Shown: one piece after another, positions 1 through 64,000 of the stretch
Numbering within the stretch: the first letter of the stretch is position 1
Layout: each line of letters opens with the position of its first letter
Source: Candidatus Omnitrophota bacterium
GTDB lineage: Bacteria; Omnitrophota; Gorgyraeia; Gygaellales; Profunditerraquicolaceae
Direction: 5' to 3'
NCBI GenBank assembly: GCA_028715415.1
Contig: JAQURX010000001.1
Coordinates: 90,584 to 154,583, forward strand
DNA: 64,000 nucleotides
Position numbers and translations under genes: made by a program
Notes under the pieces: generated by a model
Told to the model about the DNA's origin: nothing
Databases searched by the model: none
Seen by the model: the letters and a program-made list of their open reading frames with translations, nothing else

Positions 1-7
1 TTTTAAA

Positions 8-742
8 ATGAATTTGAACCTTAAGGATGACCTTGAGAGGAATATTTATTTAAACAACAATGAGAGGGGTACATATTTATTCTTAAGTAATAATTTGAAG
101 TCTGGTATGAGTTTTGTTGATGTCGGGGCACATGTTGGATTCTATACTCTTTTAGCCGCAGGGATTGTTGGGGAAAAAGGCAATGTTTATTCATTTGAAC
201 CTTCTTTTGCTACATTCAGTCGTCTTAATGATCACATTGTTTTGAACGGCTATAAAAACGTGACCTATTTTAATGCGGCGGTTGGAGAAAATAACTTGCA
301 GAAAAATGTTTATAGTATTGTTAATGGTAATTCCGGAATGGATACATTGAGTCCTAATAGAAGCTCAGGCGTGAAGCTTGAAAATACTTGTAAGGTTGTT
401 TCTCTTGATGGTATGATTTTTGGGAAAAAAATAAACATGCCTAATTTTGTCAAAGTTGATGCCGAAGGATCAGAGTTAGAGATTATAAAAGGGGCAAAGA
501 AGGTGATCCTTGCTGATAATCCTCCCCAGTTTATTATAGAGTTGTCGAGAACAACCATGGAGCCTTTTGGTTACACGCCAGAGGAATTCTTAGAGTATTT
601 GAAAGGAATCAGGAAATATGAAATGAGTTGGTTTAATCTAAAAAAAGACTGTTTCCAGAGGGTTGATTTAGCTTTGCCCTTGCCTCATTACAGGTATTCA
701 GGTGGATATTTCGGAGACAACTATTTCTTTAAGTTTATTTAA
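8..742 (+). CDS. FkbM-family SAM-dependent methyltransferase
   Basis: Motifs VDVGAHVGFYTLLAA ... SFEPSFATF ... KVDAEGSELEII are typical of the Methyltransf_21/FkbM family; ATG at position 8. Confidence 0.7.
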   Translation: MNLNLKDDLERNIYLNNNERGTYLFLSNNLKSGMSFVDVGAHVGFYTLLAAGIVGEKGNVYSFEPSFATFSRLNDHIVLNGYKNVTYFNAAVGENNLQKNVYSIVNGNSGMDTLSPNRSSGVKLENTCKVVSLDGMIFGKKINMPNFVKVDAEGSELEIIKGAKKVILADNPPQFIIELSRTTMEPFGYTPEEFLEYLKGIRKYEMSWFNLKKDCFQRVDLALPLPHYRYSGGYFGDNYFFKFI

Positions 743-763
743 ATAATTGTTTAATAAAAGAAA

Positions 764-2812
764 ATGCCTATTTTTTCAGTTATAATTCCGGTTTTTAACA
801 ATGCTAAATATGTTTCAAAAGCAATTGAGAGCGTGCTTTGCCAAACTTTGCATGATTTTGAGATTTTGGTTATAGATGATGGGTCTACCGATAATAGCTT
901 TGAAATTATTTCCCAAATCGCTTTTAAATCAAAAGAAGTAAAACTTTTTAAGCAAAATCATAAAGAGAGGGCTGCAGCTAGGAACTTGGGAATCAGTAAT
1001 TCATCCGGTGAATATATAGCTTTTTTAGATTCAGATGATAGTTGGTTTCCTCAAAAACTTGAATACGATTTAGATGTTTTTAAAAAGTGTCCTGAGGCTT
1101 CTGTCGTGTATTCTGATGCCCAAGTTGTTACTGAAGTGGGCAGGAATGCAGGAATTAGGCATTCAGGTTGTTATAAAAGGCTAAAAGATAAAATCCTGTG
1201 CAATAATTTTTTAATTACCTCGAGCGTTTCAATTAAAAAAAGTTGTTTTAATGAAGTCGGTTTTTTTAATGAGGATGTAAATCTTTCCGGTTCTGAAGAT
1301 TGGGAAATGTGGGTAAGGCTTTCTCAAAGATTTAATTTTGTGCATAACAATAAAGTGCTCGTAAAATACAGGCAGCATGAATCTACAAGCATTATTGCGG
1401 ATTCAATTGAGCGCTCCATGCTAACTGCGGCAAAGCTCATGTTCTCTGAATTTAATGAAAAGGCTTCGGAACGAATAATTAAGGCTTCGTATGCGAATAC
1501 GTATTGTACCATTGCTTTGAATTATTCAATTGCAGGTAACCGAACTAAGGCGTTGGATTATTTAAAAAAGTCTTTTATCTTTGCAAAGGGAAGTATTTTT
1601 GATTATAAATTTATTTATTCATTGGCTAATTTATTAATGCGCAAAAGATCTTTGTTATTGTCTCCGGGTGACGGGATTGTAATGCCTATCCCAAATTTTG
1701 ATGGTTCTGGAGGTTTACAAAATCAAGCAAAATTATTAATTCAAGAATTAGAAAGGAATGGTTTGCGGGTATTTGTTCTCACTAGGAACTATTTTAATTT
1801 GTCGAGCCAAGAGAAAAAAAATAATCTATTTATACGCCGGTACAGTTATTTAAAGAGCCATAAAATCTTAAGTTCTCTTTATTACCTTGTTGCAAGTCTT
1901 TTTTGGCTTATCTTTAACAATGATAAGTATAAGATCGTTCAATGTTTCCAATTGACATCTTCATTGAATATAGGCGTTCTTAATAAGTTATTTACGGGTA
2001 AGCCAGTAGTAGCCAGATTGTCATCGACAGGGGAGAAAGGCGATGTTTGTGAGATGGCAAATCTTACTTTAGGCAATATAAGGAAACATTTACTAAAGCA
2101 TGTGGATAGATTTGTTGTACTTAACGATGAGATGAAAAATGATTTATCTAGTGTTTCAGTATTAAGTGCTAAGAAGACTAATTTTATCCCCAACGGAGTT
2201 TTTTTGCAGGAGCGTAGCGCATTTGATAATGAAACAAGGGAATATTATAAGAAAAGTTTAGGTTTGCCGTATAGATACATAGTTACTTATGTCGGGCGCC
2301 TTACAAAAGGAAAGGGCCTAATGGATCTTATTTTGAGCTGGGAAAAAATAATCTCCATCCATCCTGGAGCACATCTGATTTTATTAGGAAATGGCGGGCT
2401 GTATAATAATATAGAAAATGAATTAAAAGATTTAACCAAAAGCCTTGGATTAGAAGACTCCGTATATTTTTATGGAGAAGTTTCCAATGTTTCAGATTAT
2501 CTTTTAGCTTCTGATGTTTTTGTTTTGCCTTCACTTTCAGAAGGCATGTCAAATGCGTTGCTTGAGGCAATGAGTTGTGGGAATATTATCGTTTCAACAA
2601 AGATACCAGCACATGATAGCCTTTTAAACCCGAACAACAGTTTGCTTATCCCTCCGGGAGATAAAGAAGAGCTTTTTAATTCTTTGAATCGCGTTCTTAA
2701 TAATCCTAGTGAATATTATGGTTTAGGAAAAGAGGCGAAGAAGAAAGTTGGTTTCTATTCTATGAAGCATATTGCCGATAGGTATATTAAAATGTATCAG
2801 GAGTTAGCTTGA
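764..2812 (+). CDS. Two-domain glycosyltransferase: N-terminal GT2 (GT-A fold) plus C-terminal GT4 (GT-B fold)
   Basis: N-terminus has FSVIIPVFNNAKYV...LVIDDGSTDNS and FLDSDDSW (GT2 DxD). C-terminus has EGMSNALLEAMSCGNIIVST (GT4 E-x7-E region). Confidence 0.75.
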   Translation: MPIFSVIIPVFNNAKYVSKAIESVLCQTLHDFEILVIDDGSTDNSFEIISQIAFKSKEVKLFKQNHKERAAARNLGISNSSGEYIAFLDSDDSWFPQKLEYDLDVFKKCPEASVVYSDAQVVTEVGRNAGIRHSGCYKRLKDKILCNNFLITSSVSIKKSCFNEVGFFNEDVNLSGSEDWEMWVRLSQRFNFVHNNKVLVKYRQHESTSIIADSIERSMLTAAKLMFSEFNEKASERIIKASYANTYCTIALNYSIAGNRTKALDYLKKSFIFAKGSIFDYKFIYSLANLLMRKRSLLLSPGDGIVMPIPNFDGSGGLQNQAKLLIQELERNGLRVFVLTRNYFNLSSQEKKNNLFIRRYSYLKSHKILSSLYYLVASLFWLIFNNDKYKIVQCFQLTSSLNIGVLNKLFTGKPVVARLSSTGEKGDVCEMANLTLGNIRKHLLKHVDRFVVLNDEMKNDLSSVSVLSAKKTNFIPNGVFLQERSAFDNETREYYKKSLGLPYRYIVTYVGRLTKGKGLMDLILSWEKIISIHPGAHLILLGNGGLYNNIENELKDLTKSLGLEDSVYFYGEVSNVSDYLLASDVFVLPSLSEGMSNALLEAMSCGNIIVSTKIPAHDSLLNPNNSLLIPPGDKEELFNSLNRVLNNPSEYYGLGKEAKKKVGFYSMKHIADRYIKMYQELA

Positions 2813-3957
2813 AAGCAAATAGTCGAAAAATTAAACTGCTTCATGTTACTAGCACTCCCAGTGGAATCGGGGGTATAGAAAAACTACTTTTGTTGATTTC
2901 GGAAAAATACGATAAAGCAAGTTTTGAATTATATTTCTGTAATCTCTTTAGTAAAAGCGATGATGAGATTTATTTGTCTGGTTTAAAGCAAAGAGGATTT
3001 AAGCCGTTTTCCCTAAAGGGGAATTCTTCCCGAAAGGCGTTATTATTTATCCCGGCTCTTTCCGCTTATATTAAGAATAATAAAATTGATATTGTTCATA
3101 CTTGGCTTTTTCATTCAAATTTAATCGGACAAATTGCAGCATTGCCTAATCCTTGCATAAGAGTTTTGTCAAGGCAGTATAAAGATTATTTCTTTATTTA
3201 TAAGAATATACTTAAGCAAAAGATTGATATGGTTTCACATAGAATTGCGCACAAGATTGTCGCTTGTTCTGAAGAGATTAAAAGGCACCTTGTCGAAGTA
3301 GAAAAAATTCCAAAGGAAAAAATTGAGGTTATCTACAATTCGGTAGATTTAAATAGAATGTGTTCGTGCGCTGAAAATAAGAAGAAGATTATACACGAAT
3401 TTGGCCTTGAGGGGAAAAAATGTATTGGAGTTGTAGCAAATCTGCACCCCCGAAAAGGGCATGAATACCTTTTTGTTGCAGTAAGCTTGCTTAAATTAAG
3501 AATTCCTAATATCAAAGTTTTGTGTATTGGGGAAGGGCCATATAGGAAACATCTACAGGAAGAGGCAGATAGGTTGAATATTCTTGGTAATGTTATATTT
3601 ACAGGTTATCGAGAAGATATCCCTGATTTAATTTCTGCAATGGATATTGTAGTTCAGCCTTCTATTGAAGAAGGATTTGGAATATCTCTTATTGAGGCCA
3701 TGTCAATGAATAAACCTATCGTTGCGTCTCTAGTAGGAGGCATTCCAGAGGTTATTGGAAATTATGTGGGTGGTGTATTAGTAAAACCTAAAGATGCCGA
3801 TGCTTTGTATCAAGAAATTTATGGTATTTTGAGCAATCAGAATTTCAGTCTTAATATCGCAAACAAAGGGCGCGAAGTTGTTGAAGCAAGGTTTGGAGCA
3901 GAGCAGATGATCAGAAGCTATGAAGCGCTTTACTTGGATTTAATAAAAAACAAATGA
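2809..3957 (+). CDS. Glycosyltransferase family 4 (GT-B fold)
   Basis: EGFGISLIEAMSMNKPIVAS near the C-terminus; its ATG overlaps the upstream stop (ATGA). Confidence 0.75.
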   Translation: MKANSRKIKLLHVTSTPSGIGGIEKLLLLISEKYDKASFELYFCNLFSKSDDEIYLSGLKQRGFKPFSLKGNSSRKALLFIPALSAYIKNNKIDIVHTWLFHSNLIGQIAALPNPCIRVLSRQYKDYFFIYKNILKQKIDMVSHRIAHKIVACSEEIKRHLVEVEKIPKEKIEVIYNSVDLNRMCSCAENKKKIIHEFGLEGKKCIGVVANLHPRKGHEYLFVAVSLLKLRIPNIKVLCIGEGPYRKHLQEEADRLNILGNVIFTGYREDIPDLISAMDIVVQPSIEEGFGISLIEAMSMNKPIVASLVGGIPEVIGNYVGGVLVKPKDADALYQEIYGILSNQNFSLNIANKGREVVEARFGAEQMIRSYEALYLDLIKNK

Positions 3958-5000
3958 ATAAAATTATCAGGTATTTAAAGCTGGCTTTGGGGATTTATTT
4001 AAACAAACCATTTATAGGCCCTTACAGCGTTCAACTAGGCTTAAGCGATGTATGCAATTATCAGTGTGTTATGTGTAATGTTTTTGCAAGGAAATCTACC
4101 GGTAGCTATCAAGGCGGGAACCGCTCATTAATGGAATTTAATACAGCAAAAGAAGTCTTATATTCTTTGGCGGAGATGGGAACCAAGAATATTAATTTGT
4201 GTGGATATGGTGAAACATTGATTTATCCGAGGATTAAAGAAATTGTAGCGATTGCAAAAGAATTAAAAATGAAAGTTGACATCACTACTAATGGATATTT
4301 CCTTTCAAAAGAGCTTATTGATGATTTCAGTGATTCAAAATTAGACGGATTTTATATTAGCCTTAATTCATCTTCAAAGCAAACTTATGCTTTAATCCAT
4401 GAAGGAAGCAAGCAGGAGGATTTCTCGAGAATCCTTGAAGCCATTAATTATGCAAAGTCTAAGGGTATAACCGTTGTTTTGTCTTTTGTGGTTATGAGCA
4501 TTAATTACCGAGAAATAATCGGTTTTATCGATTTAGCTGAGAAACTTAAAGTTGATGAAATAATATTCAGGGAGCTGGGAATTGGATATTTGACTGACAA
4601 GTCGCTTATCCTGAATAAAGAGGCGATTGATGAGTTAAGAAAACTTAATAGGAATAAATTATCTTCAGTAGCTAATAATTTTCGTTCCTTTCTTGATGTT
4701 TTGGGCTATCAAAAGAAGAAGGCAGTTGATTGTTTTGCGGGATTTATTGGTGGATCTATTATTACAGCGCAGGGATCGGTATTCCCTTGTTGCAATTGTA
4801 GCGACTCAATTGGTAATATTTACGAGAATAATATTAAGTCTATTTGGTATTCATTTAAGTATCAAAGTTTCCGCAGGCTAGGTAAGAATATGCATAAGGA
4901 TGATAAATATCCTACAGGATGTTTATGTAAAACATGTCCTACGTACACTATAAATTCTCGTGTTCAGCATATTCTTTTTCCTTGGAGAAAATTATTTTGA
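3954..5000 (+). CDS. Radical SAM enzyme with SPASM/twitch-like C-terminal Cys cluster
   Basis: CNYQCVMCN (CxxxCxxC) near the N-terminus; C-terminal cysteines CFAGF...FPCCNCSDSIGNIY...CLCKTCP. Confidence 0.7.
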   Translation: MNKIIRYLKLALGIYLNKPFIGPYSVQLGLSDVCNYQCVMCNVFARKSTGSYQGGNRSLMEFNTAKEVLYSLAEMGTKNINLCGYGETLIYPRIKEIVAIAKELKMKVDITTNGYFLSKELIDDFSDSKLDGFYISLNSSSKQTYALIHEGSKQEDFSRILEAINYAKSKGITVVLSFVVMSINYREIIGFIDLAEKLKVDEIIFRELGIGYLTDKSLILNKEAIDELRKLNRNKLSSVANNFRSFLDVLGYQKKKAVDCFAGFIGGSIITAQGSVFPCCNCSDSIGNIYENNIKSIWYSFKYQSFRRLGKNMHKDDKYPTGCLCKTCPTYTINSRVQHILFPWRKLF

Positions 5001-6325
5001 AATATATTATTTTATCAAGTTTATTCTTATTGGGGTTATTTATTTCTCCGGCTTGGGCATTGCTTATTCTGATTACATTTTTGGTTTTAATTCTTCTCGC
5101 AAGAGATCAAGATCCCACAGATAAAAATTTTCTAATGAGCCTGTTCTTGATTGGATTATCCCTTAGGCTGATTTTTGTATTCATAGTCCAATTTTATCTT
5201 GTAAACAAAGGATTTTGTCCTGGAGCAATAGATTCTTTTGCTGATGCTTTTGAAGGGTCTATTTTTTTCGATGAGCATAATTTTATAAAAGCTTCAAGAG
5301 AGATATCTTTTGGATTAAGTAACTACGGAGATTATTATTTTAGAAATGCTCATTTAGTGATAATTTCTTGGTTTTTCTCTAATTTTGGTTACGATCCCCT
5401 TTTTGGTAAGCTGTTAAATTGTCTTTGGGGAGTTTTTTCTGCTCTGCTTGTTTACCGGTGCACTCGGATTATTTTTGTTGATTACGCCATTGCAAAGTTC
5501 GCTGCGATTTTTACCATGTTTTATCCTTCTCTTTTATTCTGGTCAGTAACAAATTTAAGGGATCAGGTTATTATCTTCTTGGTGGTATTGTTTTTTTATG
5601 TTTTGTTGAAGTTTTATAATAGGAATTTCTTTTATGGTTTTTCCTTAGCGTTGATTGTTGCGTTTATAATTAATATCTTCCGCAGCGGTTATTTTTTTAT
5701 TTTTGCAATTTTTCTAGTTGGTGTTTCCTTGGTTAGGTTTATAAAAAAAAGGAGAATAATTCTTAGAAGCCTGCTTGTAGGAGTGATTTTTATTTTATTC
5801 TTCACTTTATCTTCTAAGAATGTTATTTCGTTTGGTAATAGATTCTTATTAAGGGCGGCAGACAAACAAATCAGCAATGCCACTGCTACTGAATCAGAGG
5901 GAAACTTTCTTCTTTTCCCTTTAGAATTTCAGCATCCTTCAAAGCATAAATTTGTTCCATTGCGGATTGTAAAAAATGCTTATCTGAATGGATTGTTCTA
6001 TGCTGTTTTTGCTCCTTTTCCATGGGGATCCGATATAAAGACCTTTATGGGCAGTATGATTATTGTAGAAGCATTAATTTGGTATTTTTGTTTAGTATTT
6101 ATTATTATCGGAATCATAATAGGGATTTATAAAAATAAATTATGTTTGCTAGCGTTTAGTTTTTTGTTTATTAATGTTTCATTCCTTGCTTTATTTGAAG
6201 GTAATGTTGGTACATTGTTTAGGCACAGGGCTGTAATTATGCCTATTTACTTTATTTTCTTAGGAAATGGGTTTGTTTTTGTGTTCAGGAGGTTCTTGCA
6301 TGTGTGGAATTTGCGGAATAATTGA
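4934..6325 (+). CDS. Polytopic integral membrane protein (possible GT-C glycosyltransferase or polymerase); start uncertain, an internal Met near 5135 is possible
   Basis: Many hydrophobic segments throughout; no soluble catalytic motif recognised; the 5' end overlaps the upstream gene by about 67 nt, so a later start is likely. Confidence 0.5.
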   Translation: MSYVHYKFSCSAYSFSLEKIILKYIILSSLFLLGLFISPAWALLILITFLVLILLARDQDPTDKNFLMSLFLIGLSLRLIFVFIVQFYLVNKGFCPGAIDSFADAFEGSIFFDEHNFIKASREISFGLSNYGDYYFRNAHLVIISWFFSNFGYDPLFGKLLNCLWGVFSALLVYRCTRIIFVDYAIAKFAAIFTMFYPSLLFWSVTNLRDQVIIFLVVLFFYVLLKFYNRNFFYGFSLALIVAFIINIFRSGYFFIFAIFLVGVSLVRFIKKRRIILRSLLVGVIFILFFTLSSKNVISFGNRFLLRAADKQISNATATESEGNFLLFPLEFQHPSKHKFVPLRIVKNAYLNGLFYAVFAPFPWGSDIKTFMGSMIIVEALIWYFCLVFIIIGIIIGIYKNKLCLLAFSFLFINVSFLALFEGNVGTLFRHRAVIMPIYFIFLGNGFVFVFRRFLHVWNLRNN

Positions 6326-8222
6326 TTTAAGCAGCGGGAAAGACCTAAACAGCTATATAAAATCTATGATGGATAAAATGGCTCATCGAGGGCCAGATGA
6401 CAGCGGGACTTTTTTTGATTATAAAAAGAATAGTGGTAGTTCCGGTATAATTTCAATTGGACTGGGGCATAGGAGGCTTTCAATCATTGATTTAAATTCT
6501 GGACACCAACCGATCCATAACGAAGATAAAAGCATTTGGATAGTATTGAATGGAGAAATCTATAATTATCTTGAATTGCGTTTTGATTTGGAAAAGCAAG
6601 GACACATTTTTGCAACCTTAAGCGATACAGAAGTAGTGGTGCATCTTTATGAGCAATACGGGCAAGATTGCGTAAAACATCTCCGTGGTATGTTTGCTTT
6701 TGCAATTTGGGATGTAAAAAATAGCATTTTGTTCATTGCTCGGGATCGCGCAGGGAAGAAGCCACTTGTGTATTATTACAAAAATGGTTTATTTATTTTT
6801 TCTTCTGAACTTTCTTCGCTTTTAGGAAGCGGCTTAATTGAAAGAGAGCTTGATCCTATAGCGTTAGACTATTATTTGACCTTAGGGTATATACCTGCAC
6901 CGTTAACCATATTTAAGAATGTTTTTAAGCTTCCTCATGCACATTCAATTGTTCTTAAGAATAAAGAGCTAAAAGTAAGTAAATATTGGGAACTGGAGTA
7001 TTATCCGAAGCTGGTTATGTCAGAACAGGATGTTGAATCTGAGCTTGAGAGGATATTTGAAGAGTCGGTGAAGATTCGTTTACGAAGCGATGTCCCTTTA
7101 GGGAGTTTTTTAAGCGGAGGAGTCGACTCAAGCGCAGTTGTTTCTATGATGAGCAGGTTAAGCAATCAAAAAATAAAAACTTTTTCCATAGGCTTTGAAG
7201 AAAAAGACTATTCTGAGTTAAAATACGCAAAAAATATTGCGCGGATATTCAATACTGATCATCATGAATTTGTAGTAAAGCCAGATGCTTTGCAGATACT
7301 TCCTCTATTAGTAGAGAGATATGGAGAACCATATGCTGATTCGTCATGTATACCGACGTATTATGTCTCTCGTGAGACAAAGAAATTCGTTACGGTTGCA
7401 CTCAGCGGCGATGGGGGAGACGAATCATTTGCCGGTTATGATCGTTATTACGCTATGCTGGTTGCGGAAGATTATTCAAAATGGAATCCTTTTGTCCGTT
7501 GTTTAGTTGGAAAGATTTCAAATCTTTTCCCAGATTCCGCAAATTCAAAGAATACATTTCGTAGAATAAAGCGTTTTTTGGCAGCTGCAGCACTTCCGGC
7601 AGACGAAAGATATTTACGATGGACAGGGATATGGAATTCAGGTTTAAAAGAGATTTTGTATACTAATGGCTTTAAGGGAATGATTGATCCTCAAGGGCTT
7701 GAATCAAATATGGCGCGTTTCATTAATACTAATATAAATTGGCACCTTGTTGATCGGCTCCTTAAGACAGATGTCTCGAATTATCTTCCTTATGATTTAT
7801 TAACTAAGGTTGATATTGCAAGTATGGCTAACTCACTAGAGGTGCGTTCTCCGTTATTAGATCATAAATTTATGGAATTTGCTGCATGTCTTCCGGTTAG
7901 TTATAAACTGAAAGGAAATATCAAAAAGTATATTTTTAAGAAATATCTGGAGAAGTTTGTTCCCAAGAATAATCTATATAGAACCAAAATGGGTTTTGCT
8001 ATGCCGATTGGGAAGTGGCTGCGGACTGATTTAAGAGGTTTTTTAAAGGAAACCCTCTTGGCTTCAAAAGCCTTAAAAAGAGGTTATTTTAATTCGGAAA
8101 TTGTTATTGGAATGGTAAAACAGCATATTTCTGGCAAATGCGATCATTCTTATCAGTTGTGGTCACTTTTGATGCTTGAGCTTTGGCATCAAAAGTTTTT
8201 TGATGAAGGCAAGATAGCATGA
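6300..8222 (+). CDS. Asparagine synthase (glutamine-hydrolysing)-like amidotransferase, AsnB/WbpS type
   Basis: Starts MCGICGI (class II Ntn glutamine amidotransferase Cys2); SGGVDSS PP-loop; the ORF-track start at 6267 extends upstream of this Cys-2 start. Confidence 0.8.
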   Translation: MCGICGIIDLSSGKDLNSYIKSMMDKMAHRGPDDSGTFFDYKKNSGSSGIISIGLGHRRLSIIDLNSGHQPIHNEDKSIWIVLNGEIYNYLELRFDLEKQGHIFATLSDTEVVVHLYEQYGQDCVKHLRGMFAFAIWDVKNSILFIARDRAGKKPLVYYYKNGLFIFSSELSSLLGSGLIERELDPIALDYYLTLGYIPAPLTIFKNVFKLPHAHSIVLKNKELKVSKYWELEYYPKLVMSEQDVESELERIFEESVKIRLRSDVPLGSFLSGGVDSSAVVSMMSRLSNQKIKTFSIGFEEKDYSELKYAKNIARIFNTDHHEFVVKPDALQILPLLVERYGEPYADSSCIPTYYVSRETKKFVTVALSGDGGDESFAGYDRYYAMLVAEDYSKWNPFVRCLVGKISNLFPDSANSKNTFRRIKRFLAAAALPADERYLRWTGIWNSGLKEILYTNGFKGMIDPQGLESNMARFINTNINWHLVDRLLKTDVSNYLPYDLLTKVDIASMANSLEVRSPLLDHKFMEFAACLPVSYKLKGNIKKYIFKKYLEKFVPKNNLYRTKMGFAMPIGKWLRTDLRGFLKETLLASKALKRGYFNSEIVIGMVKQHISGKCDHSYQLWSLLMLELWHQKFFDEGKIA

Positions 8223-8911
8223 TAAAAAAGATTATTATTGTAATTTTAGTTTTTGGATTAATATATGCTCTATTCAATACCAGATTAACTACTCGTCAAG
8301 GAGTAAATTTTGTAGTTGTTACCAAAGAAATTCCTTTGTACCTTAAGGCATTGGATTTTTTTGATAGACATTATAATTATCAGGAACTAGTAAAGGAAAT
8401 AATTTCTGGTTCTTGTGGTGAAAATGAACGTTTGCTTCGGATCTTTGAATGGACGCATAAAACAATTAAAATGCAGCCGCATGAACTTCCAATTATTGAT
8501 GATCATGTTTGGAATATAATTGTCCGGGGTTACGGGACAAAGGATCAGATTTGCGACGTTTTTGCTACGCTTTGTACTTATGTGGGGTTAAAATCTTTTT
8601 TCAGTGAGTTTAAAAATGATAATAGCGAGCTTTTTGTTCTCGCTTTTGTAAAGATTAGAGGCCAATATCGGGTTTTTGATCCTGTTAATGGTATATATTT
8701 AAGAAATAAAATCGGAGAATTTGCTACCATTGAAAATATATTGAATGGTGATTTTGTTATAAACGCAATAGATAAAAAAATACCTGAAAACTACAATGAT
8801 ATGATTAAAAAGTTTTTAAAATCGGATAAGGTTGATTATAAAAGGTCTTTTATACAGTCGCCTTTAAACAGATTTATCTATGAGGTGAAAAAATGGACAA
8901 ATCAGAAATAA
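8219..8911 (+). CDS. Hypothetical membrane-anchored protein (weak transglutaminase-like resemblance)
   Basis: N-terminal TM helix [15 protein letters not shown]; a Cys-containing segment [15 protein letters not shown]; no confident family assignment. Confidence 0.4.
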
Positions 8912-10470
8912 AAGTAGGAATAGTAGGAGTTGGGTATTGGGGTAGTAACCTTGTTCGAGTTTTCTCGAAATTAGGTGTACTTAGTGCAATTTGTGATGAG
9001 GATATTAAAAAACTAAAATCGATAGCTCATGATTATCCGGGGATTAGAACTTATACATCTTACCATGATTTAATTGCTGATCCGGGAATAAATGCGGTTG
9101 TAATTGCAACTCCTGCAAAGACTCATTTTGAAATTGCTAAGTGTGTTTTAATTTCCTGTAAAGATGTTTTTGTTGAAAAACCACTTTCTTTGACTCCTGA
9201 AGAAGGATCTGAGCTTATTGCCTTAGCGCATAAGACAAAGAGAGTCCTTATGGTTGGGCATATACTTGAATATCATCCTGCGATTTGTAAACTAAAAGAA
9301 ATGATGGATAATGGAGACCTCGGGAAAATTCAATATATATATTCAAACCGCTTGAACTTGGGTAAAATCCGTAAAGAAGAGAATATTCTCTGGAGCTTCG
9401 CGCCTCACGATATATCAATTATTTTATTACTTTTGAATGAATTGCCAGAATCCGTTTCTTCATCGGGAGGGAGTTATTTAAATCATGAAGTCGCGGATGT
9501 AACCATAAGTTTACTTAATTTTTCAAATGGTGTAAAGGGGCATATTTTTGTTAGTTGGCTTCATCCTTATAAGGAGCAGAAGCTTATTGTAGTTGGCGAT
9601 AAAAAGATGGCTGTCTTCGATGATGTTGCCCAAGAGGACAAGTTAATTGTTTATAACCATACAATTAATTGGATCGGCCGACTTCCTATTCCTAAAAAAG
9701 AATCTGCGCAGCGTATTAAAGTTGAACCGGGGGAACCTCTATTTCTCGAGTGTTCTCATTTTTTAGATTGTATTCGTACGAGAAAGTGCCCAAAAACAGA
9801 TGGTAAGAGTGCTTTGCGTGTCCTTAAAGTATTAGATGCTTGTCAAGAGTCGCTTGAACATAAGGGTTCGCTTTGTGCTATTAAACCAGCCATTGAGGAG
9901 GTTCCTTATTATTTTCATCCTAGCGCTGATGTTGAGCTGGGATGCCATATTGGCGAAGGAACGCGGATTTGGCATTATTCTCATATAATGAAGAATGCTA
10001 AAATTGGAAAGAATTGTAGGATAGGGCAAAATGTTTTTATTGGCTCCAATGTATCTATCGGCAATAGTGTAAAGATTCAAAATAATGTTTCGGTTTACGA
10101 TTGCATTACTTTTGAAGATGGTGTTTTTTGTGGGCCTTCTGTAGTTTTTACTAATGTAATTAATCCGCGTAGTTTTATTGAACGTAAGAATGAATACCTT
10201 AGGACCCTTGTGAAGAGAGGAGCTACTATAGGAGCAAATTCTACAATTATTTGTGGGAATACAATCGGTGAATATGCATTTATAGGAGCAGGGGCGGTTG
10301 TAACAAAAGATGTTTTACCTTATAGCCTTGTGTATGGAAATCCTGCTATTCAGAAAGGATGGGTGTGTTCGTGTGGGGTGAAACTTGGCCTTAAAAGTAA
10401 AAAGGCAGTTTGCAGGTCATGCAATAAGAAATACCGTATAGCAAAAGGTGTATTAGTAGACTGTAGTTGA
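8893..10470 (+). CDS. Fusion of Gfo/Idh/MocA-family NAD(P) oxidoreductase, left-handed beta-helix (hexapeptide) acyltransferase and a C-terminal Cys4 ribbon
   Basis: [15 protein letters not shown] Rossmann start; the C-terminal half is rich in hexapeptide repeats ([25 protein letters not shown]...); it ends with CSCG...CRSCNKKY. Confidence 0.75.
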
Positions 10471-10472
10471 CT

Positions 10473-11537
10473 ATGAAAAAGAAAAAGATAGTACATATTG
10501 TTGGGGCTCGGCCTCAGTTTATTAAGTGCGCAGCAGTTTATCGTGCGATGAAAGATATGCCAAACGCTCTTTCTGTTATTATTCATACCGGACAGCATTT
10601 TGATGCTAATATGAGCGAAGTATTTATTAATGCATTATCTTTGCCAAAGCCTGATTATTTCTTGAATATTAATTCTTTGTCCCATGGGGCAATGATAGCA
10701 GCAATGCTGGAAAGAATTGAAAAAGCCTTGATTAGGATAAAGCCATATACAGTAGTTGTGTATGGTGATACTAATTCTACTTTAGCAGGTGCCCTTGCGG
10801 CCAAGAAGCTCGGGATTCGACTTGCCCATGTTGAAGCCGGATTACGCAGCTATAATATGAATATGCCTGAAGAAGTCAATCGCGTCTTAACCGACCGTAT
10901 AAGTGATATACTTTTTTGTCCGACGAAAAAAGCAGTTGTTAATCTAAACAATGAAGGTTACCGTAGAAGAGATTGTTCAATAATTCTTTCAGGGGATGTT
11001 ATGTATGATATCTGTAGGTATTATTCTGTTTTTCAAAAGGAGCCTTCCTTTAAGGTTCCGGATAAATATGCCTTAGTTACAATCCATAGAGCTGAAAATA
11101 CTGATTCGTTAGCCAGATTAAAATCCATTTGGATTGCATTGAATAAAATTGCTAAGGAAATTAATTTGATTCTTCCTGTTCATCCGAGAACAAGAAAGGT
11201 ATTATATGAGTATAAAATTAGAAGTAATTTTCAGGTAGTTGACCCAGTAGGTTATCTTGAGAGTATTTTCTTAATTTCTCACAGCAAAATTATTTTAACG
11301 GATAGCGGTGGCCTTCAGAAAGAGGCCTTTTTCTTCAAGAAGCCATGTGTTATTCTTAGAGAGGAAACGGAATGGACAGAGCTTATAAATTCGGGAGTTG
11401 CTGAGCTTTCTGGGGTTGATTCGGAAAGAATTTATTATTTTTATGCAAAAATGTCCAAGAAAAAAATTAGATTTAACCATTCTTTTTATGGTGATGGATA
11501 TGCGAGCCAGAAAATTGCAAAAGTTCTAATCCAATAG
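10473..11537 (+). CDS. UDP-N-acetylglucosamine 2-epimerase (WecB/NeuC family)
   Basis: IVHIVGARPQFIKCAAV, HTGQHFD, GDTNSTLAGALAA, VEAGLRSYN, PEEVNR; the ATG at 10473 is preferred over the TTG at 10467. Confidence 0.8.
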   Translation: MKKKKIVHIVGARPQFIKCAAVYRAMKDMPNALSVIIHTGQHFDANMSEVFINALSLPKPDYFLNINSLSHGAMIAAMLERIEKALIRIKPYTVVVYGDTNSTLAGALAAKKLGIRLAHVEAGLRSYNMNMPEEVNRVLTDRISDILFCPTKKAVVNLNNEGYRRRDCSIILSGDVMYDICRYYSVFQKEPSFKVPDKYALVTIHRAENTDSLARLKSIWIALNKIAKEINLILPVHPRTRKVLYEYKIRSNFQVVDPVGYLESIFLISHSKIILTDSGGLQKEAFFFKKPCVILREETEWTELINSGVAELSGVDSERIYYFYAKMSKKKIRFNHSFYGDGYASQKIAKVLIQ

Positions 11538-11560
11538 GAATCTCCATGAATTATTCTTTG

Positions 11561-11589
11561 TTGACAGTCCAATTTCAATAGGGTAATAT
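11561..11589 (+). promoter_or_regulatory. Sigma70-like promoter: -35 TTGACA (11561-66), 17-bp spacer, -10 TAATAT (11584-89)
   Basis: Consensus hexamers with ideal spacing lie in the 100-bp gap upstream of the regulator gene. Confidence 0.5.
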
Positions 11590-11637
11590 AATACATTAAC
11601 TTTTAAATCGTTTTAAACGAATTGCGAGTAAACTTTA

Positions 11638-12132
11638 ATGAACGAAAATCTTGAGAAAGTCCAGAATAAGTTTCTTGAAACTTTAGGTATTATGAGTAGT
11701 TCTTTTGGGTTAAATGCTTTTGTTATAAAGCTTTACGGAATTCTATATTTGAACGCAAAACCGTTGTCTTTAGATGAAATGGCGCAGGCTCTAGGGGCTA
11801 GTAAGGGGAATGTGAGTCTTAATATTCGCGAATTGGAAAAGTGGGGGGCAGTAAGGAGAGTTTGGGTTAAGGGATCAAGAAAGGATTTTTATGAAGCCGA
11901 AGCAAATATAAAAAAGATTTTTTTGTCAAAATTAAAAACCTCTATTGAGAAGAAAATATTTGAGATTTCTAATACGTTGGAAGATATTAATAAAGTATTT
12001 CTGTCTGATTTTGTGAATTTAAACAAGGAAGAAAAGATTGTTGCAGAAGTATACAGAGAGCGTTTAAAAAATGTAGAAGAACTAAAAGAATTTGTTGCGA
12101 ATGCTCTAATTATGGCAGAGAAGATCAGTTAG
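11638..12132 (+). CDS. Winged-helix transcriptional regulator, GbsR/MarR-like
   Basis: LSLDEMAQALGASKGNVSLNIRELEKWGAVRRV is an HTH plus wing typical of the GbsR/MarR class; it is preceded by the only sizeable intergenic gap in the cluster. Confidence 0.5.
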   Translation: MNENLEKVQNKFLETLGIMSSSFGLNAFVIKLYGILYLNAKPLSLDEMAQALGASKGNVSLNIRELEKWGAVRRVWVKGSRKDFYEAEANIKKIFLSKLKTSIEKKIFEISNTLEDINKVFLSDFVNLNKEEKIVAEVYRERLKNVEELKEFVANALIMAEKIS

Positions 12133-12164
12133 GTTTTGTATTATCCTGGGGCTAGATTAGTTAT

Positions 12165-12779
12165 ATGGTTGCGATAATTGATTACGGTGTCGGAAACTTA
12201 GGCTCAATAGTAAATATACTTAAAAAGATTGGAGCTCAGGCCTGTATTGCTCGTGATGAAGATTCACTTGCTAATGCAGAAAAGTTTATTTTACCGGGTG
12301 TTGGTTCTTTTGACTACGGAATGGAAAAACTGCAAAGCTCCGGGGTAATTAAACTTCTATCTAAACGAGTACTTGAAGATAAGGTTCCTATTCTAGGTAT
12401 TTGTTTGGGTATGCAACTTTTTACCAAGATGAGTGAGGAAGGTACAGTTAAAGGGTTGGGATGGATAGATGCTTGTACTGTAAGATTCAGATTTAGTTTG
12501 GAGAATCAAAACCTAAAAATTCCTCATATGGGATGGAATCAGGTTTGCCCTAATATAAACAATGGTTTGTTCAATGAAATGCATAAAGAGCCCCGATTTT
12601 ATTTTGTACATTCCTATCATGTATTATGCAATAGGCGGGAAGATGTAGTTGCTAAAACTACTTATGGGTATGATTTTCCTTCAGTAATAATGCATAACAA
12701 TATTATGGGTGTGCAGTTTCATCCTGAAAAGAGTCATAAGTTTGGTATGAAGTTATTAAAAAATTTTGTTGAACTGTAA
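12165..12779 (+). CDS. Class I glutamine amidotransferase, HisH-like (WbuY-type)
   Basis: IIDYGVGNLGS, GICLGMQLF (catalytic Cys), VQFHPEKS (His). Confidence 0.8.
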   Translation: MVAIIDYGVGNLGSIVNILKKIGAQACIARDEDSLANAEKFILPGVGSFDYGMEKLQSSGVIKLLSKRVLEDKVPILGICLGMQLFTKMSEEGTVKGLGWIDACTVRFRFSLENQNLKIPHMGWNQVCPNINNGLFNEMHKEPRFYFVHSYHVLCNRREDVVAKTTYGYDFPSVIMHNNIMGVQFHPEKSHKFGMKLLKNFVEL

Positions 12780-12800
12780 TCATAAAAACAAGGAGTCAAT

Positions 12801-13799
12801 ATGATTAATGATAAGTCGATTCTTATTACCGGTGGTACGGGGTCTTTTGGCAATAAGTTTATTGAGATGATATTAAAGAGTTATAAACCCAAGAAATTGA
12901 TAGTTTTTAGCAGAGATGAGTTTAAGCAGCAGCAAATGGCAAAGATTTTTCCAGAAGATAAGTATCCTATTCGCTATTTTTTAGGAGATGTAAGGGATAA
13001 GGAACGTCTTGTCCGTGCTTTCGAGGGTGTTGATTATGTTATACACGCGGCTGCCCTAAAACAGGTACCGGCATTAGAATATAACCCTACCGAGGCTGTT
13101 AAGACCAATGTTTATGGTGCTGAAAATATAGTTTCAGCAGCAATTCAAACTGGTGTGAAAAAAGTTATAGCTCTCTCTACGGATAAAGCAGTAAGCCCAA
13201 TTAATCTATATGGAGCCACAAAATTAGTTGCTGAAAAGATTTTTCTTGCAGCGAATGCTTATACAGGGCTAAAGGTAAAATTTTCAATTGTCAGATATGG
13301 TAATGTTGCAGGATCAAGGGGTAGTGTTGTGCCGTTTTTTATTGATTTGAAAAGAAATGGCAAAAAAGAATTCCCGATTACAGATGATAGAATGACTAGG
13401 TTCTGGATAACTTTGGAAGAGGGAGTTGGTCTAGTAATGAAAGCCCTGCAAGAATGTGAAGGTGGAGAGGTGCTTATACCTATGGCCCCATCTATGAAAG
13501 TAACTGATTTAGCAAAAGCTATAGAACCAGAATGTAGATTTAAGATAATTGGTATAAGGCCAGGCGAGAAGATTCATGAAACTCTGATTTCACAAGATGA
13601 GGCTAGACAGGTAAAGATTTTTGATGATTGTTATGTTATGCTGCCCCAGTTTTACGAAAGAGAGGAAGTGCGAAATAAATATAAGGATTTTCCAGACGTT
13701 GCGGAAGGCTTCGTTTATAGAAGCGATAATAATAAAAACTGGCTAAATAGGGAAGAGATTACAAAAATCTTAAACAGCTTACAGTTATTAAAAGAATAA
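12801..13799 (+). CDS. pseB: UDP-N-acetylglucosamine 4,6-dehydratase (inverting), PseB/FlaA1-like
   Basis: ILITGGTGSFGNKFI, FSRDEFKQ, FLGDVRDKERL, HAAALKQVP; about 330 aa, as for PseB. Confidence 0.8.
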   Translation: MINDKSILITGGTGSFGNKFIEMILKSYKPKKLIVFSRDEFKQQQMAKIFPEDKYPIRYFLGDVRDKERLVRAFEGVDYVIHAAALKQVPALEYNPTEAVKTNVYGAENIVSAAIQTGVKKVIALSTDKAVSPINLYGATKLVAEKIFLAANAYTGLKVKFSIVRYGNVAGSRGSVVPFFIDLKRNGKKEFPITDDRMTRFWITLEEGVGLVMKALQECEGGEVLIPMAPSMKVTDLAKAIEPECRFKIIGIRPGEKIHETLISQDEARQVKIFDDCYVMLPQFYEREEVRNKYKDFPDVAEGFVYRSDNNKNWLNREEITKILNSLQLLKE

Positions 13800-13803
13800 G
13801 AAA

Positions 13804-14949
13804 ATGATGAAAATACCATATGCCCGTCATGTTATAGATAGAGCTGATATTGCCAATGTGGTTAAAGTTTTAAAGTCTGACTTTATAACGCAAGGACCAG
13901 TAGTAGAGAGATTTGAGAAAAGGTTACTGTCGTATTGTGGAGCAAAATATGCTGTGGTATTTAGTTCTGGAACAGCAGCATTGCATGCAGCATATTCGGC
14001 AGCAGGGCTTTCTTGGGGAGATAATTTTATTACGACTCCAAATACTTTCGCGGCCACAGCAAATGCCGGGCTCTTGTTGGGGGCTAAACCGGTATTTGTT
14101 GATATTGAATCTAATACTGGCAATATAGATGTGTCTAAGGTTGGGGCAAAGATAAATAAAAAGACCAAATTGGTGGTTCCTGTCCATTATGCTGGTAATG
14201 TGGTTGATTTAAAAGACCTTCAAGAATTAGCTATTAAACATAATTTCATGGTTATTGAAGATGCCTGTCATGCCCTTGGTTCGAAATACGAGAAAAGCAT
14301 GATTGGAAATTGTAGGTATTCTGATATGGCAGTATTTAGTTTCCATCCCGCAAAAACAATAACCACAGGAGAGGGTGGAGCAGTTTTGACAAATAATCCG
14401 TTATTCTATAGAAAACTATTTTTATTCCGTAATCACGGTATTAATAAGAGTAGTTTTATGGGGAATCCCCATGGTGACTGGTACTATGAAATGCAATCAC
14501 TAGGCTGCAACTATCGGCTTACCGATATGCAATCAGCACTCGGTTTTTCTCAATTAAGAAAATTAAATAAGTTTATTTCTTATCGTAGAAAGATAGCCCA
14601 GATATACAACCGAGCTTTCTTCAATAATCCCTTTTTCGACGTTCCTACTCAAGTAAATCAATCTTCCTGCCATTTATATGTAATAAGACTTAAGAATCCT
14701 TATGTAGATAAAAAGAAAGAAATCTTTGCTACTTTGAGAAAGAATGGTTTAGGAGTACAGGTCCATTATATACCGGTATATATGCATCCTTACTATAGGA
14801 GCTTAGGCTATAAAGAAGGCCTATGCCCTGTTGCGGAAGATTTTTACCGAAGAGCAATTACTATACCGTTGAGTGCATCTTTAAAAAACAAAGAAATAAA
14901 ATACATTATTGAAACGGTAAAGTTGACGGTGCAAAAGTGCTGCAAATAG
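13804..14949 (+). CDS. pseC: DegT/DnrJ/EryC1-family PLP sugar aminotransferase, PseC-like
   Basis: Lies immediately after pseB; SFHPAKTITTGEGG (PLP-lysine region); size and N-terminus fit PseC. Confidence 0.75.
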   Translation: MMKIPYARHVIDRADIANVVKVLKSDFITQGPVVERFEKRLLSYCGAKYAVVFSSGTAALHAAYSAAGLSWGDNFITTPNTFAATANAGLLLGAKPVFVDIESNTGNIDVSKVGAKINKKTKLVVPVHYAGNVVDLKDLQELAIKHNFMVIEDACHALGSKYEKSMIGNCRYSDMAVFSFHPAKTITTGEGGAVLTNNPLFYRKLFLFRNHGINKSSFMGNPHGDWYYEMQSLGCNYRLTDMQSALGFSQLRKLNKFISYRRKIAQIYNRAFFNNPFFDVPTQVNQSSCHLYVIRLKNPYVDKKKEIFATLRKNGLGVQVHYIPVYMHPYYRSLGYKEGLCPVAEDFYRRAITIPLSASLKNKEIKYIIETVKLTVQKCCK

Positions 14950-15815
14950 AAAAGATAGCGTTAGGTACAGCTCAATTCGGGCTCGATTACGGTATTGCGA
15001 ATAAGAATGGTAAGGTATCAAAAGAAGAAGTTTTTTCTATATTGAATTCTGCTGTTGCGAATAATGTAGATACATTGGATACTGCCTATTCATATGGCGA
15101 TAGCGAGAGCATTATAGGAGAATTTATGTCCAAAAATGACCATAAATTCAAAATAATCTCAAAATTGCCTAGTGTTGATATAAAAGACATAGGTTCATCC
15201 AGGAAATTCTTCAATGATTCTTTAAGGAGGCTGGGTAAAAAAAATATATATGGATATCTGATACACGATTTTAAGAATTTAAGGCTGCAAAAAGAGATAT
15301 GGGATGCTTTAAAGGATTTTAGGGATGAAGGCAGGGTTAAAAAAATAGGCGTAACATTATATAAGCCTGAAGAATTAGATTATTTATTAGAAAATAATCT
15401 AGATTTTGATCTATTGCAGGTACCTTATAATATTCTTGACCAGAGATTTGATCGATACTTGCCGATTTTAAGCAAGAAAAAGGTGATCGTATATGTTCGT
15501 TCTGTTTTTCTTCAGGGATTGTTTTTTTTGCCTTTATCAAGGATAGAAAAAGATTTTAATAAAGCTGCCGGGTCAATTAAGATATTGATGAGATTGTCGT
15601 TGGAATATCAAATACCGATTGCAGCATTGTGTTTGTGCTTTACTATGTTGAATCCGTTTGTTTCAAAGGTTGTAATTGGAGTAGAGTCAAAAGAGCAATT
15701 AGTTCAGAATATTTCATTATTAAGGTATATGGATTCAATAAAAAGAATATATAAAGAATTGGTTGGCTTGAGAATGGAAGACGAAAAGATATTGCTTCCT
15801 TATAATTGGCGATGA
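14937..15815 (+). CDS. Aldo/keto reductase family oxidoreductase
   Basis: LGTAQFGLDYG...LDTAYSYGDSESIIG is an AKR N-terminal signature. Confidence 0.55.
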   Translation: MLQIEKIALGTAQFGLDYGIANKNGKVSKEEVFSILNSAVANNVDTLDTAYSYGDSESIIGEFMSKNDHKFKIISKLPSVDIKDIGSSRKFFNDSLRRLGKKNIYGYLIHDFKNLRLQKEIWDALKDFRDEGRVKKIGVTLYKPEELDYLLENNLDFDLLQVPYNILDQRFDRYLPILSKKKVIVYVRSVFLQGLFFLPLSRIEKDFNKAAGSIKILMRLSLEYQIPIAALCLCFTMLNPFVSKVVIGVESKEQLVQNISLLRYMDSIKRIYKELVGLRMEDEKILLPYNWR

Positions 15816-16582
15816 GAACAGGTGCCATAATACAGGCAAGAACAGGTTCAACTAGGCTTCCTTCAAAGGTGCTTTTGAGGATTTTAGATAAATCCATACT
15901 GGAGTATGTTGTTGAAAGAGTTAGGCATTCTAAACATATTGATACTGTAATAGTGGCAACGACTGATAATAATGAGGATTTGGAAATAGCCGAATTAATG
16001 AAAGGTATTAGCGTAAGTGTTTTTAGAGGGTCCGAGAATGATGTCTTGGATAGGTACTATAAGGCAGCATCTTTTTTTAATATACAGAATATTGTTAGAA
16101 TCACTGCAGATTGCCCGTTAATAGATCCTTTTGTTATAGACTGTGTTATTAAGCGATATTTTTCAGTTCGTGCAGATTATTGTTCGAATATACTCGAGCA
16201 TACTTTTCCTGACGGGGAAGATGTGGAAGTTTTTAGTTTTAAAACTCTGTCTACTGCATGGAAAGAAGCGAAACTTGGTTCGGAACGCGAACACGTTACT
16301 CCTTATATTATTAATAACCCAGGTAGTTTTAAATTGGAAAATGTTAAGAGTGAGGTAGGCCTTTCAGATAAAAGATGGACCCTTGATAGAAAAGAAGATT
16401 ATGATTTTATCAAAAAAGTTATTGAGAATTTGTACCCAACGAATCCTAATTTTAGAATGAGCGATGTTCTAAAATTCGTGCGTGATAATCCGGAGTGTGA
16501 GGATATAAATAAAAATATAATTAGAAATGAAGGTTATCTAAAATCATTACAAAAGGATATTTTGAATGAGAAAAAAAGTTAA
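15806..16582 (+). CDS. Cytidylyltransferase (SpsF/PseF-like; candidate CMP-nonulosonate synthetase)
   Basis: AIIQARTGSTRLPSKVL is the CTP_transf_3 N-terminal motif; VFRGSENDVLDRYY. Confidence 0.7.
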   Translation: MAMRTGAIIQARTGSTRLPSKVLLRILDKSILEYVVERVRHSKHIDTVIVATTDNNEDLEIAELMKGISVSVFRGSENDVLDRYYKAASFFNIQNIVRITADCPLIDPFVIDCVIKRYFSVRADYCSNILEHTFPDGEDVEVFSFKTLSTAWKEAKLGSEREHVTPYIINNPGSFKLENVKSEVGLSDKRWTLDRKEDYDFIKKVIENLYPTNPNFRMSDVLKFVRDNPECEDINKNIIRNEGYLKSLQKDILNEKKS

Positions 16583-17888
16583 TAAATCTCAAGCATTGTA
16601 TAACCGAGCGAAACGCCTTATCCCTGGAGGTACTCAGCTTTTGTCTAAGCGTCCAGAAATGTTTTTGCCCGGAGGATGGCCTGCTTATTACAAGAAAGCC
16701 AAGGGTTGCGAGATTTGGGATTTAGATGGGAATAAATTCATTGATATGAGTTTCATGGGCATAGGCGCATGTATACTGGGTTATGCTGATTCGGACGTAG
16801 ATAATGCAGTTAAAAAGGTTATTGATAATGGTTCGATGAGTACATTAAATTCCTATGAAGAAGTTGAGCTTGCAGAATTGTTATGTGATTTACACCCTTG
16901 GGCTAATATGGTTAGATATGCCAGAACGGGTGGAGAGGCGTTGGCAATAGCTGTTAGGATTGCCCGCGCAAAGTCTAAAAAGGACATGGTATTGTTTTGC
17001 GGATATCATGGTTGGCATGATTGGTATTTATCTTCAAATATATGCGATAAAAAATCTTTGGATAGGCATTTATTGTCCGGCTTAAATCCAATAGGAGTTC
17101 CGAAATGCTTAAAGAATTCTGCGTTGCCTTTTTTTTATAATGATACCCAAGGTTTTTTAAGATTAATCAATAAGCATAAAAATGATATAGGCGTAATAAT
17201 TATTGAGGCTATTAGGAACCGCCCCCCGGAAAAAAAGTTTATCCAGACATTGATGCGCGTTGCACGAGAGATGAAGATTGTATTTATAGTAGATGAAGTA
17301 AGTTCGGGATGGCGTTTAAACTTAGGTGGCGCACACCTACTGTTTGGTATTAAACCTGATATTGCAGTGTTTGCAAAAGGGATTAGTAATGGTTTCCCAA
17401 TGGCTGCCGTAATAGGCAAGTCTTCTGTTATGCAAGCTGCTCAGGATACATTTATAAGCAGTACATATTGGACAGAACGTATTGGGCCAGCGGCAGCGTT
17501 AGCAACAATAAAAAAACTAAAACTTTTTAATGTGTCGAAACATCTTATTTCTTTGGGAAAGTTAGTTCAGGAGAATTGGACTTCAATAGCTGAGCGTAAT
17601 GGTATTTCTATAGAGGTCTCGGGTATATATCCATTAAGCCATTTTGAATTTAAACATAAGAAGAGCCTGGCGCTTAAGACGCTATTTACGAGTTTAATGC
17701 TAGAAAGAGGTTTCTTAGCAACGACTTCTTTTTATCCTTCTTTTTCTCACACAGCTAAACATATAGAAAAATATCTGGATGCATTTGACGCTGTTTTTAA
17801 AATTATATCTAAAGTGGTGTCTAGAGATGAAATTGACAAATATATAAAGAAAGGTATTTGTCATGCTGGTTTTAATAGATTAACGTAA
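16566..17888 (+). CDS. Class III PLP aminotransferase (glutamate-1-semialdehyde aminomutase-like)
   Basis: LIPGGTQLLSKRP...GCEIWDLDGNKFIDM, VDEVSSGWR; about 440 aa. Confidence 0.7.
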   Translation: MRKKVNKSQALYNRAKRLIPGGTQLLSKRPEMFLPGGWPAYYKKAKGCEIWDLDGNKFIDMSFMGIGACILGYADSDVDNAVKKVIDNGSMSTLNSYEEVELAELLCDLHPWANMVRYARTGGEALAIAVRIARAKSKKDMVLFCGYHGWHDWYLSSNICDKKSLDRHLLSGLNPIGVPKCLKNSALPFFYNDTQGFLRLINKHKNDIGVIIIEAIRNRPPEKKFIQTLMRVAREMKIVFIVDEVSSGWRLNLGGAHLLFGIKPDIAVFAKGISNGFPMAAVIGKSSVMQAAQDTFISSTYWTERIGPAAALATIKKLKLFNVSKHLISLGKLVQENWTSIAERNGISIEVSGIYPLSHFEFKHKKSLALKTLFTSLMLERGFLATTSFYPSFSHTAKHIEKYLDAFDAVFKIISKVVSRDEIDKYIKKGICHAGFNRLT

Positions 17889-17894
17889 ATAGAT

Positions 17895-19436
17895 ATGGAA
17901 AAGACTAAGAAGATAATCTTATTATTTCCTAACCCAATAGCAACGATCCCTGGTGGTTTGACTTATGTGGGTAAACGTTTTAAAAAAAATAACTTTGACG
18001 TAAAGATTTATATAAATACATTCCGAGATTTTAAGACCGCGGATGAGTTATTGAATGAAATTATTGAACCTTTTGATCCAGATATAGTTGGATTTTCTTT
18101 TGCAACATATAATGTTTTAGAAGTATATGGGCTTCAGCGTAATTGTAAGGAAAAGGGTTATTTCGTAATTGCCGGAGGCAATCATCCTTCCATTATGCCA
18201 GAAGAATGCTTAAGAAATGGAGCAGATTTGGTTTTTCGTGGCGAATCGGAAACGGGTATTGATAGTTTTTGTGATTGGTATGTTTTCGGTAAAGATATGT
18301 CAAAGAGGAGTCAGATTCCCGGAGTGTCCTATATTGATGATTCAGGAATGTTGGTTAATAACAAGAAAGAGCTGCGCATTAAGAATCTAGATGAGTTAGG
18401 TGAAATAGATTTTTCTTCGATAGAGCTTGATAAGTTCCGGGTCAGTGATGGTTCTGTAAAAGGATTGAATGTAATCAGCTGCGGAAGAGGGTGCCCGTTT
18501 AAATGTTCTTATTGTTCTCACAGAGATTGGTATGAATATTCAAAAAGAAGCGCCGATAGCATAATCGATGAGATGGTTAAAAGGAATAATCTTTATGGGA
18601 TTAAAACCTTTTGGTTATCTGATGAAACATTCACTGTTGACAGAGGTCATATATATGATTTTTGTAAGAAATTCCGTCAAGAAAACTTGCCATTTAAATG
18701 GATGGTTGGGACAAGGGCAAATTCTGTAGATGAAAAATTGCTTTTGACAATGAAAGAGTCCGGCTTAGGACAGATTACGTATGGGATAGAAAGCGCTGAT
18801 CCCGAAACATTGTTAAAAATAAACAAAGGTTATACAGTTGAGCAGGCTTATGAAATAGTTAATCTTACGGGTAGGCTAGGGATTCCTATGTACATAAACC
18901 TTATGACTGGATTCCCATGGGAGACTGTTGTTAGTGTTGAAAACAATATCCGATTTATTAAAGAGGTTGATAAGTATGTTTATTGTTTTCAGCTTTATGG
19001 AGCAGTGATACCTTATCCCGATACCCCTATTTATGAAAATTATCATAAGGAATTTGGTTTTACTGAGTTTTGGTTAAACCCGAGATATCAAAATGCTGGG
19101 ATGGTAATTTATCAGAATGTGCCTAATCCATATAAGATGAGTACTTATTTTCAGCGTAATTTATATGATGATACTTATGTGGCAGAGGATTATTTTTTTA
19201 AGTTTAAACCAGAATACAAAAATGCCGTAACAAAGATGGGATTTTTGATTGGATGGAAATCAATTCAGGCTCAAACGGATTCGTTGGTTAGGCAGTATGG
19301 AAAGTATCTAGCCGGGTATTTTTCACGCAGGTTATATGATTTAGACCATAATTTAGAGAAGAAGTTAGTTGGTTCATTGATAAAAGTTAACAAGGTTCAT
19401 GAAAATCGCCTAACCGGAAAATTTATTAAGAAATGA
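17895..19436 (+). CDS. B12-binding-domain radical SAM enzyme (class B)
   Basis: N-terminal Rossmann-like region (DIVGFSFATYN) followed by CGRGCPFKCSYCS (CxxxCxxC). Confidence 0.7.
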   Translation: MEKTKKIILLFPNPIATIPGGLTYVGKRFKKNNFDVKIYINTFRDFKTADELLNEIIEPFDPDIVGFSFATYNVLEVYGLQRNCKEKGYFVIAGGNHPSIMPEECLRNGADLVFRGESETGIDSFCDWYVFGKDMSKRSQIPGVSYIDDSGMLVNNKKELRIKNLDELGEIDFSSIELDKFRVSDGSVKGLNVISCGRGCPFKCSYCSHRDWYEYSKRSADSIIDEMVKRNNLYGIKTFWLSDETFTVDRGHIYDFCKKFRQENLPFKWMVGTRANSVDEKLLLTMKESGLGQITYGIESADPETLLKINKGYTVEQAYEIVNLTGRLGIPMYINLMTGFPWETVVSVENNIRFIKEVDKYVYCFQLYGAVIPYPDTPIYENYHKEFGFTEFWLNPRYQNAGMVIYQNVPNPYKMSTYFQRNLYDDTYVAEDYFFKFKPEYKNAVTKMGFLIGWKSIQAQTDSLVRQYGKYLAGYFSRRLYDLDHNLEKKLVGSLIKVNKVHENRLTGKFIKK

Positions 19437-20533
19437 AAAAAATCTCAAAAAAATCTGTTTTATTAGTTTGTAAGGATACCGGTGCAGCGAACGCTTTTTC
19501 CAGCTTGGTAAAGGAGTGGAAAGATTATGATATTGAATTATATAGTATCTGTATAGGTTATGCGGCTAATGTTTTTAAAAAAAATGGATTATCTATAACA
19601 TATGCTTTTGAGAAAGATATGCGGCAGGAAGATGTGTCTATGGTTATGGATTCTGTGAAGCCTGCAAGCGTATTAATTGGGACAAGTTTTGATTCAATGA
19701 CTGAAAGATGGTGTTGTGTTGAAGCAAAAAAACGTAATATCTTCAGTCTTGGTTTTGTTGATTGGTGGTCGAGTTTCGGTTTAAGATTTTCGACTCCGCA
19801 AACAAACGATTTAATGTATTTGCCAGATATGATTGCAGTTGTAGATGAAGATGCTCTTTTGGGTTGTGTAGATTGCGGTATTCCGGAAGGTATATTAAAG
19901 ATAACCGGAAATCCATACTGGGATTATCTTCTTCGGGCTAAAGAAACTCTATGTTGTTTACGGCAAGATTTGCGTAAAACGATAAACGTTGCAGATAGTA
20001 GCATTCTAGCTATAGTTTATTCCAGCTATTTAAGTAAGTTTAACCTTGGTTTAGGTTATAATGAGAATGACTTTTGGGGTGCCGTAACCCCGTTGCCCTG
20101 CAAAAATAAAGCAGGTGTTCCTGTAAAATGGTTGTTGAAACTGCATCCTAAAGAAGTCAATTCTACAGCTTCATGCTTATTGAAGAGTAAGTTGTATGAT
20201 ATTTGTATTGCAGATAAGTTGACAGCAATAGAGCTTGGGCTTATTGCAGATTTTACCATAGGTATGTGCTCAACCGCTTTGTTTGAATGTGCATTGCTTG
20301 GGAAAAAAGTAATTTCTGTTCAACCTGGGCTTGATAGGAAACTATCTCGTTTTATGAGGATTTTTGAACATTTGAAAATACCCGTTGTCACGGAGCGCGC
20401 AGAGACTAAGGATCGTCTTGAAATGTTTATCAATGATGAGATGCCGTCTCCTGATTTGAATTATCTTCCAATGTCTATTAAGGGCGGGCGTTCCGCAGTT
20501 ATCTTAAGAAACTTGTTATTAAATAGAGGATGA
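19433..20533 (+). CDS. Hypothetical protein; Rossmann/GT-B-like, with a KLHPKE motif reminiscent of TagF/KpsS-type transferases
   Basis: VLLVCKDTGAANAF N-terminal beta-alpha start; LKLHPKE; no firm family assignment. Confidence 0.4.
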   Translation: MKKISKKSVLLVCKDTGAANAFSSLVKEWKDYDIELYSICIGYAANVFKKNGLSITYAFEKDMRQEDVSMVMDSVKPASVLIGTSFDSMTERWCCVEAKKRNIFSLGFVDWWSSFGLRFSTPQTNDLMYLPDMIAVVDEDALLGCVDCGIPEGILKITGNPYWDYLLRAKETLCCLRQDLRKTINVADSSILAIVYSSYLSKFNLGLGYNENDFWGAVTPLPCKNKAGVPVKWLLKLHPKEVNSTASCLLKSKLYDICIADKLTAIELGLIADFTIGMCSTALFECALLGKKVISVQPGLDRKLSRFMRIFEHLKIPVVTERAETKDRLEMFINDEMPSPDLNYLPMSIKGGRSAVILRNLLLNRG

Positions 20534-21411
20534 AAAATATGTATAAAATAATCAAAGATAAAAAATATGGCTATGCTAGAATTAGCCCACTTCCTTCGGA
20601 AAAAGAAGTGGAGGAATATTATAAAAAAGAATTTTATGCGAAATACGGATCTTTCAATGATTCAGAACTTAAGGTCCAGAAGGAAGAGAAGAAATTCTTT
20701 GATAGCAGGTGGGAAGATATAAAGAGAAGATGCATAGATTATTTTGGTTCGATAAAAGGCAGGTCTTTATTTGATGTAGGGTGCGGTTACTCACAGGCGC
20801 TTTTATATTTTAAAAAGAATGGGTTAGCGGTGAGTGGGCTCGAGCCTTCTACTGAAGGTGCTACATATGCAAAAAAGATAGGGTTAGATGTTTATCAATC
20901 GCGTATAGAAGATTTTTCTTGTATTTATGGGAAGCGTTTCGATATAGTCTTAATGATTAATGTTTTGGAGCATTTACGAAACGCGGCAGAGATATTGATA
21001 CAGTTGAGAAAAGATGTTTTGAAAAAGAAAGGTATTTTGGTCATAGATGTTGCGAATGAGTATAATGATTTCCAGGTTGTAGCCGATAAGGAATATAAGC
21101 TAAAGAGCTGGTGGTTTTGCCCGCCAAATCACATTAATTATTTTAGTCATAGTTCATTATGTAAGACTCTAGAACTATGTGGTTATAAGGTAGTTGTATC
21201 CGAGGCAAGTTTTCCTATAGAATTATTCCTTTTATTGGGGGATATATATGTTGGAAATCCTACTTTGGGTAAAATTTGTCATGAAAAACGCGTCAGATTC
21301 GAATACTTGATGAAAAAGCATGGTAAAGGCAGGAAATTACAGGTTTTTTATGAAGCTTTAGCTAAGCTTGATTTGGGTAGGCAGATTGTTGTTTATGCAA
21401 CACCTCGATAA
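20530..21411 (+). CDS. Class I SAM-dependent methyltransferase
   Basis: LFDVGCGYSQALLYF (motif I), DIVLMINVLEHL. Confidence 0.7.
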   Translation: MKNMYKIIKDKKYGYARISPLPSEKEVEEYYKKEFYAKYGSFNDSELKVQKEEKKFFDSRWEDIKRRCIDYFGSIKGRSLFDVGCGYSQALLYFKKNGLAVSGLEPSTEGATYAKKIGLDVYQSRIEDFSCIYGKRFDIVLMINVLEHLRNAAEILIQLRKDVLKKKGILVIDVANEYNDFQVVADKEYKLKSWWFCPPNHINYFSHSSLCKTLELCGYKVVVSEASFPIELFLLLGDIYVGNPTLGKICHEKRVRFEYLMKKHGKGRKLQVFYEALAKLDLGRQIVVYATPR

Positions 21412-21435
21412 TATAAAAATAAAAAGGAGAGTATT

Positions 21436-22503
21436 TTGGAATTCACAGCACTTAACCGTTATTACAAAATCAAGAACGGAAACATTCTTCCGTTTTCAGA
21501 ACTGCGTAAATTGCGGCCTTTATTGGTTGGGCAGGATCTAAAAATTGTTAATGATAAGGAAAATATTGCTTATGCTGAGCAACTGGCAAAAAGAGGCATG
21601 GAGGTTGTTCCCATAAGAAAGAATCCTATATTTCCGGGTTTTCTGAAGCGCGAAGATTTCCCGCGAAGGGTTATAATGGAAATGACCAGTAGATGTAATT
21701 TTTTATGCAGGATGTGTCCGCAACAGAATTTAAAACGTCCACGAATGGACATGCCCGGTGAGAAATATAGAAGAATTATTGATGAGATTGATGTGTATGG
21801 TATTGAGGGTTTGTGGCTTTATCATCTTGGTGAAGCTTTGTTGCATCCGGAGTTTTGTGAAAACATAAAACATATAAATAAGAAAAATAATTTAGGCGTC
21901 ATATGGATGAGTACAAACGGCCGTAATTTTACTGAAGAGTATATAAAACTAGTTTTAGATTCAAATATAGATTTTATAAATTATTCAGCTCATGCGGTTA
22001 CAGAAAGAACCTATAATACGGTTGCGCCTGAAGGAAATTTTAGTTTTGTCCAAGATAATTTGGAGAATTTATATCGATTAAAAGGTTTATCTAAAGAACC
22101 TAAAAAGCCATTCTTGCATGTTCAGATGATTGAACAGGAGACTACTAAGCATGAAGTAGATGATTTTATAAAAAAACATTATTTACGGGCAGAAATCGTA
22201 AGTGTAAACATGTTGGAGTATGCAAATATGCCTAATAATGTTTTTGGGGCTCAGCAAAGGAATCGAGCTCCTCTTTCTTCGTGCGTGAGGGTTTCGCGTA
22301 ATGATTGTTTTGTTTTTTCGAATGGGGAAGTAACATTATGTGATTTTGCATATAATGGCGAACTTAGCTTAGGGAATATTAATGAAGAAACGCTATATCA
22401 AATCTGGAATGGTGATAGGCGGAAATTTATTCTTAATTTAAACGAGAAGAAGAAAATGAGTAACTTTGAATTTTGCAGCCGATGTACCGATTACGACATT
22501 TAA
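21436..22503 (+). CDS. Radical SAM enzyme with C-terminal auxiliary Cys cluster (SPASM/twitch-like)
   Basis: MEMTSRCNFLCRMCP (CxxxCxxC); C-terminal Cys residues (SSCVRVSRNDC, LCDF, CSRCTDY); strong RBS AAAGGAGAG upstream; non-ATG start in the track. Confidence 0.7.
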   Translation: MEFTALNRYYKIKNGNILPFSELRKLRPLLVGQDLKIVNDKENIAYAEQLAKRGMEVVPIRKNPIFPGFLKREDFPRRVIMEMTSRCNFLCRMCPQQNLKRPRMDMPGEKYRRIIDEIDVYGIEGLWLYHLGEALLHPEFCENIKHINKKNNLGVIWMSTNGRNFTEEYIKLVLDSNIDFINYSAHAVTERTYNTVAPEGNFSFVQDNLENLYRLKGLSKEPKKPFLHVQMIEQETTKHEVDDFIKKHYLRAEIVSVNMLEYANMPNNVFGAQQRNRAPLSSCVRVSRNDCFVFSNGEVTLCDFAYNGELSLGNINEETLYQIWNGDRRKFILNLNEKKKMSNFEFCSRCTDYDI

Positions 22504-22521
22504 TACTGAAATTATTTTAGA

Positions 22522-23580
22522 ATGAAAAGAATATTGATAAGGGTTGATGCTGATGAATATATTGGGATGGGGCATTTTATGCGTTCTTTAGCTCTTGCGC
22601 AGGAATGTAAGAGAGTTGGGTATCAGCCGGTATTTGTTATGTCTAAGAAGTGTACGCAAGCAGAGCTGATTCTTGAGGATGAGGGCATGCGGATTAAATA
22701 TCTTAATGCTGGCATAGGTTCTGTCAATGATGCAAGAAAGGTAGTTTGTCTTGCCGAGGCATTAAGTGCTGGATGGATAGTGCTTGACGGGTATTGCTTT
22801 GGAGCAGAATATCAGAAAACATTAAAAAAAGCAGGTTTGTATCTATTATGTATAGATGATTATGGGCATGCTTCTAATTATTATGCGGATATCATAGTTA
22901 ACCAGAATTTGACAGCTTCAGAGAAATTTTATTGTAAGCGCAAACCATATTCAAAATTACTTCTAGGCACTCGTTACGTACTTTTGCGGAGTGATTTCTT
23001 ATCTTGGAAAAGCCATAAGCGCGTCATCCGTACAACTGCGAACCGGTTACTGGTAACTATGGGTGGAAGTGATCCTAGGAATTCTACAACTAAAGTTATT
23101 AAAGCACTTTTGAGGCTAAAAACCTCTATGCTTAAGGTAAAAGTGGTTGTTGGTGCTTTAAATCCGAACTATGACAAGCTTAGTAGATTAGCAGTCAACA
23201 AAATTATGCCATTAGAAATTATTAGAGATTCTCGTAATATGCCACAACTTATGGCTTGGGCTGATATTGCTATTTCAGCCGCAGGGAGTACTTGTTGGGA
23301 GCTAGCGTTTATGAAATTACCAGCGGTAGTTATTGTTACAGCTGGGAATCAGAAAAAGAATGCTGAGAAGTTAGGTTATGAGGATGTCGCAATAAATCTT
23401 GGTGAAGAATATAAGGTGGCGATAGGCGATATTAGCAGTTCTGTTGAAGCTCTTATGAATAGTTATTCAAGAAGAAAGAAGATGCTTATGAAAGGAAGAA
23501 GTTTGGTAGGTGGCGATGGTGCTAAAAAAGTTGTAAAAGAAATGCTTAGTTTGGTAATTAAAACAACGTTAATGGTATGA
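22522..23580 (+). CDS. pseG: UDP-2,4-diacetamido-2,4,6-trideoxy-beta-L-altropyranose hydrolase, PseG-like
   Basis: ILIRVDADEYIGMGHFMRSLALAQE N-terminus and a GT28-C-like C-terminal half, typical of PseG. Confidence 0.65.
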   Translation: MKRILIRVDADEYIGMGHFMRSLALAQECKRVGYQPVFVMSKKCTQAELILEDEGMRIKYLNAGIGSVNDARKVVCLAEALSAGWIVLDGYCFGAEYQKTLKKAGLYLLCIDDYGHASNYYADIIVNQNLTASEKFYCKRKPYSKLLLGTRYVLLRSDFLSWKSHKRVIRTTANRLLVTMGGSDPRNSTTKVIKALLRLKTSMLKVKVVVGALNPNYDKLSRLAVNKIMPLEIIRDSRNMPQLMAWADIAISAAGSTCWELAFMKLPAVVIVTAGNQKKNAEKLGYEDVAINLGEEYKVAIGDISSSVEALMNSYSRRKKMLMKGRSLVGGDGAKKVVKEMLSLVIKTTLMV

Positions 23581-24482
23581 AGAAAAAGAGATATAGGTGT
23601 ATTTTTCTTGGTTATCTTTGGAAATTAGCTAGGGTAATCCATAATTCTAATTTTGTAGATCTTTTGGCTGTTGGTATAGAGCCTCAACGTAAGGCAAGCT
23701 CTGATGCGATTAGTTATTGTAATCGTTATGGTTTGCCATGGTTTGATGCCAGGAATATCCGGGAGAATACACAATTCAGGCAGTATTTGTTGAGCGGGGT
23801 TGATTTTATTGTAGTTGGTGCATTCGGGCAAATTCTCGATCGCAATATTTTAGAATCTCCAAGGTACGGAGTATTGAATATTCACCCTTCGTTATTGCCT
23901 GCTTATCGCGGAGGATCTCCTATTGAGCAGCAGATTATTGCTGGCGAACGTAAGGGAGGGGTGACTTTGCATTGGCTGGCGGAGGAAATTGATGCTGGCC
24001 CGATAGTTACGGCCAAAGAGGTAATTATTAGGCAGAATGATGATTATCAAATGGTCTTAGACCGTTCGATAAAAGCTGCAGAGAAATTAATGCGTAGTCT
24101 TTTAGGCAAACCGATTGAATCTTGGCCTAGAGTTAAGTATCAAGTTAGTAAACCGCTTCAGGCTCTTCGTACTTCTGATGATTGTGTTATTGATTGGAGT
24201 CAGGATGCCGTCAGTATAAATCGCCTTGTGCTTGCAGAAGGTTGGAAAGGTTGTGTTCGGACAGAGCTTAAGGGTGGAAATTTAGTAATTTTTAAGGCGA
24301 AAGCAGAAAATCCTTTGGGATTAAAGAAGGTTAGCCCTGGTACTGTGCTTGAGGTGGTGCCAAGTCCTTTAATAGCAACTGGTAAGGGAACTTTAAGACT
24401 TCTTAAGTGGGATGTTGCTTTGGGTATAAGAAGGGGGCAGGTATTGCCTTCGAGTATGAAAAAAATTAAGGGATCTGTTTAA
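23577..24482 (+). CDS. Formyltransferase (Fmt/ArnA-N-like), probable sugar N-formyltransferase
   Basis: NIHPSLLPAYRGGSPIEQQIIAGE plus GVTLHWLAEEIDAGPIV is the Formyl_trans_N signature. Confidence 0.75.
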   Translation: MKKKRYRCIFLGYLWKLARVIHNSNFVDLLAVGIEPQRKASSDAISYCNRYGLPWFDARNIRENTQFRQYLLSGVDFIVVGAFGQILDRNILESPRYGVLNIHPSLLPAYRGGSPIEQQIIAGERKGGVTLHWLAEEIDAGPIVTAKEVIIRQNDDYQMVLDRSIKAAEKLMRSLLGKPIESWPRVKYQVSKPLQALRTSDDCVIDWSQDAVSINRLVLAEGWKGCVRTELKGGNLVIFKAKAENPLGLKKVSPGTVLEVVPSPLIATGKGTLRLLKWDVALGIRRGQVLPSSMKKIKGSV

Positions 24483-25252
24483 TGAACATTGCAATGATGC
24501 AGCCTTCTTTTATCCCGTGGCAAGGCTATTTTGAATTAATCTATAAATCCGATATCTTTGTGTTTCTCGATGATTTTCAATTCTCCGTACAGAGTTATCA
24601 TCAGAGGAATAGATTGTTTTTGACTAAAGATAAGATAGGTTGGTATACGGTTCCTGTAAAAAAGAAAGTTTCATTTAAGTCGCCTTTAAACAAAACTGTT
24701 ATTGATGATAGTCCGTATTGGCGCGATAAAATCTTAAAACGTCTTCAGAACAACTATTCTGCTGCCGAACATTATGGTGAATTCTACCCGCAAATAGAAA
24801 GATGGCTACATTCAGAATTTACTTCACTTGGAGATATGAATATAGCTTTTATTAAGTTTATTTGCGATATTATTGGATTTAAGCGCGATTTTCGTTTTAG
24901 TTCAGATTATCCATCAGAATTTGAACGATCAAGTCGTGTTTTGCAGCTACTAAGAGAATTCAAGGCTACTACTTATTTTAGCGCTCAAGGATCATTTGTT
25001 TACATGAGAGAAGATAATGTATTCCCTGTTAAAGATATCAAATTATTATTCCAGAATTTTAAACCTTCCTCTTATAAACAAATTTGTTCAACGGATTGTT
25101 TTTTCCCTTCTCTATCGGTACTGGATGCTCTTTTTAACATTGGTCCTAAGAAGATGCGGAAATATATTGAATCTGGGACTGATAAATGGCTGTCTTGGGA
25201 AGATATGGTTGCGTTGAACGCCGTTAACTACTACAAACCTTCTGAAAAATAA
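24482..25252 (+). CDS. WbqC-like family protein
   Basis: Starts MNIAMMQPSFIPWQGYFELI, the characteristic WbqC-like N-terminus; overlaps the previous stop by 1 nt (TAATG). Confidence 0.55.
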   Translation: MNIAMMQPSFIPWQGYFELIYKSDIFVFLDDFQFSVQSYHQRNRLFLTKDKIGWYTVPVKKKVSFKSPLNKTVIDDSPYWRDKILKRLQNNYSAAEHYGEFYPQIERWLHSEFTSLGDMNIAFIKFICDIIGFKRDFRFSSDYPSEFERSSRVLQLLREFKATTYFSAQGSFVYMREDNVFPVKDIKLLFQNFKPSSYKQICSTDCFFPSLSVLDALFNIGPKKMRKYIESGTDKWLSWEDMVALNAVNYYKPSEK

Positions 25253-25287
25253 AGTAGTTTATTTCTTTTTGATAGGAGCAAAACGTT

Positions 25288-26304
25288 ATGAAAAAACAAT
25301 CGGTATTTATAGTTGCAGAAATATCGGCTAATCATGGACAGAATTTTAAAAGAGCTGTTGCTTTAATAAAGAAAGCAAAAGAATGTGGAGCCGATGCAGT
25401 AAAATTCCAGACGTATACACCAGATACTATTACTATAGATGTGGATAATAAATATTTTAGCATACAGTATCCTCGTTTGGGAAAACAGAGCCTTTATCAA
25501 TTGTATAGCAAGGCTTACACGCCTTGGTCTTGGTTTAAAAAGCTTAAAAAAATAGCTGATGATATGGGGATCGTATTTTTTTCTACAGCTTTTGATAAGA
25601 CGTCAGTAGATTTTCTGGAAGAGCTTCAGGTTCCAATGCATAAAATTGCTTCTTTTGAATTGGTAGACTTGCCATTAATTGAATATGCTGCACAGAAGAA
25701 GAAGCCAATTATAATTTCTACCGGAATGGGAACAATTAAAGAAATTAAAGAAGCGGTTATTGTCGCGCAGAAAGCAGGCAATAAGAATATAGTATTATTA
25801 AAATGTGTTAGTGCTTACCCTGCTCATCCGGAAGAGATGAATTTGAAAACTATCCCCGATATGAAGAAAATGTTCAATTTGCCGGTAGGCCTTTCTGATC
25901 ATTCATTGGATGCGGCGGTGCCGGTTTCTGCAGTTTCTTTGGGGGCGGTTTTTATTGAGAAGCATTTCACTCTATCTCGTTCAATAAAGACTCCAGATTC
26001 TTTTTTTTCAACCGAACCTTCTGAATTTAAGGAGATTGTTAAAAACATTCGGATAGTTGAAAAGGCAATTGGAAAAGTGCATTACGGGGTCACAAAGGAA
26101 GATTTTGATAATCATGTTTTCCGTAGATCTTTATTCGCGGTTGAGCCTATCAAAAAAGGAGAAATATTTTCAGAAATTAATTTAAGATCTATACGTCCGG
26201 CCTATGGATTGGCACCGAAATATTTAAAAGAAATATTAGGAAAAAGATCAAGGTTAAATATAAAAAAAGGAACTCCTTTGACTTGGGGGATGGTTGATGA
26301 ATAG
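25288..26304 (+). CDS. pseI: Nonulosonic acid synthase (NeuB family; PseI-like pseudaminic acid synthase)
   Basis: FIVAEISANHGQNFKRA...GADAVKFQTY is a NeuB N-terminus; the C-terminal SAF-like domain has RSIRPAYGL. Confidence 0.8.
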   Translation: MKKQSVFIVAEISANHGQNFKRAVALIKKAKECGADAVKFQTYTPDTITIDVDNKYFSIQYPRLGKQSLYQLYSKAYTPWSWFKKLKKIADDMGIVFFSTAFDKTSVDFLEELQVPMHKIASFELVDLPLIEYAAQKKKPIIISTGMGTIKEIKEAVIVAQKAGNKNIVLLKCVSAYPAHPEEMNLKTIPDMKKMFNLPVGLSDHSLDAAVPVSAVSLGAVFIEKHFTLSRSIKTPDSFFSTEPSEFKEIVKNIRIVEKAIGKVHYGVTKEDFDNHVFRRSLFAVEPIKKGEIFSEINLRSIRPAYGLAPKYLKEILGKRSRLNIKKGTPLTWGMVDE

Positions 26305-27631
26305 TTCGATGTGGAGCAAGGCTGTGAAGGGTGCTCCGGTTTCTTTAATAATTGAAATATTCAAACACAGGCTTTTTAGGGGTGGAGTTACGTATTTTTT
26401 TGCAACTATAATTGGGTCTGCCATTCCAATGCTTCTTCTCCCTGTCCTGACAAGATATCTGACTCCTATGGAATATGGTACGCTTGCAATATTCCAGGTT
26501 ATTGTATCTCTATTGGTAATACTAATAGGTATAGATACACATGCTGCTGTAGGGGTTGTTTATTTTCAAAAGAGCGGGAATGAAATAAGATCATATATTG
26601 GTAATATCCTTTTAGTTATTGTTGCTTGTTTTGTTATGTTTTTATTTATCGCGGTATTCTTCCATAGACATATCGCGCAAACCTTAAATATTCCTCCTTA
26701 CTTAATATTTATTTCTTTATTTGTGGCTTTTTTTACTGCAATCACAAACGTCGGATTAATGATGTGGCAGGTTACCCATAATTCAAAGTTCTATGCTTTG
26801 TATCAAGTTTCGATGAGTTTATTCAACGCACTTTCTTCAATATTACTTGTTGTTATTTTTCATATGGGATTAAAGGGTCGGATATTTGGAATATCCTCAG
26901 CTGCTATTGTTTTTGGCTTTATTAGTATGTATATATTATTTCGTAACTTTAGGATGAATTTTAAGATAAAAAAAGAGTTTATCAAAGATATATTTATTTT
27001 TTCGCTTCCACTTGTGCCTCACGAAATATCAGGTTGGATAATGTCAGGCACAGACAAGATTTTCCTGAATAATTTTGTTGGTTTAAAAATGACAGGTATA
27101 TATTCTGTAGGTTATCAGATTGGAATGATTCTTGGTCTTGTAACTGCCGCTTTTAATCGAGCATGGGGGCCATATCTTTTTCAGGCGCTTTCTACTATAA
27201 CTTACAGCAAAAAGATTAAAATAGTAAAGGTTACTTATTTATATTTTATTGTTATTTTGTTGCTAGCGTTTTTGTTAAGCATGGTTTCTCCAATCATAAT
27301 TCAAATCCTAGTGAATAAAAATTTTCAAGCTTCAAATGAATTTGTAATTTGGATTGCGCTTGGGGCCGCTGCAATGGGGATGTATTATATGGTTGTTAAT
27401 TATTTATTTTTTGTTAAGAAGACGCATATCCTAGCGCTAGCTACATTTATTTCAGCGCTTGTTAATATAGGATTAAATTATTCTTTGATTAAAATGTATG
27501 GTGCTATGGGTGCCGCAAAAGCAAATGCGATTTCTTCATTCTTTACTTTTTTTCTAGTGTGGTTATTAAGTGCAAAGTATTATCCAATGCCTTGGTTTTC
27601 TTGGAGCAAAATAAAGTCAATTGGAGCATAA
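26294..27631 (+). CDS. Wzx-like oligosaccharide flippase (polysaccharide biosynthesis protein family)
   Basis: About 12 predicted TM helices; length and position (right after the nonulosonate synthase) are typical of Wzx. Confidence 0.6.
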   Translation: MMNSSMWSKAVKGAPVSLIIEIFKHRLFRGGVTYFFATIIGSAIPMLLLPVLTRYLTPMEYGTLAIFQVIVSLLVILIGIDTHAAVGVVYFQKSGNEIRSYIGNILLVIVACFVMFLFIAVFFHRHIAQTLNIPPYLIFISLFVAFFTAITNVGLMMWQVTHNSKFYALYQVSMSLFNALSSILLVVIFHMGLKGRIFGISSAAIVFGFISMYILFRNFRMNFKIKKEFIKDIFIFSLPLVPHEISGWIMSGTDKIFLNNFVGLKMTGIYSVGYQIGMILGLVTAAFNRAWGPYLFQALSTITYSKKIKIVKVTYLYFIVILLLAFLLSMVSPIIIQILVNKNFQASNEFVIWIALGAAAMGMYYMVVNYLFFVKKTHILALATFISALVNIGLNYSLIKMYGAMGAAKANAISSFFTFFLVWLLSAKYYPMPWFSWSKIKSIGA

Positions 27632-29057
27632 ATTGGATAGAGTGTTGAGTTTGAAAGAATTAATGGCCATAGAAATAGATTTGGAAGTCCTAGACTTTCG
27701 GTTTAAATATAGAGATACGCTTATGTGGCCATTTATAAGGAATGCCTTGTTTCTAAAAGCAATATATGAAATGTTTGGGCTTGCCAACTCTAATGAGTTT
27801 AGTAATAAAGCTTATCGCTTAATCCCTTCGTACTTGTTTTTTACTTTAAATAGCAACCCCTTTACCAAGAATTTAAACGGAAAAAATGATATATTGTTCT
27901 TTAGTTCAGGTGTGGTAAATGTAAAGCACGGTCATAAATATATAAATAGATTATACGATCATTTTGCTTTGGAATATCCTAGAAAAAGCTTAATAATTGA
28001 AGATTCTTTTCGTATGCAATACTTTAGGCCTAGGTTTTTCCCAAATGTTAAAAGTCTCGACTATATCTCGATTGCCTCTTTAATAAAATCACGTCTTAAG
28101 AAAACTGTTAATACTGACAAAGAAAATATTGATAGGTTTATAAATCTTATAAAAAGCAGGTTTCTATATAAGTTCAAAAATGATGTTTGGAAAGGTTTGA
28201 CTTTGGTTTTGGAGAAAATATCTGTTAAGCTTCCTTTTCTCTATGAGTATTATTCTAGATTGTTTGAGATAATAGAACCTAAAATCATGTTTTTAGAAGA
28301 TGGGAGTTATGGTTCTATGTCGTATGTTTTAAAATGGGCGGTTGAAAAGGGTATTGTTACGGGAGAGTTTCAGCATGGGATAACCTCGTTAAATCATCCC
28401 GCATATAACTATAGCCAGGAGATATTAGGGTCTGCATACAAAGATTACTTGCCGCAGTATTATTTAACTTTTGGTAAATACTGGAGTTCGGCTATAAATA
28501 CTTCTTCTAAAGATGTCATAATAGGCAATCCTTATATTATTGAGTATGTTAAGAGCTTGACAGAAAAAAGCAAGATTAATACTAAGAGGCGTATATTGTT
28601 TATTTCCGGAGGAACTGTTTATTCCTTTATAAAGAAATTAGCAGTAGGATTGAGAAAAACTTTGCCTGTGTCCGAATTTGATATTGCGATACGCCCATAC
28701 CCGGGAGAGATTGGTTTAGTTAAAGAGAGGTATGGGAATTTAGAACAAGATAATATTTCTCTAGATTTTGGCAATTTGTATGATTCTTTATCTTCTTATG
28801 ATATTATAGTTGGGGTAGAATTCTCAACTGTGCTTTTTGAAGCGATGTTATTTAAGAAAAAAATATTTGTTTTTGATGGACCTCTATTCTTTTATAATAC
28901 AAAAGATCCGATATTTAATACTTTTAAAGATGCCCAGGAATTAAGTATTAAGATTTTTGATAGAGTTGATAATTCTTATGATGTTAATTATTATTGGGAC
29001 CCGAGCCCTTGTTTGAATTATCGTAATTTTATAAATACCACAATTGGGAAGTTCTAA
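27621..29057 (+). CDS. Hypothetical protein (candidate glycosyl or nonulosonate transferase)
   Basis: 478-aa soluble protein with no recognisable motif; sits between the flippase and the amidinotransferase genes. Confidence 0.4.
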   Translation: MEHKLDRVLSLKELMAIEIDLEVLDFRFKYRDTLMWPFIRNALFLKAIYEMFGLANSNEFSNKAYRLIPSYLFFTLNSNPFTKNLNGKNDILFFSSGVVNVKHGHKYINRLYDHFALEYPRKSLIIEDSFRMQYFRPRFFPNVKSLDYISIASLIKSRLKKTVNTDKENIDRFINLIKSRFLYKFKNDVWKGLTLVLEKISVKLPFLYEYYSRLFEIIEPKIMFLEDGSYGSMSYVLKWAVEKGIVTGEFQHGITSLNHPAYNYSQEILGSAYKDYLPQYYLTFGKYWSSAINTSSKDVIIGNPYIIEYVKSLTEKSKINTKRRILFISGGTVYSFIKKLAVGLRKTLPVSEFDIAIRPYPGEIGLVKERYGNLEQDNISLDFGNLYDSLSSYDIIVGVEFSTVLFEAMLFKKKIFVFDGPLFFYNTKDPIFNTFKDAQELSIKIFDRVDNSYDVNYYWDPSPCLNYRNFINTTIGKF

Positions 29058-29070
29058 GATAATTTACTCT

Positions 29071-29085
29071 TGCTAAATTTTAGCA
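29071..29085. promoter_or_regulatory. Inverted repeat TGCTAAA-T-TTTAGCA (candidate operator)
   Basis: 7-bp perfect arms with a 1-nt centre, in the 86-bp gap upstream of the hisF-like gene. Confidence 0.35.
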
Positions 29086-29143
29086 TCGTAAAGGTGGATA
29101 ATTTGTTAATATTGTTAGTGGAAATATTTAATTTAACCTAAGA

Positions 29144-29899
29144 ATGAATACGAGAGTAATACCTTGTTTATTAATCAAGAATAGGTCTTTGGTAAAAACA
29201 GAGAAGTTCAAGAATGCTGTTTATATTGGAGATCCTATAAACGCAGTGAAAATATTTAATGAAAAAGAAGTTGATGAATTAGTTTTTTTGGATATATCTG
29301 CAAGTATTGAAAAGAGAGGTATTGATTTTGGTTTAATTGAGGATATCGCAAGTGAGTGCTTTATGCCTTTTTCTTATGGGGGAGGAATAAAAAGCATTGA
29401 AGATATCAAGCGCTTAATTAATCTCGGTGTAGAGAAAATTATTCTTAACAGTATAGCAGTTGCAAATATAAAATTTGTTGAAGAGGCCGCGCAACTTTTT
29501 GGAAGTCAGAGCATAATAGTTTCTATCGACGCAAAAAGAGATATGTTTGGAAGGTGTTGTGTATATACTCATGGTGGGCGAGTAAAGACTAAGCTTCATC
29601 CCGTTGGTTTTGCTTTAGAGATAGAGAAAAGCGGGGCTGGAGAAATACTGCTTACTTCGATAGATATGGAAGGTACTTTGAACGGGTATGATTTAGAGCT
29701 TATTAAGGAGGTGTCTGGTGCTGTAACGATTCCTGTTATAGCTAATGGAGGCGCTGGACAATTGGGGCATTTTCAACAAGCTGTACAAAAAGGAGCGTCT
29801 GCTGTTGCAGCAGGAAGTATGTTTGTATTCCACGGTAAATATAAAGCTGTACTTATAAGTTATCCTCATATAAATGAGGTAAGAAAATTGATGGGGTAA
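29144..29899 (+). CDS. Imidazole glycerol phosphate synthase cyclase subunit-like (HisF-like, WbuZ-type)
   Basis: RVIPCLLIKNRSLVKTEKFKN...GDPINAVK...VDELVFLDISAS matches the HisF TIM-barrel N-terminus. Confidence 0.75.
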   Translation: MNTRVIPCLLIKNRSLVKTEKFKNAVYIGDPINAVKIFNEKEVDELVFLDISASIEKRGIDFGLIEDIASECFMPFSYGGGIKSIEDIKRLINLGVEKIILNSIAVANIKFVEEAAQLFGSQSIIVSIDAKRDMFGRCCVYTHGGRVKTKLHPVGFALEIEKSGAGEILLTSIDMEGTLNGYDLELIKEVSGAVTIPVIANGGAGQLGHFQQAVQKGASAVAAGSMFVFHGKYKAVLISYPHINEVRKLMG

Positions 29900-29900
29900 T

Positions 29901-31064
29901 ATGGTTTTATATAATTCATTAGAAGAATATCGGGTTTGTAAATACTGTATTATGGATACAAGCGATCCTGAAATTATTTTTGATGAAGAGGGGAGATGTA
30001 GCCATTGCAAGCGGTATTTTCATATTGCGCAAGAGAGAATATTGCCTGATGACGAGCTTAAAATCCGCCTTGGCGCGCTCGTTGAGAAAATAAAAAATAA
30101 GGGTAGAGGAAGAAAATATGATTGTCTAATTGGGGTAAGCGGTGGAGTAGATAGCACTTATGTAGCTTATATCGTTAAGAAACTCGGATTACGTCCTCTT
30201 GCAGTGCATCTTGACAATGGATGGGATTCTGAGTTAGCGGTTAAGAATATCGAGCTTACCTTGAAAAAGTTAGGGATTGATTTGTTTACTTATGTATTAA
30301 ATTGGGAAGAATTTAAAGATCTTCAGCTATCTTTTTTAAAGGCGTCGACTCCTGATTTAGAAATACCTACTGATCAAGCAATTATCGCTTCGTTGTTTTT
30401 TGTCGCAAGCAGAAACCGTATTAAATATATACTTTTAGGTGAAAATGTCGTTACTGAAGCAATTATGCCTAAGCGGTGGTCATCCGGCCAAAGCGATTGG
30501 AAGTATATAAAGAATGTACATAAGAAATTCGGGAAATTTAAGCTAAAAAGGTACCCATACTTTAGTTTTTTTAAAAGATTGTACTATTTTTATTTAAAAT
30601 GCCATGTTATCAATATCCTTAATTACATCCCGTATGATAAAAATGAGGCAATAGACATATTAGAGAAAGAAATCGGTTGGAAAAATTATACTTCTAAGCA
30701 TTATGAGTCTATTTATACGCGTTTCGTTCAAGGGTATATTCTACCCAAGAAATTTGGTTTTGACAAGCGAAGGGCGCACTTATCAACTCTTATTTGTTCT
30801 GGCCAGATGTCAAGAGAGCGCGCATTGGAAGAAATTGCTAAAGACCCGTATTCTTCAGGAGATCTTAAGCGGCAAGATTTTAATTATGTAGTAAAGAAGC
30901 TGGGCTTGACCGAAGGAGAATTTGAGAGACTTTTAAGCTTGCCTATAAAGAAGTTTGATGATTATCCTTCGTATGCAAGTTCATCATTTTATAGAATAAT
31001 TAGGTTTCTTGAGTTGAACAAAACAATCAAGGCTTGGGTTCAGATGTTTTTAGGGCGGCGTTAA
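29901..31064 (+). CDS. N-acetyl sugar amidotransferase (WbuX/PseA/WbpG family; PP-loop ATP pyrophosphatase)
   Basis: CKYCIMDTSDPEIIFDEEGRCSHC zinc ribbon followed by CLIGVSGGVDSTYVAYI PP-loop; pairs with the adjacent HisF-like gene. Confidence 0.75.
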   Translation: MVLYNSLEEYRVCKYCIMDTSDPEIIFDEEGRCSHCKRYFHIAQERILPDDELKIRLGALVEKIKNKGRGRKYDCLIGVSGGVDSTYVAYIVKKLGLRPLAVHLDNGWDSELAVKNIELTLKKLGIDLFTYVLNWEEFKDLQLSFLKASTPDLEIPTDQAIIASLFFVASRNRIKYILLGENVVTEAIMPKRWSSGQSDWKYIKNVHKKFGKFKLKRYPYFSFFKRLYYFYLKCHVINILNYIPYDKNEAIDILEKEIGWKNYTSKHYESIYTRFVQGYILPKKFGFDKRRAHLSTLICSGQMSRERALEEIAKDPYSSGDLKRQDFNYVVKKLGLTEGEFERLLSLPIKKFDDYPSYASSSFYRIIRFLELNKTIKAWVQMFLGRR

Positions 31065-31081
31065 GAATATGGTAAAATCTC

Positions 31082-32038
31082 ATGGATAATATTAACTGTA
31101 TTTTTTGTAATATTCCTAGTGATATAATTAGTGTTGAAGAAAATGGGTATCAGGCAAAAGAATGCCCTAAATGCGGATTGGTGTATATATCACCACGTCC
31201 CGAAAGAATAGCTTTGAAGGAATTATACCAGCACGACCGGGCTCATGTATCTGCGAGAGGCCATTTTTCCGATATTAAAATGCCTCGATTACATGAATTA
31301 CATCATTTAAAAATAATCAAAAAGTTTAAATCTTCCGGTGCTCTGCTTGAAATTGGCCCTGGGGCAGGCACTTTTCTTGAGGAAGCAAAGAAAAAAGGCT
31401 TTAACGTGTTTGCCGTAGAGCCGAATCCTTTGCAAGCCAAGTATATAGAAAATAAATTAAATATTACATGTCAGATAAGCGATATCTGTAATGCTTCTTT
31501 TTGTGAAAATACTTTTGACATAATCTATCATAGGGACGTAACAAGTCATTTTTACGATCCTATTGCTTCATTTAAGAAGATGCATAGCTTACTTAAAGAT
31601 GATGGTATCCTGGTTTTTGAAACAGGATTTTACGGATCTCCTAAATATATGCCTCTTTTTCTAAACCATCAATTTCCCGACCATTTGTTTACTTTTAGTG
31701 AAAAGAGTATCCGGAATTTATTGGACAAAGCTGGCTTTTCTGAGACAGTAAGTTATGTTTATTCTTCTGTCCCGATGCTCTTTTTTAAGAAATTGATACA
31801 TCCAATTATCGATTCTGTTAAGAAAAACAAAACTCGAGGCGGTACTTCTTCTAAATTAAAGAAAATAGTTTATAAAGAGAGCGTAAATCAGGAGTATAGC
31901 AAATTCTTAATTATTTTGAAAAGATGGTATTTTAGAATATGCCATTTTTTAATGTACCATGTTGGATATTTAAGCAAAAAGTCCGATAGGCCACGCAAAA
32001 TATTATTAGTTGCCCGCAAAATGGTGAATACAAAATGA
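31082..32038 (+). CDS. Class I SAM-dependent methyltransferase with N-terminal zinc ribbon
   Basis: CIFCN...CPKCGL, then LLEIGPGAGTFLEEA (motif I) and DIIYHRDV. Confidence 0.65.
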   Translation: MDNINCIFCNIPSDIISVEENGYQAKECPKCGLVYISPRPERIALKELYQHDRAHVSARGHFSDIKMPRLHELHHLKIIKKFKSSGALLEIGPGAGTFLEEAKKKGFNVFAVEPNPLQAKYIENKLNITCQISDICNASFCENTFDIIYHRDVTSHFYDPIASFKKMHSLLKDDGILVFETGFYGSPKYMPLFLNHQFPDHLFTFSEKSIRNLLDKAGFSETVSYVYSSVPMLFFKKLIHPIIDSVKKNKTRGGTSSKLKKIVYKESVNQEYSKFLIILKRWYFRICHFLMYHVGYLSKKSDRPRKILLVARKMVNTK

Positions 32039-33519
32039 AAATTTTATTAATAAGGCCGCCAATTGCTTTTGCGGATAGAAATGCGATAACAAAAAGAGAG
32101 ATTTTCTTACCTCCGGTTGGGTTATCTTATATTGCATCTTTTCTTAAACAGAACAACTTTGATTCTGTTAAGGTGGTTGATCTGTCTTCGGAAACACTAG
32201 AATATACTAGGAAGTTCTTTGTAAATACCCAAGCTGATTTTGTAGGCATAAGTTCGTTGACTGGCCAGCATTTGGAAGCTTTTACCATTGCTCGGTTAGC
32301 GAAGGAATTTATAAAAACAAATCCTGTCGTTGTGTTTGGCGGGCCACACGTCAGTGCCGAAGGTTTGGATGTTCAAATTATGGAGAATATTCCCTATATT
32401 GATTTTATCGTAAGAGGAGAAGGGGAAATCACAGTTCTTGAGCTTATTAAGGCTCTTAGGGATAGGAATTCTTTTGAGGATATAGACGGTATAACAATGC
32501 GCAGGAAAGATAAGAGTATTTTCCGTACTAAAGATCGCGCTCCAATTTCTAACCTTGATATTTTGCCGTTTCCTGATTACTCCGAATATGATTTTAGTGT
32601 AAAGAATAATTCTTTTGATGGGCATCATTTTATTAAGAGTAAGGCAGGTAATGATCAAGCGTTTCGTTACGCCCCGATTATCAGCTCGAGAGGCTGTCCA
32701 TATGATTGTCAATTTTGTTCCCAATTTTGGGGGAAAAATGTCCGTATGAGGAGCCCTGAGAATATTTTTGCAGAGATGACGAATTTTTACAATGAAAGAA
32801 AAATTACTCATTTTACTTTTCTTGATGATTGTTTTAATGTTTCGATCCCGCGCATAAGAAAACTGTGCCAATATATTATTAATGGAAATATGCCTTTTAC
32901 ATGGACCGCGGTTGGGAGGGCGAATTTTATTACAGAAGAATTATTATGCGATATGAAGAAAGCTGGATGTGTGGGGATTGATTTTGGCGTTGAGTCCGGA
33001 GATCCCGGAATACTTAATACCATTAATAAAAAGATTTCTATACAAACTATAGAGCAGGCTTTTGCTTTAACGAGGAAATACGGGCTTCGTTCAAAAGCCC
33101 TGCTAATGGTGGGTAATCCAGGAGAAACAAAAACGAGTATCAATAATACAATTAAGCTCCTTAAGCATGCTCTACCAGATACTATTGATGTTGCTCCGAT
33201 TAAAATTTTCCCGAATTCACATTTGCATCGCCTAGCATTAAAACAAGGCTTGATTGCCCAAGACTATTGGTTGACTCATTCTTCTTCCCCTTATTATACG
33301 GCGGAGTATACGGCTGACCAATTGCGCTATCTTAGGCTTAAAGTTATTTTAGGTTATTACCTTGCTAAAAAGAATATTTCTATGGCAATAAAATTATCAT
33401 TGTTGATATTGGGAGTAAGTTTTATCATTTCTACGGGCAAATCTATTGACTCAATACGAGATGTGTTGCTTAAGATTCCTTGCATCGGTTTTATTTTAAG
33501 GAAATTCAAAACTGTTTAA
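32035..33519 (+). CDS. B12-binding-domain radical SAM enzyme (class B), paralog of 17895-19436
   Basis: N-terminal B12-like Rossmann region (VVVFGGPHVSA); SSRGCPYDCQFCS (CxxxCxxC). Confidence 0.7.
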   Translation: MKILLIRPPIAFADRNAITKREIFLPPVGLSYIASFLKQNNFDSVKVVDLSSETLEYTRKFFVNTQADFVGISSLTGQHLEAFTIARLAKEFIKTNPVVVFGGPHVSAEGLDVQIMENIPYIDFIVRGEGEITVLELIKALRDRNSFEDIDGITMRRKDKSIFRTKDRAPISNLDILPFPDYSEYDFSVKNNSFDGHHFIKSKAGNDQAFRYAPIISSRGCPYDCQFCSQFWGKNVRMRSPENIFAEMTNFYNERKITHFTFLDDCFNVSIPRIRKLCQYIINGNMPFTWTAVGRANFITEELLCDMKKAGCVGIDFGVESGDPGILNTINKKISIQTIEQAFALTRKYGLRSKALLMVGNPGETKTSINNTIKLLKHALPDTIDVAPIKIFPNSHLHRLALKQGLIAQDYWLTHSSSPYYTAEYTADQLRYLRLKVILGYYLAKKNISMAIKLSLLILGVSFIISTGKSIDSIRDVLLKIPCIGFILRKFKTV

Positions 33520-33527
33520 TTAAAATT

Positions 33528-34865
33528 ATGAATAAGGTGTTAGTTATAGCATATAGTTTTCCTCCAGTAGGAGGAGGCAGAGTGATGCGGACCTTAAAAT
33601 TTGTAAAATATTTTTCATCGTTTGGCTGGGAGAGTATTGTTCTAACGGTAAAAAAGCCGATCGTGCAATATTACGATACTACTCTTTTAAAGGAAATACC
33701 TTTTGCTGTAAGGGTGATTAGGACTTTATCTCTAGAGTTTGATTGGAACAAAGTTATTTTTGGTAGAAAACATTATAAAGATAATCCGCTCCTTTGTTCT
33801 AAAAAAATAATAAAACCATCCTTTATTGGAAAGATTGTTAAAAGATTAAAATGGTGGTTTTCTTTTCCGGATTCGCGGACGGGTTGGATTCCGTTTTGTA
33901 TTTTTAGCGGATATAAGCTTATAAAAAAAGAAAAAATCGACGTTATTTACGTAAGCGCAGAACCATTTTCAGCGTTTATTTCAGGTGTTTTGTTGAAGAA
34001 GCTTACCGGTAAGCCGTTGGTGCTTGATTTTAGAGATGAATGGGTTGGTTTTTCCAAGTATTATTTTCCGGAAAAACCAATGTTACTTCTTAAGATTGAG
34101 AAAATTCTTGAAGCATGGTTTATAAAGAATGCTGATAAAGTGATATCAGTGACTGATTCAATCATCGCCCAATTTAGGGAACGTTACCCGAAAGAAGATA
34201 AAGATAAATTTAGTTGTGTTACGAACGGTTTTGACCCTTCGGACTTTAACGTAAAAGTTGAGAATAAAGAAAATACATATAATAATTTATTTACAATTGT
34301 TTATGCGGGTTCTCTTTATGGAGCTCGCAATCCAATGAGTTTCTTAGAAGCAATTAATCGTTGCATAGCGATAAAACCGGATTTCTTGAGAAAAATTAAA
34401 ATTAAATTTATCGGTGAAATGCCGCCTGATATATTCGATATAATTAATCGTTTACCCTCCATGAATAGCATTATTGAAATGACAGGTTTTGTTTGTCATG
34501 AGGCAGCATTACAGCAAATGGCCAAAAGCGAAGCCTTGCTTTACATAGAAGATGAATCTTTAGTATCTTCTCGAATACTTCCCGCAAAGATCTTTGAATA
34601 TATGGCTCTACGGGTACCTATTATTGCTCTTGCTGGCAAAGGAGAAGTTAAAAAGGTTATTGAGGAAACCGGGACAGGGGTTGTTTTCTCACATCAAGAT
34701 ATCGATTCTATTTCAGATTATCTTTTTTCTTGCTTAGATTATTTTGAAAAGAAACAGCCGCACCTTGTAGTAAAAATTAATGATTCGATTGATCGATTTT
34801 CGAGAATAAAAACAGCCTTGCAATTAACGCAAATTTTTTCTCAACTGTCCAATCATGATAAATAA
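33528..34865 (+). CDS. Glycosyltransferase (GT-B, GT4-like)
   Basis: MNKVLVIAYSFPPVGGGRVMRTLKF N-terminus is typical of GT4; the ATG at 33528 is preferred over the track start inside the upstream gene. Confidence 0.55.
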   Translation: MNKVLVIAYSFPPVGGGRVMRTLKFVKYFSSFGWESIVLTVKKPIVQYYDTTLLKEIPFAVRVIRTLSLEFDWNKVIFGRKHYKDNPLLCSKKIIKPSFIGKIVKRLKWWFSFPDSRTGWIPFCIFSGYKLIKKEKIDVIYVSAEPFSAFISGVLLKKLTGKPLVLDFRDEWVGFSKYYFPEKPMLLLKIEKILEAWFIKNADKVISVTDSIIAQFRERYPKEDKDKFSCVTNGFDPSDFNVKVENKENTYNNLFTIVYAGSLYGARNPMSFLEAINRCIAIKPDFLRKIKIKFIGEMPPDIFDIINRLPSMNSIIEMTGFVCHEAALQQMAKSEALLYIEDESLVSSRILPAKIFEYMALRVPIIALAGKGEVKKVIEETGTGVVFSHQDIDSISDYLFSCLDYFEKKQPHLVVKINDSIDRFSRIKTALQLTQIFSQLSNHDK

Positions 34866-36120
34866 TCATAAAATGAATGGTCAAATTCTAAGATTGGCTG
34901 TGATAGTTGTTGTTGCTATAATTGTACGTATTGTTTGTTTTTTATATTATCAAGCACATTCTGGTATAGAGCCGTTTGAATATGAAATAATTGCTGAGAA
35001 CTTAATTCAAGGAAAAGGTTTTATAATAGGAGTCCATGGTGCAATTCAAAGGGCTGCTATTGCTCCAGTGTATCCGGCCTTATGCGCAATTATCTATTTG
35101 CTTTTGGGGCATCATCATTCACTGGTTATATTTCTTCAAATAGCTTTTAATGCTGGTATCTGTATTGTAATTTTTTCTATCGCAAGAAGAATATTTGATT
35201 TAAAATGTGCTTATTTTTCAGCAATACTTGTGGCTTTGCATCCAGGAATGATTATCTATTCTGCTACTAAATTACATTCACTCTCTTTTTACTCATTTCT
35301 TATTTGTGGTTCGATTCTTTTGTTAGTTATCTCTCTTAAGAGAAATAAGCTGAGTCATAAAATTATTTTAGGTATTCTTTCCGGTATTTGCGTGCTCGAG
35401 CGGGCAACTTTTTTGCCATTTTTTGTTTTGGCTTGGGTTTGGCTTTTATACTATTCTATTGATAAAAAAGAAGCTAAGAATACGATCATCATTAGTATAA
35501 TTTCAGTGATACTTATAGTTTCTCCATGGGTTATCCGTAATACTATAATTTTTAAGCGTTTTGTTTTTATCCAAACAAACCAGTGGTGGGGATTTTGGGC
35601 TGGGAATAACCCAAAAAGTTCAGGAACGCTCTATATGCCTTCGGGAAAAACAGCTATTGAAGAAAGTCCAGAAGAATTTCATAAAAAGCTATTTTCTCTT
35701 GACGAAATAGGCCAGATGGAGCTTTTCAAGACAACAGCCCTTACTTTTGTCAGAAAACATCCTGTTAAGTTTGGTATTCTTACAGCAAAAAAGTTTTATT
35801 ATTTTTGGTGGTTTTCTCCTCAAGCTGGGTTTTTGTATCCGTCAGCTTATCTTGCCTGGTATAAAATTTATTATTCTGTAGTTTTATTATTTTCGATTAT
35901 TGGATTGATTGTGGCGTTTTATATTAAGATCGCACGGCCTTTAATAAATTTAATATTGTTACTTTTTATTTCAAATTCAATTTTACATAGTTTTTATTAT
36001 CTAGAGGGAAGGCACCGTTGGAGTATGGAACCCCTATTGTTTATATTCTTTTCGTTTGGCTTCTTTAAAACTTCAGTATACATAAGGAAATTAATATACA
36101 ATGTTAGAAAACGAAATTAA
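34855..36120 (+). CDS. GT-C-fold membrane glycosyltransferase (ArnT/PMT-like, GT39/GT83-type)
   Basis: Polytopic membrane protein; the N-terminal region with YYQAHSGIEPFEYEIIAENL and a loop-embedded acidic motif resembles ArnT/PMT. Confidence 0.5.
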   Translation: MINNHKMNGQILRLAVIVVVAIIVRIVCFLYYQAHSGIEPFEYEIIAENLIQGKGFIIGVHGAIQRAAIAPVYPALCAIIYLLLGHHHSLVIFLQIAFNAGICIVIFSIARRIFDLKCAYFSAILVALHPGMIIYSATKLHSLSFYSFLICGSILLLVISLKRNKLSHKIILGILSGICVLERATFLPFFVLAWVWLLYYSIDKKEAKNTIIISIISVILIVSPWVIRNTIIFKRFVFIQTNQWWGFWAGNNPKSSGTLYMPSGKTAIEESPEEFHKKLFSLDEIGQMELFKTTALTFVRKHPVKFGILTAKKFYYFWWFSPQAGFLYPSAYLAWYKIYYSVVLLFSIIGLIVAFYIKIARPLINLILLLFISNSILHSFYYLEGRHRWSMEPLLFIFFSFGFFKTSVYIRKLIYNVRKRN

Positions 36121-36841
36121 TAGGAAACGGAATGAAATAGCTCATTTTGAAGCTTTACATGCTTCTAAAAAAGCTACCTGGTGGGGGAATACTACTATTG
36201 CTGGAAAAGAGAGGAAGAAAAGAAGGTTAGAAATTATTTATGATTTTATTCAGCCGGTCAAAGGAATGCGAATACTTGAAATAGGGTGTGGTGATGGAAT
36301 AGATTCCTGGTTTTGGGGTAAAACAGAAGCAAATTTTGTTTCAATGGATATTTGCTATGATTTAGTTGTTTCTGCAAAAAGAAATAACAATGGAAAGAAT
36401 ATTTTATTTCTTGTAAATGATGCAGAATGTTTTGCTTTTCCTGATGAATCCTTTGATGCAGTTGTAGGTAATTCTGTGCTTCATCATCTGCAAGTTATTC
36501 CCGCTTTAAGAGAAATTAAGAGAGTACTTAAGAAAAATGGGAAAATTGCGTTTTGTGAACCTAACATGTTTAACCCGCATGTATACTTGGAAAGAAAATT
36601 TCCTTTTATTGGGAAACGGTTTGGTATTTCTCCGAGTGAAACGGCATTTGTGCGCAAAATATTGAAGAAGCAGATGGAGGATTGTGGTTTTAGCTCTGTA
36701 AATATTGAACCTTTTGATTTCTTGCATCCTGCTACTCCAAAAGCATTAATAAAAACAGTTAAAGTAATGGGAGAATTCTTAGAAAAAAAATCATTTATGA
36801 GAGAAATCGCTGGGTCTTTAAGTATAAAAGCGTTTGCTTAG
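36101..36841 (+). CDS. Class I SAM-dependent methyltransferase
   Basis: ILEIGCGDGIDS (motif I), VGNSVLHHL. Confidence 0.7.
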   Translation: MLENEINRKRNEIAHFEALHASKKATWWGNTTIAGKERKKRRLEIIYDFIQPVKGMRILEIGCGDGIDSWFWGKTEANFVSMDICYDLVVSAKRNNNGKNILFLVNDAECFAFPDESFDAVVGNSVLHHLQVIPALREIKRVLKKNGKIAFCEPNMFNPHVYLERKFPFIGKRFGISPSETAFVRKILKKQMEDCGFSSVNIEPFDFLHPATPKALIKTVKVMGEFLEKKSFMREIAGSLSIKAFA

Positions 36842-36929
36842 AGGGATTTTTATAATGAGGGGATTAAAGTAAGATGAGAAAGTTATTAGCATTTTAGGCA
36901 GTTGTAGTTTTGGAAAAGAGGGGGTTGTT

Positions 36930-37586
36930 ATGAGTATTCGCGAAAAGTTAATTCTGTCTCCCAAAATCAAGGAAATCAGATTTATAGATAAAGATTTGTA
37001 TAATTTGACAAAATTAGTTTATTCGCCGCTTACTGGATTGTTTTACCGTAAAAGATATGATATGATTACGGAGTTTTTAGGGAGTAACTATGATGCGATT
37101 CTTGAAATAGGTTTTGGGCCGGGGATTTTTGTTCCTACGCTTGCTAAAAGATGTCGTAGGCTTTATGGTGTTGATGTACATCAGGATATATCAAAAGTGA
37201 GTACTGTTTTACGTAAAAGCGTTAGCAATTTTATTCCTTTATGGGGAGATTTAAGGTGCATGCCGGTAAAGAATAATTCTTTTGATGTGATAATTTGTCA
37301 AAGCGTACTGGAACACATTGAAGACTTAAAAGCGGCGTTTGAAGAGATGGAACGAGTTATTAAAGATGACGGTATTATAATTTTAGGTTTCCCTTTAAAA
37401 AATATTGTAACAAAATCATTGTTTGCTCTTATCGGTTATAATGATTCTGATATTCATCCCTCTAGTCATTCGGATATTTTAAATCATGCTTTAAGTTCCT
37501 TTACTCTTAAAGCCCAGCATTATTATCCAGTATGGCTAAGCGATCTGGGTTTATATTACACGGGAGTTTTTAAAAAAAAACAATGA
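36930..37586 (+). CDS. Class I SAM-dependent methyltransferase
   Basis: ILEIGFGPGIF (motif I), DVIICQSVLEHIEDL. Confidence 0.7.
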   Translation: MSIREKLILSPKIKEIRFIDKDLYNLTKLVYSPLTGLFYRKRYDMITEFLGSNYDAILEIGFGPGIFVPTLAKRCRRLYGVDVHQDISKVSTVLRKSVSNFIPLWGDLRCMPVKNNSFDVIICQSVLEHIEDLKAAFEEMERVIKDDGIIILGFPLKNIVTKSLFALIGYNDSDIHPSSHSDILNHALSSFTLKAQHYYPVWLSDLGLYYTGVFKKKQ

Positions 37587-38956
37587 AAAAACAAAAAATA
37601 TGTAGTTATTTTGATTCTTTAGCCGATCATTACGATAGGGTTACAGGAAGGTTTTCTTATTACCATAACTTTTTACGAGATTTTTATTGTTCAATCATTC
37701 CTGCTCAAAAAACGGTTTTAGAAATAGGATGTGCTACAGGTATTTTACTCGATGCGATCAAACCAAGAAGAGGTGTTGGTCTTGACATAAGTGGTTGTAT
37801 GGTTCGAAAGGCAAAACAAAAATATCCGCACCTTGAATTTTATCAAAACGATCTTAAAGAATTCAACAGTAAAGAACGGTTTGAATATATAGTTCTTTCA
37901 AACATTTTGGATTATGTTGATGATTTAATATTATTTTTTACTAATCTTAAGCAGCATCTTCGATATGATACAAAGATTGTTATTACCTCTGTAAATCCTA
38001 TTTGGCAGCCAGTTATAAAGTTGTTAGAAATATGCAGATTAAAAGTTCGTGATCCACACAGGCATTTTGTAACCAATCTTGATGTTATTAATATTCTTAC
38101 TTTACTTGATTATGATGTAGTTGAAAAAGGGTATCGGCTTATTTTGCCTTTATCAATACCTATAGTAAGTAATTTTATTAATAAAATATTCTCGCGTGTT
38201 CCCGTTATCAATAATTTATGTCTTATGCAATATGTAGTTGCTAAATCAAAAGTTGCGTTACCAGAACTTTCTTGTTCTATTGTAGTTCCCTGTTTTAATG
38301 AAGAAGAGAATATTGCAGCTTGTATTGAGGCTATTCCTGAGCTTGGAGTTCGGACAGAAATAGTTGTTATTGATGATGGATCCACTGATAAAACAGCGGA
38401 AATTGTGAAAAGAATGCAATCAACCATAAAAAATTTGAAGTTAGTCTCATATCCGCATAATAGAGGCAAAGGCGGGGCTCTCAAGGAAGGTTTTAATTAT
38501 TGTAGTTGCGATGTTATAATAATTCTCGATGCCGATATGTCGGTTGGGCCTGAAGAGTTAAAACATTTTTTTGTTCCTATTCAAGAAGGTAAAGCGGAGT
38601 TTATTAATGGGACTCGGATGGTGTATCAAATGGAAAATAAAGCAATGAATTTTATCCGATTTTTCGGAAACAAATTTTTTGGTATAATTGTAAGTCTTAT
38701 AATCGGCCAAAGGAATACAGATACGCTTTGTGGTACAAAATCATTTTTACGTAGTTACCTGCCGAATATTAAAATGGGCAGATGTAAATGGGGAGATTAT
38801 GACCTTTTGTTTGGAGCTGCAAAGAATAAAATGAAAATAATGGAAATGCCTATACATTACCAGACTAGAAAAGCGGGAAAATCAAAGATGAAACTTTTAA
38901 AGGACGGCATCCATTTTCTTAAGGTATGTTATTGGGGGATAAATGAAGTTTTGTAA
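37583..38956 (+). CDS. Fusion of SAM methyltransferase (N-terminal) and GT2 polyprenyl-phosphate glycosyl synthase-like domain (DPM1/ArnC-like)
   Basis: VLEIGCATGILLDAI (MT motif I) in residues about 40-60; SIVVPCFNEEENI...VVIDDGSTDKT and ILDADM (GT2 DxD) in the C-terminal half. Confidence 0.7.
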   Translation: MKKQKICSYFDSLADHYDRVTGRFSYYHNFLRDFYCSIIPAQKTVLEIGCATGILLDAIKPRRGVGLDISGCMVRKAKQKYPHLEFYQNDLKEFNSKERFEYIVLSNILDYVDDLILFFTNLKQHLRYDTKIVITSVNPIWQPVIKLLEICRLKVRDPHRHFVTNLDVINILTLLDYDVVEKGYRLILPLSIPIVSNFINKIFSRVPVINNLCLMQYVVAKSKVALPELSCSIVVPCFNEEENIAACIEAIPELGVRTEIVVIDDGSTDKTAEIVKRMQSTIKNLKLVSYPHNRGKGGALKEGFNYCSCDVIIILDADMSVGPEELKHFFVPIQEGKAEFINGTRMVYQMENKAMNFIRFFGNKFFGIIVSLIIGQRNTDTLCGTKSFLRSYLPNIKMGRCKWGDYDLLFGAAKNKMKIMEMPIHYQTRKAGKSKMKLLKDGIHFLKVCYWGINEVL

Positions 38957-39022
38957 AAAAAGGTAACTGTCGAAGATTTAAATGGAAAGGTCGCTTGGTT
39001 GGTTTGGGGATATAAAAAATAA

Positions 39023-40903
39023 ATGCTGAAGAATAAAAACATAATTTGTATTTCGTCTATAGATTGGGATTTCGTTTGGCAGGGTCATCAGGAGATTATG
39101 TCCCGGCTTGCGAGAAATGGTAACAGGATACTTTTTGTAGAGAATACTGGTGTTCGTTCTCCCGGAATCCGTGATTTTTCCCGTATTAGGAGCAGAATAA
39201 AAAGTTGGTTTAAAGGTATTAGTGGGATACGGCAAGAAAAAGAAAACCTTTTTATTTGTTCTCCGATTCTTTTACCTTTTCCGTATTTAAGGTTAGCGCG
39301 TTGGATTAATTCCAAACTTTTTCTTTCTAAGCTGAGAAGATGGATAAAACTGATGAATTTTGAAAAACCGATTATCTGGGTTTTTCTTCCTACTCCTTTA
39401 ACCTTGGATATTATAGAGAATATTAATTCTGAATTAGTTGTATATTATTGCATTGATAATTTTCGCGTTAGTTCTCCTGCCGCGTCAAAAATTAAAAATT
39501 CAGAAATTAAACTTATCAAAAAAGCTGACCTTGTTTTTGTTACTTCTCGGGAATTATTTAATTATTGTTCACAGTTTAATCCGAAAGTATACTTTTTCCC
39601 TTTTGGAGTTAATTATGAGTATTTTGAAAGTGTTAGAGATAAAAGAAATATTAATTTTGAAGCATTGAAGAATATACCAAGGCCTGTGATTGGCTATATT
39701 GGAGGCATACATAAATGGATTGATTTTAAACTTATCAGAGAAGTGGCTGAGAGAATGCCTGGTTGCTCTTTTGTTCTTGTTGGTCCGATTCAGGCCGATA
39801 TATCAAATCTAAATGGGATTAAAAATATCTATTTACTTGGGAAAAAGGAACACTCAGAAATACCGTTTTTTATTAAGGAATTTGATGTTTGTATTATTCC
39901 TTATTTGATAACCGATTATACAAAGAACGTTTATCCTACCAAACTGAATGAATATTTAGCTTTTGGGAAACCGGTTATTTCTACTGTTTTACCCGAAGTG
40001 TTGGCTTATAATGAAGAAAATGGATCTGTTGTAGATGTAGCAGTAAGCGCGGAAGAATTTATTAAGTCAATACAGGATTATATGAAACCCCAAGAAGAAA
40101 AAGCCAAAGCTGCGAGTATCCGGAAACGCATAGATTGTTCGCAAAGAAATGGATGGGCGCAAAGGATTGAAAATATGAGTGTGCTTATCAACGACTTAGT
40201 AATAAAGAAAGAACTCTTGCATCCTGTTTGGAGCGAAGAGCTGTTATTAACCCTGAAGCGCACCCGGAAAAGGTTATTCAAATTTTTCTTGGCAGGGGTT
40301 TTTCTTTTTTATCTTCTATTTTACACTCCTCTTGTATGGTTTCTTGCTGAGCCTTTAAAGATTTCACAATCTCCTGAGAAATCTGATTGTATTGTAGTTT
40401 TTGCTGGTGGAGTGGGAGAGTCGGGAAGGGCTTTGCAGGGGTATGAAGAAAGAGTTGAGCATGCTGTAAAATTATATAAAAGTGGTTTTGCTCCTTATAT
40501 TATTTTTTCTTCCGGTTATCAATTCTATTTTAAAGAACCAGATATCATGAAAGCACTTGCTGTTTCACTTGGGGTCCCTGCAGAAAATATTATTATTGAG
40601 GAAAAAGCAAATAATACGTATAAAAATGTGCTATACTGTAAGAAAATATTGAATCAAAAAGGTTGGCATAAGATTTTACTCGTAAGTGCCCCATACCATA
40701 TGAAACGAGTTTCGCTTGTTGTGAATAAGATTGCTCCTGATCTTAAGGTAATATTTGTTCCTATGCCTAATAGTGGTTTTTATAGGCATAACGATTTTTC
40801 AATTATGCATCCTAACGAAAGACAGCTTAGCGTTATACAATTTAAATCTTTTATACATGAATATGTGGCGATAATTGTTTATAAATTGAGAGGATTGATT
40901 TAG
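39023..40903 (+). CDS. Fusion of GT4 glycosyltransferase, TM segment and DUF218 (YdcF/ElyC/SanA-like) domain
   Basis: The N-terminal 400 aa are GT-B like; a hydrophobic helix LFKFFLAGVFLFYLLFYTPLVWFL follows; the C-terminus has CIVVFAGG...YIIFSSGY...ANNTYKN, typical of DUF218. Confidence 0.65.
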   Translation: MLKNKNIICISSIDWDFVWQGHQEIMSRLARNGNRILFVENTGVRSPGIRDFSRIRSRIKSWFKGISGIRQEKENLFICSPILLPFPYLRLARWINSKLFLSKLRRWIKLMNFEKPIIWVFLPTPLTLDIIENINSELVVYYCIDNFRVSSPAASKIKNSEIKLIKKADLVFVTSRELFNYCSQFNPKVYFFPFGVNYEYFESVRDKRNINFEALKNIPRPVIGYIGGIHKWIDFKLIREVAERMPGCSFVLVGPIQADISNLNGIKNIYLLGKKEHSEIPFFIKEFDVCIIPYLITDYTKNVYPTKLNEYLAFGKPVISTVLPEVLAYNEENGSVVDVAVSAEEFIKSIQDYMKPQEEKAKAASIRKRIDCSQRNGWAQRIENMSVLINDLVIKKELLHPVWSEELLLTLKRTRKRLFKFFLAGVFLFYLLFYTPLVWFLAEPLKISQSPEKSDCIVVFAGGVGESGRALQGYEERVEHAVKLYKSGFAPYIIFSSGYQFYFKEPDIMKALAVSLGVPAENIIIEEKANNTYKNVLYCKKILNQKGWHKILLVSAPYHMKRVSLVVNKIAPDLKVIFVPMPNSGFYRHNDFSIMHPNERQLSVIQFKSFIHEYVAIIVYKLRGLI

Positions 40904-40906
40904 GGT

Positions 40907-41743
40907 ATGCTTATGAGGTTAATTGATAAAAACGGTAGATTATTTGGGAAAATAAATATTATAGATTTTCTGATTGTAGTTTTTTTAGTTGCGTCTTCGC
41001 TAGTTATAATCTTAAGGATACAACTTAATCAAAAACTGGGGAAGCAATCCTATGAAGCCAAGGAAGCAGTAGAGATTACTATCCCGGTTAAATTTATTAG
41101 ATTATCAGCTAATGCAGCAGAAAAGTTAAAGGTTGGAAAGAAAGAATTTGATAATAAGGGAACGGCTATTTCTGAAATAACTTGGCTTGGCGGCACCAGT
41201 AGGTATCTGCATACGGTTTTCTTTGATCAGGAAAATAAGAAGCGGATAACTGATGCTCTGTTATTCGAAAGGCCAGCGCGTGTAAAAATAAGAGCTGTTA
41301 TTATTGATAAACATAGCTATTATAAAGGTACTTTAATAAAATATGACTCTTTGCTTTATTTTAATTTTGATAAACAGGTTTATCTTGCAGTCCCTATTAA
41401 TGAAGATGAATCTATGGAGACTAGATTACCTGTTCTTATTCGTTTTAAGAATGTTTCCCCGGAAATAGCCAATAATTTTAAAAATTACTATGAATATAAT
41501 GAATTTGGCAAGGTATCAGGTCGTTTGATTAAGATTGCTTCTAAAAAAATATCACCTAGAACTAGAGCGGATAAAAAGGTGGGTATTCCTCTTAGTTATG
41601 ATATAGATGTTCTTTTTGAATTGTTTTGCACCGAAAAGAATGGAATGTTTATTTATAATACAGCTCCATTGCGTATCGGAAGCATTATTAATTTGACTAC
41701 AAACCTACACATGACCGGGGAGCTTATTGAATTTATAAAATGA
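40907..41743 (+). CDS. DUF4330-like membrane-anchored protein
   Basis: The N-terminus LIDKNGRLFGKINIIDFLIVVFLV matches the conserved start of DUF4330 proteins. Confidence 0.45.
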   Translation: MLMRLIDKNGRLFGKINIIDFLIVVFLVASSLVIILRIQLNQKLGKQSYEAKEAVEITIPVKFIRLSANAAEKLKVGKKEFDNKGTAISEITWLGGTSRYLHTVFFDQENKKRITDALLFERPARVKIRAVIIDKHSYYKGTLIKYDSLLYFNFDKQVYLAVPINEDESMETRLPVLIRFKNVSPEIANNFKNYYEYNEFGKVSGRLIKIASKKISPRTRADKKVGIPLSYDIDVLFELFCTEKNGMFIYNTAPLRIGSIINLTTNLHMTGELIEFIK

Positions 41744-42021
41744 TATCGAGGCGAGTTCTAAAATCCACTTTCTTTATGAGCGCTATTGATAAAAATAAGC
41801 AAGTAATCATTAATGCTTTTAGAAATAGTAAGCTTATCTTAATTTTAATTAGCTGTATAGCAAGCCTGTTTTCTTACGAAAAAAATGAATATTATAAAAA
41901 AAGTTTTTTTTACCAACAGTTTAATTTAATGAAACGCGATTTTTATCTACATTCTAGATTGTTTCTTTTAGGAATTTTAACATTTGTGCTATTGATAATT
42001 ATTGTTTTAAAAGTTAGGTAG
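41740..42021 (+). CDS. Small hypothetical membrane protein
   Basis: 93 aa with two hydrophobic segments; coupled (ATGA overlap) to the upstream gene. Confidence 0.3.
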   Translation: MISRRVLKSTFFMSAIDKNKQVIINAFRNSKLILILISCIASLFSYEKNEYYKKSFFYQQFNLMKRDFYLHSRLFLLGILTFVLLIIIVLKVR

Positions 42022-42057
42022 GAGTATTTTTCGTGATAGGATTTTAGAAATTGGTAC

Positions 42058-42086
42058 TTGCAAACAAGTAGTAACTATATTATTAT
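42058..42086 (+). promoter_or_regulatory. Sigma70-like promoter: -35 TTGCAA (42058-63), 17-bp spacer, -10 TATTAT (42081-86)
   Basis: Located in the 100-bp gap upstream of the epimerase gene; RBS AAAGGA precedes the ATG. Confidence 0.45.
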
Positions 42087-42122
42087 AATCAAGTTAAATT
42101 TTTATAGCTAAAAGGATAATAA

Positions 42123-43094
42123 ATGAAAGTATTAATTACCGGTGGTGCAGGTTTTATTGGTTCGCATCTGACTGAAACTTTGCTCAGTAGCGGAAACAAG
42201 GTTTGTATTTTGGATAATCTTTCAACCGGCAGAATTGAAAATGTTGCAAGTTTTAAAACTAATCCTAATTTAGAGTTGGTTATAGGAACTGTCCTTAATG
42301 AAGTCTTGGTTGATAAATTAGTTGAGCGTTGCGATGTGATTTTCCATTTAGCAGCAGCCGTAGGCGTTGAGCTAATCGTTAAAAAGCCTTTAGAGTCACT
42401 TACGACAAATATAAAAGGAAGCGAGACTGTCCTTGAGATGGCTCACCGCTATAATAAAAAAATACTTATAACTTCGACTTCTGAAATTTATGGGAAGAAT
42501 GTTAATGGCCCGTTAAAGGAAGACGATGATAGAATTCTTGGTTCACCTTTAAAAACTCGCTGGAGTTATTCTACTGCTAAAGCTGTTGATGAAATGTTGG
42601 CTTACGTGTATTGGAAGGAAAAGCAGGTGCCTTCAATCATTGTGCGGCTTTTTAATACTGTTGGCCCGCGCCAAACCGGGTATTATGGTATGGTTATGCC
42701 AAGGTTTATTTCTCAAGCTTTAAAAAAGGAGCCTATTACAGTATACGGAACAGGTAAACAGTCAAGGTGTTTTCTCCATGTTGCAGATGTTGTAAAAGCA
42801 TTAACAAAATTAATTGAAGAGCCGAAAGCAGTAGGAGATGTTTTTAATATTGGCAGTCAAGAGGAGATAACTATAGAAGATTTAGCAAAAAAGATTATTA
42901 AAATTACGAAAAGTAATTCAAAGATAGAGTATATCCCCTATGAAAAAGCATACGAGGAAGGTTTCGAAGACATGCAAAAAAGAATTCCTGATACATCTAA
43001 AATAAATAAACTAATCGGTTTTGAACCAACGCATTCATTATCTGAGATTATTGAAGATATAGTTAACGATCTGAATAATAAAAAGTCTAAGTAG
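42123..43094 (+). CDS. NAD-dependent epimerase/dehydratase (extended SDR; GalE/WbpP-like)
   Basis: VLITGGAGFIGSHL, YSTAKAVDE (YxxxK). Confidence 0.8.
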   Translation: MKVLITGGAGFIGSHLTETLLSSGNKVCILDNLSTGRIENVASFKTNPNLELVIGTVLNEVLVDKLVERCDVIFHLAAAVGVELIVKKPLESLTTNIKGSETVLEMAHRYNKKILITSTSEIYGKNVNGPLKEDDDRILGSPLKTRWSYSTAKAVDEMLAYVYWKEKQVPSIIVRLFNTVGPRQTGYYGMVMPRFISQALKKEPITVYGTGKQSRCFLHVADVVKALTKLIEEPKAVGDVFNIGSQEEITIEDLAKKIIKITKSNSKIEYIPYEKAYEEGFEDMQKRIPDTSKINKLIGFEPTHSLSEIIEDIVNDLNNKKSK

Positions 43095-43118
43095 TTACCT
43101 TCCTTGTTTTAGCGTTAA

Positions 43119-44318
43119 ATGAATAAAATAAAAGTTTTAAGGATAATTGCGAGGCTTAATATCGGCGGGCCTGCAATTCACGTTATTTTGCTTTCTGAAG
43201 GCTTAAATAAAGATCAGTTTGTTTCTTTGTTGGTGAGCGGATCTGTAAGCCCGAATGAAGGCGATATGTCTTATCTTCTTAAAGGCAAAAACATCTCTTT
43301 GTCATTTATCCCCGAATTAAGCCGAGAATTAAATCTTTTAAATGATGCTATTGCGCTTTGGAAAATCTTTAAAATCATAAGAAAAGAAAAGCCGGATATA
43401 ATACATACTCATACTGCCAAGGCCGGGACTCTTGGCAGGTTAGCAGGGATTCTTTTTAATTCCCTGGTTTTAAATCCAAAAGAAAAAATTAAACTTGTAC
43501 ATACTTTTCATGGGAACGTATTAAGCGGATATTTTGGCAGGTTAAAAACTTCTTTATTCTTAGGGATTGAAAGAATATTCGCATTGTTCACTAATAAAAT
43601 AATTACGGTAAGTGAATCAAATAAAAAAGAGCTTATTTCTTTAATGATTTGCAAAGAGGATAAGATTGAAGTTATCAAATTAGGTTTTGAATTGGATAAA
43701 TTTCTAGAAATCAAGCCAAAAGAAGATAAATTCTTAAAAGTAGGTATTGTTGGTAGGCTTGTTCCGGTAAAAAACCATAAGTTATTTATCTATGCCGCTG
43801 CAATTTTGTTAAAGAGTTATCCGGGAAATAATCTTGCTTTTGATGTTGTTGGGGATGGAGAATTATCATTAGAACTTAAAAATCTGGCTTTGGATTTAAA
43901 AATTTCAGAAAAGCTTAATTTTCATGGTTGGAGAAAAGATTTGAATAACGTGTATTCAGATTTAGATATAGTTGCTTTGACTTCAATAAATGAAGGGACT
44001 CCTGTTTCATTGATTGAAGCAATGGCCAGTGGAAGAGCAGTAGTAGCAACTGATGTCGGGGGAGTCAGGGATTTATTAGGAAACAGGATTAATATTGAGA
44101 TCGTTCCCGATGCGAATTTTGAGATTCTTGAGCGTGGAATTATTGTTAAGCCGCAAGACGTGGCTAGTTTTGCAAAAGCACTAATTTTATTATTGCAGAA
44201 TGCGCAGCTAAGAAAAGATCTTGGTAGGCGAGCCAGACATTTTGCTGAAAATGAATTTACTAAAGAAAGACTGGTAAATAATATTGAAAATCTATATAAT
44301 CAATTAATTTGTAAGTAG
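43119..44318 (+). CDS. Glycosyltransferase family 4
   Basis: EGTPVSLIEAMASGRAVVATDVGG. Confidence 0.75.
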   Translation: MNKIKVLRIIARLNIGGPAIHVILLSEGLNKDQFVSLLVSGSVSPNEGDMSYLLKGKNISLSFIPELSRELNLLNDAIALWKIFKIIRKEKPDIIHTHTAKAGTLGRLAGILFNSLVLNPKEKIKLVHTFHGNVLSGYFGRLKTSLFLGIERIFALFTNKIITVSESNKKELISLMICKEDKIEVIKLGFELDKFLEIKPKEDKFLKVGIVGRLVPVKNHKLFIYAAAILLKSYPGNNLAFDVVGDGELSLELKNLALDLKISEKLNFHGWRKDLNNVYSDLDIVALTSINEGTPVSLIEAMASGRAVVATDVGGVRDLLGNRINIEIVPDANFEILERGIIVKPQDVASFAKALILLLQNAQLRKDLGRRARHFAENEFTKERLVNNIENLYNQLICK

Positions 44319-44352
44319 AATTGGTATTTGGTGTGTGGTATAATAAATTATT

Positions 44353-46158
44353 ATGCGAAACGCCACCTTTTTTTTAATCCCTTTTTTCCTTAGTTTATTT
44401 TTTACTCCGATTGTGCGTTTCTTCGCCATGAAGAATGGTTTAATTTCCTATCCTCGTGCTGACCGTTGGCATAAACATCCTACAGCAATCCTTGGTGGTA
44501 TAGCCATATATCTTTCTGTAATTATCTCTTCTTTATTCTTTGGCCTTTTTAACAGAAGTTCTTTCGGTTTTTTTCTGGGTTTAACTTTTTTATTCGCGGT
44601 AGGCCTTATAGACGATAGAATATCTATTCCTCCTTATACTAAGTTATTTATGCAGATTATTGCTGGAGCAATTGCTATTTTCTCAGGCGTTGTTATCGGG
44701 CTTCCTTTGCCAACTTATCTGGTTATTCCTTTAACTTTGCTTTGGATTGTTGGTGTAACTAACTCATTTAATCTTCTTGATAATATTGATGGACTTGCCG
44801 CTGGGATTGCAGCAATTTCAGCCGGAATGATTTTTGTATCTTCTGTAATTTTTTCAAATAATCCTTTCGGTTTTTACGCATTAATCATTTCTGGAGCGGC
44901 TTTGGGATTCTTGCCTTATAATTTTAATCCGGCAAAGATATTTATGGGTGATTGCGGGAGTATGGTTTTAGGGTATTCTTTGGCAGTTATTTCAATCGGG
45001 GGGACAGCTAGGCACATTTCCAATTTGTTAATTACCCTTATCGTTCCGGTTTTAATCTTAAGCGTTCCTATCTTTGATACGCTTTTTGTTATGATTTTAA
45101 GAAAGATACAGAATAGGCCAATATTTGAAGGTGGTAAGGATCATACTTCGCATCATTTAGTTACTTTAGGTCTATCCCAAAAGAAAACAGTATTGGTTTT
45201 ATACGGGATAAGTATTGCTTTTGGCGTGATTGCTATTCTGTTCTCCCAGATTAATTTATTCCTTGCTTCAGTAATTGCGTTTTTAGCTGTAGTAATTTTA
45301 TTATTCTTCGGTCTATTTATCAATGAGGACGTGTCCCGCAAGAATGAATTAAATAGGGTTAGGAAACCAAATGGGTTTGAAAATAAAACATTTATGAATA
45401 CTTTTGTTTATCATAAGCGCAGGATTGTTGAAGTTATTTTGGATTTTGGGCTTATTTGGCTGGCTTATTCTTCTGCATATATGTTAAGATTTGAAGGATC
45501 GATGCTGAATAGTAATTTGCCTTTATTAAAAGATTCCCTTTTAAGTGTTATTTTAATCAAGATGTCGATATTCTTTATCTTTGGGCTTTACCGTGGAGTA
45601 TGGAGATATGTAAGTATTTCTGATTTGTTAACAATATTTAAGGTAGTTAGCTTAGGGTCAATTGCTTCCATACTTTTCATGACTTTTGTGTTCAGGTTTC
45701 ATGAATATTCAAGAGCTGTGTTCTTTTTGGATTGGATTCTTCTTCTGTTTTTAGTTTGCGGAACAAGAATTTTATTTAGAATATTAGGCGAGTTCTTTAG
45801 CCGTAACAGAGGCGCTGGCTGTAATGTCCTGATCTTTGGGGCAGGAGATACAGGAGAGATGGTGATTAGAGAAATCAAGCGCAATAGAGATCTTCATTAT
45901 AAGCCGATTGGATTCATTGATGATAATCCTATTAAAAAAGGTAGTAAAATCCAGGGTTTGCCTGTGTTAGGCACAAGGGAAAAGATTAAATCTTTGGTTA
46001 AAGAAAATGAAATAAAAGAGGTTTTAATTGCGGTTCCTTCTTTGGGTTTAAACGATCTTTCGGAAATCGTGAAAATTTGTAACTCTTGTGGTGTATCTTA
46101 CAGAAAAATAAAAGGTATTTTAGATAAAGAAGAGGGTGATGAGTTTGAAAAAAACTAA
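44353..46158 (+). CDS. Polyprenyl-phosphate HexNAc-1-phosphate transferase (WecA/MraY family) with C-terminal CapD/PglF-N-terminal-like extension
   Basis: VGLIDDRISI and NSFNLLDNIDGLAAG are WecA/MraY motifs; the C-terminal 250 aa carry extra TM helices plus NVLIFGAGDTGEMVIREIKRN...IGFIDDNPIKKG, the Rossmann-like region found at the N-terminus of CapD/WbpM/PglF proteins. Confidence 0.7.
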   Translation: MRNATFFLIPFFLSLFFTPIVRFFAMKNGLISYPRADRWHKHPTAILGGIAIYLSVIISSLFFGLFNRSSFGFFLGLTFLFAVGLIDDRISIPPYTKLFMQIIAGAIAIFSGVVIGLPLPTYLVIPLTLLWIVGVTNSFNLLDNIDGLAAGIAAISAGMIFVSSVIFSNNPFGFYALIISGAALGFLPYNFNPAKIFMGDCGSMVLGYSLAVISIGGTARHISNLLITLIVPVLILSVPIFDTLFVMILRKIQNRPIFEGGKDHTSHHLVTLGLSQKKTVLVLYGISIAFGVIAILFSQINLFLASVIAFLAVVILLFFGLFINEDVSRKNELNRVRKPNGFENKTFMNTFVYHKRRIVEVILDFGLIWLAYSSAYMLRFEGSMLNSNLPLLKDSLLSVILIKMSIFFIFGLYRGVWRYVSISDLLTIFKVVSLGSIASILFMTFVFRFHEYSRAVFFLDWILLLFLVCGTRILFRILGEFFSRNRGAGCNVLIFGAGDTGEMVIREIKRNRDLHYKPIGFIDDNPIKKGSKIQGLPVLGTREKIKSLVKENEIKEVLIAVPSLGLNDLSEIVKICNSCGVSYRKIKGILDKEEGDEFEKN

Positions 46159-47368
46159 GATTGTTAATATATTAGATAGCATTACCGTATTTTCAATTTA
46201 TATCGTTGCATTCCAATTGCCTATTGCAAAAGCAGCAATTGAAATCTTTAGTACTTTGGCAATTGTTTGTTTTATCATTAGAAAGATACTTCAGAGAGAA
46301 GGTCTGGAAAGAAGCGTTATTAATTTACCAATTTTTGCGTATTTAGCTATCTGTTTCTTGTCAATTTTTATAAGCAATAATTTAGGCATTAGCACTAGGA
46401 CCTTCTTTGGGAAGATCTTGCAAGATGTTATGTTTCTTTTTATTGTGGCAGAAACCCTTAATACAGAAGAACGCTTAAAGATTTTTATTTATATTTTTAT
46501 TTCTTCTTCGCTGCTTTTAGGAATTGATGGAATTTACCAGTTTTTCACGCATAAGGATTTTATTCGTAACCGGCCGTATTTCGGTATTCCAAGGATTCAT
46601 GCTACATTTTCATCTGCTAATGACTACGGTTGTTATTTAGCAGCACTGCTTCCTTTTAGTGTTGCTGTTTTCTTTGAGGCCTTGCGAAGAAAAATAAAAT
46701 CTAAATACTTTTTTATAGTTGTTTTTATATTGCTTTTTATTTGTTTAATGCTTACGGTTTCCCGAGGTGCTTGGTTTGCTTTCTTAGGGTCAATTTTATT
46801 GATGAGTATTTGGGTTAAAGCCATTTGGATTATTATGGCAGTAATTGGTATAGTCCTGTTAGTTCTAAACCAGTCTTTTTTCCCTTATCTAAGAGAACGC
46901 TTGAGCAACTTTTTTGTTTTTTCTGACCAAAGCTCTGGAGATAGAAGAATGATGTGGGAAGCTGCTTTTAAAATGTTTTTGTCAAAACCTTGGCTAGGTG
47001 TTGGCATTGGAACGTTCATGTTCAATTTCAAGAATTTTGTTTCTAAAGACTATCCTTTTACAACCCCATATGCTCATAATTGTTATCTTCAGATTGCGTC
47101 TGAAATTGGTATTATTGGGCTATTGGCATTTTTGTTGATATTAGGTGCATTTTTTTATAAAAATATTAAAACGCTTAATTTACGTAGCAATAATTACTCT
47201 TGGTATATTTTATTAGCTACAACTGCTTCTGTGCTGGGCTATTGTGTACAAATGGTAGTTGATACAATTTTTTATTCTTTGGATTTAGGTATATTATTTT
47301 GGCTTCTTCTTGGCTTGGGTATAGCTGCGTCAAGATTAACTATTGGAAAAACTAAGAATATAAACTAA
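46139..47368 (+). CDS. O-antigen ligase/polymerase family protein (Wzy_C domain)
   Basis: Polytopic; the periplasmic loop motif YAHNCYLQIASEIGIIGLLAF is the O-antigen-ligase signature with conserved His. Confidence 0.7.
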   Translation: MSLKKTKIVNILDSITVFSIYIVAFQLPIAKAAIEIFSTLAIVCFIIRKILQREGLERSVINLPIFAYLAICFLSIFISNNLGISTRTFFGKILQDVMFLFIVAETLNTEERLKIFIYIFISSSLLLGIDGIYQFFTHKDFIRNRPYFGIPRIHATFSSANDYGCYLAALLPFSVAVFFEALRRKIKSKYFFIVVFILLFICLMLTVSRGAWFAFLGSILLMSIWVKAIWIIMAVIGIVLLVLNQSFFPYLRERLSNFFVFSDQSSGDRRMMWEAAFKMFLSKPWLGVGIGTFMFNFKNFVSKDYPFTTPYAHNCYLQIASEIGIIGLLAFLLILGAFFYKNIKTLNLRSNNYSWYILLATTASVLGYCVQMVVDTIFYSLDLGILFWLLLGLGIAASRLTIGKTKNIN

Positions 47369-47396
47369 AAAGAATTGAAAGAGCAAAGTTTTACTA

Positions 47397-47434
47397 AGCC
47401 GCTATTTTCCATGAAAAATAGCGGTATTTTTTTT
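47397..47434 (+). terminator. Rho-independent terminator
   Basis: AAGCCGCTATTTTCC-ATG-AAAAATAGCGG gives a stem of about 10 bp, followed by TATTTTTTTTG. Confidence 0.7.
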
Positions 47435-47474
47435 GCAGTCAAGTTTGTTGTGGACTGTGAACTATGGACTAACT

Positions 47475-49718
47475 ATGTTTAACCTGACAGTATTAATAAT
47501 TGGTTTTAGTGGGCTTGTTGCGCAGGTGTTATTACTGCGTGAACTAATGGTTAATTTTTATGGCAATGAATTAACCTTGGGGATTATTTTGTCTAACTGG
47601 TTAGTTTCAGAGGCTATTGGAGCATTTTTGTTTGGAAAGGTTATTGATAGGATAAAGGACAAGATTAAAGTATTTATTATTTTGCAAGTAGTTTTTTCTT
47701 TTATGCTCCCGGTTGTCCTTTATTTTTCAAAAGATTTCAAAACGTTCTTAGGTTTGCCTCTGGGGGAGGGGTTGGGGCTTCAGGCTGTATTCATTGTTTC
47801 ATTTATTGTAATTTTTCCTGTTAGTTTCTGTCATGGTGGTTTATTTAGCTGCGGGAGTAAAATCCAGTCAGTATTTTTTAAGAATATTTCTCCTATAGGT
47901 AGATTCTATTTTCTTGAGTTAGTAGGGACAATAATTGGTGGGGTTGTGTTTACTTACCTTTTTATACCTTATTTAAATTCATTTTTTATTGTTTTTGTAA
48001 TTTTAATAATTAATATTGGGATTTGTTTTTATTTCCTAAGATTTACGAAGCTCAAATTATTAAAGTTTTTTGTTATCTCATCCTTTGTCTTTTGTTTAAT
48101 ATTTGGGTTAAGATTGGATTCAATTAATAAGTCTGCTTTGTTTAACCAATGGAAGGGTTTAAAAGTCCTAGAGAGCAGAAATTCTGTTTATGGAAATATA
48201 GTGCTCGCGGCCCAGAAGGAACAGGTCACTTTTTTCTATAATGGCCTTCCGGTTATAACCACGCCTTTTCCTGATAAACAGTTTATTGAGGATTTTGGTA
48301 ATCTTCCTTTATTGTTTCATGAAAAGCCGCTGGAAGTCTTAATTCTAGGAAGCGGGGCAGGCGGGCTGGTTAATGAAATTATAAAATATCCAATAAAGAA
48401 TATTGACTATGCAGAACTCGACCCTTTAATCTTGGGAATGCTTAAGAAATATCCTACCAGTTTGACTAAAAATGAATTTTCCGATAAAAGGCTGAGCGTT
48501 AAAAATGTAGATGCAAGGCTGTATTTGAGAGAAACTTTAAAGCAGTATGATGTTATTTTAATTGGTTTCTCGGGGCAGCCAGATTTATCAACTAATCGGG
48601 TTTTTACAGAAGAGTTTTTTTCTTTATTGAAGCTTAGGTTAAGGCCCGATGGTATTTTTTCGTTTTGGCTCCCCGGATCCTTAAGTTATCTTGGCATTGA
48701 GTTGCGCGATATAAATGCTTCAATTTTAAATGCCGCAAAATTGGTTTTTGAACACGTACGAATTGTCCCTGGAGATTATAATATTTTCTTAGCTTCTGAT
48801 TCTGTGGATTTATTAGAGGTTTCTCCGAATTTAGTCTGGCAAAGAATGAACTCAATGAATATTAGTAGCGCTATAATTAGCCTTGCTTATCTGGAGCATA
48901 GGCTAAGCAAAGAGCACGTTGTATGGTTTGATAGCCAATTAGAAAAGGCCTCCTTTGAAATTAATAGTGATTTTAAACCTGTAGCAGTCTACAAAACAGT
49001 TACGCTTTGGAATAGGAAATTTTCTCCAATTTTCGCTAAGGCGTTAAATTTTCTTGGAAAAATGAATTTCAGGATAGTGTTTTTTATTGCGTTAGTAATT
49101 TCATTAATTATGATTCTCATATATAAAATAAAGAAAGTTTTAAAGTTGCCAATTTGTTATTCTATAGCAACAACTGGTTTTTTTGGGATGTTGATGAGCT
49201 TAGTTTTGATCTTTTCTTACCAGACTTTTTATGGCTATTTATATAATAGAATAGGGCTTTTGATTGCGATATATATGGCAGGAGCTGCTTTGGGTGGCTT
49301 GTTAATAACTGCTAATTATAAAAAGATAAAAAAAGAATTTTCTTTTTTCTGGAAGTTAGAATTTTCAATAATAGTATTTACCCTAATTTGCGGCTTTATA
49401 ATTACTAAGGGAATGTATTTAGAAAGGTATTCTTCCTTTATTTTTACTATTCTATTCTTTTTGTCCGGGTTATTTACTGGGCTGGAATTTCCTCTGGCAG
49501 CCAAAATGTATCTGGGAGGGAATGATATCATGGTTGGAGAAACTGCTGGAGTGTTATATTTTTGGGATCTTTTAGGAGGCTGTCTTGCAGGATTAATAGG
49601 GGGAGTTGTTCTGTTGCCGGTTTTGGGGTTATTCAATACATGTTTAACTATTGCGTTGTTAAAGATAAGTAGCTTGTTTGTATATTCTTTAAGTAGAATT
49701 AAAGTGAGTATTGCATAA
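47475..49718 (+). CDS. Fused polytopic membrane (MFS-like) domain plus spermidine-synthase-fold domain; start uncertain
   Basis: About 12 N-terminal TM helices; the central domain EVLILGSGAGGLVNEIIKYP...DYAELDP is the spermidine synthase SAM/dcSAM-binding motif; C-terminal TM helices; the ATG at 47475 is chosen downstream of the terminator. Confidence 0.65.
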   Translation: MFNLTVLIIGFSGLVAQVLLLRELMVNFYGNELTLGIILSNWLVSEAIGAFLFGKVIDRIKDKIKVFIILQVVFSFMLPVVLYFSKDFKTFLGLPLGEGLGLQAVFIVSFIVIFPVSFCHGGLFSCGSKIQSVFFKNISPIGRFYFLELVGTIIGGVVFTYLFIPYLNSFFIVFVILIINIGICFYFLRFTKLKLLKFFVISSFVFCLIFGLRLDSINKSALFNQWKGLKVLESRNSVYGNIVLAAQKEQVTFFYNGLPVITTPFPDKQFIEDFGNLPLLFHEKPLEVLILGSGAGGLVNEIIKYPIKNIDYAELDPLILGMLKKYPTSLTKNEFSDKRLSVKNVDARLYLRETLKQYDVILIGFSGQPDLSTNRVFTEEFFSLLKLRLRPDGIFSFWLPGSLSYLGIELRDINASILNAAKLVFEHVRIVPGDYNIFLASDSVDLLEVSPNLVWQRMNSMNISSAIISLAYLEHRLSKEHVVWFDSQLEKASFEINSDFKPVAVYKTVTLWNRKFSPIFAKALNFLGKMNFRIVFFIALVISLIMILIYKIKKVLKLPICYSIATTGFFGMLMSLVLIFSYQTFYGYLYNRIGLLIAIYMAGAALGGLLITANYKKIKKEFSFFWKLEFSIIVFTLICGFIITKGMYLERYSSFIFTILFFLSGLFTGLEFPLAAKMYLGGNDIMVGETAGVLYFWDLLGGCLAGLIGGVVLLPVLGLFNTCLTIALLKISSLFVYSLSRIKVSIA

Positions 49719-49744
49719 ATTTCCTATTATGGTAAAATAATTTT

Positions 49745-50395
49745 ATGAAGAAGAGCTTGTTTTTAGTTTTCATTTTAGCCATAGTTTTTCCTCCTGGGAT
49801 ATGTTTTTCCCAATATTCTGTGTTAGATGATAGTAAGGTTTTTATTGAGCAGGGGGGACTTAAGCCTGAGAATGTAGAACAGGCTTTTGAGAGAGCTATG
49901 AAAAAAGTTGAAAAAGAGAGGACGGAAAAACGTGAAATTTTGACAGGCGAGCTTAAGGCAAGGCTTGATTCTGCTATACAGGAATGGATGAATGAAAAAA
50001 TTCATAAGAAAAATTCAGAAATTAACAGATTTGTAAATCAAGATTGGTATAAGTCTTCAAAGGTATTACCTGTCCCTCCAATACATGAGGATTATATTTT
50101 GAGAGATTTTGCTTATATTGTAGATAGGGCTGATATTATTGAAACTGATTCTATGGCAGCGCCATATAAGGCTCATGTTGTTATGCAAGAAAAGTTGTAT
50201 TTGGAAAAGAATCACGCTGCAAGTATCAGCTATAGAAATACTTATTTTTATACAGTGACGAGTTTGATTAATTTAAACTTAGAGTATAGAGGCAATCGGT
50301 TTGTGGCGATAAACTCCGACGAGAAGCTTACGGGCATTGAAAATCGCGTACCTCAGGATATAGCTTCGAAAATATTGAAACAAGCTTTTGATTAA
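49745..50395 (+). CDS. Hypothetical secreted protein
   Basis: Signal peptide MKKSLFLVFILAIVFPPGICFSQ; otherwise a charged, helical sequence. Confidence 0.45.
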   Translation: MKKSLFLVFILAIVFPPGICFSQYSVLDDSKVFIEQGGLKPENVEQAFERAMKKVEKERTEKREILTGELKARLDSAIQEWMNEKIHKKNSEINRFVNQDWYKSSKVLPVPPIHEDYILRDFAYIVDRADIIETDSMAAPYKAHVVMQEKLYLEKNHAASISYRNTYFYTVTSLINLNLEYRGNRFVAINSDEKLTGIENRVPQDIASKILKQAFD

Positions 50396-50418
50396 GAATA
50401 AAATCTTGCAAAAAACTC

Positions 50419-50446
50419 TTGACAAGATATTTTTTTGTTTTATAAT
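50419..50446 (+). promoter_or_regulatory. Sigma70 promoter of groESL: -35 TTGACA (50419-24), 16-bp spacer, -10 TATAAT (50441-46)
   Basis: Perfect consensus hexamers directly abutting the CIRCE element. Confidence 0.75.
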
Positions 50447-50472
50447 TAGCACTCCGAAACATAGAGTGCTAA
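50446..50472 (+). promoter_or_regulatory. CIRCE operator (HrcA binding site): TTAGCACTC-N9-GAGTGCTAA
   Basis: Exact match to the CIRCE consensus inverted repeat, 47 bp upstream of the groES ATG. Confidence 0.85.
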
Positions 50473-50518
50473 GATTTGAGCTTTAGTCATAACTAAATTA
50501 TAAAGGGAGGTGTTACAA

Positions 50519-50809
50519 ATGGATATTAGACCATTAGGCGATAGGGTAGTAATTAAGCCTTTAGAGGCTGAATCTAAAACCAAAGGAGGCATTTTACTTC
50601 CTGATACTGCTAAAGAAAAACCGCAAGAGGGTAAAGTAGTTGCTGTAGGAAAAGGTAAGGTTCTGGATAGCGGAGCTGTGCAGGCTTTGGAGGTAAAAGT
50701 TGGTGATAAGGTATTATACGGAAAATATTCCGGTAATGAAATCACGACTAAAGAAGGCGAAGAATTATTGATTATGAAAGAAGAAGATATTTTAGCAATA
50801 ATCAAATAA
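50519..50809 (+). CDS. groES: Co-chaperonin GroES
   Basis: [14 protein letters not shown]...GGILLPD...GKVVAVG; RBS AAAGGGAGG; ATG at 50519 (the track ORF extends to a GTG at 50510). Confidence 0.9.
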
Positions 50810-50829
50810 GTAAAAGGAGAGTGAGTAGA

Positions 50830-52467
50830 ATGGCAAAACAGTTATTATACAGTGATGAAGCCCGCCGCAAGATTCTTAGCGGTGTTGAGCAACTGGCCAG
50901 AGCCGTTAAGGTTACTTTAGGGCCAAAGGGCCGCAATGTTGTAATTGATAAGAAATTTGGTTCTCCTACAATTACAAAAGACGGTGTTACAGTGGCAAAA
51001 GAAGTTGAATTGGAAGATTCCTTTGAGAATATGGGTGCCCAGATGGTAAAAGAAGTTGCAGAGAAAACTTCTGATATCGCTGGCGATGGAACCACTACAG
51101 CTACAGTTTTAGCTGAAGCAATCTATCGTGAAGGCTTGAAGAATGTTACAGCAGGGTCAAACCCGATGTCGTTAAAAAGGGGTATTGAGAAAGCTGTTGA
51201 GAGAGTAGTTGAGGATTTAAGCAAACTTTCTACTCCTATTAAAGATAAAAAAGAAATTGCTCAGGTTGCTTCAATTGCAGCTAATTCTGATACAGCAATT
51301 GGCGAGTTAATTGCCGAAGCAATGGATAAAGTAGGAAAAGACGGAGTTATTACTGTTGAAGAAGCTAAGTCAACAGCAACTACATTAGAAGTTGTTGAAG
51401 GTATGCAATTTGATCAAGGATATCTTTCTCCGTATTTTGTTACCGACGCAGAGAGAATGGAAGTACTTTTAGAGGATCCGTATATCCTTATATATGAGAA
51501 GAAGATTTCTTCTATTAAGGATATCCTTCCAATGTTGGAGAAAATTGCACGTACCGGAAAACCGCTTTTGATTATTGCTGAAGAAGTTGACGGTGAGGCT
51601 CTTGCTACATTAGTAGTAAATAAGATCCGTGGGACATTTGTTGCTTGCGCAGTTAAAGCTCCGGGTTATGGAGATAGGCGTAAAGCAATGCTTGAAGATA
51701 TTGCTATTCTTACCGGTGGTAAAGCAATAACTGAGGATTTGGGGATAAAATTAGAGAGTGTTGATGTTGATGAGTTAGGACGCGCTAAAAAAGTTAAAAT
51801 TGATAAAGAGAATACAACGATAGTTGAAGGTGCAGGTAAAGATGCGGCAATCAAAGCAAGAGTCGCCCAGCTTAAAAAACAGATAGACGATACTGATTCA
51901 GATTATGATAAAGAAAAGCTTCAGGAACGTTTAGCTAAATTAGCTGGCGGAGTTGCTGTTATCAATGTAGGCGCTGCAACCGAAACCGAAATGAAAGAGA
52001 AAAAGGCAAGAGTTGAAGATGCTTTGCATGCGACAAGAGCTGCTTCTCAGGAAGGTATTGTTCCTGGAGGTGGAGTTGCTTTAGTTCGTTCGATTCCCGG
52101 CCTTGAGAAAATGAAACTTGAAGGTGATGAGAAGATCGGAGCTGATATTGTAAAAAGAGCAATTGAAGAGCCGCTAAGACAGATTGCGCAAAACGCCGGT
52201 CTTGAGGGTTCTGTGGTTGTTCAACGCATAAAGCAGGAAAAAGCAAATATCGGATATGATGTGAATCAGAATGAATATGTTGATATGATTGAAGCGGGTG
52301 TCATTGATCCAACAAAAGTAACTCGTTCTGCTTTACAAAATGCAGCAAGTATCGCAGCCTTGTTACTTACTACTGAAACAGTGATTACTGATAAACCTGA
52401 AAAGGAAGATAAAATGCCGCCTATGCCACCAGGAGGAATGGGTGGAGGTATGGGGGGAATGTATTAA
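50830..52467 (+). CDS. groEL: Chaperonin GroEL
   Basis: [13 protein letters not shown]...GPKGRNVVI...[12 protein letters not shown]... and a C-terminal GGM repeat; ATG at 50830. Confidence 0.95.
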
Positions 52468-52497
52468 AAAGAAGTAAGAAATTGAAATAAAAGTAAA

Positions 52498-52548
52498 AAT
52501 GGGGTCGGAATTATTTTGAAGCTAAAATAAATCTGGCCCCATTTTCTT
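52498..52548 (+). terminator. Possible (weak) terminator downstream of groEL
   Basis: ATGGGGTC ... GGCCCCAT pairing (about 7 bp, long loop) followed by TTTTCTTATT. Confidence 0.3.
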
Positions 52549-52708
52549 ATTGACAAAGTGTCGGTATTATTATAAAATTAATATCTAAATTCTAATACAA
52601 TATTTATTAAAAGCACATAATCTGTTGATTTGTAATAGGTTATGAATATTGACCCTAATCCTAGCGGATGGATTGGGGTGAGCTTGTGCTCAAAGGAGAA
52701 AATTAAAA

Positions 52709-53869
52709 ATGGCAGAGTGGATAGGAATAGGAAGGCGAGCTCGTAGATGTTATGGTTTTGATGAAATTGCGCTTGTCCCAGGCGCGCAAACAGTTAATCC
52801 TAATGAGGTAAATATTTCTTTTGAAATTGATGGTAAGAAGTTTAAAGTTCCTATTCTAGCCGCTGCGATGGACGGCGTAGTTGATGTTAAATTTGCGATT
52901 GAAATGTCCGAGCTTGGTGGTATAGCTGTTTTAAATCTTGACGGCGTTCAGACTCGTTATGAGAATCCCGATAGCGTTTTGGAACAGATTTCCAAAGCAA
53001 CTCCTCAAAAAGCCACAGAATTGATTCAGTCAGTTTATACGACACCGATAAAAGAGAAATTAGTTACTAAGCGTGTTGCTGAAATAAAAAAGAAGAAGGG
53101 GACTGCAGTTGTAAGTTGTATCCCTGCTCATGCCGAGAAATTCTCTAAATTAGCAATAGCTGCGGGTGCTGATATGTTTGTAGTTCAGTCTACTGTGACT
53201 ACAACTAAACACATCGCAAAGGAATACAAAAGCCTTGATTTATTTAAATTCTGCAAACAAACCAAAATCCCAGTTATTATAGGTAATTGTGTTACTTATG
53301 AGACAACTGTTGGTTTAATGGAGACTGGAGCTGCAGCTTTATTAATTGGCGTTGGCCCAGGCGCAGCTTGCACAACCAGAGGAGTATTGGGGATTGGAGT
53401 CCCTCAGGTTACAGCAACAGTAGATGCAGCAGCTGCAAGAGATTTTCATTTTAAGAGAACCGGTAAATATGTTTCAATAATTACTGATGGCGGGATGAAT
53501 CGCGGTGGGGATATCTGTAGGGCAATTGCCTGCGGAGCAGATGCGGTAATGATTGGCTCAAGTTTTGCAAGGGCAAAAGAAGCTCCGGGAAGAGGTTATC
53601 ATTGGGGTATGGCTACATCTCATGTGAACCTGCCTCGCGGAACCCGTATTTATGTCGGGACTACAGGTACGCTTAAAGAAATTCTTTTTGGCCCTGCAAG
53701 AGTTGACGATGGGTCGCAGAATCTTATGGGAGCTTTAAAAACTTCCATGGGCTCATTAGGGGCATCTAATGTAAAAGAGATGCATGATGTGGAAATAATC
53801 ATTGCTCCTTCGATCCAGACAGAAGGCAAAATATTCCAAGCTTCACAAAAAGTAGGAATGGGAAAATGA
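52709..53869 (+). CDS. IMP dehydrogenase family protein lacking a CBS pair (GuaB3-like)
   Basis: [20 protein letters not shown] (catalytic Cys loop), [26 protein letters not shown]; 386 aa versus about 490 for canonical GuaB. Confidence 0.75.
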
Positions 53870-55410
53870 CAAGACAAACAGTAGTAATATTAGATTTTGG
53901 TTCACAGTATACCCAGTTAATTGCACGTAGGGTTAGAGAAAATAAAGTATTCTCTAAGATTGTTCCGTTTAATATGAGCGCCAAAGAAATTGCAAGTTTA
54001 AACCCTAAAGGATTGATACTTTCCGGAGGCCCTGCTTCCGTAATAGATAAAAAGAAAAGCCCTTATCCTGATAAAGGAATCTTTAAGTTAGGGGTTCCTA
54101 TTTTAGGGATTTGTTATGGGATGCAGGTTATTTCGGAGATGCTTGGTGGGAAGGTTAGACATACTAAGAGCCGTGAATTCGGTAAAGCGGAACTTTTTAT
54201 TGATGATAACCGTGACCTTTTTAGCCATTTACCCGGAAATTTTACCTGTTGGGCTAGTCATGGAGATTATGTAACTAAGCTTCCTTCGGGATTCCGTACT
54301 ATAGCGCATACTCTTAACTCTCCGATTGCTGCGATTTCTAGCAAACAAAAAAAGATTTACGGAGTGCAGTTTCATCCGGAGGTAACGCATACCGACAAAG
54401 GAAATCAGATCCTAAGCAACTTCTTATTTAGAATTTGCGGATGCCTTTCCCGCTGGACAATGCAATCTTTCATTAAAGAATCAACTGAAAATACTAAAAA
54501 GCTCCTTGGTAAGGATAAGGTTGTTTTAGGTTTGTCAGGAGGGGTTGATTCTTCAGTTGCCGCATTGCTACTACACAAGGCAATCGGTAAGAATCTCCGT
54601 TGTATTTTTATAGATAACGGGCTTTTAAGAAAAGATGAGCCGCAGCAGATAAAGAATATTTTCCGCAATATGTATCATCTGAATTTAGATTATGTAGATA
54701 GAAGTAAAAGGTTCCTTGTGCGTCTTAAAGGCGTTACGGATCCGGAAGAAAAAAGAAAAATTATTGGTGATGAGTTTGTTAAGGTTTTTGAAGAAGAAGC
54801 TGATAAAGTAAAGGGAGTTAAATTTTTAGGGCAAGGTACTTTGTATCCGGATGTAATAGAGTCAATATCTGTTACCGGAGCGCCTTCCAGCAGGATTAAA
54901 AGCCATCATAACGTCGGTGGTTTGCCGGCTCACATGAAGCTAAAATTGGTTGAACCATTAAGAGATTTATTTAAAGATGAAGTCCGACAGATCGGGAAAG
55001 AATTAGGTTTGCCTGAAGCTATACTTTTCCGTCAGCCTTTCCCCGGACCTGGCCTTGCGATAAGGATTATCGGCGAGATTACTCAAGAGAGGCTTGATGT
55101 GTTAAGAGAAGTAGATTTAAGGGTTATTGAAGAGATAAGAAAAGCAGGATTGTATGAACAAATCTGGCAGTCATTTGCGATTTTGCTTCCAATAAAAAGC
55201 GTTGGAGTAATGGGTGATGAACGCACCTATGAAAATGTTGTAGCAATAAGATGTGTTTCTAGCTTTGACGGTATGACTGCTGACTGGGTTAAACTACCCT
55301 ATGAAATCATGGAAAGAATTTCCAACCGCATAATCAACGAAGTAAAAGGCGTTAACCGCGTTGTTTATGATATTAGTTCTAAACCACCTGCTACTATTGA
55401 GTGGGAATAA
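53866..55410 (+). CDS. guaA: GMP synthase (glutamine-hydrolysing)
   Basis: [36 protein letters not shown]-terminal KPPATIEWE. Confidence 0.95.
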
Positions 55411-55514
55411 GATAGTAATAAAAAAACGTCAAAATGACACAAGGCCACAAGTAACAAGTTTTAGATAACATGTTGGCCTAGTTACTTTGTGACCCATAGC
55501 TATCACGTATCATT

Positions 55515-58500
55515 ATGCCGCATTCCGATTTTATCCATCTCCACGTCCACACGCAATTTAGCCTTCTTGACGGCGCTTGCCGCTTACCTGAGTTATTAAA
55601 TCTTGCCAAAGAATACAAGATGGATTCTTTGGCTATCACAGATCATGGTAATATGTTCGGCGCTATTGAATTCTATCAGGAAGCGCAAAAGGCAGGGATT
55701 AAGCCAATTATCGGGTGTGAATTTTATGTTGCTCCCGGAAGCAGGCTTGATAAAACTTCTGTTGGGATAGATGAAGCCGCCTACCATTTAATACTTCTTG
55801 CTAAGGATGAATTAGGATATCAAAATTTAATGAAGCTGGTTTCTAAGGCTTATTTAGAAGGTTTTTATTATCGGCCGCGTATAGATAAAGAAATCCTTTC
55901 GCAATATTCTAAAGGGCTTATAGGATTAACTGCTTGCCTTAAAGGAGAAATACCTTCTTTAATTCAGCAGAAGCGTTTTAACGACGCACTAAAAACTGCT
56001 GATATTTATCTGAACATATTGGGTAAATCTAATTTTTTCCTTGAGCTGCAGGCTAATTCAATACCGGAACAAAAAAAAGTTAATGAAGGGTTAGTAAAGA
56101 TTTCTAACGAATTAAAAATCCCGCTTGTTGCAACCAATGACGTGCACTATTTGACTAAAGAAAGAGCGCTCAGCCACGAAGCGCTTCTTTGCATCCAAAC
56201 TCAAACTACTCTCGACGACCCTAATCGTATGCGTTTTCAAACTGAAGAGTTTTACTTTAGATCCCCTCAGGAAATGATCAATATTTTTAAGGATTATCCT
56301 CAAGCTATCGCTAACACATTGGAAATTGCCCATCGCTGTAATCTTGAACTAGATTTTTCAAAATTGCATTTGCCGAAATATGACCCGCCTGAAGGTTTAA
56401 CTAAGGAAGATTTTTTGTTGCAGCTTTGTGAAAAAGGGCTAGAGAGAAGGTATAAAGGGGTAAATCCCGCTATTCAAGAACGCCTTAACCACGAGTTAAA
56501 AATTATTAAGAACATGGGTTATGTAAGTTATTTTTTGATAGTTTGGGATTTTATTAATTATGCTAAGAGCCAAGGAATTCCTGTTGGTCCGGGAAGAGGT
56601 TCTGCTGCGGGAAGTATCGTAAGTTATTTATTAGGGATTACCGATATTAACCCTTTGGAATACGGGCTTTTGTTTGAGAGGTTCTTGAATCCTGATCGTA
56701 TTGGGATGCCCGATATAGATATAGACTTTTGTTATGAAAGGCGCCAGGAAGTAATTGATTATGTTACTAATAAATATGGCAGACAGAATGTAGCGCAGAT
56801 TATTACTTTTGGTACCATGCAAGCTCGCGGTGTAGTCAGGGATGTAGGTAGGGTAATGGGTATTGCATATGCTGATGTTGACCGGCTCGCAAAATTAATC
56901 CCTCCTGAACCAAACACGACTTTAAAAGACGCTTTAGATAATGAGCCGGAATTAAATAATCTTACTAAAAGCGATCCTCAGATAACAAAACTTACTAATA
57001 TCGCGCTTTCTTTGGAAGGCTTAAACCGCCATGCGTCAATTCACGCGGCAGGAGTTGTAATAGGAGATAAGCCGCTTGATAATTACAGCCCGCTATTTAA
57101 GACTAGCGACGACCAAGTGACTACGGGTTATAGTATGGGTGCTTTAGAGAAGATTGGTTTGCTTAAGATGGATTTTCTTGGTTTAAGAACCCTTACCGTT
57201 ATTGACCAAACAACAAAGATTATTAAAGAAACGAAAGGCAGAGATATTGATTTAGATAATATTGCTCTTGATGATAAGAATACGTATAAACTTTTGAGTA
57301 ATGCTAAAACTATAGGGGTGTTCCAAGTAGAAAGTTCCGGAATGCGCGATTTATTAAGAAAGCTCGAGCCGGAACGTTTTGAAGATTTAATTGCTCTTTT
57401 GGCTTTGTATAGGCCGGGCCCCATCGGAAGCGGGATGCTAGATGATTTTATTAAAAGAAAACATAATCTTATTTCAATCAAATATGAACACCCCAAGTTA
57501 GAAACAATCCTAAAAGAAACTTACGGGATTATGGTTTATCAAGAGCAGATTATGCAAATCGCTTCTGTCCTAGCTGGATTTAGCCTTGCACAAGCCGATC
57601 TTTTGCGTAAGGCGATGGGTAAGAAGATCCCTGAGGTTATGGAAAAAGAGCGTAAAAATTTCATTACAGGTTGTGTTAAAAACGGCGTTAAAGAAAGTAT
57701 CGCTGCTAAGATTTTTGATTTGATAGAATATTTTTCCGGGTATGGATTTAATAAATCGCATAGCGCTGCGTATGCTTTAATTTCTTACCGAACAGCATAT
57801 CTTAAGGCAAATTTTCCTGTTGAATTTATGACAGCGTTACTTACTTCAGAACGTGACAATACAGATAAGATTGTAGAATATGTAAATGAGGCTAACCGTA
57901 TGGGCCTTCAGATGTTGCCTCCAGACATAAATGAAAGTAGTGCGTTATTTAAAGTAATAGACGATAAAACCATCCGTTTCGGCTTATTGGCAGTCAAGAA
58001 TGTTGGAGCAGGTGCGATTGATTCTATCATTGAAGCAAGAAAGAACGGGAAATTTGTTTCTCTTGAAGACATGTGTCAGAGAATAGATTTAAGGCTTGTA
58101 AATAAAAAAGTATTAGAGAGTTTGATAAAATGCGGTGCCTTGGATTCTTTTTCTATGCCGCGTGCTCAAATGTTTGCTGGCTTAGAGCAGATACTAGAGC
58201 AATCTTCAAAGCTGCAAAAAGAGCGTTCAACAGGGCAACTTTCATTTTTTGACCAGAATTTAAGCCAGGATGCTTTTAAGAAATCTAAATTAAATCTCCC
58301 CCAGGTTAGAGAATGGCCTGAGCCGCAAATTTTGTCTTTTGAAAAAGATATGTTAGGTTTTTATGTGAGCGGGCATCCTTTGGCCAGGTATGCAGGGCAA
58401 TTGCGGCGTTTTGCTTCTACTTCAATTGCAAATCTGTCACTTTGTAAAGATGAAGAAGAAGTGAAGATTGTAGGGTTGATTGCGAAAATAAAAAACACTT

Positions 58501-58949
58501 TGACTCGGGCTAAGCAAGAGAAAATGGCAATCTTGAAACTTGAAGATTTGGAAGGTTCAGTTGAAGCTTTGGTTTTCCCTCGGTCTTATCAGAAGGTTTC
58601 CCGATATATCCAACCAAATACGGTTGTGTTGGCAAGAGGAACCCTTAATCTTAAGGAAGATACTCCTAAGCTTTTAATAAATGATTTGTTTCCTATGGAG
58701 CAGGTTTATAGCCTTATTTCAGCAATTAATATTAATTTATCCGGAATGCAGGAAAACCTCTTTTTATCCCTAAAGGAATTATTAAGCTTAAACCGCGGGC
58801 AAACACCTGTTTATCTGCATTTAAATACTCCTTCAAAGTCAAAAGTACAGTTTGTAGTCGGGGAAAATCTTTATGTAAGCCCTAGTGAGAAACTTATCCA
58901 GGATGCAGTTGAACTACTAGGTGAAGATAAGTTGTCGATAGTAATATAG
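55515..58949 (+). CDS. dnaE: DNA polymerase III alpha subunit
   Basis: FIHLHVHTQFSLLDGA (PHP domain); 1144 aa; the palm motifs GMPDIDIDF and KMDFLGL. Confidence 0.95.
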   Translation: MPHSDFIHLHVHTQFSLLDGACRLPELLNLAKEYKMDSLAITDHGNMFGAIEFYQEAQKAGIKPIIGCEFYVAPGSRLDKTSVGIDEAAYHLILLAKDELGYQNLMKLVSKAYLEGFYYRPRIDKEILSQYSKGLIGLTACLKGEIPSLIQQKRFNDALKTADIYLNILGKSNFFLELQANSIPEQKKVNEGLVKISNELKIPLVATNDVHYLTKERALSHEALLCIQTQTTLDDPNRMRFQTEEFYFRSPQEMINIFKDYPQAIANTLEIAHRCNLELDFSKLHLPKYDPPEGLTKEDFLLQLCEKGLERRYKGVNPAIQERLNHELKIIKNMGYVSYFLIVWDFINYAKSQGIPVGPGRGSAAGSIVSYLLGITDINPLEYGLLFERFLNPDRIGMPDIDIDFCYERRQEVIDYVTNKYGRQNVAQIITFGTMQARGVVRDVGRVMGIAYADVDRLAKLIPPEPNTTLKDALDNEPELNNLTKSDPQITKLTNIALSLEGLNRHASIHAAGVVIGDKPLDNYSPLFKTSDDQVTTGYSMGALEKIGLLKMDFLGLRTLTVIDQTTKIIKETKGRDIDLDNIALDDKNTYKLLSNAKTIGVFQVESSGMRDLLRKLEPERFEDLIALLALYRPGPIGSGMLDDFIKRKHNLISIKYEHPKLETILKETYGIMVYQEQIMQIASVLAGFSLAQADLLRKAMGKKIPEVMEKERKNFITGCVKNGVKESIAAKIFDLIEYFSGYGFNKSHSAAYALISYRTAYLKANFPVEFMTALLTSERDNTDKIVEYVNEANRMGLQMLPPDINESSALFKVIDDKTIRFGLLAVKNVGAGAIDSIIEARKNGKFVSLEDMCQRIDLRLVNKKVLESLIKCGALDSFSMPRAQMFAGLEQILEQSSKLQKERSTGQLSFFDQNLSQDAFKKSKLNLPQVREWPEPQILSFEKDMLGFYVSGHPLARYAGQLRRFASTSIANLSLCKDEEEVKIVGLIAKIKNTLTRAKQEKMAILKLEDLEGSVEALVFPRSYQKVSRYIQPNTVVLARGTLNLKEDTPKLLINDLFPMEQVYSLISAININLSGMQENLFLSLKELLSLNRGQTPVYLHLNTPSKSKVQFVVGENLYVSPSEKLIQDAVELLGEDKLSIVI

Positions 58950-58952
58950 GTT

Positions 58953-59066
58953 ATCCCGATAGCTAATCGCTTCGAAAATTTGTTCCAAATTTTCTCGCAG
59001 CTATCGGGATTAATTCGGGCATATAACTTACGTTTACTCGCTTCGCTCGTTCCGTAAGTTATGCCC
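58953..59066. repeat. Two adjacent inverted repeats (nested hairpins) between dnaE and hup
   Basis: ATCCCGATAGCT (58953-64) pairs with AGCTATCGGGAT (58999-59010), 12/12, and encloses the palindrome GAAAATTTG-TTC-CAAATTTTC; a second pair is GGGCATATAACTTACG (59018-33) with CGTAAGTTATGCCC (59053-66). Confidence 0.6.
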
Positions 59067-59082
59067 TCATTAAAAAAACCCC

Positions 59083-59111
59083 TTGACAACGTAACTTTTT
59101 GTTTGTATTAT
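59083..59111 (+). promoter_or_regulatory. Sigma70-like promoter for hup: -35 TTGACA (59083-88), 17-bp spacer, -10 TATTAT (59106-11)
   Basis: Consensus -35 and near-consensus -10, about 40 bp upstream of the hup ATG; RBS AAAGGGGG. Confidence 0.6.
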
Positions 59112-59149
59112 ACTTACAAACATTGTTATGCTCAAAAAGGGGGCTGTAT

Positions 59150-59422
59150 ATGACAAAAAAAGATATAATTTTAAAAGTTTCTGATGAAACCAACTTAAAA
59201 CAAATAGATGTTAAAAAAGTTGTGCAAAGGACTTTTGACTGCATTACAGAAGCCTTGGTTAGAGGAGAAAAGATTGAGCTGCGTAATTTCGGCGTGTTCA
59301 AAATTAAACAAAGAAAAAGCCGCACTGGCAGAAATCCTCGCACTGGCCAGGTAGTACCGGTCCCTCCCAGGAAAGTTGTTGTCTTTAAGCCAGGCTTAGA
59401 GATGAAAAAAGAAATAAAATAA
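59150..59422 (+). CDS. hup: DNA-binding protein HU (HU/IHF family)
   Basis: MTKKDIILKVSDETNL...RNFGVFKIKQRKSRTGRNPRTGQVVPVPPRKVVVFKPG matches the HU arm; ATG at 59150, within the longer track ORF. Confidence 0.9.
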   Translation: MTKKDIILKVSDETNLKQIDVKKVVQRTFDCITEALVRGEKIELRNFGVFKIKQRKSRTGRNPRTGQVVPVPPRKVVVFKPGLEMKKEIK

Positions 59423-59443
59423 CCCTTCTCGCCTTAAAAAAAT

Positions 59444-60688
59444 ATGTTTAAAAGAGTTCCGGGAACAAAAGACATTCTTGTGCAAGAAGTTTATTCTTGG
59501 CAGGAAATAGAAAAAATCAGCCGTTCGGTTTTTTCTATATTTAATTATTGTGAAATCAGGCCGCCGGTAATTGAGGATGCCAGCCTTTTTAACCGTTCTT
59601 TGGGTGAATTCACCGAGATCGTTCAGAAGCAGATGTTCCTTATACGTAATCAGGAAGATTTGTACGCCCTGCGTCCGGAAGGAACTGCGTCTATTGTACG
59701 TGCTTATGTTGAGAATAACCTCGATAAGACAGCGGGTTTAAAGAAGTTTTATTATATGGGCCCAATGTTCCGCCTTGAGCGGCCGCAAAAAGGGCGTCTT
59801 CGCCAGTTTCATCATATAGGAATAGAAGTTATTGGTTCATCTCAAGCCGAAGTAGATGTTGAGGTAATCAGCCTTGCGGACAAATTGCTTAAGTCTTATC
59901 AGGTTTCGGGTTACGAAATCAAGATAAACACTTTAGGTTGCGTAAAAGATAAGAAAGAATTGGTTAATTTGTTGCAAAAGGATTTACGTGGTAAACTAGA
60001 TTCGCTTTGCCCGGAGTGCAAAGTAAGGTTTGACCACAATATTTTAAGAATACTTGATTGCAAGAATGAATCTTGCAAGAAAATAATAGAAGAGTTGAGC
60101 ATCGGCGATAGGCATCTTTGCGAGGATTGTAAAAACCATTTTAAAAGAGTTTTAACCGGGCTGGATGCTTTAAAAATTAAATATGAGGTTTTGCCGACGC
60201 TTGTCCGGGGGCTTGATTATTACACTCAAACTGTTTTTGAGGTGAAACATAAAGATTTAGGTTCGCAGGATGCAATTGGTGCAGGCGGAAGGTATGATAA
60301 TCTAGTTAAAGAATTAGGCGGCGAGCAAACCGGGGCAATCGGCTTTGCTTTTGGTGTTGAAAGATTGATGTTGGTTTCAAAATTGCAAAATCAAAAGATT
60401 CCTAAGAACCTGGTTTTTGTAATTACCTTAGGAGATGAGGCTAAGGCGCAAGGATTAGTGTTATTAAATAATCTGCGTAATGCAGGAATACCCGCTGATA
60501 CGGATTATGAGGGGAAATCGCTTAAGGGAGCAATGCGTTTGGCTAATGATTTAGAAGCGAAATACGTTTTAATCTTGGGGGATAATGAAATAAAGAAGAA
60601 TGTTGTTATGCTTAAGGATATGGCTTCAGGCGAACAAAAGGAAATTGGTATATCAAATTTAATCTCCGAGTTAAGGAGTAACAGTTAG
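59444..60688 (+). CDS. hisS: Histidine--tRNA ligase
   Basis: LRPEGTASIVRAY (motif 1), FHHIGIEVIG, GGRYDNLV. Confidence 0.9.
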   Translation: MFKRVPGTKDILVQEVYSWQEIEKISRSVFSIFNYCEIRPPVIEDASLFNRSLGEFTEIVQKQMFLIRNQEDLYALRPEGTASIVRAYVENNLDKTAGLKKFYYMGPMFRLERPQKGRLRQFHHIGIEVIGSSQAEVDVEVISLADKLLKSYQVSGYEIKINTLGCVKDKKELVNLLQKDLRGKLDSLCPECKVRFDHNILRILDCKNESCKKIIEELSIGDRHLCEDCKNHFKRVLTGLDALKIKYEVLPTLVRGLDYYTQTVFEVKHKDLGSQDAIGAGGRYDNLVKELGGEQTGAIGFAFGVERLMLVSKLQNQKIPKNLVFVITLGDEAKAQGLVLLNNLRNAGIPADTDYEGKSLKGAMRLANDLEAKYVLILGDNEIKKNVVMLKDMASGEQKEIGISNLISELRSNS

Positions 60689-60697
60689 GAGTTTTTT

Positions 60698-62101
60698 ATG
60701 CTACGCGATCATACATGTGGTGAATTAAATGCTAGTAATGTGGGGGAAGTTGTAACTTTATGCGGTTGGGTTGCAAACAGGCGTGACCATGGAAAGCTTA
60801 TTTTTATAGATATACGTGATAGATACGGGCTTACTCAGGTTACCTTTATTCCAAAAGAAGCAGGCGAATCTTATAAGATAGCGCAGGAATTAAGATCTGA
60901 GTTTGTTATTAAAGTAGTTGGATCTGTAAATAAGCGTCCGGGGAACACAGTTAATCCTAAATTAGCTACCGGTGAAATTGAAGTCCTAGCCAAGAATGTA
61001 GAGATTTTGAATCCCAGCCTTACGCCTCCTTTTGAGATAGAAGATACCCTTGAGGTTACAGAAGAGATGCGGCTTAAATATCGTTACCTTGATTTAAGAA
61101 GAAACAAGGTTCTTACTAATTTTATGCTAAGGAGTATTGTCTATAAAATTACAAGGAATTTTCTGGATAAGGAAGGCTTTATTGAATGCGAAACTCCTAT
61201 TCTTACAAAGTCTACTCCGGAAGGGGCACGTGATTATTTGGTCCCATCTAGACTTAATCCGGGGCAATTCTTTGCTCTCCCGCAGTCGCCGCAGCTATTT
61301 AAACAAATTTTAATGGTTGCAGGGATTGATAGGTATTATCAAATTGCAAAATGTTTCCGCGATGAAGATTTGCGCGCTGACAGACAACCAGAATTTACTC
61401 AGTTAGACTTAGAGATGTCTTTCCCAAATGAAGAAGATATTTTTTCTATAATGGAAAGATTGATGCAACTAATCTTCAAAGAAGGAAAAGGCATTGATAT
61501 AAAAATACCATTTCCCCGGATGACTTATCAGGAAGCGCAGGATAAGTATAAAAATGATAAGCCTGATTTGAGGGAAAGTTCGGGGCTTGAATTTGCTTTT
61601 GTCTGGGTTGTTGATTTTCCTCTTTTTAAATATAACGAAGAGGAGAAGCGTTGGGAGAGCGAGCATCATCCTTTTACTGCGCCTGCTCAAACGGATTTAG
61701 ATTTCTTGGAGGCTTCTCCTGAAAAAGTAAAATCACGTTCTTATGATTTAGTACTTAATGGTATGGAGATTGGCTCAGGTTCAATAAGAATCCATGATCA
61801 GAAATTACAGGAAAAGATTTTTAATATTATCGGTATTGATAAGGAACAAGCTAGGACACGTTTTGGCTTCTTGTTGGAAGCTTTTCAATTCGGCGCTCCA
61901 CCTCATGGAGGGTTTGCTTTTGGGATGGATAGGCTACTTGCGATTTTGTCCAAGGAATCAAGCATTAGGGAGGTCATTGCTTTCCCTAAGACCCAAAAGG
62001 CATTTTGTCCGTTAACCAGTGCGCCTTCGGATGTAGATGAAAAACAGTTAAAGGAGTTAGGGATTAATTTAAGAAAAATAAATAAAGGGGAGGAAAAATG
62101 A
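60698..62101 (+). CDS. aspS: Aspartate--tRNA ligase, bacterial-type sequence but short (no GAD insertion domain)
   Basis: HTCGELNASNVGEVVTLCGWV...RRDHGKLIFIDIRD N-terminus; FRDEDLRADRQPEFTQLDLEMSF (motif 2); GAPPHGGFAFGMDRL (motif 3); 467 aa. Confidence 0.85.
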   Translation: MLRDHTCGELNASNVGEVVTLCGWVANRRDHGKLIFIDIRDRYGLTQVTFIPKEAGESYKIAQELRSEFVIKVVGSVNKRPGNTVNPKLATGEIEVLAKNVEILNPSLTPPFEIEDTLEVTEEMRLKYRYLDLRRNKVLTNFMLRSIVYKITRNFLDKEGFIECETPILTKSTPEGARDYLVPSRLNPGQFFALPQSPQLFKQILMVAGIDRYYQIAKCFRDEDLRADRQPEFTQLDLEMSFPNEEDIFSIMERLMQLIFKEGKGIDIKIPFPRMTYQEAQDKYKNDKPDLRESSGLEFAFVWVVDFPLFKYNEEEKRWESEHHPFTAPAQTDLDFLEASPEKVKSRSYDLVLNGMEIGSGSIRIHDQKLQEKIFNIIGIDKEQARTRFGFLLEAFQFGAPPHGGFAFGMDRLLAILSKESSIREVIAFPKTQKAFCPLTSAPSDVDEKQLKELGINLRKINKGEEK

Positions 62102-62664
62102 AAAAGGCAAAGATAATTTATTTGTTGGGTTTTTCATTGGTTTTTGTGTTATCGGGTTGCGTTGTAAGAACGTATCCTTTAACTAAAGATAGAATTGATC
62201 AGGATTTATCCGGGGGTAATAGAGGATATATTAAAGGTGCTGCTCCTGCAGAAGAAACTCTGGGGAAGAAAACAGACCGCACAACGCAGGTTGTAGAAGT
62301 TGAATTACATTCTCCTCTTAAATTTGAGTTTAAGAAATGGTGGAAAAAGCCAGCTAAAAAAGTAGAAACTGAAGGCAATCGTGGATATATAACTCAAAGC
62401 GTAGTTCCGGAAATAATTGAAACACCCGCGTCTTGCGAACCAGTATTTGAAAAATACGTTGTTCAGAAGAATGATACATTACAGAAAATTTCCATGAAGT
62501 ATTATGGCACAACTAAGAAATGGATGAAGATTTACGATGCCAATAAAGATACATTAAAGAGCCCAAATAGTATTCGTCCCGGTAAAACTATAAATATCCC
62601 TGTTTTGCCTGAATTAAAATCTCAAACTCAAGGCATGACAGAGCCTACTGAGAATTTGAAATAA
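62098..62664 (+). CDS. LysM-domain lipoprotein
   Basis: Lipobox LSGC; C-terminal LysM YVVQKNDTLQKISMKYYG...IRPGKTINIP. Confidence 0.7.
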   Translation: MKKAKIIYLLGFSLVFVLSGCVVRTYPLTKDRIDQDLSGGNRGYIKGAAPAEETLGKKTDRTTQVVEVELHSPLKFEFKKWWKKPAKKVETEGNRGYITQSVVPEIIETPASCEPVFEKYVVQKNDTLQKISMKYYGTTKKWMKIYDANKDTLKSPNSIRPGKTINIPVLPELKSQTQGMTEPTENLK

Positions 62665-62695
62665 TTTGTTAAAGCCAAGAAAGCTGTCTTAAAGA

Positions 62696-63646
62696 ATGGA
62701 AAAATCAATAAAAATTCAGTCTCATCAGGAGGCGCAGCTCATTTTTGGCCCGCATGATGAATATCTCAAGCTGCTTGAAAAAGAATTTAAGGTAAAGCTT
62801 GCTATTCGTGGTGAATACTTAAAGTTAAGCGGCACAGCTACGAATATAAAGAAAATCCAAGGGTTAATTGAATTCATCCTGCATGCTTTTAGATCAGGTT
62901 CTACAGATTTAGGCAGGGCGGATTTACATTCGTTAATCTTAAATTTTAAGAAAGGCAAGATTGACGCCAAAGAAAAGATTGAGCTAACCTCTAATCGGGT
63001 TTTTAGCGGGAGCAATATCGGGCCAAAGACAAAAGGCCAGATTGAGTATTTTGACGCGATAAAAAAATACGACATAGTTTTTGGAATTGGCCCGGCTGGG
63101 ACAGGAAAGACTTATTTGGCTATGGCTTCTGCGGTTGAGGCTTTAAAGAAACAACAAGTCCGCCGAATTATTCTTACCCGCCCGGCAATTGAAGCAGGTG
63201 AATCTCTGGGGTTTTTGCCCGGTGATTTACAGGAGAAGATTGCTCCTTATTTAAGGCCTCTTTATGACGCGCTTTATGATATGGTAGAGGCTGAACGCAT
63301 TGAAAAATACCTTGAGACTGGGATTGTTGAGGTAGCTCCTTTAGCCTATATGAGAGGTAGGACACTAAACGACGCCTTTATTATCCTTGATGAAGCGCAA
63401 AATTGCACAGCAGAGCAAATGAAAATGTTTTTGACTCGCCTTGGTTTTGATTCAAAAGCTGTTATTACCGGGGATATCACTCAAAGCGACCTTCCGGAAG
63501 GCAAGCCTATCGGCTTGCTTCAAGCACAGGATATCTTAAGCGATATTGAAGGGATCAAATTTATTTATTTTTCCGGAACAGACGTAGTAAGGCATGCACT
63601 TGTACAAAGAATTATTGAAGCATATGACGCTTTTGGCAGGAAATAG
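62696..63646 (+). CDS. phoH: PhoH-family ATPase
   Basis: IVFGIGPAGTGKTYLAMA (Walker A), FIILDEAQN (Walker B). Confidence 0.9.
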   Translation: MEKSIKIQSHQEAQLIFGPHDEYLKLLEKEFKVKLAIRGEYLKLSGTATNIKKIQGLIEFILHAFRSGSTDLGRADLHSLILNFKKGKIDAKEKIELTSNRVFSGSNIGPKTKGQIEYFDAIKKYDIVFGIGPAGTGKTYLAMASAVEALKKQQVRRIILTRPAIEAGESLGFLPGDLQEKIAPYLRPLYDALYDMVEAERIEKYLETGIVEVAPLAYMRGRTLNDAFIILDEAQNCTAEQMKMFLTRLGFDSKAVITGDITQSDLPEGKPIGLLQAQDILSDIEGIKFIYFSGTDVVRHALVQRIIEAYDAFGRK

Positions 63647-63652
63647 TTAAAT

Positions 63653-64000
63653 ATGGGGAAATATATTATTTTTAAGAAAATTAGATTTGTATTCGGCGTT
63701 GTGCTTTTATTTCTAGTTAGTTTAGTTCTGCAGCTTAATTTGGTTATCCCCGCATTTCTTCTTTCCTTAGTTGTTTATATTAAATTCCGCGATTCGTATT
63801 TGGAGAATTATAGTATTCTTAGCTTGACCCTTTTATTTGTTATCCCTGTAGTAGCTACATATTTTATAGTAAATCAAAGCTGGTCAAGAGCGTATATACC
63901 TTTTTGTATTATACCAATGCTTACAACCCTTCTTTTTAACCAGCTTGAACTTTCTTTATTAATTACCCTTGCTGTTTCTTTTACTGTTGCTTCAATTTCA
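63653..64000 (+). CDS. Polytopic membrane protein, 5' fragment running off the window (possibly the 7TM-HD hydrolase that commonly follows phoH)
   Basis: ATG at 63653; continuous hydrophobic helices to the window end; the phoH-7TM-HD-ybeY arrangement is common in bacteria. The domain call rests on context only. Confidence 0.4.
   Translation, partial: MGKYIIFKKIRFVFGVVLLFLVSLVLQLNLVIPAFLLSLVVYIKFRDSYLENYSILSLTLLFVIPVVATYFIVNQSWSRAYIPFCIIPMLTTLLFNQLELSLLITLAVSFTVASIS

Follow-up and report, generated by a model that had tools for sequence, protein, structure and literature searches.

This locus raises the question of what four radical SAM (rSAM) genes are doing in a gene cluster for a surface glycan. 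The DNA analysed, hereafter the window, is a 64,000 nt stretch from a Candidatus Omnitrophota bacterium (GCA_028715415.1 JAQURX010000001.1:90584-154583). It was found to contain four intact rSAM ORFs, all on the plus strand, encoding rSAM #1 (3954-5000, 348 aa), rSAM #2 (17895-19436, 513 aa), rSAM #3 (21436-22503, 355 aa) and rSAM #4 (32035-33519, 494 aa); no further rSAM domain was detected with Pfam in the remaining ORFs of at least 100 aa scanned within the 64 kb. Each protein carries the CxxxCxxC motif, at C34/C38/C41, C200/C204/C207, C87/C91/C94 and C221/C225/C228 respectively, with cysteines that are invariant among orthologues, and each matches Radical_SAM (PF04055) above the gathering score and far beyond chance (E = 1.8e-21, 1.8e-19, 5.2e-13 and 5.2e-22). 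All four therefore belong to the radical SAM superfamily, which confirms the ORFs proposed in a sequence-only reading of the window. We consider it probable that they are dedicated glycan-tailoring enzymes in three independent modules, namely a methyltransferase-twitch pair, a B12 enzyme paired with a GT-B-like protein, and Omnitrophota-type enzymes.

The locus is a Wzx/Wzy-type surface-polysaccharide cluster with bona fide PseB, PseC, PseG and PseI. Glycosyltransferases and a Wzy_C ligase (Pfam) are present together with a Wzx-type flippase (26294-27631, plus strand; Pfam Polysacc_synt) that has multiple hydrophobic segments by hydropathy, and the previously described setting of nonulosonate genes and six methyltransferases was recovered in full, with methyltransferase domains at 8-742 and from 20530, 31082, 36101, 36930 and 37583. 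The pseudaminic acid (Pse) cassette comprises PseB (12801-13799; NCBIfam 490.8 bits, cut-off 407.75), PseC (13804-14949; 488.2 bits, cut-off 423.5), an aldo-keto reductase (AKR, 14937-15815), a CTP_transf_3 cytidylyltransferase (15806-16582), a class III aminotransferase (16566-17888), PseG (22522-23580; 217.9 bits, cut-off 153.55), a formyltransferase in the PseH slot (23577-24482), a WbqC-family protein (24482-25252) and PseI (25288-26304; 454 bits, cut-off 340.25), all on the plus strand, those listed without scores being Pfam assignments. The cytidylyltransferase was rejected as a PseF equivalog (33.7 bits against a cut-off of 205.7). Because this divergent CTP_transf_3 protein and the formyltransferase stand in their places, the PseF and PseH roles were assigned by inference; with both functions covered in this way and equivalogs of PseB, PseC, PseG and PseI present, the genes constitute a pseudaminic acid cluster.

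Relative to the canonical pathway (PseB, PseC, PseH, PseG, PseI, PseF), with which the window has PseB, PseC, PseG and PseI in common, the cytidylyltransferase and the N-acyl/formyl transferase would fill the PseF and PseH roles; the former is no PseF equivalog, and in this window the place of PseH is taken by a formyltransferase. The cassette also adds five to seven conserved genes: the AKR, the class III aminotransferase, WbqC, the methyltransferase-twitch pair and, in some cases, the B12 rSAM and GT-B-like genes. Metagenome loci show the recurring order PseB-PseC-AKR-CTase-AT-PseG-MT-twitch-acyltransferase-WbqC-PseI, of which PseB, PseC, the AKR, the cytidylyltransferase and the class III aminotransferase are all kept across other phyla, and outside the window the position preceding WbqC is taken by either a GNAT or a formyltransferase-like gene. 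Fusions of the cytidylyltransferase and aminotransferase genes were found in three lineages, which suggests action on or beside a CMP-linked sugar. Within the cassette, the rSAM proteins rank with the most strongly conserved, at 54-69 % identity versus 25-57 % for most other cassette genes.

The sequence-only reading had itself raised the possibility that the rSAM genes are housekeeping genes that lie in a glycan locus by chance; MoaA, HemN, MiaB, anSME and BchE were considered here. Weak family-level similarity to MoaA, BchE, HemZ and MiaB exists, but no curated NCBIfam housekeeping or characterised family was reached at cut-off by any of the four proteins (MoaA 76.7 bits against 325; anSME 23.6 against 349; PqqE 75 against 381; BchE 135.6 and 159.1 against 481; HemZ 31 against 321; MiaB family 24.9 against 251). 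Scores 3- to 20-fold under the equivalog cut-offs, together with a pse/glycan synteny that is kept by orthologues across phyla, refute a housekeeping origin, to which we assign only a minimal probability. From synteny, a glycan-tailoring role for the rSAM enzymes is strongly supported.

Two of the enzymes had been described as SPASM/twitch-like. Both rSAM #1 and rSAM #3 match SPASM PF13186 (38.3 and 45.5 bits; cut-off 21.5), but the SPASM subfamily has a seven-cysteine motif, CX9-15GX4C - gap - CX2CX5CX3C - gap - C, with two auxiliary clusters, and full membership was rejected for both, neither having a CX2CX5CX3C block (six conserved C-terminal cysteines in rSAM #1 and five in rSAM #3). Twitch domains hold one auxiliary cluster and are recognised by a CX(n)GX4C ... 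CXXC set matching the residues that ligate the auxiliary cluster in BtrN, and in both proteins all four C-terminal cysteines of BtrN pair with conserved cysteines (HMMER, 4m7t_A). Since the seven-cysteine motif is incomplete and four cysteines align with the C-terminal four of BtrN, both proteins are twitch-like, so that this half of the description held and the SPASM half did not. The residues aligning with BtrN are C260, C279, C325 and C328 in rSAM #1, whose conserved cysteines are 34/38/41 plus 260, 279, 280, 282, 325 and 328, and C283, C302, C347 and C350 in rSAM #3, which with C291 are invariant across the aligned orthologues. Their four BtrN counterparts are the auxiliary-cluster ligands in the published structure.

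BtrN, the twitch rSAM 2-deoxy-scyllo-inosamine dehydrogenase of the butirosin pathway (PDB 4m7t), was the best PDB match of both proteins, with most of the similarity lying in the auxiliary domain (E = 1e-10 and 5e-06), and the analogy drawn earlier survived alignment at the level of the auxiliary-cluster cysteine pattern. An assignment of either protein as a BtrN orthologue (DOIA dehydrogenase) was rejected, as the C-terminal domain alone aligns significantly and no aminocyclitol biosynthesis genes lie nearby. Both proteins are also about 100 residues longer than BtrN, rSAM #3 having a conserved 75-residue N-terminal extension, and they would act on an intermediate of the nonulosonate pathway in place of an aminocyclitol.

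The gene upstream of rSAM #3 encodes a class I SAM methyltransferase (20530-21411, plus strand; Pfam Methyltransf_23), a generic enzyme for which no informative relative was found. A metagenome scan that used the twitch protein as bait, independently of the B12 enzyme, recovered rSAM #3 orthologues with 47-72 % identity in 28 loci. The co-occurrence with pse genes anticipated from the window was observed in every one of these loci of sufficient length, and the partner methyltransferase was present in 21/21 loci for which 1 kb or more of upstream sequence was available, directly adjoining in 19. On these sequence comparisons, rSAM #3 and its upstream methyltransferase appear to be an obligate pair within a conserved variant Pse cassette.

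For substrates and reaction types we infer the following. rSAM #3 would abstract hydrogen at a carbon that carries a hydroxyl group in a Pse intermediate (a UDP-hexose, or free or CMP-linked Pse), yielding an epimer or else a ketone, as for BtrN; this product would next be processed by the aminotransferase or the reductase conserved alongside, and the partner methyltransferase would methylate the processed form. BtrN works on an amino-sugar-like scaffold and a transamination step comes next, to which the aminotransferase of the Pse cassette offers a parallel. The trio of AKR, cytidylyltransferase and class III aminotransferase is also present in the LPS cluster of Legionella pneumophila Sg6/Sg12, which resembles the cassette further in its PseB-like CapD, DegT, WbuX-like/HisH/HisF, PseG, GNAT and NeuB genes and in which the class III aminotransferase is annotated 'glutamate-1-semialdehyde aminomutase' (PMC3694923). 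Unlike the hosts of the cassette, L. pneumophila is an aerobe, and no radical SAM gene appears in the published tables for this cluster (PMC3694923); coupling between the twitch enzyme and the aminotransferase is therefore not obligatory.

Alternatively, the methyltransferase-twitch pair and/or the B12 enzyme could make a non-sugar substituent for Pse (N-acyl, amino-acid-derived) and leave the carbon skeleton unaltered. The diversity of Pse and Leg known so far lies chiefly in N-acyl groups, an N-acyl/formyl transferase and WbqC always occupy the slot following the twitch gene, and a class III aminotransferase, typical of amino-acid/omega-amine chemistry, is always present. We regard this as unlikely, given that the cassette encodes no acyl carrier protein or ligase and that the pair is retained in the window and in locus L027 despite a transferase of the formyltransferase type, for which no elaborated acyl donor is needed.

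The N-terminal B12-binding domains reported for the other two rSAM proteins were verified (PF02310, 51.0 bits in rSAM #2 and 56.6 bits in rSAM #4; cut-off 32.1), and the fusion of such a Rossmann domain to an rSAM barrel places both in class B, an architecture shared with the methylases TsrM, TokK, CysS and MgmA and the non-methylating OxsB and AprD4. Neither a cobalamin riboswitch nor B12 genes were found within the window. rSAM #2 is followed by a 366 aa GT-B-like protein (19433-20533, plus strand), the window copy of which matches no Pfam family. Other members of this GT-B-like family have weak matches to polysialyltransferase (28.3 bits in the L004 member, cut-off 23.3), Epimerase_2, Glyphos_transf, SiaD and KpsC; a KxHPxE motif is conserved, the protein is fused to a GNAT in related loci L002 and L011, and its predicted model has a pLDDT of just 33 and no usable fold.

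Some 70 homologue clusters make up the rSAM #2 family, set off by a clean gap in score. Pse-type genes (PseB/PseC/NeuB-family) accompany orthologues of at least 52 % identity (52-79 %) in all sufficiently long, interpretable loci, the hosts including Desulfonema magnum, Desulfarculia, Syntrophaceae, Verrucomicrobia, Planctomycetia and Terriglobia. Cassettes with both rSAM #2 and the GT-B-like gene span Desulfobacterota (including the cultured Desulfonema magnum), Verrucomicrobiota and Omnitrophota, and the GT-B-like gene is found in every locus whose rSAM #2 orthologue is at least 63 % identical. As judged from gene content, the two would constitute another pair, an optional one carried by the minority of cassettes.

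The sequence-only reading had taken the B12 domain to indicate methylation, which the structural comparison did not uphold. The AlphaFold model of rSAM #2 (pLDDT 91.5) retrieved TsrM, OxsB, MgmA, CysS, AprD4 and TokK with Foldseek (E 1e-15 to 1e-21, TM 0.57-0.63, sequence identity 14-21 %), the TsrM, OxsB, CysS and TokK structures being cobalamin-bound, and fits the methylases and non-methylases among them equally well, so that at the level of a predicted model the fold search does not separate methylating from non-methylating class B chemistry. Where present, rSAM #2 may place a methyl group onto an unactivated carbon or catalyse an AprD4/OxsB-type rearrangement.

A related but distinct proposal is that both B12 enzymes are non-methylating (AprD4-, OxsB- or BchE-like) and carry out sugar deoxygenation or rearrangement with the AKR as reducing partner. 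AprD4 is a radical 1,2-diol dehydratase that acts with a reductase, and GenK and Fom3-type class B enzymes have aminoglycoside-sugar substrates like those of AprD4. This carbohydrate-acting enzyme was the best PDB sequence match of rSAM #2 and rSAM #4 (E = 1e-10 and 2e-26), BchE and HpnJ were among their leading NCBIfam matches, Foldseek placed OxsB and AprD4 alongside the methylases, and an AKR is present in every cassette. Against this, the likeness to AprD4 is limited to the rSAM half, including the 2e-26 match of rSAM #4, and the N-terminal domains exceed the gathering score of the Pfam B12-binding family; the AKR also occurs in cassettes without a B12 enzyme; and the AprD4 family diol dehydratase model NF033070 was rejected as an equivalog (51.8 and 105.1 bits, far under the cut-off of 500). 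Overall, non-methylating chemistry for both enzymes is a minority prospect, albeit the least unlikely of the alternatives considered. The closest methylase models were PhpK (90 and 156 bits, cut-off 600) and KedN5 (65 and 98 bits, cut-off 700). rSAM #2 and rSAM #4 differ from characterised class B enzymes in reaching the cut-off of no NCBIfam model, in their cell-surface glycan rather than antibiotic context and, for rSAM #4, in a predicted membrane anchor.

rSAM #4, one of the two Omnitrophota-type enzymes, follows two acetamidino genes, for a HisF-like protein (29144-29899) and a WbuX N-acetyl sugar amidotransferase (29901-31064; NCBIfam 306 bits, cut-off 203), and a methyltransferase gene (31082-32038), all on the plus strand, and a HisH-like gene matching the HisF-like gene lies at 12165-12779; the order HisH-HisF-WbuX-MT-B12 rSAM was found again in related locus L005, and the downstream neighbours of rSAM #4 are GT4 and PMT_2 glycosyltransferases. 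Close homologues are few (44-73 % identity), those with a named source are from Omnitrophota, and the three examined all lie in glycan loci. The protein ends in a hydrophobic helix whose segment 447-468 is conserved in near orthologues, and as a membrane-anchored enzyme it would act on a lipid-linked repeat unit. The same helix could instead point to some of the rSAM enzymes, especially rSAM #4, modifying a lipid (undecaprenyl carrier, lipid A, membrane lipid) or a protein or peptide: lipid-methylating class B enzymes exist, HpnR, HpnJ and 'lipid biosynthesis B12-binding' models appear among the NCBIfam matches, and twitch/SPASM enzymes are often peptide maturases, with AlbA, SkfB and PqqE among the weak matches. 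Such a non-glycan target is improbable, however, as all these family matches are well under their cut-offs, no genes for precursor-like peptides or lipid synthesis adjoin, and the orthologues are consistently flanked by Wzx, glycosyltransferase and sugar-nucleotide genes.

rSAM #1 heads the remaining group of plus-strand genes, followed by a polytopic membrane protein (4934-6325; Pfam, hydropathy), an AsnB-type amidotransferase (6267-8222), a 230-aa protein with an N-terminal hydrophobic segment by hydropathy (8219-8911), a GFO/IDH/MocA and hexapeptide acetyltransferase fusion (8893-10470) and a UDP-GlcNAc 2-epimerase family protein (10467-11537), the enzymes being Pfam assignments. This gene order is repeated at the orthologue in related loci L008 and L009, and the AsnB and 230-aa gene pair is also present in locus L006 (55 and 44 % identity); the module resembles a diacetamido-uronate/amidation pathway. 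Relatives of rSAM #1 were limited to two representative clusters above 40 % identity and 63 at E<=1e-30 among 1.84 billion. For both rSAM #1 and rSAM #4, tracing of close homologues led solely to loci from uncultured organisms, mostly Omnitrophota, and in every case to a glycan gene cluster.

The earlier view of the four rSAM genes as one system gave way to three independent modules, and with identities of 22 and 29 % the proteins are not recent paralogues. C-methylation, oxidation or epimerisation would each be a candidate reaction here. We tentatively suggest, as a substantial possibility rather than the expected outcome, that the methyltransferase-twitch pair and the optional B12 rSAM/GT-B-like pair are the first known rSAM-dependent steps in nonulosonic acid synthesis, giving a Pse derivative with a changed carbon skeleton or stereochemistry. 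If so, the derivative might carry a branching C-methyl group, gain a further amino group by way of a ketone formed by radical chemistry, or be a new epimer, and the result would be an anaerobe-specific, structurally undescribed class of sialic-acid-like sugars. No account of the rSAM-Pse cassette was found in the searchable literature, and its constant association with pse genes, seen in anaerobes from several phyla, points towards radical chemistry on pseudaminic acid that has yet to be studied. The combination had been called rare, which is accurate for characterised systems but not among these anaerobes, in which related Omnitrophota glycan loci hold two to four rSAM genes each and the Desulfonema magnum locus holds three.

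The window carries a single long gene array on the + strand, in which a glycan locus spanning some 50 kb (1–50000; GC content 0.33–0.36) is followed by housekeeping genes (50000–64000; GC content 0.37–0.40) encoding GroES/GroEL, an IMPDH-family protein, GuaA, DnaE, HisS, a class II Asp/Asn-type tRNA synthetase and PhoH. The lower GC of the glycan locus is consistent with surface-polysaccharide genes that vary or are exchanged horizontally, as reported for the hypervariable cassettes of Omnitrophota (bioRxiv 10.64898/2026.06.07.730766). The four radical SAM (rSAM) genes reported by the sequence-only reading were found as ORFs exactly where it had placed them, all on the + strand, and each product had a CxxxCxxC motif and a Pfam Radical_SAM match (E 5e-13 to 5e-22). 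Two had SPASM matches above the cut-off of 21.5 bits, namely 3954–5000 (C34/38/41; 38.3 bits) and 21436–22503 (C87/91/94; 45.5 bits), and the N-terminal B12-binding domains proposed for the other two scored above the cut-off of 32.1 bits in 17895–19436 (C200/204/207; 51.0 bits) and 32035–33519 (C221/225/228; 56.6 bits). No further rSAM domain was found in the remaining scanned ORFs across the window, and nothing in the window matched tRNAs or Rfam models, the cobalamin riboswitch among them. The surroundings were also as described, with PseB, PseC, PseG and PseI all above NCBIfam equivalog cut-offs as the nonulosonate genes and six methyltransferase domains recovered by Pfam scan. The locus additionally encodes a Wzx flippase, many glycosyltransferases, a WbuX/HisH/HisF acetamidino set and a Wzy_C-type ligase.

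Housekeeping enzymes such as MiaB or a sulfatase maturase, an identity that the sequence-only reading had named as refuting its proposal, were not recovered, as every NCBIfam match of the four proteins fell far under the curated cut-off. This was the case for the tungsten-cofactor maturase (103 and 85 bits against 380), MoaA (77 against 325), anSME (24 against 349), BchE (136 and 159 against 481), the PhpK family (90 and 156 against 600) and AprD4 (52 and 105 against 500), and matches to HemZ and MiaB were negligible. Identity is 22% between the two SPASM-annotated proteins and 29% between the two B12 proteins, and the phylogenetic distributions of the four differ; recent duplication, or a single system in which all four are coordinated, was therefore rejected. 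We take all four to be glycan-tailoring rSAM enzymes, two of which apparently define an undescribed cross-phylum variant of the pseudaminic-acid (Pse) cassette.

The B12 enzyme 17895–19436 belongs to a group of about 70 homologue clusters that a clean gap in score sets apart from other superfamily members. Its contexts were inspected in the complete genome of Desulfonema magnum, a Desulfarculia chromosome, a Logan contig and ten GTDB species representatives, including Syntrophaceae, Verrucomicrobia, Thermodesulfovibrionales, Planctomycetia, Bacteroidia and Terriglobia. All loci with an orthologue of at least 63% identity contained one recurring gene set, some contigs ending early: PseB, PseC, an aldo-keto reductase (AKR), a CTP_transf_3 cytidylyltransferase (CTase), a class III aminotransferase (AT), PseG, the B12 rSAM enzyme, a protein of about 370 aa without a known family, a class I methyltransferase, a twitch rSAM enzyme of about 355 aa, an acyltransferase, WbqC and PseI. 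The rSAM proteins were among the best-kept members (54–69% identity, against 25–57% for most other cassette genes), and a subfamily at 52–57% in Planctomycetia and Terriglobia still lay amid PseB, PseC, NeuB and cytidylyltransferase genes. The AKR/CTase/AT trio also occurs in LPS clusters of aerobic Legionella pneumophila Sg6/12 without listed rSAM genes (PMC3694923), indicating that none of the three requires the radical enzymes.

A second, pattern-based scan of metagenome contigs, which may overlook some family members, was seeded with the twitch enzyme 21436–22503 independently of the B12 enzyme and returned 28 orthologous loci at 47–72% identity. Every long enough locus had the order PseB-PseC-AKR-CTase-AT-PseG-methyltransferase-twitch-(GNAT or formyltransferase)-WbqC-PseI, so that, for the twitch enzyme, the co-occurrence with pse genes across metagenomes proposed as a check was observed in each of these. 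Wherever the contig extended 1 kb or more upstream (21 loci), the methyltransferase was present without exception (directly adjacent in 19), whereas a B12 rSAM orthologue was found in only four of the scanned loci (comparison loci L022, L023, L026 and L047), which makes the methyltransferase-twitch pair the core add-on. In those four loci the gene for a GT-B-like protein (19433–20533 in the window) accompanies the B12 enzyme wherever the contig reaches far enough, and the two form an optional second add-on. Compared with PDB sequences, the partner methyltransferase matched only generic class I enzymes and WbqC had no match. A different B12-type rSAM gene, 29% identical to 32035–33519, was seen between PseC and AKR in another locus (L021, 3491–4879) whose cassette lacks the 17895-type enzyme, which suggests that class B rSAM genes have been recruited to Pse clusters repeatedly.

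Among PDB sequences, BtrN was the best match for both SPASM-annotated proteins, and its four C-terminal-domain cysteines, which we take from the published structure to be auxiliary-cluster ligands, paired in HMMER alignment with C283, C302, C347 and C350 of 21436–22503 and with C260, C279, C325 and C328 of 3954–5000. These residues are kept in orthologues, and neither protein has the CX2CX5CX3C block that characterises full SPASM domains. The alignment to BtrN that had been called for thus retains the extra C-terminal cysteines and the SPASM match but narrows the original SPASM/twitch description to a twitch-like domain rather than a full SPASM domain, and each of the two most likely carries one auxiliary cluster, like BtrN. 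For 17895–19436, an AlphaFold model built on 55 homologues (pLDDT 91.5) gave Foldseek matches at similar scores to TsrM, OxsB, MgmA, CysS, AprD4 and TokK (E 1e-15 to 1e-21, TM 0.57–0.63, identity 14–21%). The predicted fold is clearly of the class of cobalamin-dependent rSAM enzymes, and as modelled it does not separate methylation from rearrangement or dehydration.

The genes around the cassette differ between lineages. A Maf-type (MptE-like + TPR) protein follows it in one lineage, implying flagellin glycosylation there; a capsule-synthesis-family gene (Pfam Capsule_synth) lies near it in another; and in the window the Wzx flippase after the cassette implies a Wzx/Wzy-built polysaccharide. 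Gene fusions provide Rosetta-stone hints on which steps are consecutive, and include CTase-AT fusions in three lineages (L001/L013 1646–3736, L027 2283–4310 and L036 5200–7284) and a GNAT fused to the GT-B-like protein in Desulfarculia (L002/L011 8221–9861); L036 also has an extended WbqC protein of 435 aa (10337–11644). In Desulfonema magnum (L001; CP061800), a 1555-aa fusion with rSAM/SPASM, methyltransferase and GH88/squalene-hopene-cyclase-like regions lies just downstream of the Pse cassette (13687–18354).

The GT-B-like protein of the window has no Pfam family. Its family shows a conserved KxHPxE motif and weak matches to polysialyltransferase (28.3 bits against a cut-off of 23.3 for the L004 member), SiaD and KpsC, all enzymes that use CMP-activated ulosonic acids, and also weakly matches Epimerase_2 and teichoic-acid polymerases. 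A PDB profile search gave weak GT-B matches only, a single-sequence AlphaFold model reached a pLDDT of 33, and comparison of the family profile with the window's PseG and UDP-GlcNAc 2-epimerase gave nothing informative. A putative CMP-nonulosonate-dependent transferase is a reasonable assignment.

The remaining two rSAM enzymes have narrower distributions. Enzyme 32035–33519 has few close homologues (73% and 44–47% identity), and those with a named source are all from Omnitrophota. The order HisH-HisF-WbuX-methyltransferase-B12 rSAM-GT4-PMT_2-methyltransferases in the related Omnitrophota locus L005 is that of the window, and in L006 and L007 the orthologue comes after Wzx. There are four rSAM genes in L006 and three in L007; the suggestion that such an accumulation in a glycan cluster is rare holds for characterised systems but not for uncultured anaerobes. 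A C-terminal hydrophobic segment common to the near orthologues (residues 447–468) suggests that 32035–33519 is membrane-tethered and acts near the lipid-linked repeat unit. Enzyme 3954–5000 is a near-orphan, with more than 40% identity in only two clusters and E<=1e-30 in 63 among 1.84 billion representatives. Its neighbours are kept in L008 and L009 (GT4, AsnB, a protein of about 230 aa, a GFO/IDH/MocA-hexapeptide fusion, a 2-epimerase and a 164-aa protein), joined by a polytopic membrane protein in L008 and by a shorter unannotated ORF in its place in L009. Its nearest non-orthologous relatives are tandem radical SAM multi-enzymes, proteins of 900–1900 aa with 2–5 rSAM-like stretches.

Nonulosonic acids (sialic, legionaminic and pseudaminic) occur on flagella, capsules and LPS, where they shape immune and phage recognition, and to our knowledge all characterised pathways to them rely on NAD(P), PLP and acyl-CoA chemistry. 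For the four enzymes, the family, the class of cofactor domain and a conserved linkage to pse/glycan genes are established, and the C-methylation, epimerisation or oxidation of the sugar scaffold suggested from sequence is plausible. The twitch enzyme would act on a Pse intermediate, removing hydrogen at a carbinol carbon to give a ketone (BtrN-type) or an epimer, on which the always-present AT or AKR would act before methylation by the obligate partner methyltransferase. The class B enzyme could methylate an unactivated carbon or run an AprD4/OxsB-type reaction, and the membrane-anchored 32035–33519 might modify the lipid-linked unit. Radical-SAM-dependent remodelling of the nonulosonate skeleton itself is tentative, and we place it somewhat short of an even chance. 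The question is directly testable, as Desulfonema magnum is a named strain with a complete genome and the full cassette.

In literature searches, which lay outside most subscription journals so that absence is not proof, nothing was found linking rSAM enzymes to pseudaminic, legionaminic or other nonulosonic acids, or placing them in flagellin glycosylation, O-antigen or capsule clusters. A 2026 Omnitrophota preprint reports that polysaccharide cassettes are hypervariable and that sugar-metabolism modules of giant proteins include an rSAM domain, and the rSAM-Pse cassette is not described there (bioRxiv 10.64898/2026.06.07.730766). A conserved cassette with one or two added rSAM enzymes would widen known sugar chemistry, give rSAM enzymology carbohydrate substrates beyond antibiotic pathways and account for part of the large unannotated rSAM pool in uncultured anaerobes (Omnitrophota, Desulfobacterota and Syntrophaceae).

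Several other features of the glycan locus were observed. The HisH-like gene (12165–12779) is 17 kb from the HisF-like and WbuX genes (29144–31064), with the Pse cassette and Wzx between them; as the three are contiguous in L005 (6509–9050), this suggests that the cassette was inserted or rearranged. The 164-aa ORF (11638–12132) has weak winged-helix (MarR-like) similarity and recurs at the same size and place after the 2-epimerase gene in L008 (17680–18174) and L009 (9010–9504); it may be a locus-specific regulator. A soluble 478-aa protein after Wzx (27621–29057) occupies the expected polymerase position, with no Pfam or NCBIfam family and no strongly hydrophobic (transmembrane-like) segment, and an unannotated 510-aa gene lies at the matching position in L005 (4970–6502). 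At the end of the locus, directly after the Wzy_C ligase, is a polytopic membrane protein of 761 aa whose central part is a spermidine/spermine synthase domain (47433–49718).

Follow-up and report, generated by a model that had tools for sequence, protein, structure and literature searches.

N-formylation of pseudaminic acid is already known from another bacterium: the Pse5Ac7Fo pathway of Anoxybacillus is credited with a characterised formyltransferase, PseJ (PDB 6ci2/6ci4; Reimer et al. 2018, as cited in PMC11040635), and the kcat/Km of PseF does not change when Pse5Ac7Fo is its substrate (PMC11040635). The pse genes of C. jejuni are also accompanied by HisH/HisF/PseA-type amidino genes (PMC12102941), and the Vibrio nab cluster encodes a fusion of an SpsF-like cytidylyltransferase with an aldo/keto reductase (AKR) (PMC7371886). 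Here we analysed a 64 kb stretch of DNA from an Omnitrophota MAG (henceforth referred to as the window). The reading that we prefer, and consider probable though far from assured, is that 12165-33519 is a pseudaminic-acid-type nonulosonate module inside a large Wzx-dependent surface-glycan locus, in which a formyltransferase from a branch of the enzyme family other than that of PseJ would take the place of PseH.

To assign the core pathway we used NCBIfam equivalog models with curated cut-offs, and Pfam for the remaining domains; all named ORFs were verified at the coordinates given and lie on the + strand. As the earlier note had read from the sequence, PseB-, PseC-, PseG- and PseI-like proteins are present, and profile HMM searches placed all four above their equivalog cut-offs: the inverting UDP-GlcNAc 4,6-dehydratase PseB (12801-13799; TIGR03589, 490.8 bits against 407.75), the UDP-4-amino-4,6-dideoxy-L-AltNAc aminotransferase PseC (13804-14949; TIGR03588, 488.2 bits against 423.5), the UDP-sugar hydrolase PseG (22522-23580; TIGR03590, 217.9 bits against 153.55) and the pseudaminic acid synthase PseI (25288-26304; TIGR03586, 454 bits against 340.25). 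The E-values of the core NCBIfam and Pfam matches (1e-29 to 1e-147) lie far outside what chance would give. The description of 15806-16582 as SpsF/PseF-like held in its first half only, as the product is an SpsF-type CTP_transf_3 cytidylyltransferase (Pfam, 123 bits; PDB 6oew, 161 bits) and was rejected as a PseF equivalog (TIGR03584, 33.7 bits against a cut-off of 205.7); it is the sole candidate CMP-nonulosonate synthetase within the window. Between pseG and pseI, next to a WbqC-family gene, lies a two-domain Fmt/ArnA-like N-formyltransferase of 301 residues (23577-24482; Formyl_trans_N, 102 bits; Formyl_trans_C, 36 bits). This arrangement had been pointed out before, and both the Pfam matches and the overlapping codons agree with it: the pseG stop overlaps the formyltransferase start (ATGA), and the formyltransferase stop overlaps the wbqC start (TAATG). 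The WbqC-family protein itself (24482-25252; PF08889, 194 bits) gave an AF2 model of pLDDT 92 for which no fold match was found in the PDB.

The reported lack of a GNAT-type PseH was borne out. Pfam or NCBIfam searches of all window ORFs of at least 120 aa gave no match to a GNAT family or, apart from the hexapeptide domain described below, to an acetyltransferase family. An HMM trained on the PseH-like GNATs of related loci (43 sequences) detected no PseH-like GNAT in a six-frame translation of the 64 kb window (best E = 0.14); as a positive control, the same HMM recovers 52 ORFs in related loci. A hexapeptide (LbH) acetyltransferase domain is present at 8893-10470, fused to a GFO_IDH_MocA oxidoreductase (Pfam). 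The metagenomic cluster L087 contains 15 colinear orthologues of window genes (51-79% identity), and the sole difference in its pseG-wbqC interval is that a PseH-like GNAT stands at the position of the window's formyltransferase. The GNATs that occupy this slot in related clusters match PseH TIGR03585 best (62-73 bits). Across 69 WbqC-NeuB loci the slot is one for alternative predicted N-acyltransferases, containing a GNAT in 32 loci, a small LbH acetyltransferase in 17, a formyltransferase in six, a formyltransferase plus a GNAT in two and none in 12. The slot formyltransferases belong to at least two families, which suggests that formylation was recruited repeatedly at this step. Formyltransferase and GNAT need not be strict alternatives, since the locus with the nearest formyltransferase (L085; 59% identity) holds the two side by side and L142 likewise has both. 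Among 80 loci, WbqC precedes NeuB in almost every one, and it co-occurs with whichever N-acyltransferase is present and with DegT aminotransferases; judged by these gene neighbourhoods, its association is not specific to the formyltransferase.

In the pathway that we propose, PseB and PseC would convert UDP-GlcNAc to UDP-4-amino-4,6-dideoxy-beta-L-AltNAc, the 4-amino group of which would then be formylated by 23577-24482 in an N10-formyl-tetrahydrofolate-dependent reaction that replaces the acetylation by PseH. PseG would take off the UDP, PseI would condense the sugar with PEP to yield a Pse5Ac7Fo core, and the CMP-sugar would probably be made by the SpsF-type cytidylyltransferase. Because a formyltransferase stands in the place of the usual acetyl-adding enzyme, the surface sugar is probably N-formylated. 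The earlier note had predicted an N-formylated sugar of the Pse5Ac7Fo kind; its formyl group is favoured by the missing PseH and by a formyltransferase in what is the GNAT slot of L087, but a plain Pse5Ac7Fo is not, since acetamidino genes and a conserved cassette are present and the product is thus probably more elaborate. HisH/HisF2/WbuX and the cassette would tailor the sugar further. Each enzymatic step is inferred from homology, and what the formyltransferase acts on, how the tailoring steps follow one another and which structure results are inferred likewise.

The acetamidino genes encode a HisH-type glutaminase subunit of the amidotransferase system (12165-12779; TIGR01855, 237 bits), with a 57% identical orthologue adjoining HisF/WbuX in L087, an AglZ/HisF2 (WbuZ) cyclase-like subunit (29144-29899; NF038364, 361 bits against a cut-off of 310) and a WbuX/PseA-type N-acetyl sugar amidotransferase (29901-31064; TIGR03573, 306 bits against a cut-off of 203). 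The extra genes of the pathway, previously taken as a hint of tailoring, are not random inserts: the AKR, SpsF, class-III aminotransferase, B12-binding rSAM, methyltransferase, rSAM/SPASM and WbqC genes form a conserved cassette with a predicted role in tailoring. The AKR (14937-15815; Pfam, 123 bits) is part of a conserved AKR-SpsF-AT3 unit and is kept in L085, L086, L087 and L088, while the class-III (GSA-aminomutase-like) aminotransferase (16566-17888; Aminotran_3, 142 bits; best NCBIfam matches below their cut-offs) forms one fused protein with the SpsF-type cytidylyltransferase in L001 and L086. These are followed by a B12-binding radical SAM enzyme, a candidate C-methyltransferase (17895-19436; Pfam B12-binding and Radical_SAM; L087 orthologue 79% identical), a conserved soluble protein without TM segments (19433-20533; L087 orthologue 59% identical) that has no family match in Pfam, NCBIfam or PDB, a class I SAM methyltransferase (20530-21411; Pfam Methyltransf_23; L087 orthologue 79% identical) and a radical SAM/SPASM enzyme (21436-22503; Pfam). 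The last belongs to a highly conserved family of ~355 aa with 147 homologues at E <= 1e-20, the window protein (P0289) being 49% identical to the L001 query, and its sole PDB sequence match is the C-terminal domain of BtrN (29 bits). Downstream of pseI are a Wzx-type flippase (26294-27631; Polysacc_synt; 8 hydrophobic segments; L087 orthologue 73% identical), a conserved soluble protein (27621-29057; partial L087 orthologue 72% identical) with no Pfam or NCBIfam match, which was rejected as a Wzy polymerase for its lack of TM segments, a second Methyltransf_23 methyltransferase (31082-32038; Pfam) and a second B12-binding radical SAM enzyme (32035-33519; Pfam). The product of 10467-11537 is a non-hydrolysing UDP-GlcNAc 2-epimerase of the WecB type (TIGR00236, 293 bits against a cut-off of 210; Pfam Epimerase_2), and was rejected as NeuC, the model of which gave 51 bits only.

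We considered whether the formyltransferase could act on a different amine, for example that introduced by the class-III aminotransferase, on the nonulosonate or its precursor and perhaps following an oxidation that the rSAM/SPASM or GFO enzyme carries out, with the PseC 4-amine left free or otherwise acylated. We hold this to be unlikely, even though the adjacent formyltransferase and PseH-like GNAT of L085, and their joint presence in L142, point to it: with both enzymes at hand, the formyltransferase might act on another amine. A second aminotransferase is part of the cassette in every case and would provide such an amine as a potential formyl acceptor; BtrN, matched at 29 bits only, is a sugar dehydrogenase of the radical SAM type and acts ahead of a transamination; and CMP-nonulosonates with one amine free and one formylated were reported from Kuenenia (preprint 10.64898/2026.04.20.719630). 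However, the usual substrate of PseG and PseI in the established Pse pathway is a 4-N-acylated sugar (cited in PMC11040635), and the GNAT-only loci L087 and L088 share the aminotransferase and rSAM genes yet have a single slot acyltransferase, which argues that the slot enzyme tracks the core pathway and not an extra amine.

Distinctly less probable still is that N4-acetylation persists, by means of the LbH domain at 8893-10470 or a PseH outside the window, and that the formyltransferase modifies another sugar of the repeat unit. In related pathways the acetylation of UDP-4-amino sugars is the work of LbH enzymes of the PglD and LegH types, 17 of the 69 loci have a small LbH acetyltransferase at the slot, and the 64 kb window is part of a 219 kb contig. 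Yet L087 possesses GFO and LbH, there as separate genes, besides its slot GNAT, so the LbH protein would have its own role in that cluster; the overlapping stop and start codons embed the formyltransferase in pseG-wbqC-pseI; and the window has no other amino-sugar pathway obviously short of an N-acyltransferase.

The formyltransferase retains an intact catalytic triad (Asn101, His103, Asp139), which, like the SLLP motif, is invariant across its subfamily. Its AF2 model (pLDDT 92.7; TM 0.77-0.81) fits the ArnA formyltransferase domain as well as it fits Fmt. In a phylogenetic placement the subfamily was monophyletic in 100/100 bootstraps and fell outside true Fmt and ArnA, so that the grouping with Met-tRNA formyltransferases which the earlier note had envisaged as a counter-argument did not appear. 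Although Fmt is the top single NCBIfam and PDB sequence match of 23577-24482 and JGI labels its homologues methionyl-tRNA formyltransferase, there is hardly any chance that it is the Met-tRNA(fMet) formyltransferase of the organism and came to lie in the locus fortuitously, since its score does not reach the fmt equivalog cut-off (123.9 against 201.5 bits), Fmt loop 1 and the C-terminal insertion (the tRNA-binding insertions) are missing from it, and it branches in a separate clade and belongs to a subfamily whose profile scores ArnA about as high as Fmt (139 against 143 bits), whose members lie in NeuB clusters in five of the six contigs fetched by the formyltransferase and in the sixth (L002, the one case outside any Pse cluster) among other sugar genes, and whose weaker seventh member (L160) lies in a WbqC locus, with a def neighbour in none. 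L160 and L004 are off the slot. Judged by score, insertions and clade, 23577-24482 is not a Met-tRNA formyltransferase.

Compared with the canonical PseB-PseC-PseH-PseG-PseI-PseF pathway of Campylobacter and Helicobacter, the window has the PseB, PseC, PseG and PseI equivalogs but not those of PseH and PseF, and nine genes are interleaved (AKR, SpsF-type, class-III aminotransferase, two radical SAM, methyltransferase, no-family protein, formyltransferase and WbqC). The O-antigen cluster of Legionella pneumophila serogroup 6/12 is similar in that it has PseG, a GSA-aminomutase-like aminotransferase, a cytidylyltransferase, HisF/HisH/LPS protein, an aldo-keto-type reductase and DegT (PMC3694923); however, it and the Vibrio nab cluster have a GNAT and not a formyltransferase, and radical SAM genes are absent from their listings (PMC3694923, PMC7371886). 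PseJ is likewise a formyltransferase of a Pse cluster with the same Formyl_trans_N catalytic core, but it is a single domain of about 190-217 residues, kin to the LgrA F domain, whereas the window protein has two domains in its 301 residues. The latter matches PseJ with 42 bits over the core as against 93 bits for Fmt, and the subfamily profile gives PseJ 51 bits as against 139-143 bits for ArnA/Fmt; by these comparisons the two enzymes are not orthologous. The N-terminal domain of ArnA, the UDP-4-amino-4-deoxy-L-arabinose N-formyltransferase, differs in clade (21-22% identity), in sugar substrate and in its fused decarboxylase domain, but it shares with the modelled window enzyme a two-domain Fmt-like fold (TM 0.77-0.81, rmsd 3.2-3.6), and its formylation of the 4-amino group of a UDP-sugar is the type of reaction that we propose for 23577-24482.

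The four core enzymes of pseudaminic acid (Pse) synthesis that the earlier note had read in this surface-sugar gene cluster all scored above the curated NCBIfam equivalog cut-offs: PseB (12801-13799; TIGR03589, 490.8 bits against a cut-off of 407.75), PseC (13804-14949; TIGR03588, 488.2 against 423.5), PseG (22522-23580; TIGR03590, 217.9 against 153.55) and PseI (25288-26304; TIGR03586, 454 against 340.25). The cytidylyltransferase at 15806-16582, previously described as SpsF/PseF-like, is a CTP_transf_3 protein of SpsF type but not a PseF equivalog (TIGR03584, 33.7 bits against a cut-off of 205.7), and its best solved relative, at 161 bits, is PDB 6oew, an unnamed ‘Cytidylyltransferase’. Since no cytidylyltransferase of the related clusters reached the PseF cut-off either, 15806-16582 is the only candidate CMP-synthetase. 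The absence of PseH, the canonical GNAT N-acetyltransferase of the pathway, withstood closer scrutiny: Pfam and NCBIfam scans of the window ORFs of at least 120 aa, antisense ORFs included, revealed no GNAT, PseH (TIGR03585) included, and an HMM built from 43 PseH-like GNATs that take the corresponding place in related loci detected no PseH-like GNAT in the six-frame translation of the window (best E = 0.14). As a positive control, the same HMM recovered 52 ORFs in the related loci. An ORF at 11638-12132 (164 aa), considered as a hidden GNAT, displayed weak winged-helix/MarR-type matches only and was ruled out.

Pfam confirmed that the position between pseG and wbqC (henceforth referred to as the ‘slot’) is occupied in the window by a Formyl_trans_N protein (23577-24482) beside WbqC (24482-25252). 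The pseG stop overlaps the start of the formyltransferase gene (ATGA), and the start of wbqC overlaps its stop (TAATG). A closely related cluster, L087, which was found via its WbqC (67% identity to that of the window), shares 15 colinear genes with the window, their proteins being 51-79% identical. The shared order is PseC, an aldo/keto reductase (AKR), SpsF, a class-III aminotransferase, a B12-type radical SAM enzyme (B12-rSAM), an unknown protein, a methyltransferase, a radical SAM/SPASM protein (rSAM/SPASM) and PseG, then the slot, WbqC, PseI, Wzx and an unknown protein, followed by HisH, HisF and WbuX. Where the window has the formyltransferase, L087 encodes a 177-aa GNAT with PseH as its top NCBIfam match (68 bits). 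The slot also contains a GNAT in the Ca. Methanoperedens cluster (L088) and a window-type formyltransferase in Rhodospirillaceae bacterium LM-1 (L001) and in L086; in L085, which has the closest formyltransferase (59% identity), the formyltransferase is followed by a GNAT.

A further 80 metagenomic WbqC loci were fetched, their ORFs were classed by phmmer, and genes within 2.5 kb of WbqC were counted in the 69 loci whose upstream sequence was long enough. The slot contained a PseH-like GNAT in 32 of the 69, a 180-aa hexapeptide acetyltransferase of the NeuD/PglB/VioB-like type in 17 (L096, L097, L100, L104, L107, L112, L113, L117, L120, L121, L127, L129, L130, L134-L136 and L147), a formyltransferase in six, a formyltransferase with a GNAT in two and none of these in 12. 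A second, unrelated family of slot formyltransferases, of ~260 aa, was evident in three loci (L099 299-1081, L106 142-924 and L158 7405-8187); among solved structures, it comes closest to the sugar N-formyltransferases FdtF, the LgrA F domain and PseJ. That slot formyltransferases come from two different families suggests that formylation has been recruited at this step more than once. Overall, the pattern is that expected of a slot devoted to the N-acyltransferase that acts on the PseC product, and the synteny with GNAT clusters together with the GNAT-free window puts the formyltransferase gene where a Pse cluster would encode PseH.

The earlier note had set grouping with Met-tRNA formyltransferases (Fmt) as one outcome that would speak against its reading. 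The window enzyme is of a general Fmt/ArnA build: it contains both Formyl_trans_N (PF00551, 102.4 bits against a gathering score of 26.1) and Formyl_trans_C (PF02911, 35.6 against 21.1) domains and the folate motif HPSLLP, the Asn-His-Asp triad (N101, H103 and D139) is invariant in 26 members of its subfamily, and the AlphaFold model (pLDDT 92.7) superposes equally on Fmt and the ArnA formyltransferase domain (TM 0.77-0.81). The subfamily profile likewise scores Fmt at 143 bits and ArnA at 139, with WbkC, QdtF and FdtF at 81-86 and PseJ at 51. The grouping with Fmt was not seen: in a neighbour-joining tree that took in E. coli Fmt, the E. coli ArnA N-domain and eleven Fmt-like proteins, the subfamily formed a separate clade, outside Fmt and ArnA, in 100/100 bootstraps. 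An NCBI protein of a Candidatus Omnitrophica MAG, encoded on a 219 kb contig, matches the enzyme at 100% identity. In a collection of 5.8 billion proteins, the enzyme has ~35 relatives at 39-59% identity (186-392 bits) and ordinary Fmt proteins score at most 102 bits; the Fmt equivalog model TIGR00460 gave 123.9 bits against a cut-off of 201.5, with the match starting at residue 46. Alignment with true Fmt further revealed that the loop 1 insertion (PDRPAGRG-K) and the C-terminal GK(K/R)xM insertion, which are the tRNA-binding elements in the Fmt-tRNA structure, are absent from the whole subfamily. The window enzyme is thus almost certainly a sugar-pathway formyltransferase and not a tRNA formyltransferase.

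The subfamily has a wider distribution than the slot. Two members (L004 and L160) are located inside Pse-type clusters elsewhere than in the slot, and a further one (L002 10001-10879, 45% identity) lies beside a split transketolase-like pair and dTDP-sugar or heptose-type genes; the latter is outside any NeuB cluster, so the subfamily also extends beyond Pse clusters. A search of genome contigs with the formyltransferase alignment returned no subfamily member among the matches listed, only ordinary Fmt at no more than 34% identity.

We consider it reasonably probable that the window enzyme N-formylates the PseC product, UDP-4-amino-4,6-dideoxy-L-AltNAc. The earlier reading of an N-formylated sugar, with N7-formylated pseudaminic acid (Pse5Ac7Fo) as the predicted product, is partly supported and gains from the slot swap, the lack of a GNAT and the non-Fmt clade, but L085 and L142 have both enzymes, formyltransferase and GNAT, and the second aminotransferase among the conserved neighbouring genes means that another amine may exist. 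An acetamidino group may also be present on the final sugar; with N7 formylated, its position would presumably be N5. The components of such a system are all present on the + strand and above cut-off, namely HisH (12165-12779; TIGR01855, 237 against 105), AglZ/HisF2 (29144-29899; NF038364, 361 against 310) and WbuX (29901-31064; TIGR03573, 306 against 203). The three genes are adjacent in L087 and split in the window, where HisH is just upstream of pseB and HisF2/WbuZ and WbuX are 16 kb downstream, after the flippase. In C. jejuni, PseA, HisH and HisF homologues flank pseH (PMC12102941).

The extra genes within the pathway, which had been taken as a hint of further tailoring, are not interruptions but have a conserved order across loci. 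The AKR, the SpsF-type cytidylyltransferase, the class-III aminotransferase, a Methyltransf_23 protein and the rSAM/SPASM protein (henceforth the ‘cassette’) keep one shared order in L001, L085, L087 and L088 as well as in many metagenomic loci; the cassette goes with GNAT- and formyltransferase-type clusters but almost never with hexapeptide (LbH)-type clusters, most of which lack its AKR, aminotransferase, methyltransferase and rSAM genes. Fusions link the cytidylyltransferase to the aminotransferase in L001 (4826-6871) and L086 (6836-8863), and to an aldo-keto reductase in a Vibrio nab cluster (PMC7371886), which argues that the AKR, cytidylyltransferase and class-III aminotransferase (14937-17888 in the window) act as one unit. 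The same trio is found with a GNAT, PseG, HisF/HisH and DegT in the Legionella pneumophila serogroup 6/12 O-antigen cluster, with no function given (PMC3694923).

The rSAM/SPASM family is highly conserved. With its L001 member as query, we obtained 147 homologues (45-59% identity) that span phyla, the window protein being one of them at 49%; cultured bacteria with the family are Desulfovibrio, Desulfonema magnum and Acetobacterium. The sole PDB sequence match of this family is the C-terminal domain of BtrN (29 bits), a radical SAM sugar dehydrogenase, and this match is a weak hint that would fit an oxidise-then-transaminate step with the class-III aminotransferase. The protein at 19433-20533 had no PDB sequence match, and our literature search found no paper joining nonulosonates and radical SAM enzymes. 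A CMP-activated C10 ulosonic acid has been reported in Magnetospirillum gryphiswaldense (SugarBase preprint); a link to the cassette is unsupported, as no M. gryphiswaldense protein is listed among the 147 homologues of the LM-1 protein. The presence of FemAB-family (aminoacyl-tRNA-dependent transferase-like) genes in L001 (3793-4779), L145, L156, L163 and L165 is a hint of amino acid attachment to the sugar in some relatives; the window has no such gene.

The pathway is embedded in one very large surface-glycan locus that extends from position 1 to about 50,000, in a window of low GC content (33-40%) with all sizeable genes on the + strand. Besides methyltransferases and radical SAM enzymes, the locus encodes glycosyltransferases, a PglC-like initiating transferase, a Wzx flippase and a Wzy_C protein, and is followed by the housekeeping genes for GroEL, GuaB, GuaA, DnaE, HisS, AspS and PhoH. 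It is unusually rich in radical SAM genes (3954-8222 and 31082-33519) and also has several methyltransferases: a second rSAM/SPASM gene (3954-5000, +) precedes those for a 10-TM protein (4934-6325, +) and an asparagine-synthase-like amidotransferase (6267-8222, +), and a second B12-rSAM is located at 32035-33519 (+). A fusion of a GFO_IDH_MocA oxidoreductase with a hexapeptide acetyltransferase (8893-10470, +) follows a WbpB/WbpD-like logic and is succeeded by a non-hydrolysing WecB-type UDP-GlcNAc 2-epimerase gene (the pair spanning 8893-11537); no WbpA or WbpE partner for it was seen in the window. Since L087 has GFO and hexapeptide functions in addition to its slot GNAT, these functions probably serve a role of their own. 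The glycan locus ends, directly after the Wzy_C protein, with a 761-aa protein (47433-49718, +) that has a spermine/spermidine-synthase domain as its sole Pfam match. The protein at 27621-29057 is without hydrophobic segments and was ruled out as a Wzy polymerase, and scans of the window for promoters and terminators showed no enrichment over shuffled sequence.

WbqC (PF08889, 193.7 bits against a gathering score of 21.3) belongs to a strongly conserved family, in which 37 sequences of 49-65% identity share 52 invariant positions, and has a confident AF2 model (pLDDT 92), for which neither a significant structural neighbour nor a sequence match was found in the PDB. Literature on WbqC comprised passing mentions only, with no function. 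Its gene is directly upstream of NeuB/PseI in most loci that have the downstream region present; distant WbqC proteins of cultured bacteria (Bacillus cereus-group megaplasmids, Rhizobium plasmids and Solidesulfovibrio) are encoded beside DegT aminotransferases and GNATs without NeuB. These NeuB-free neighbourhoods tie WbqC to amino-sugar N-acylation generally; it is not a special partner of the formyltransferase. The family name presumably derives from the E. coli O121/Shigella dysenteriae 7 cluster, for an O antigen with N-acetylglycyl-Qui4N. The N-acetylglycine substituent of O121 is confirmed (PMC7685785). It is possible that WbqC builds or processes the N-acyl group.

We tentatively consider a wider reading, to which we give rather less than even weight, in which the window belongs to a widespread, uncharacterised Pse branch defined by WbqC-NeuB and the cassette (with B12-rSAM sometimes). 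Such a branch would make a nonulosonate modified in its backbone, by C-methylation, an extra amino group or both, and with acetyl or formyl at N7; WbqC, as a new enzyme fold, would act on 4-amino sugar nucleotides alongside the N-acyltransferase, and the formyltransferase would be no more than the visible variable part. The gene combination occurs in Omnitrophota, Ca. Methanoperedens, Desulfovibrio, Desulfonema, Nitrospirota and one magnetotactic member of the Rhodospirillaceae; Legionella serogroups 6/12 have part of it.

N-acyl groups of Pse and legionaminic acid set antigenicity, phage recognition and surface charge, and the enzymes that add non-acetyl groups are mostly unknown (PMC11040635). 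The window and L087 constitute a clean testable pair, through which a further family of Pse N7-formyltransferases, not orthologous to the first and widespread in uncultured phyla, could be assigned. Confirmation of formylation alone would be an incremental gain; further targets are the nonulosonate cassette, which has no assigned function, and WbqC, highly conserved and with no solved relative, both of which recur in cultured organisms that include Legionella, the Bacillus cereus group and Desulfovibrio.

Formyltransferase genes are already documented in nonulosonate and flagellin-glycosylation clusters of Halorubrum, Kuenenia and Geobacillus. Completion of the Pse5Ac7Fo route is credited to the formyltransferase PseJ (PDB 6ci2/6ci4), and Pse5Ac7Fo is as good a substrate for PseF as Pse5Ac7Ac (PMC11040635). 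The logic of the formylation first proposed for this cluster is correct and not new in kind. In contrast to PseJ, which is a single-domain, LgrA-F-like protein, the window protein has two domains (301 aa), and the two align at 42 bits over residues 66-173 only and are not orthologous. What is new compared with these systems is the conserved cassette without assigned function, the natural GNAT-to-formyltransferase swap between near-identical clusters, and a non-orthologous two-domain Fmt/ArnA-like clade in what its sequence context indicates to be the PseJ/PseH role.
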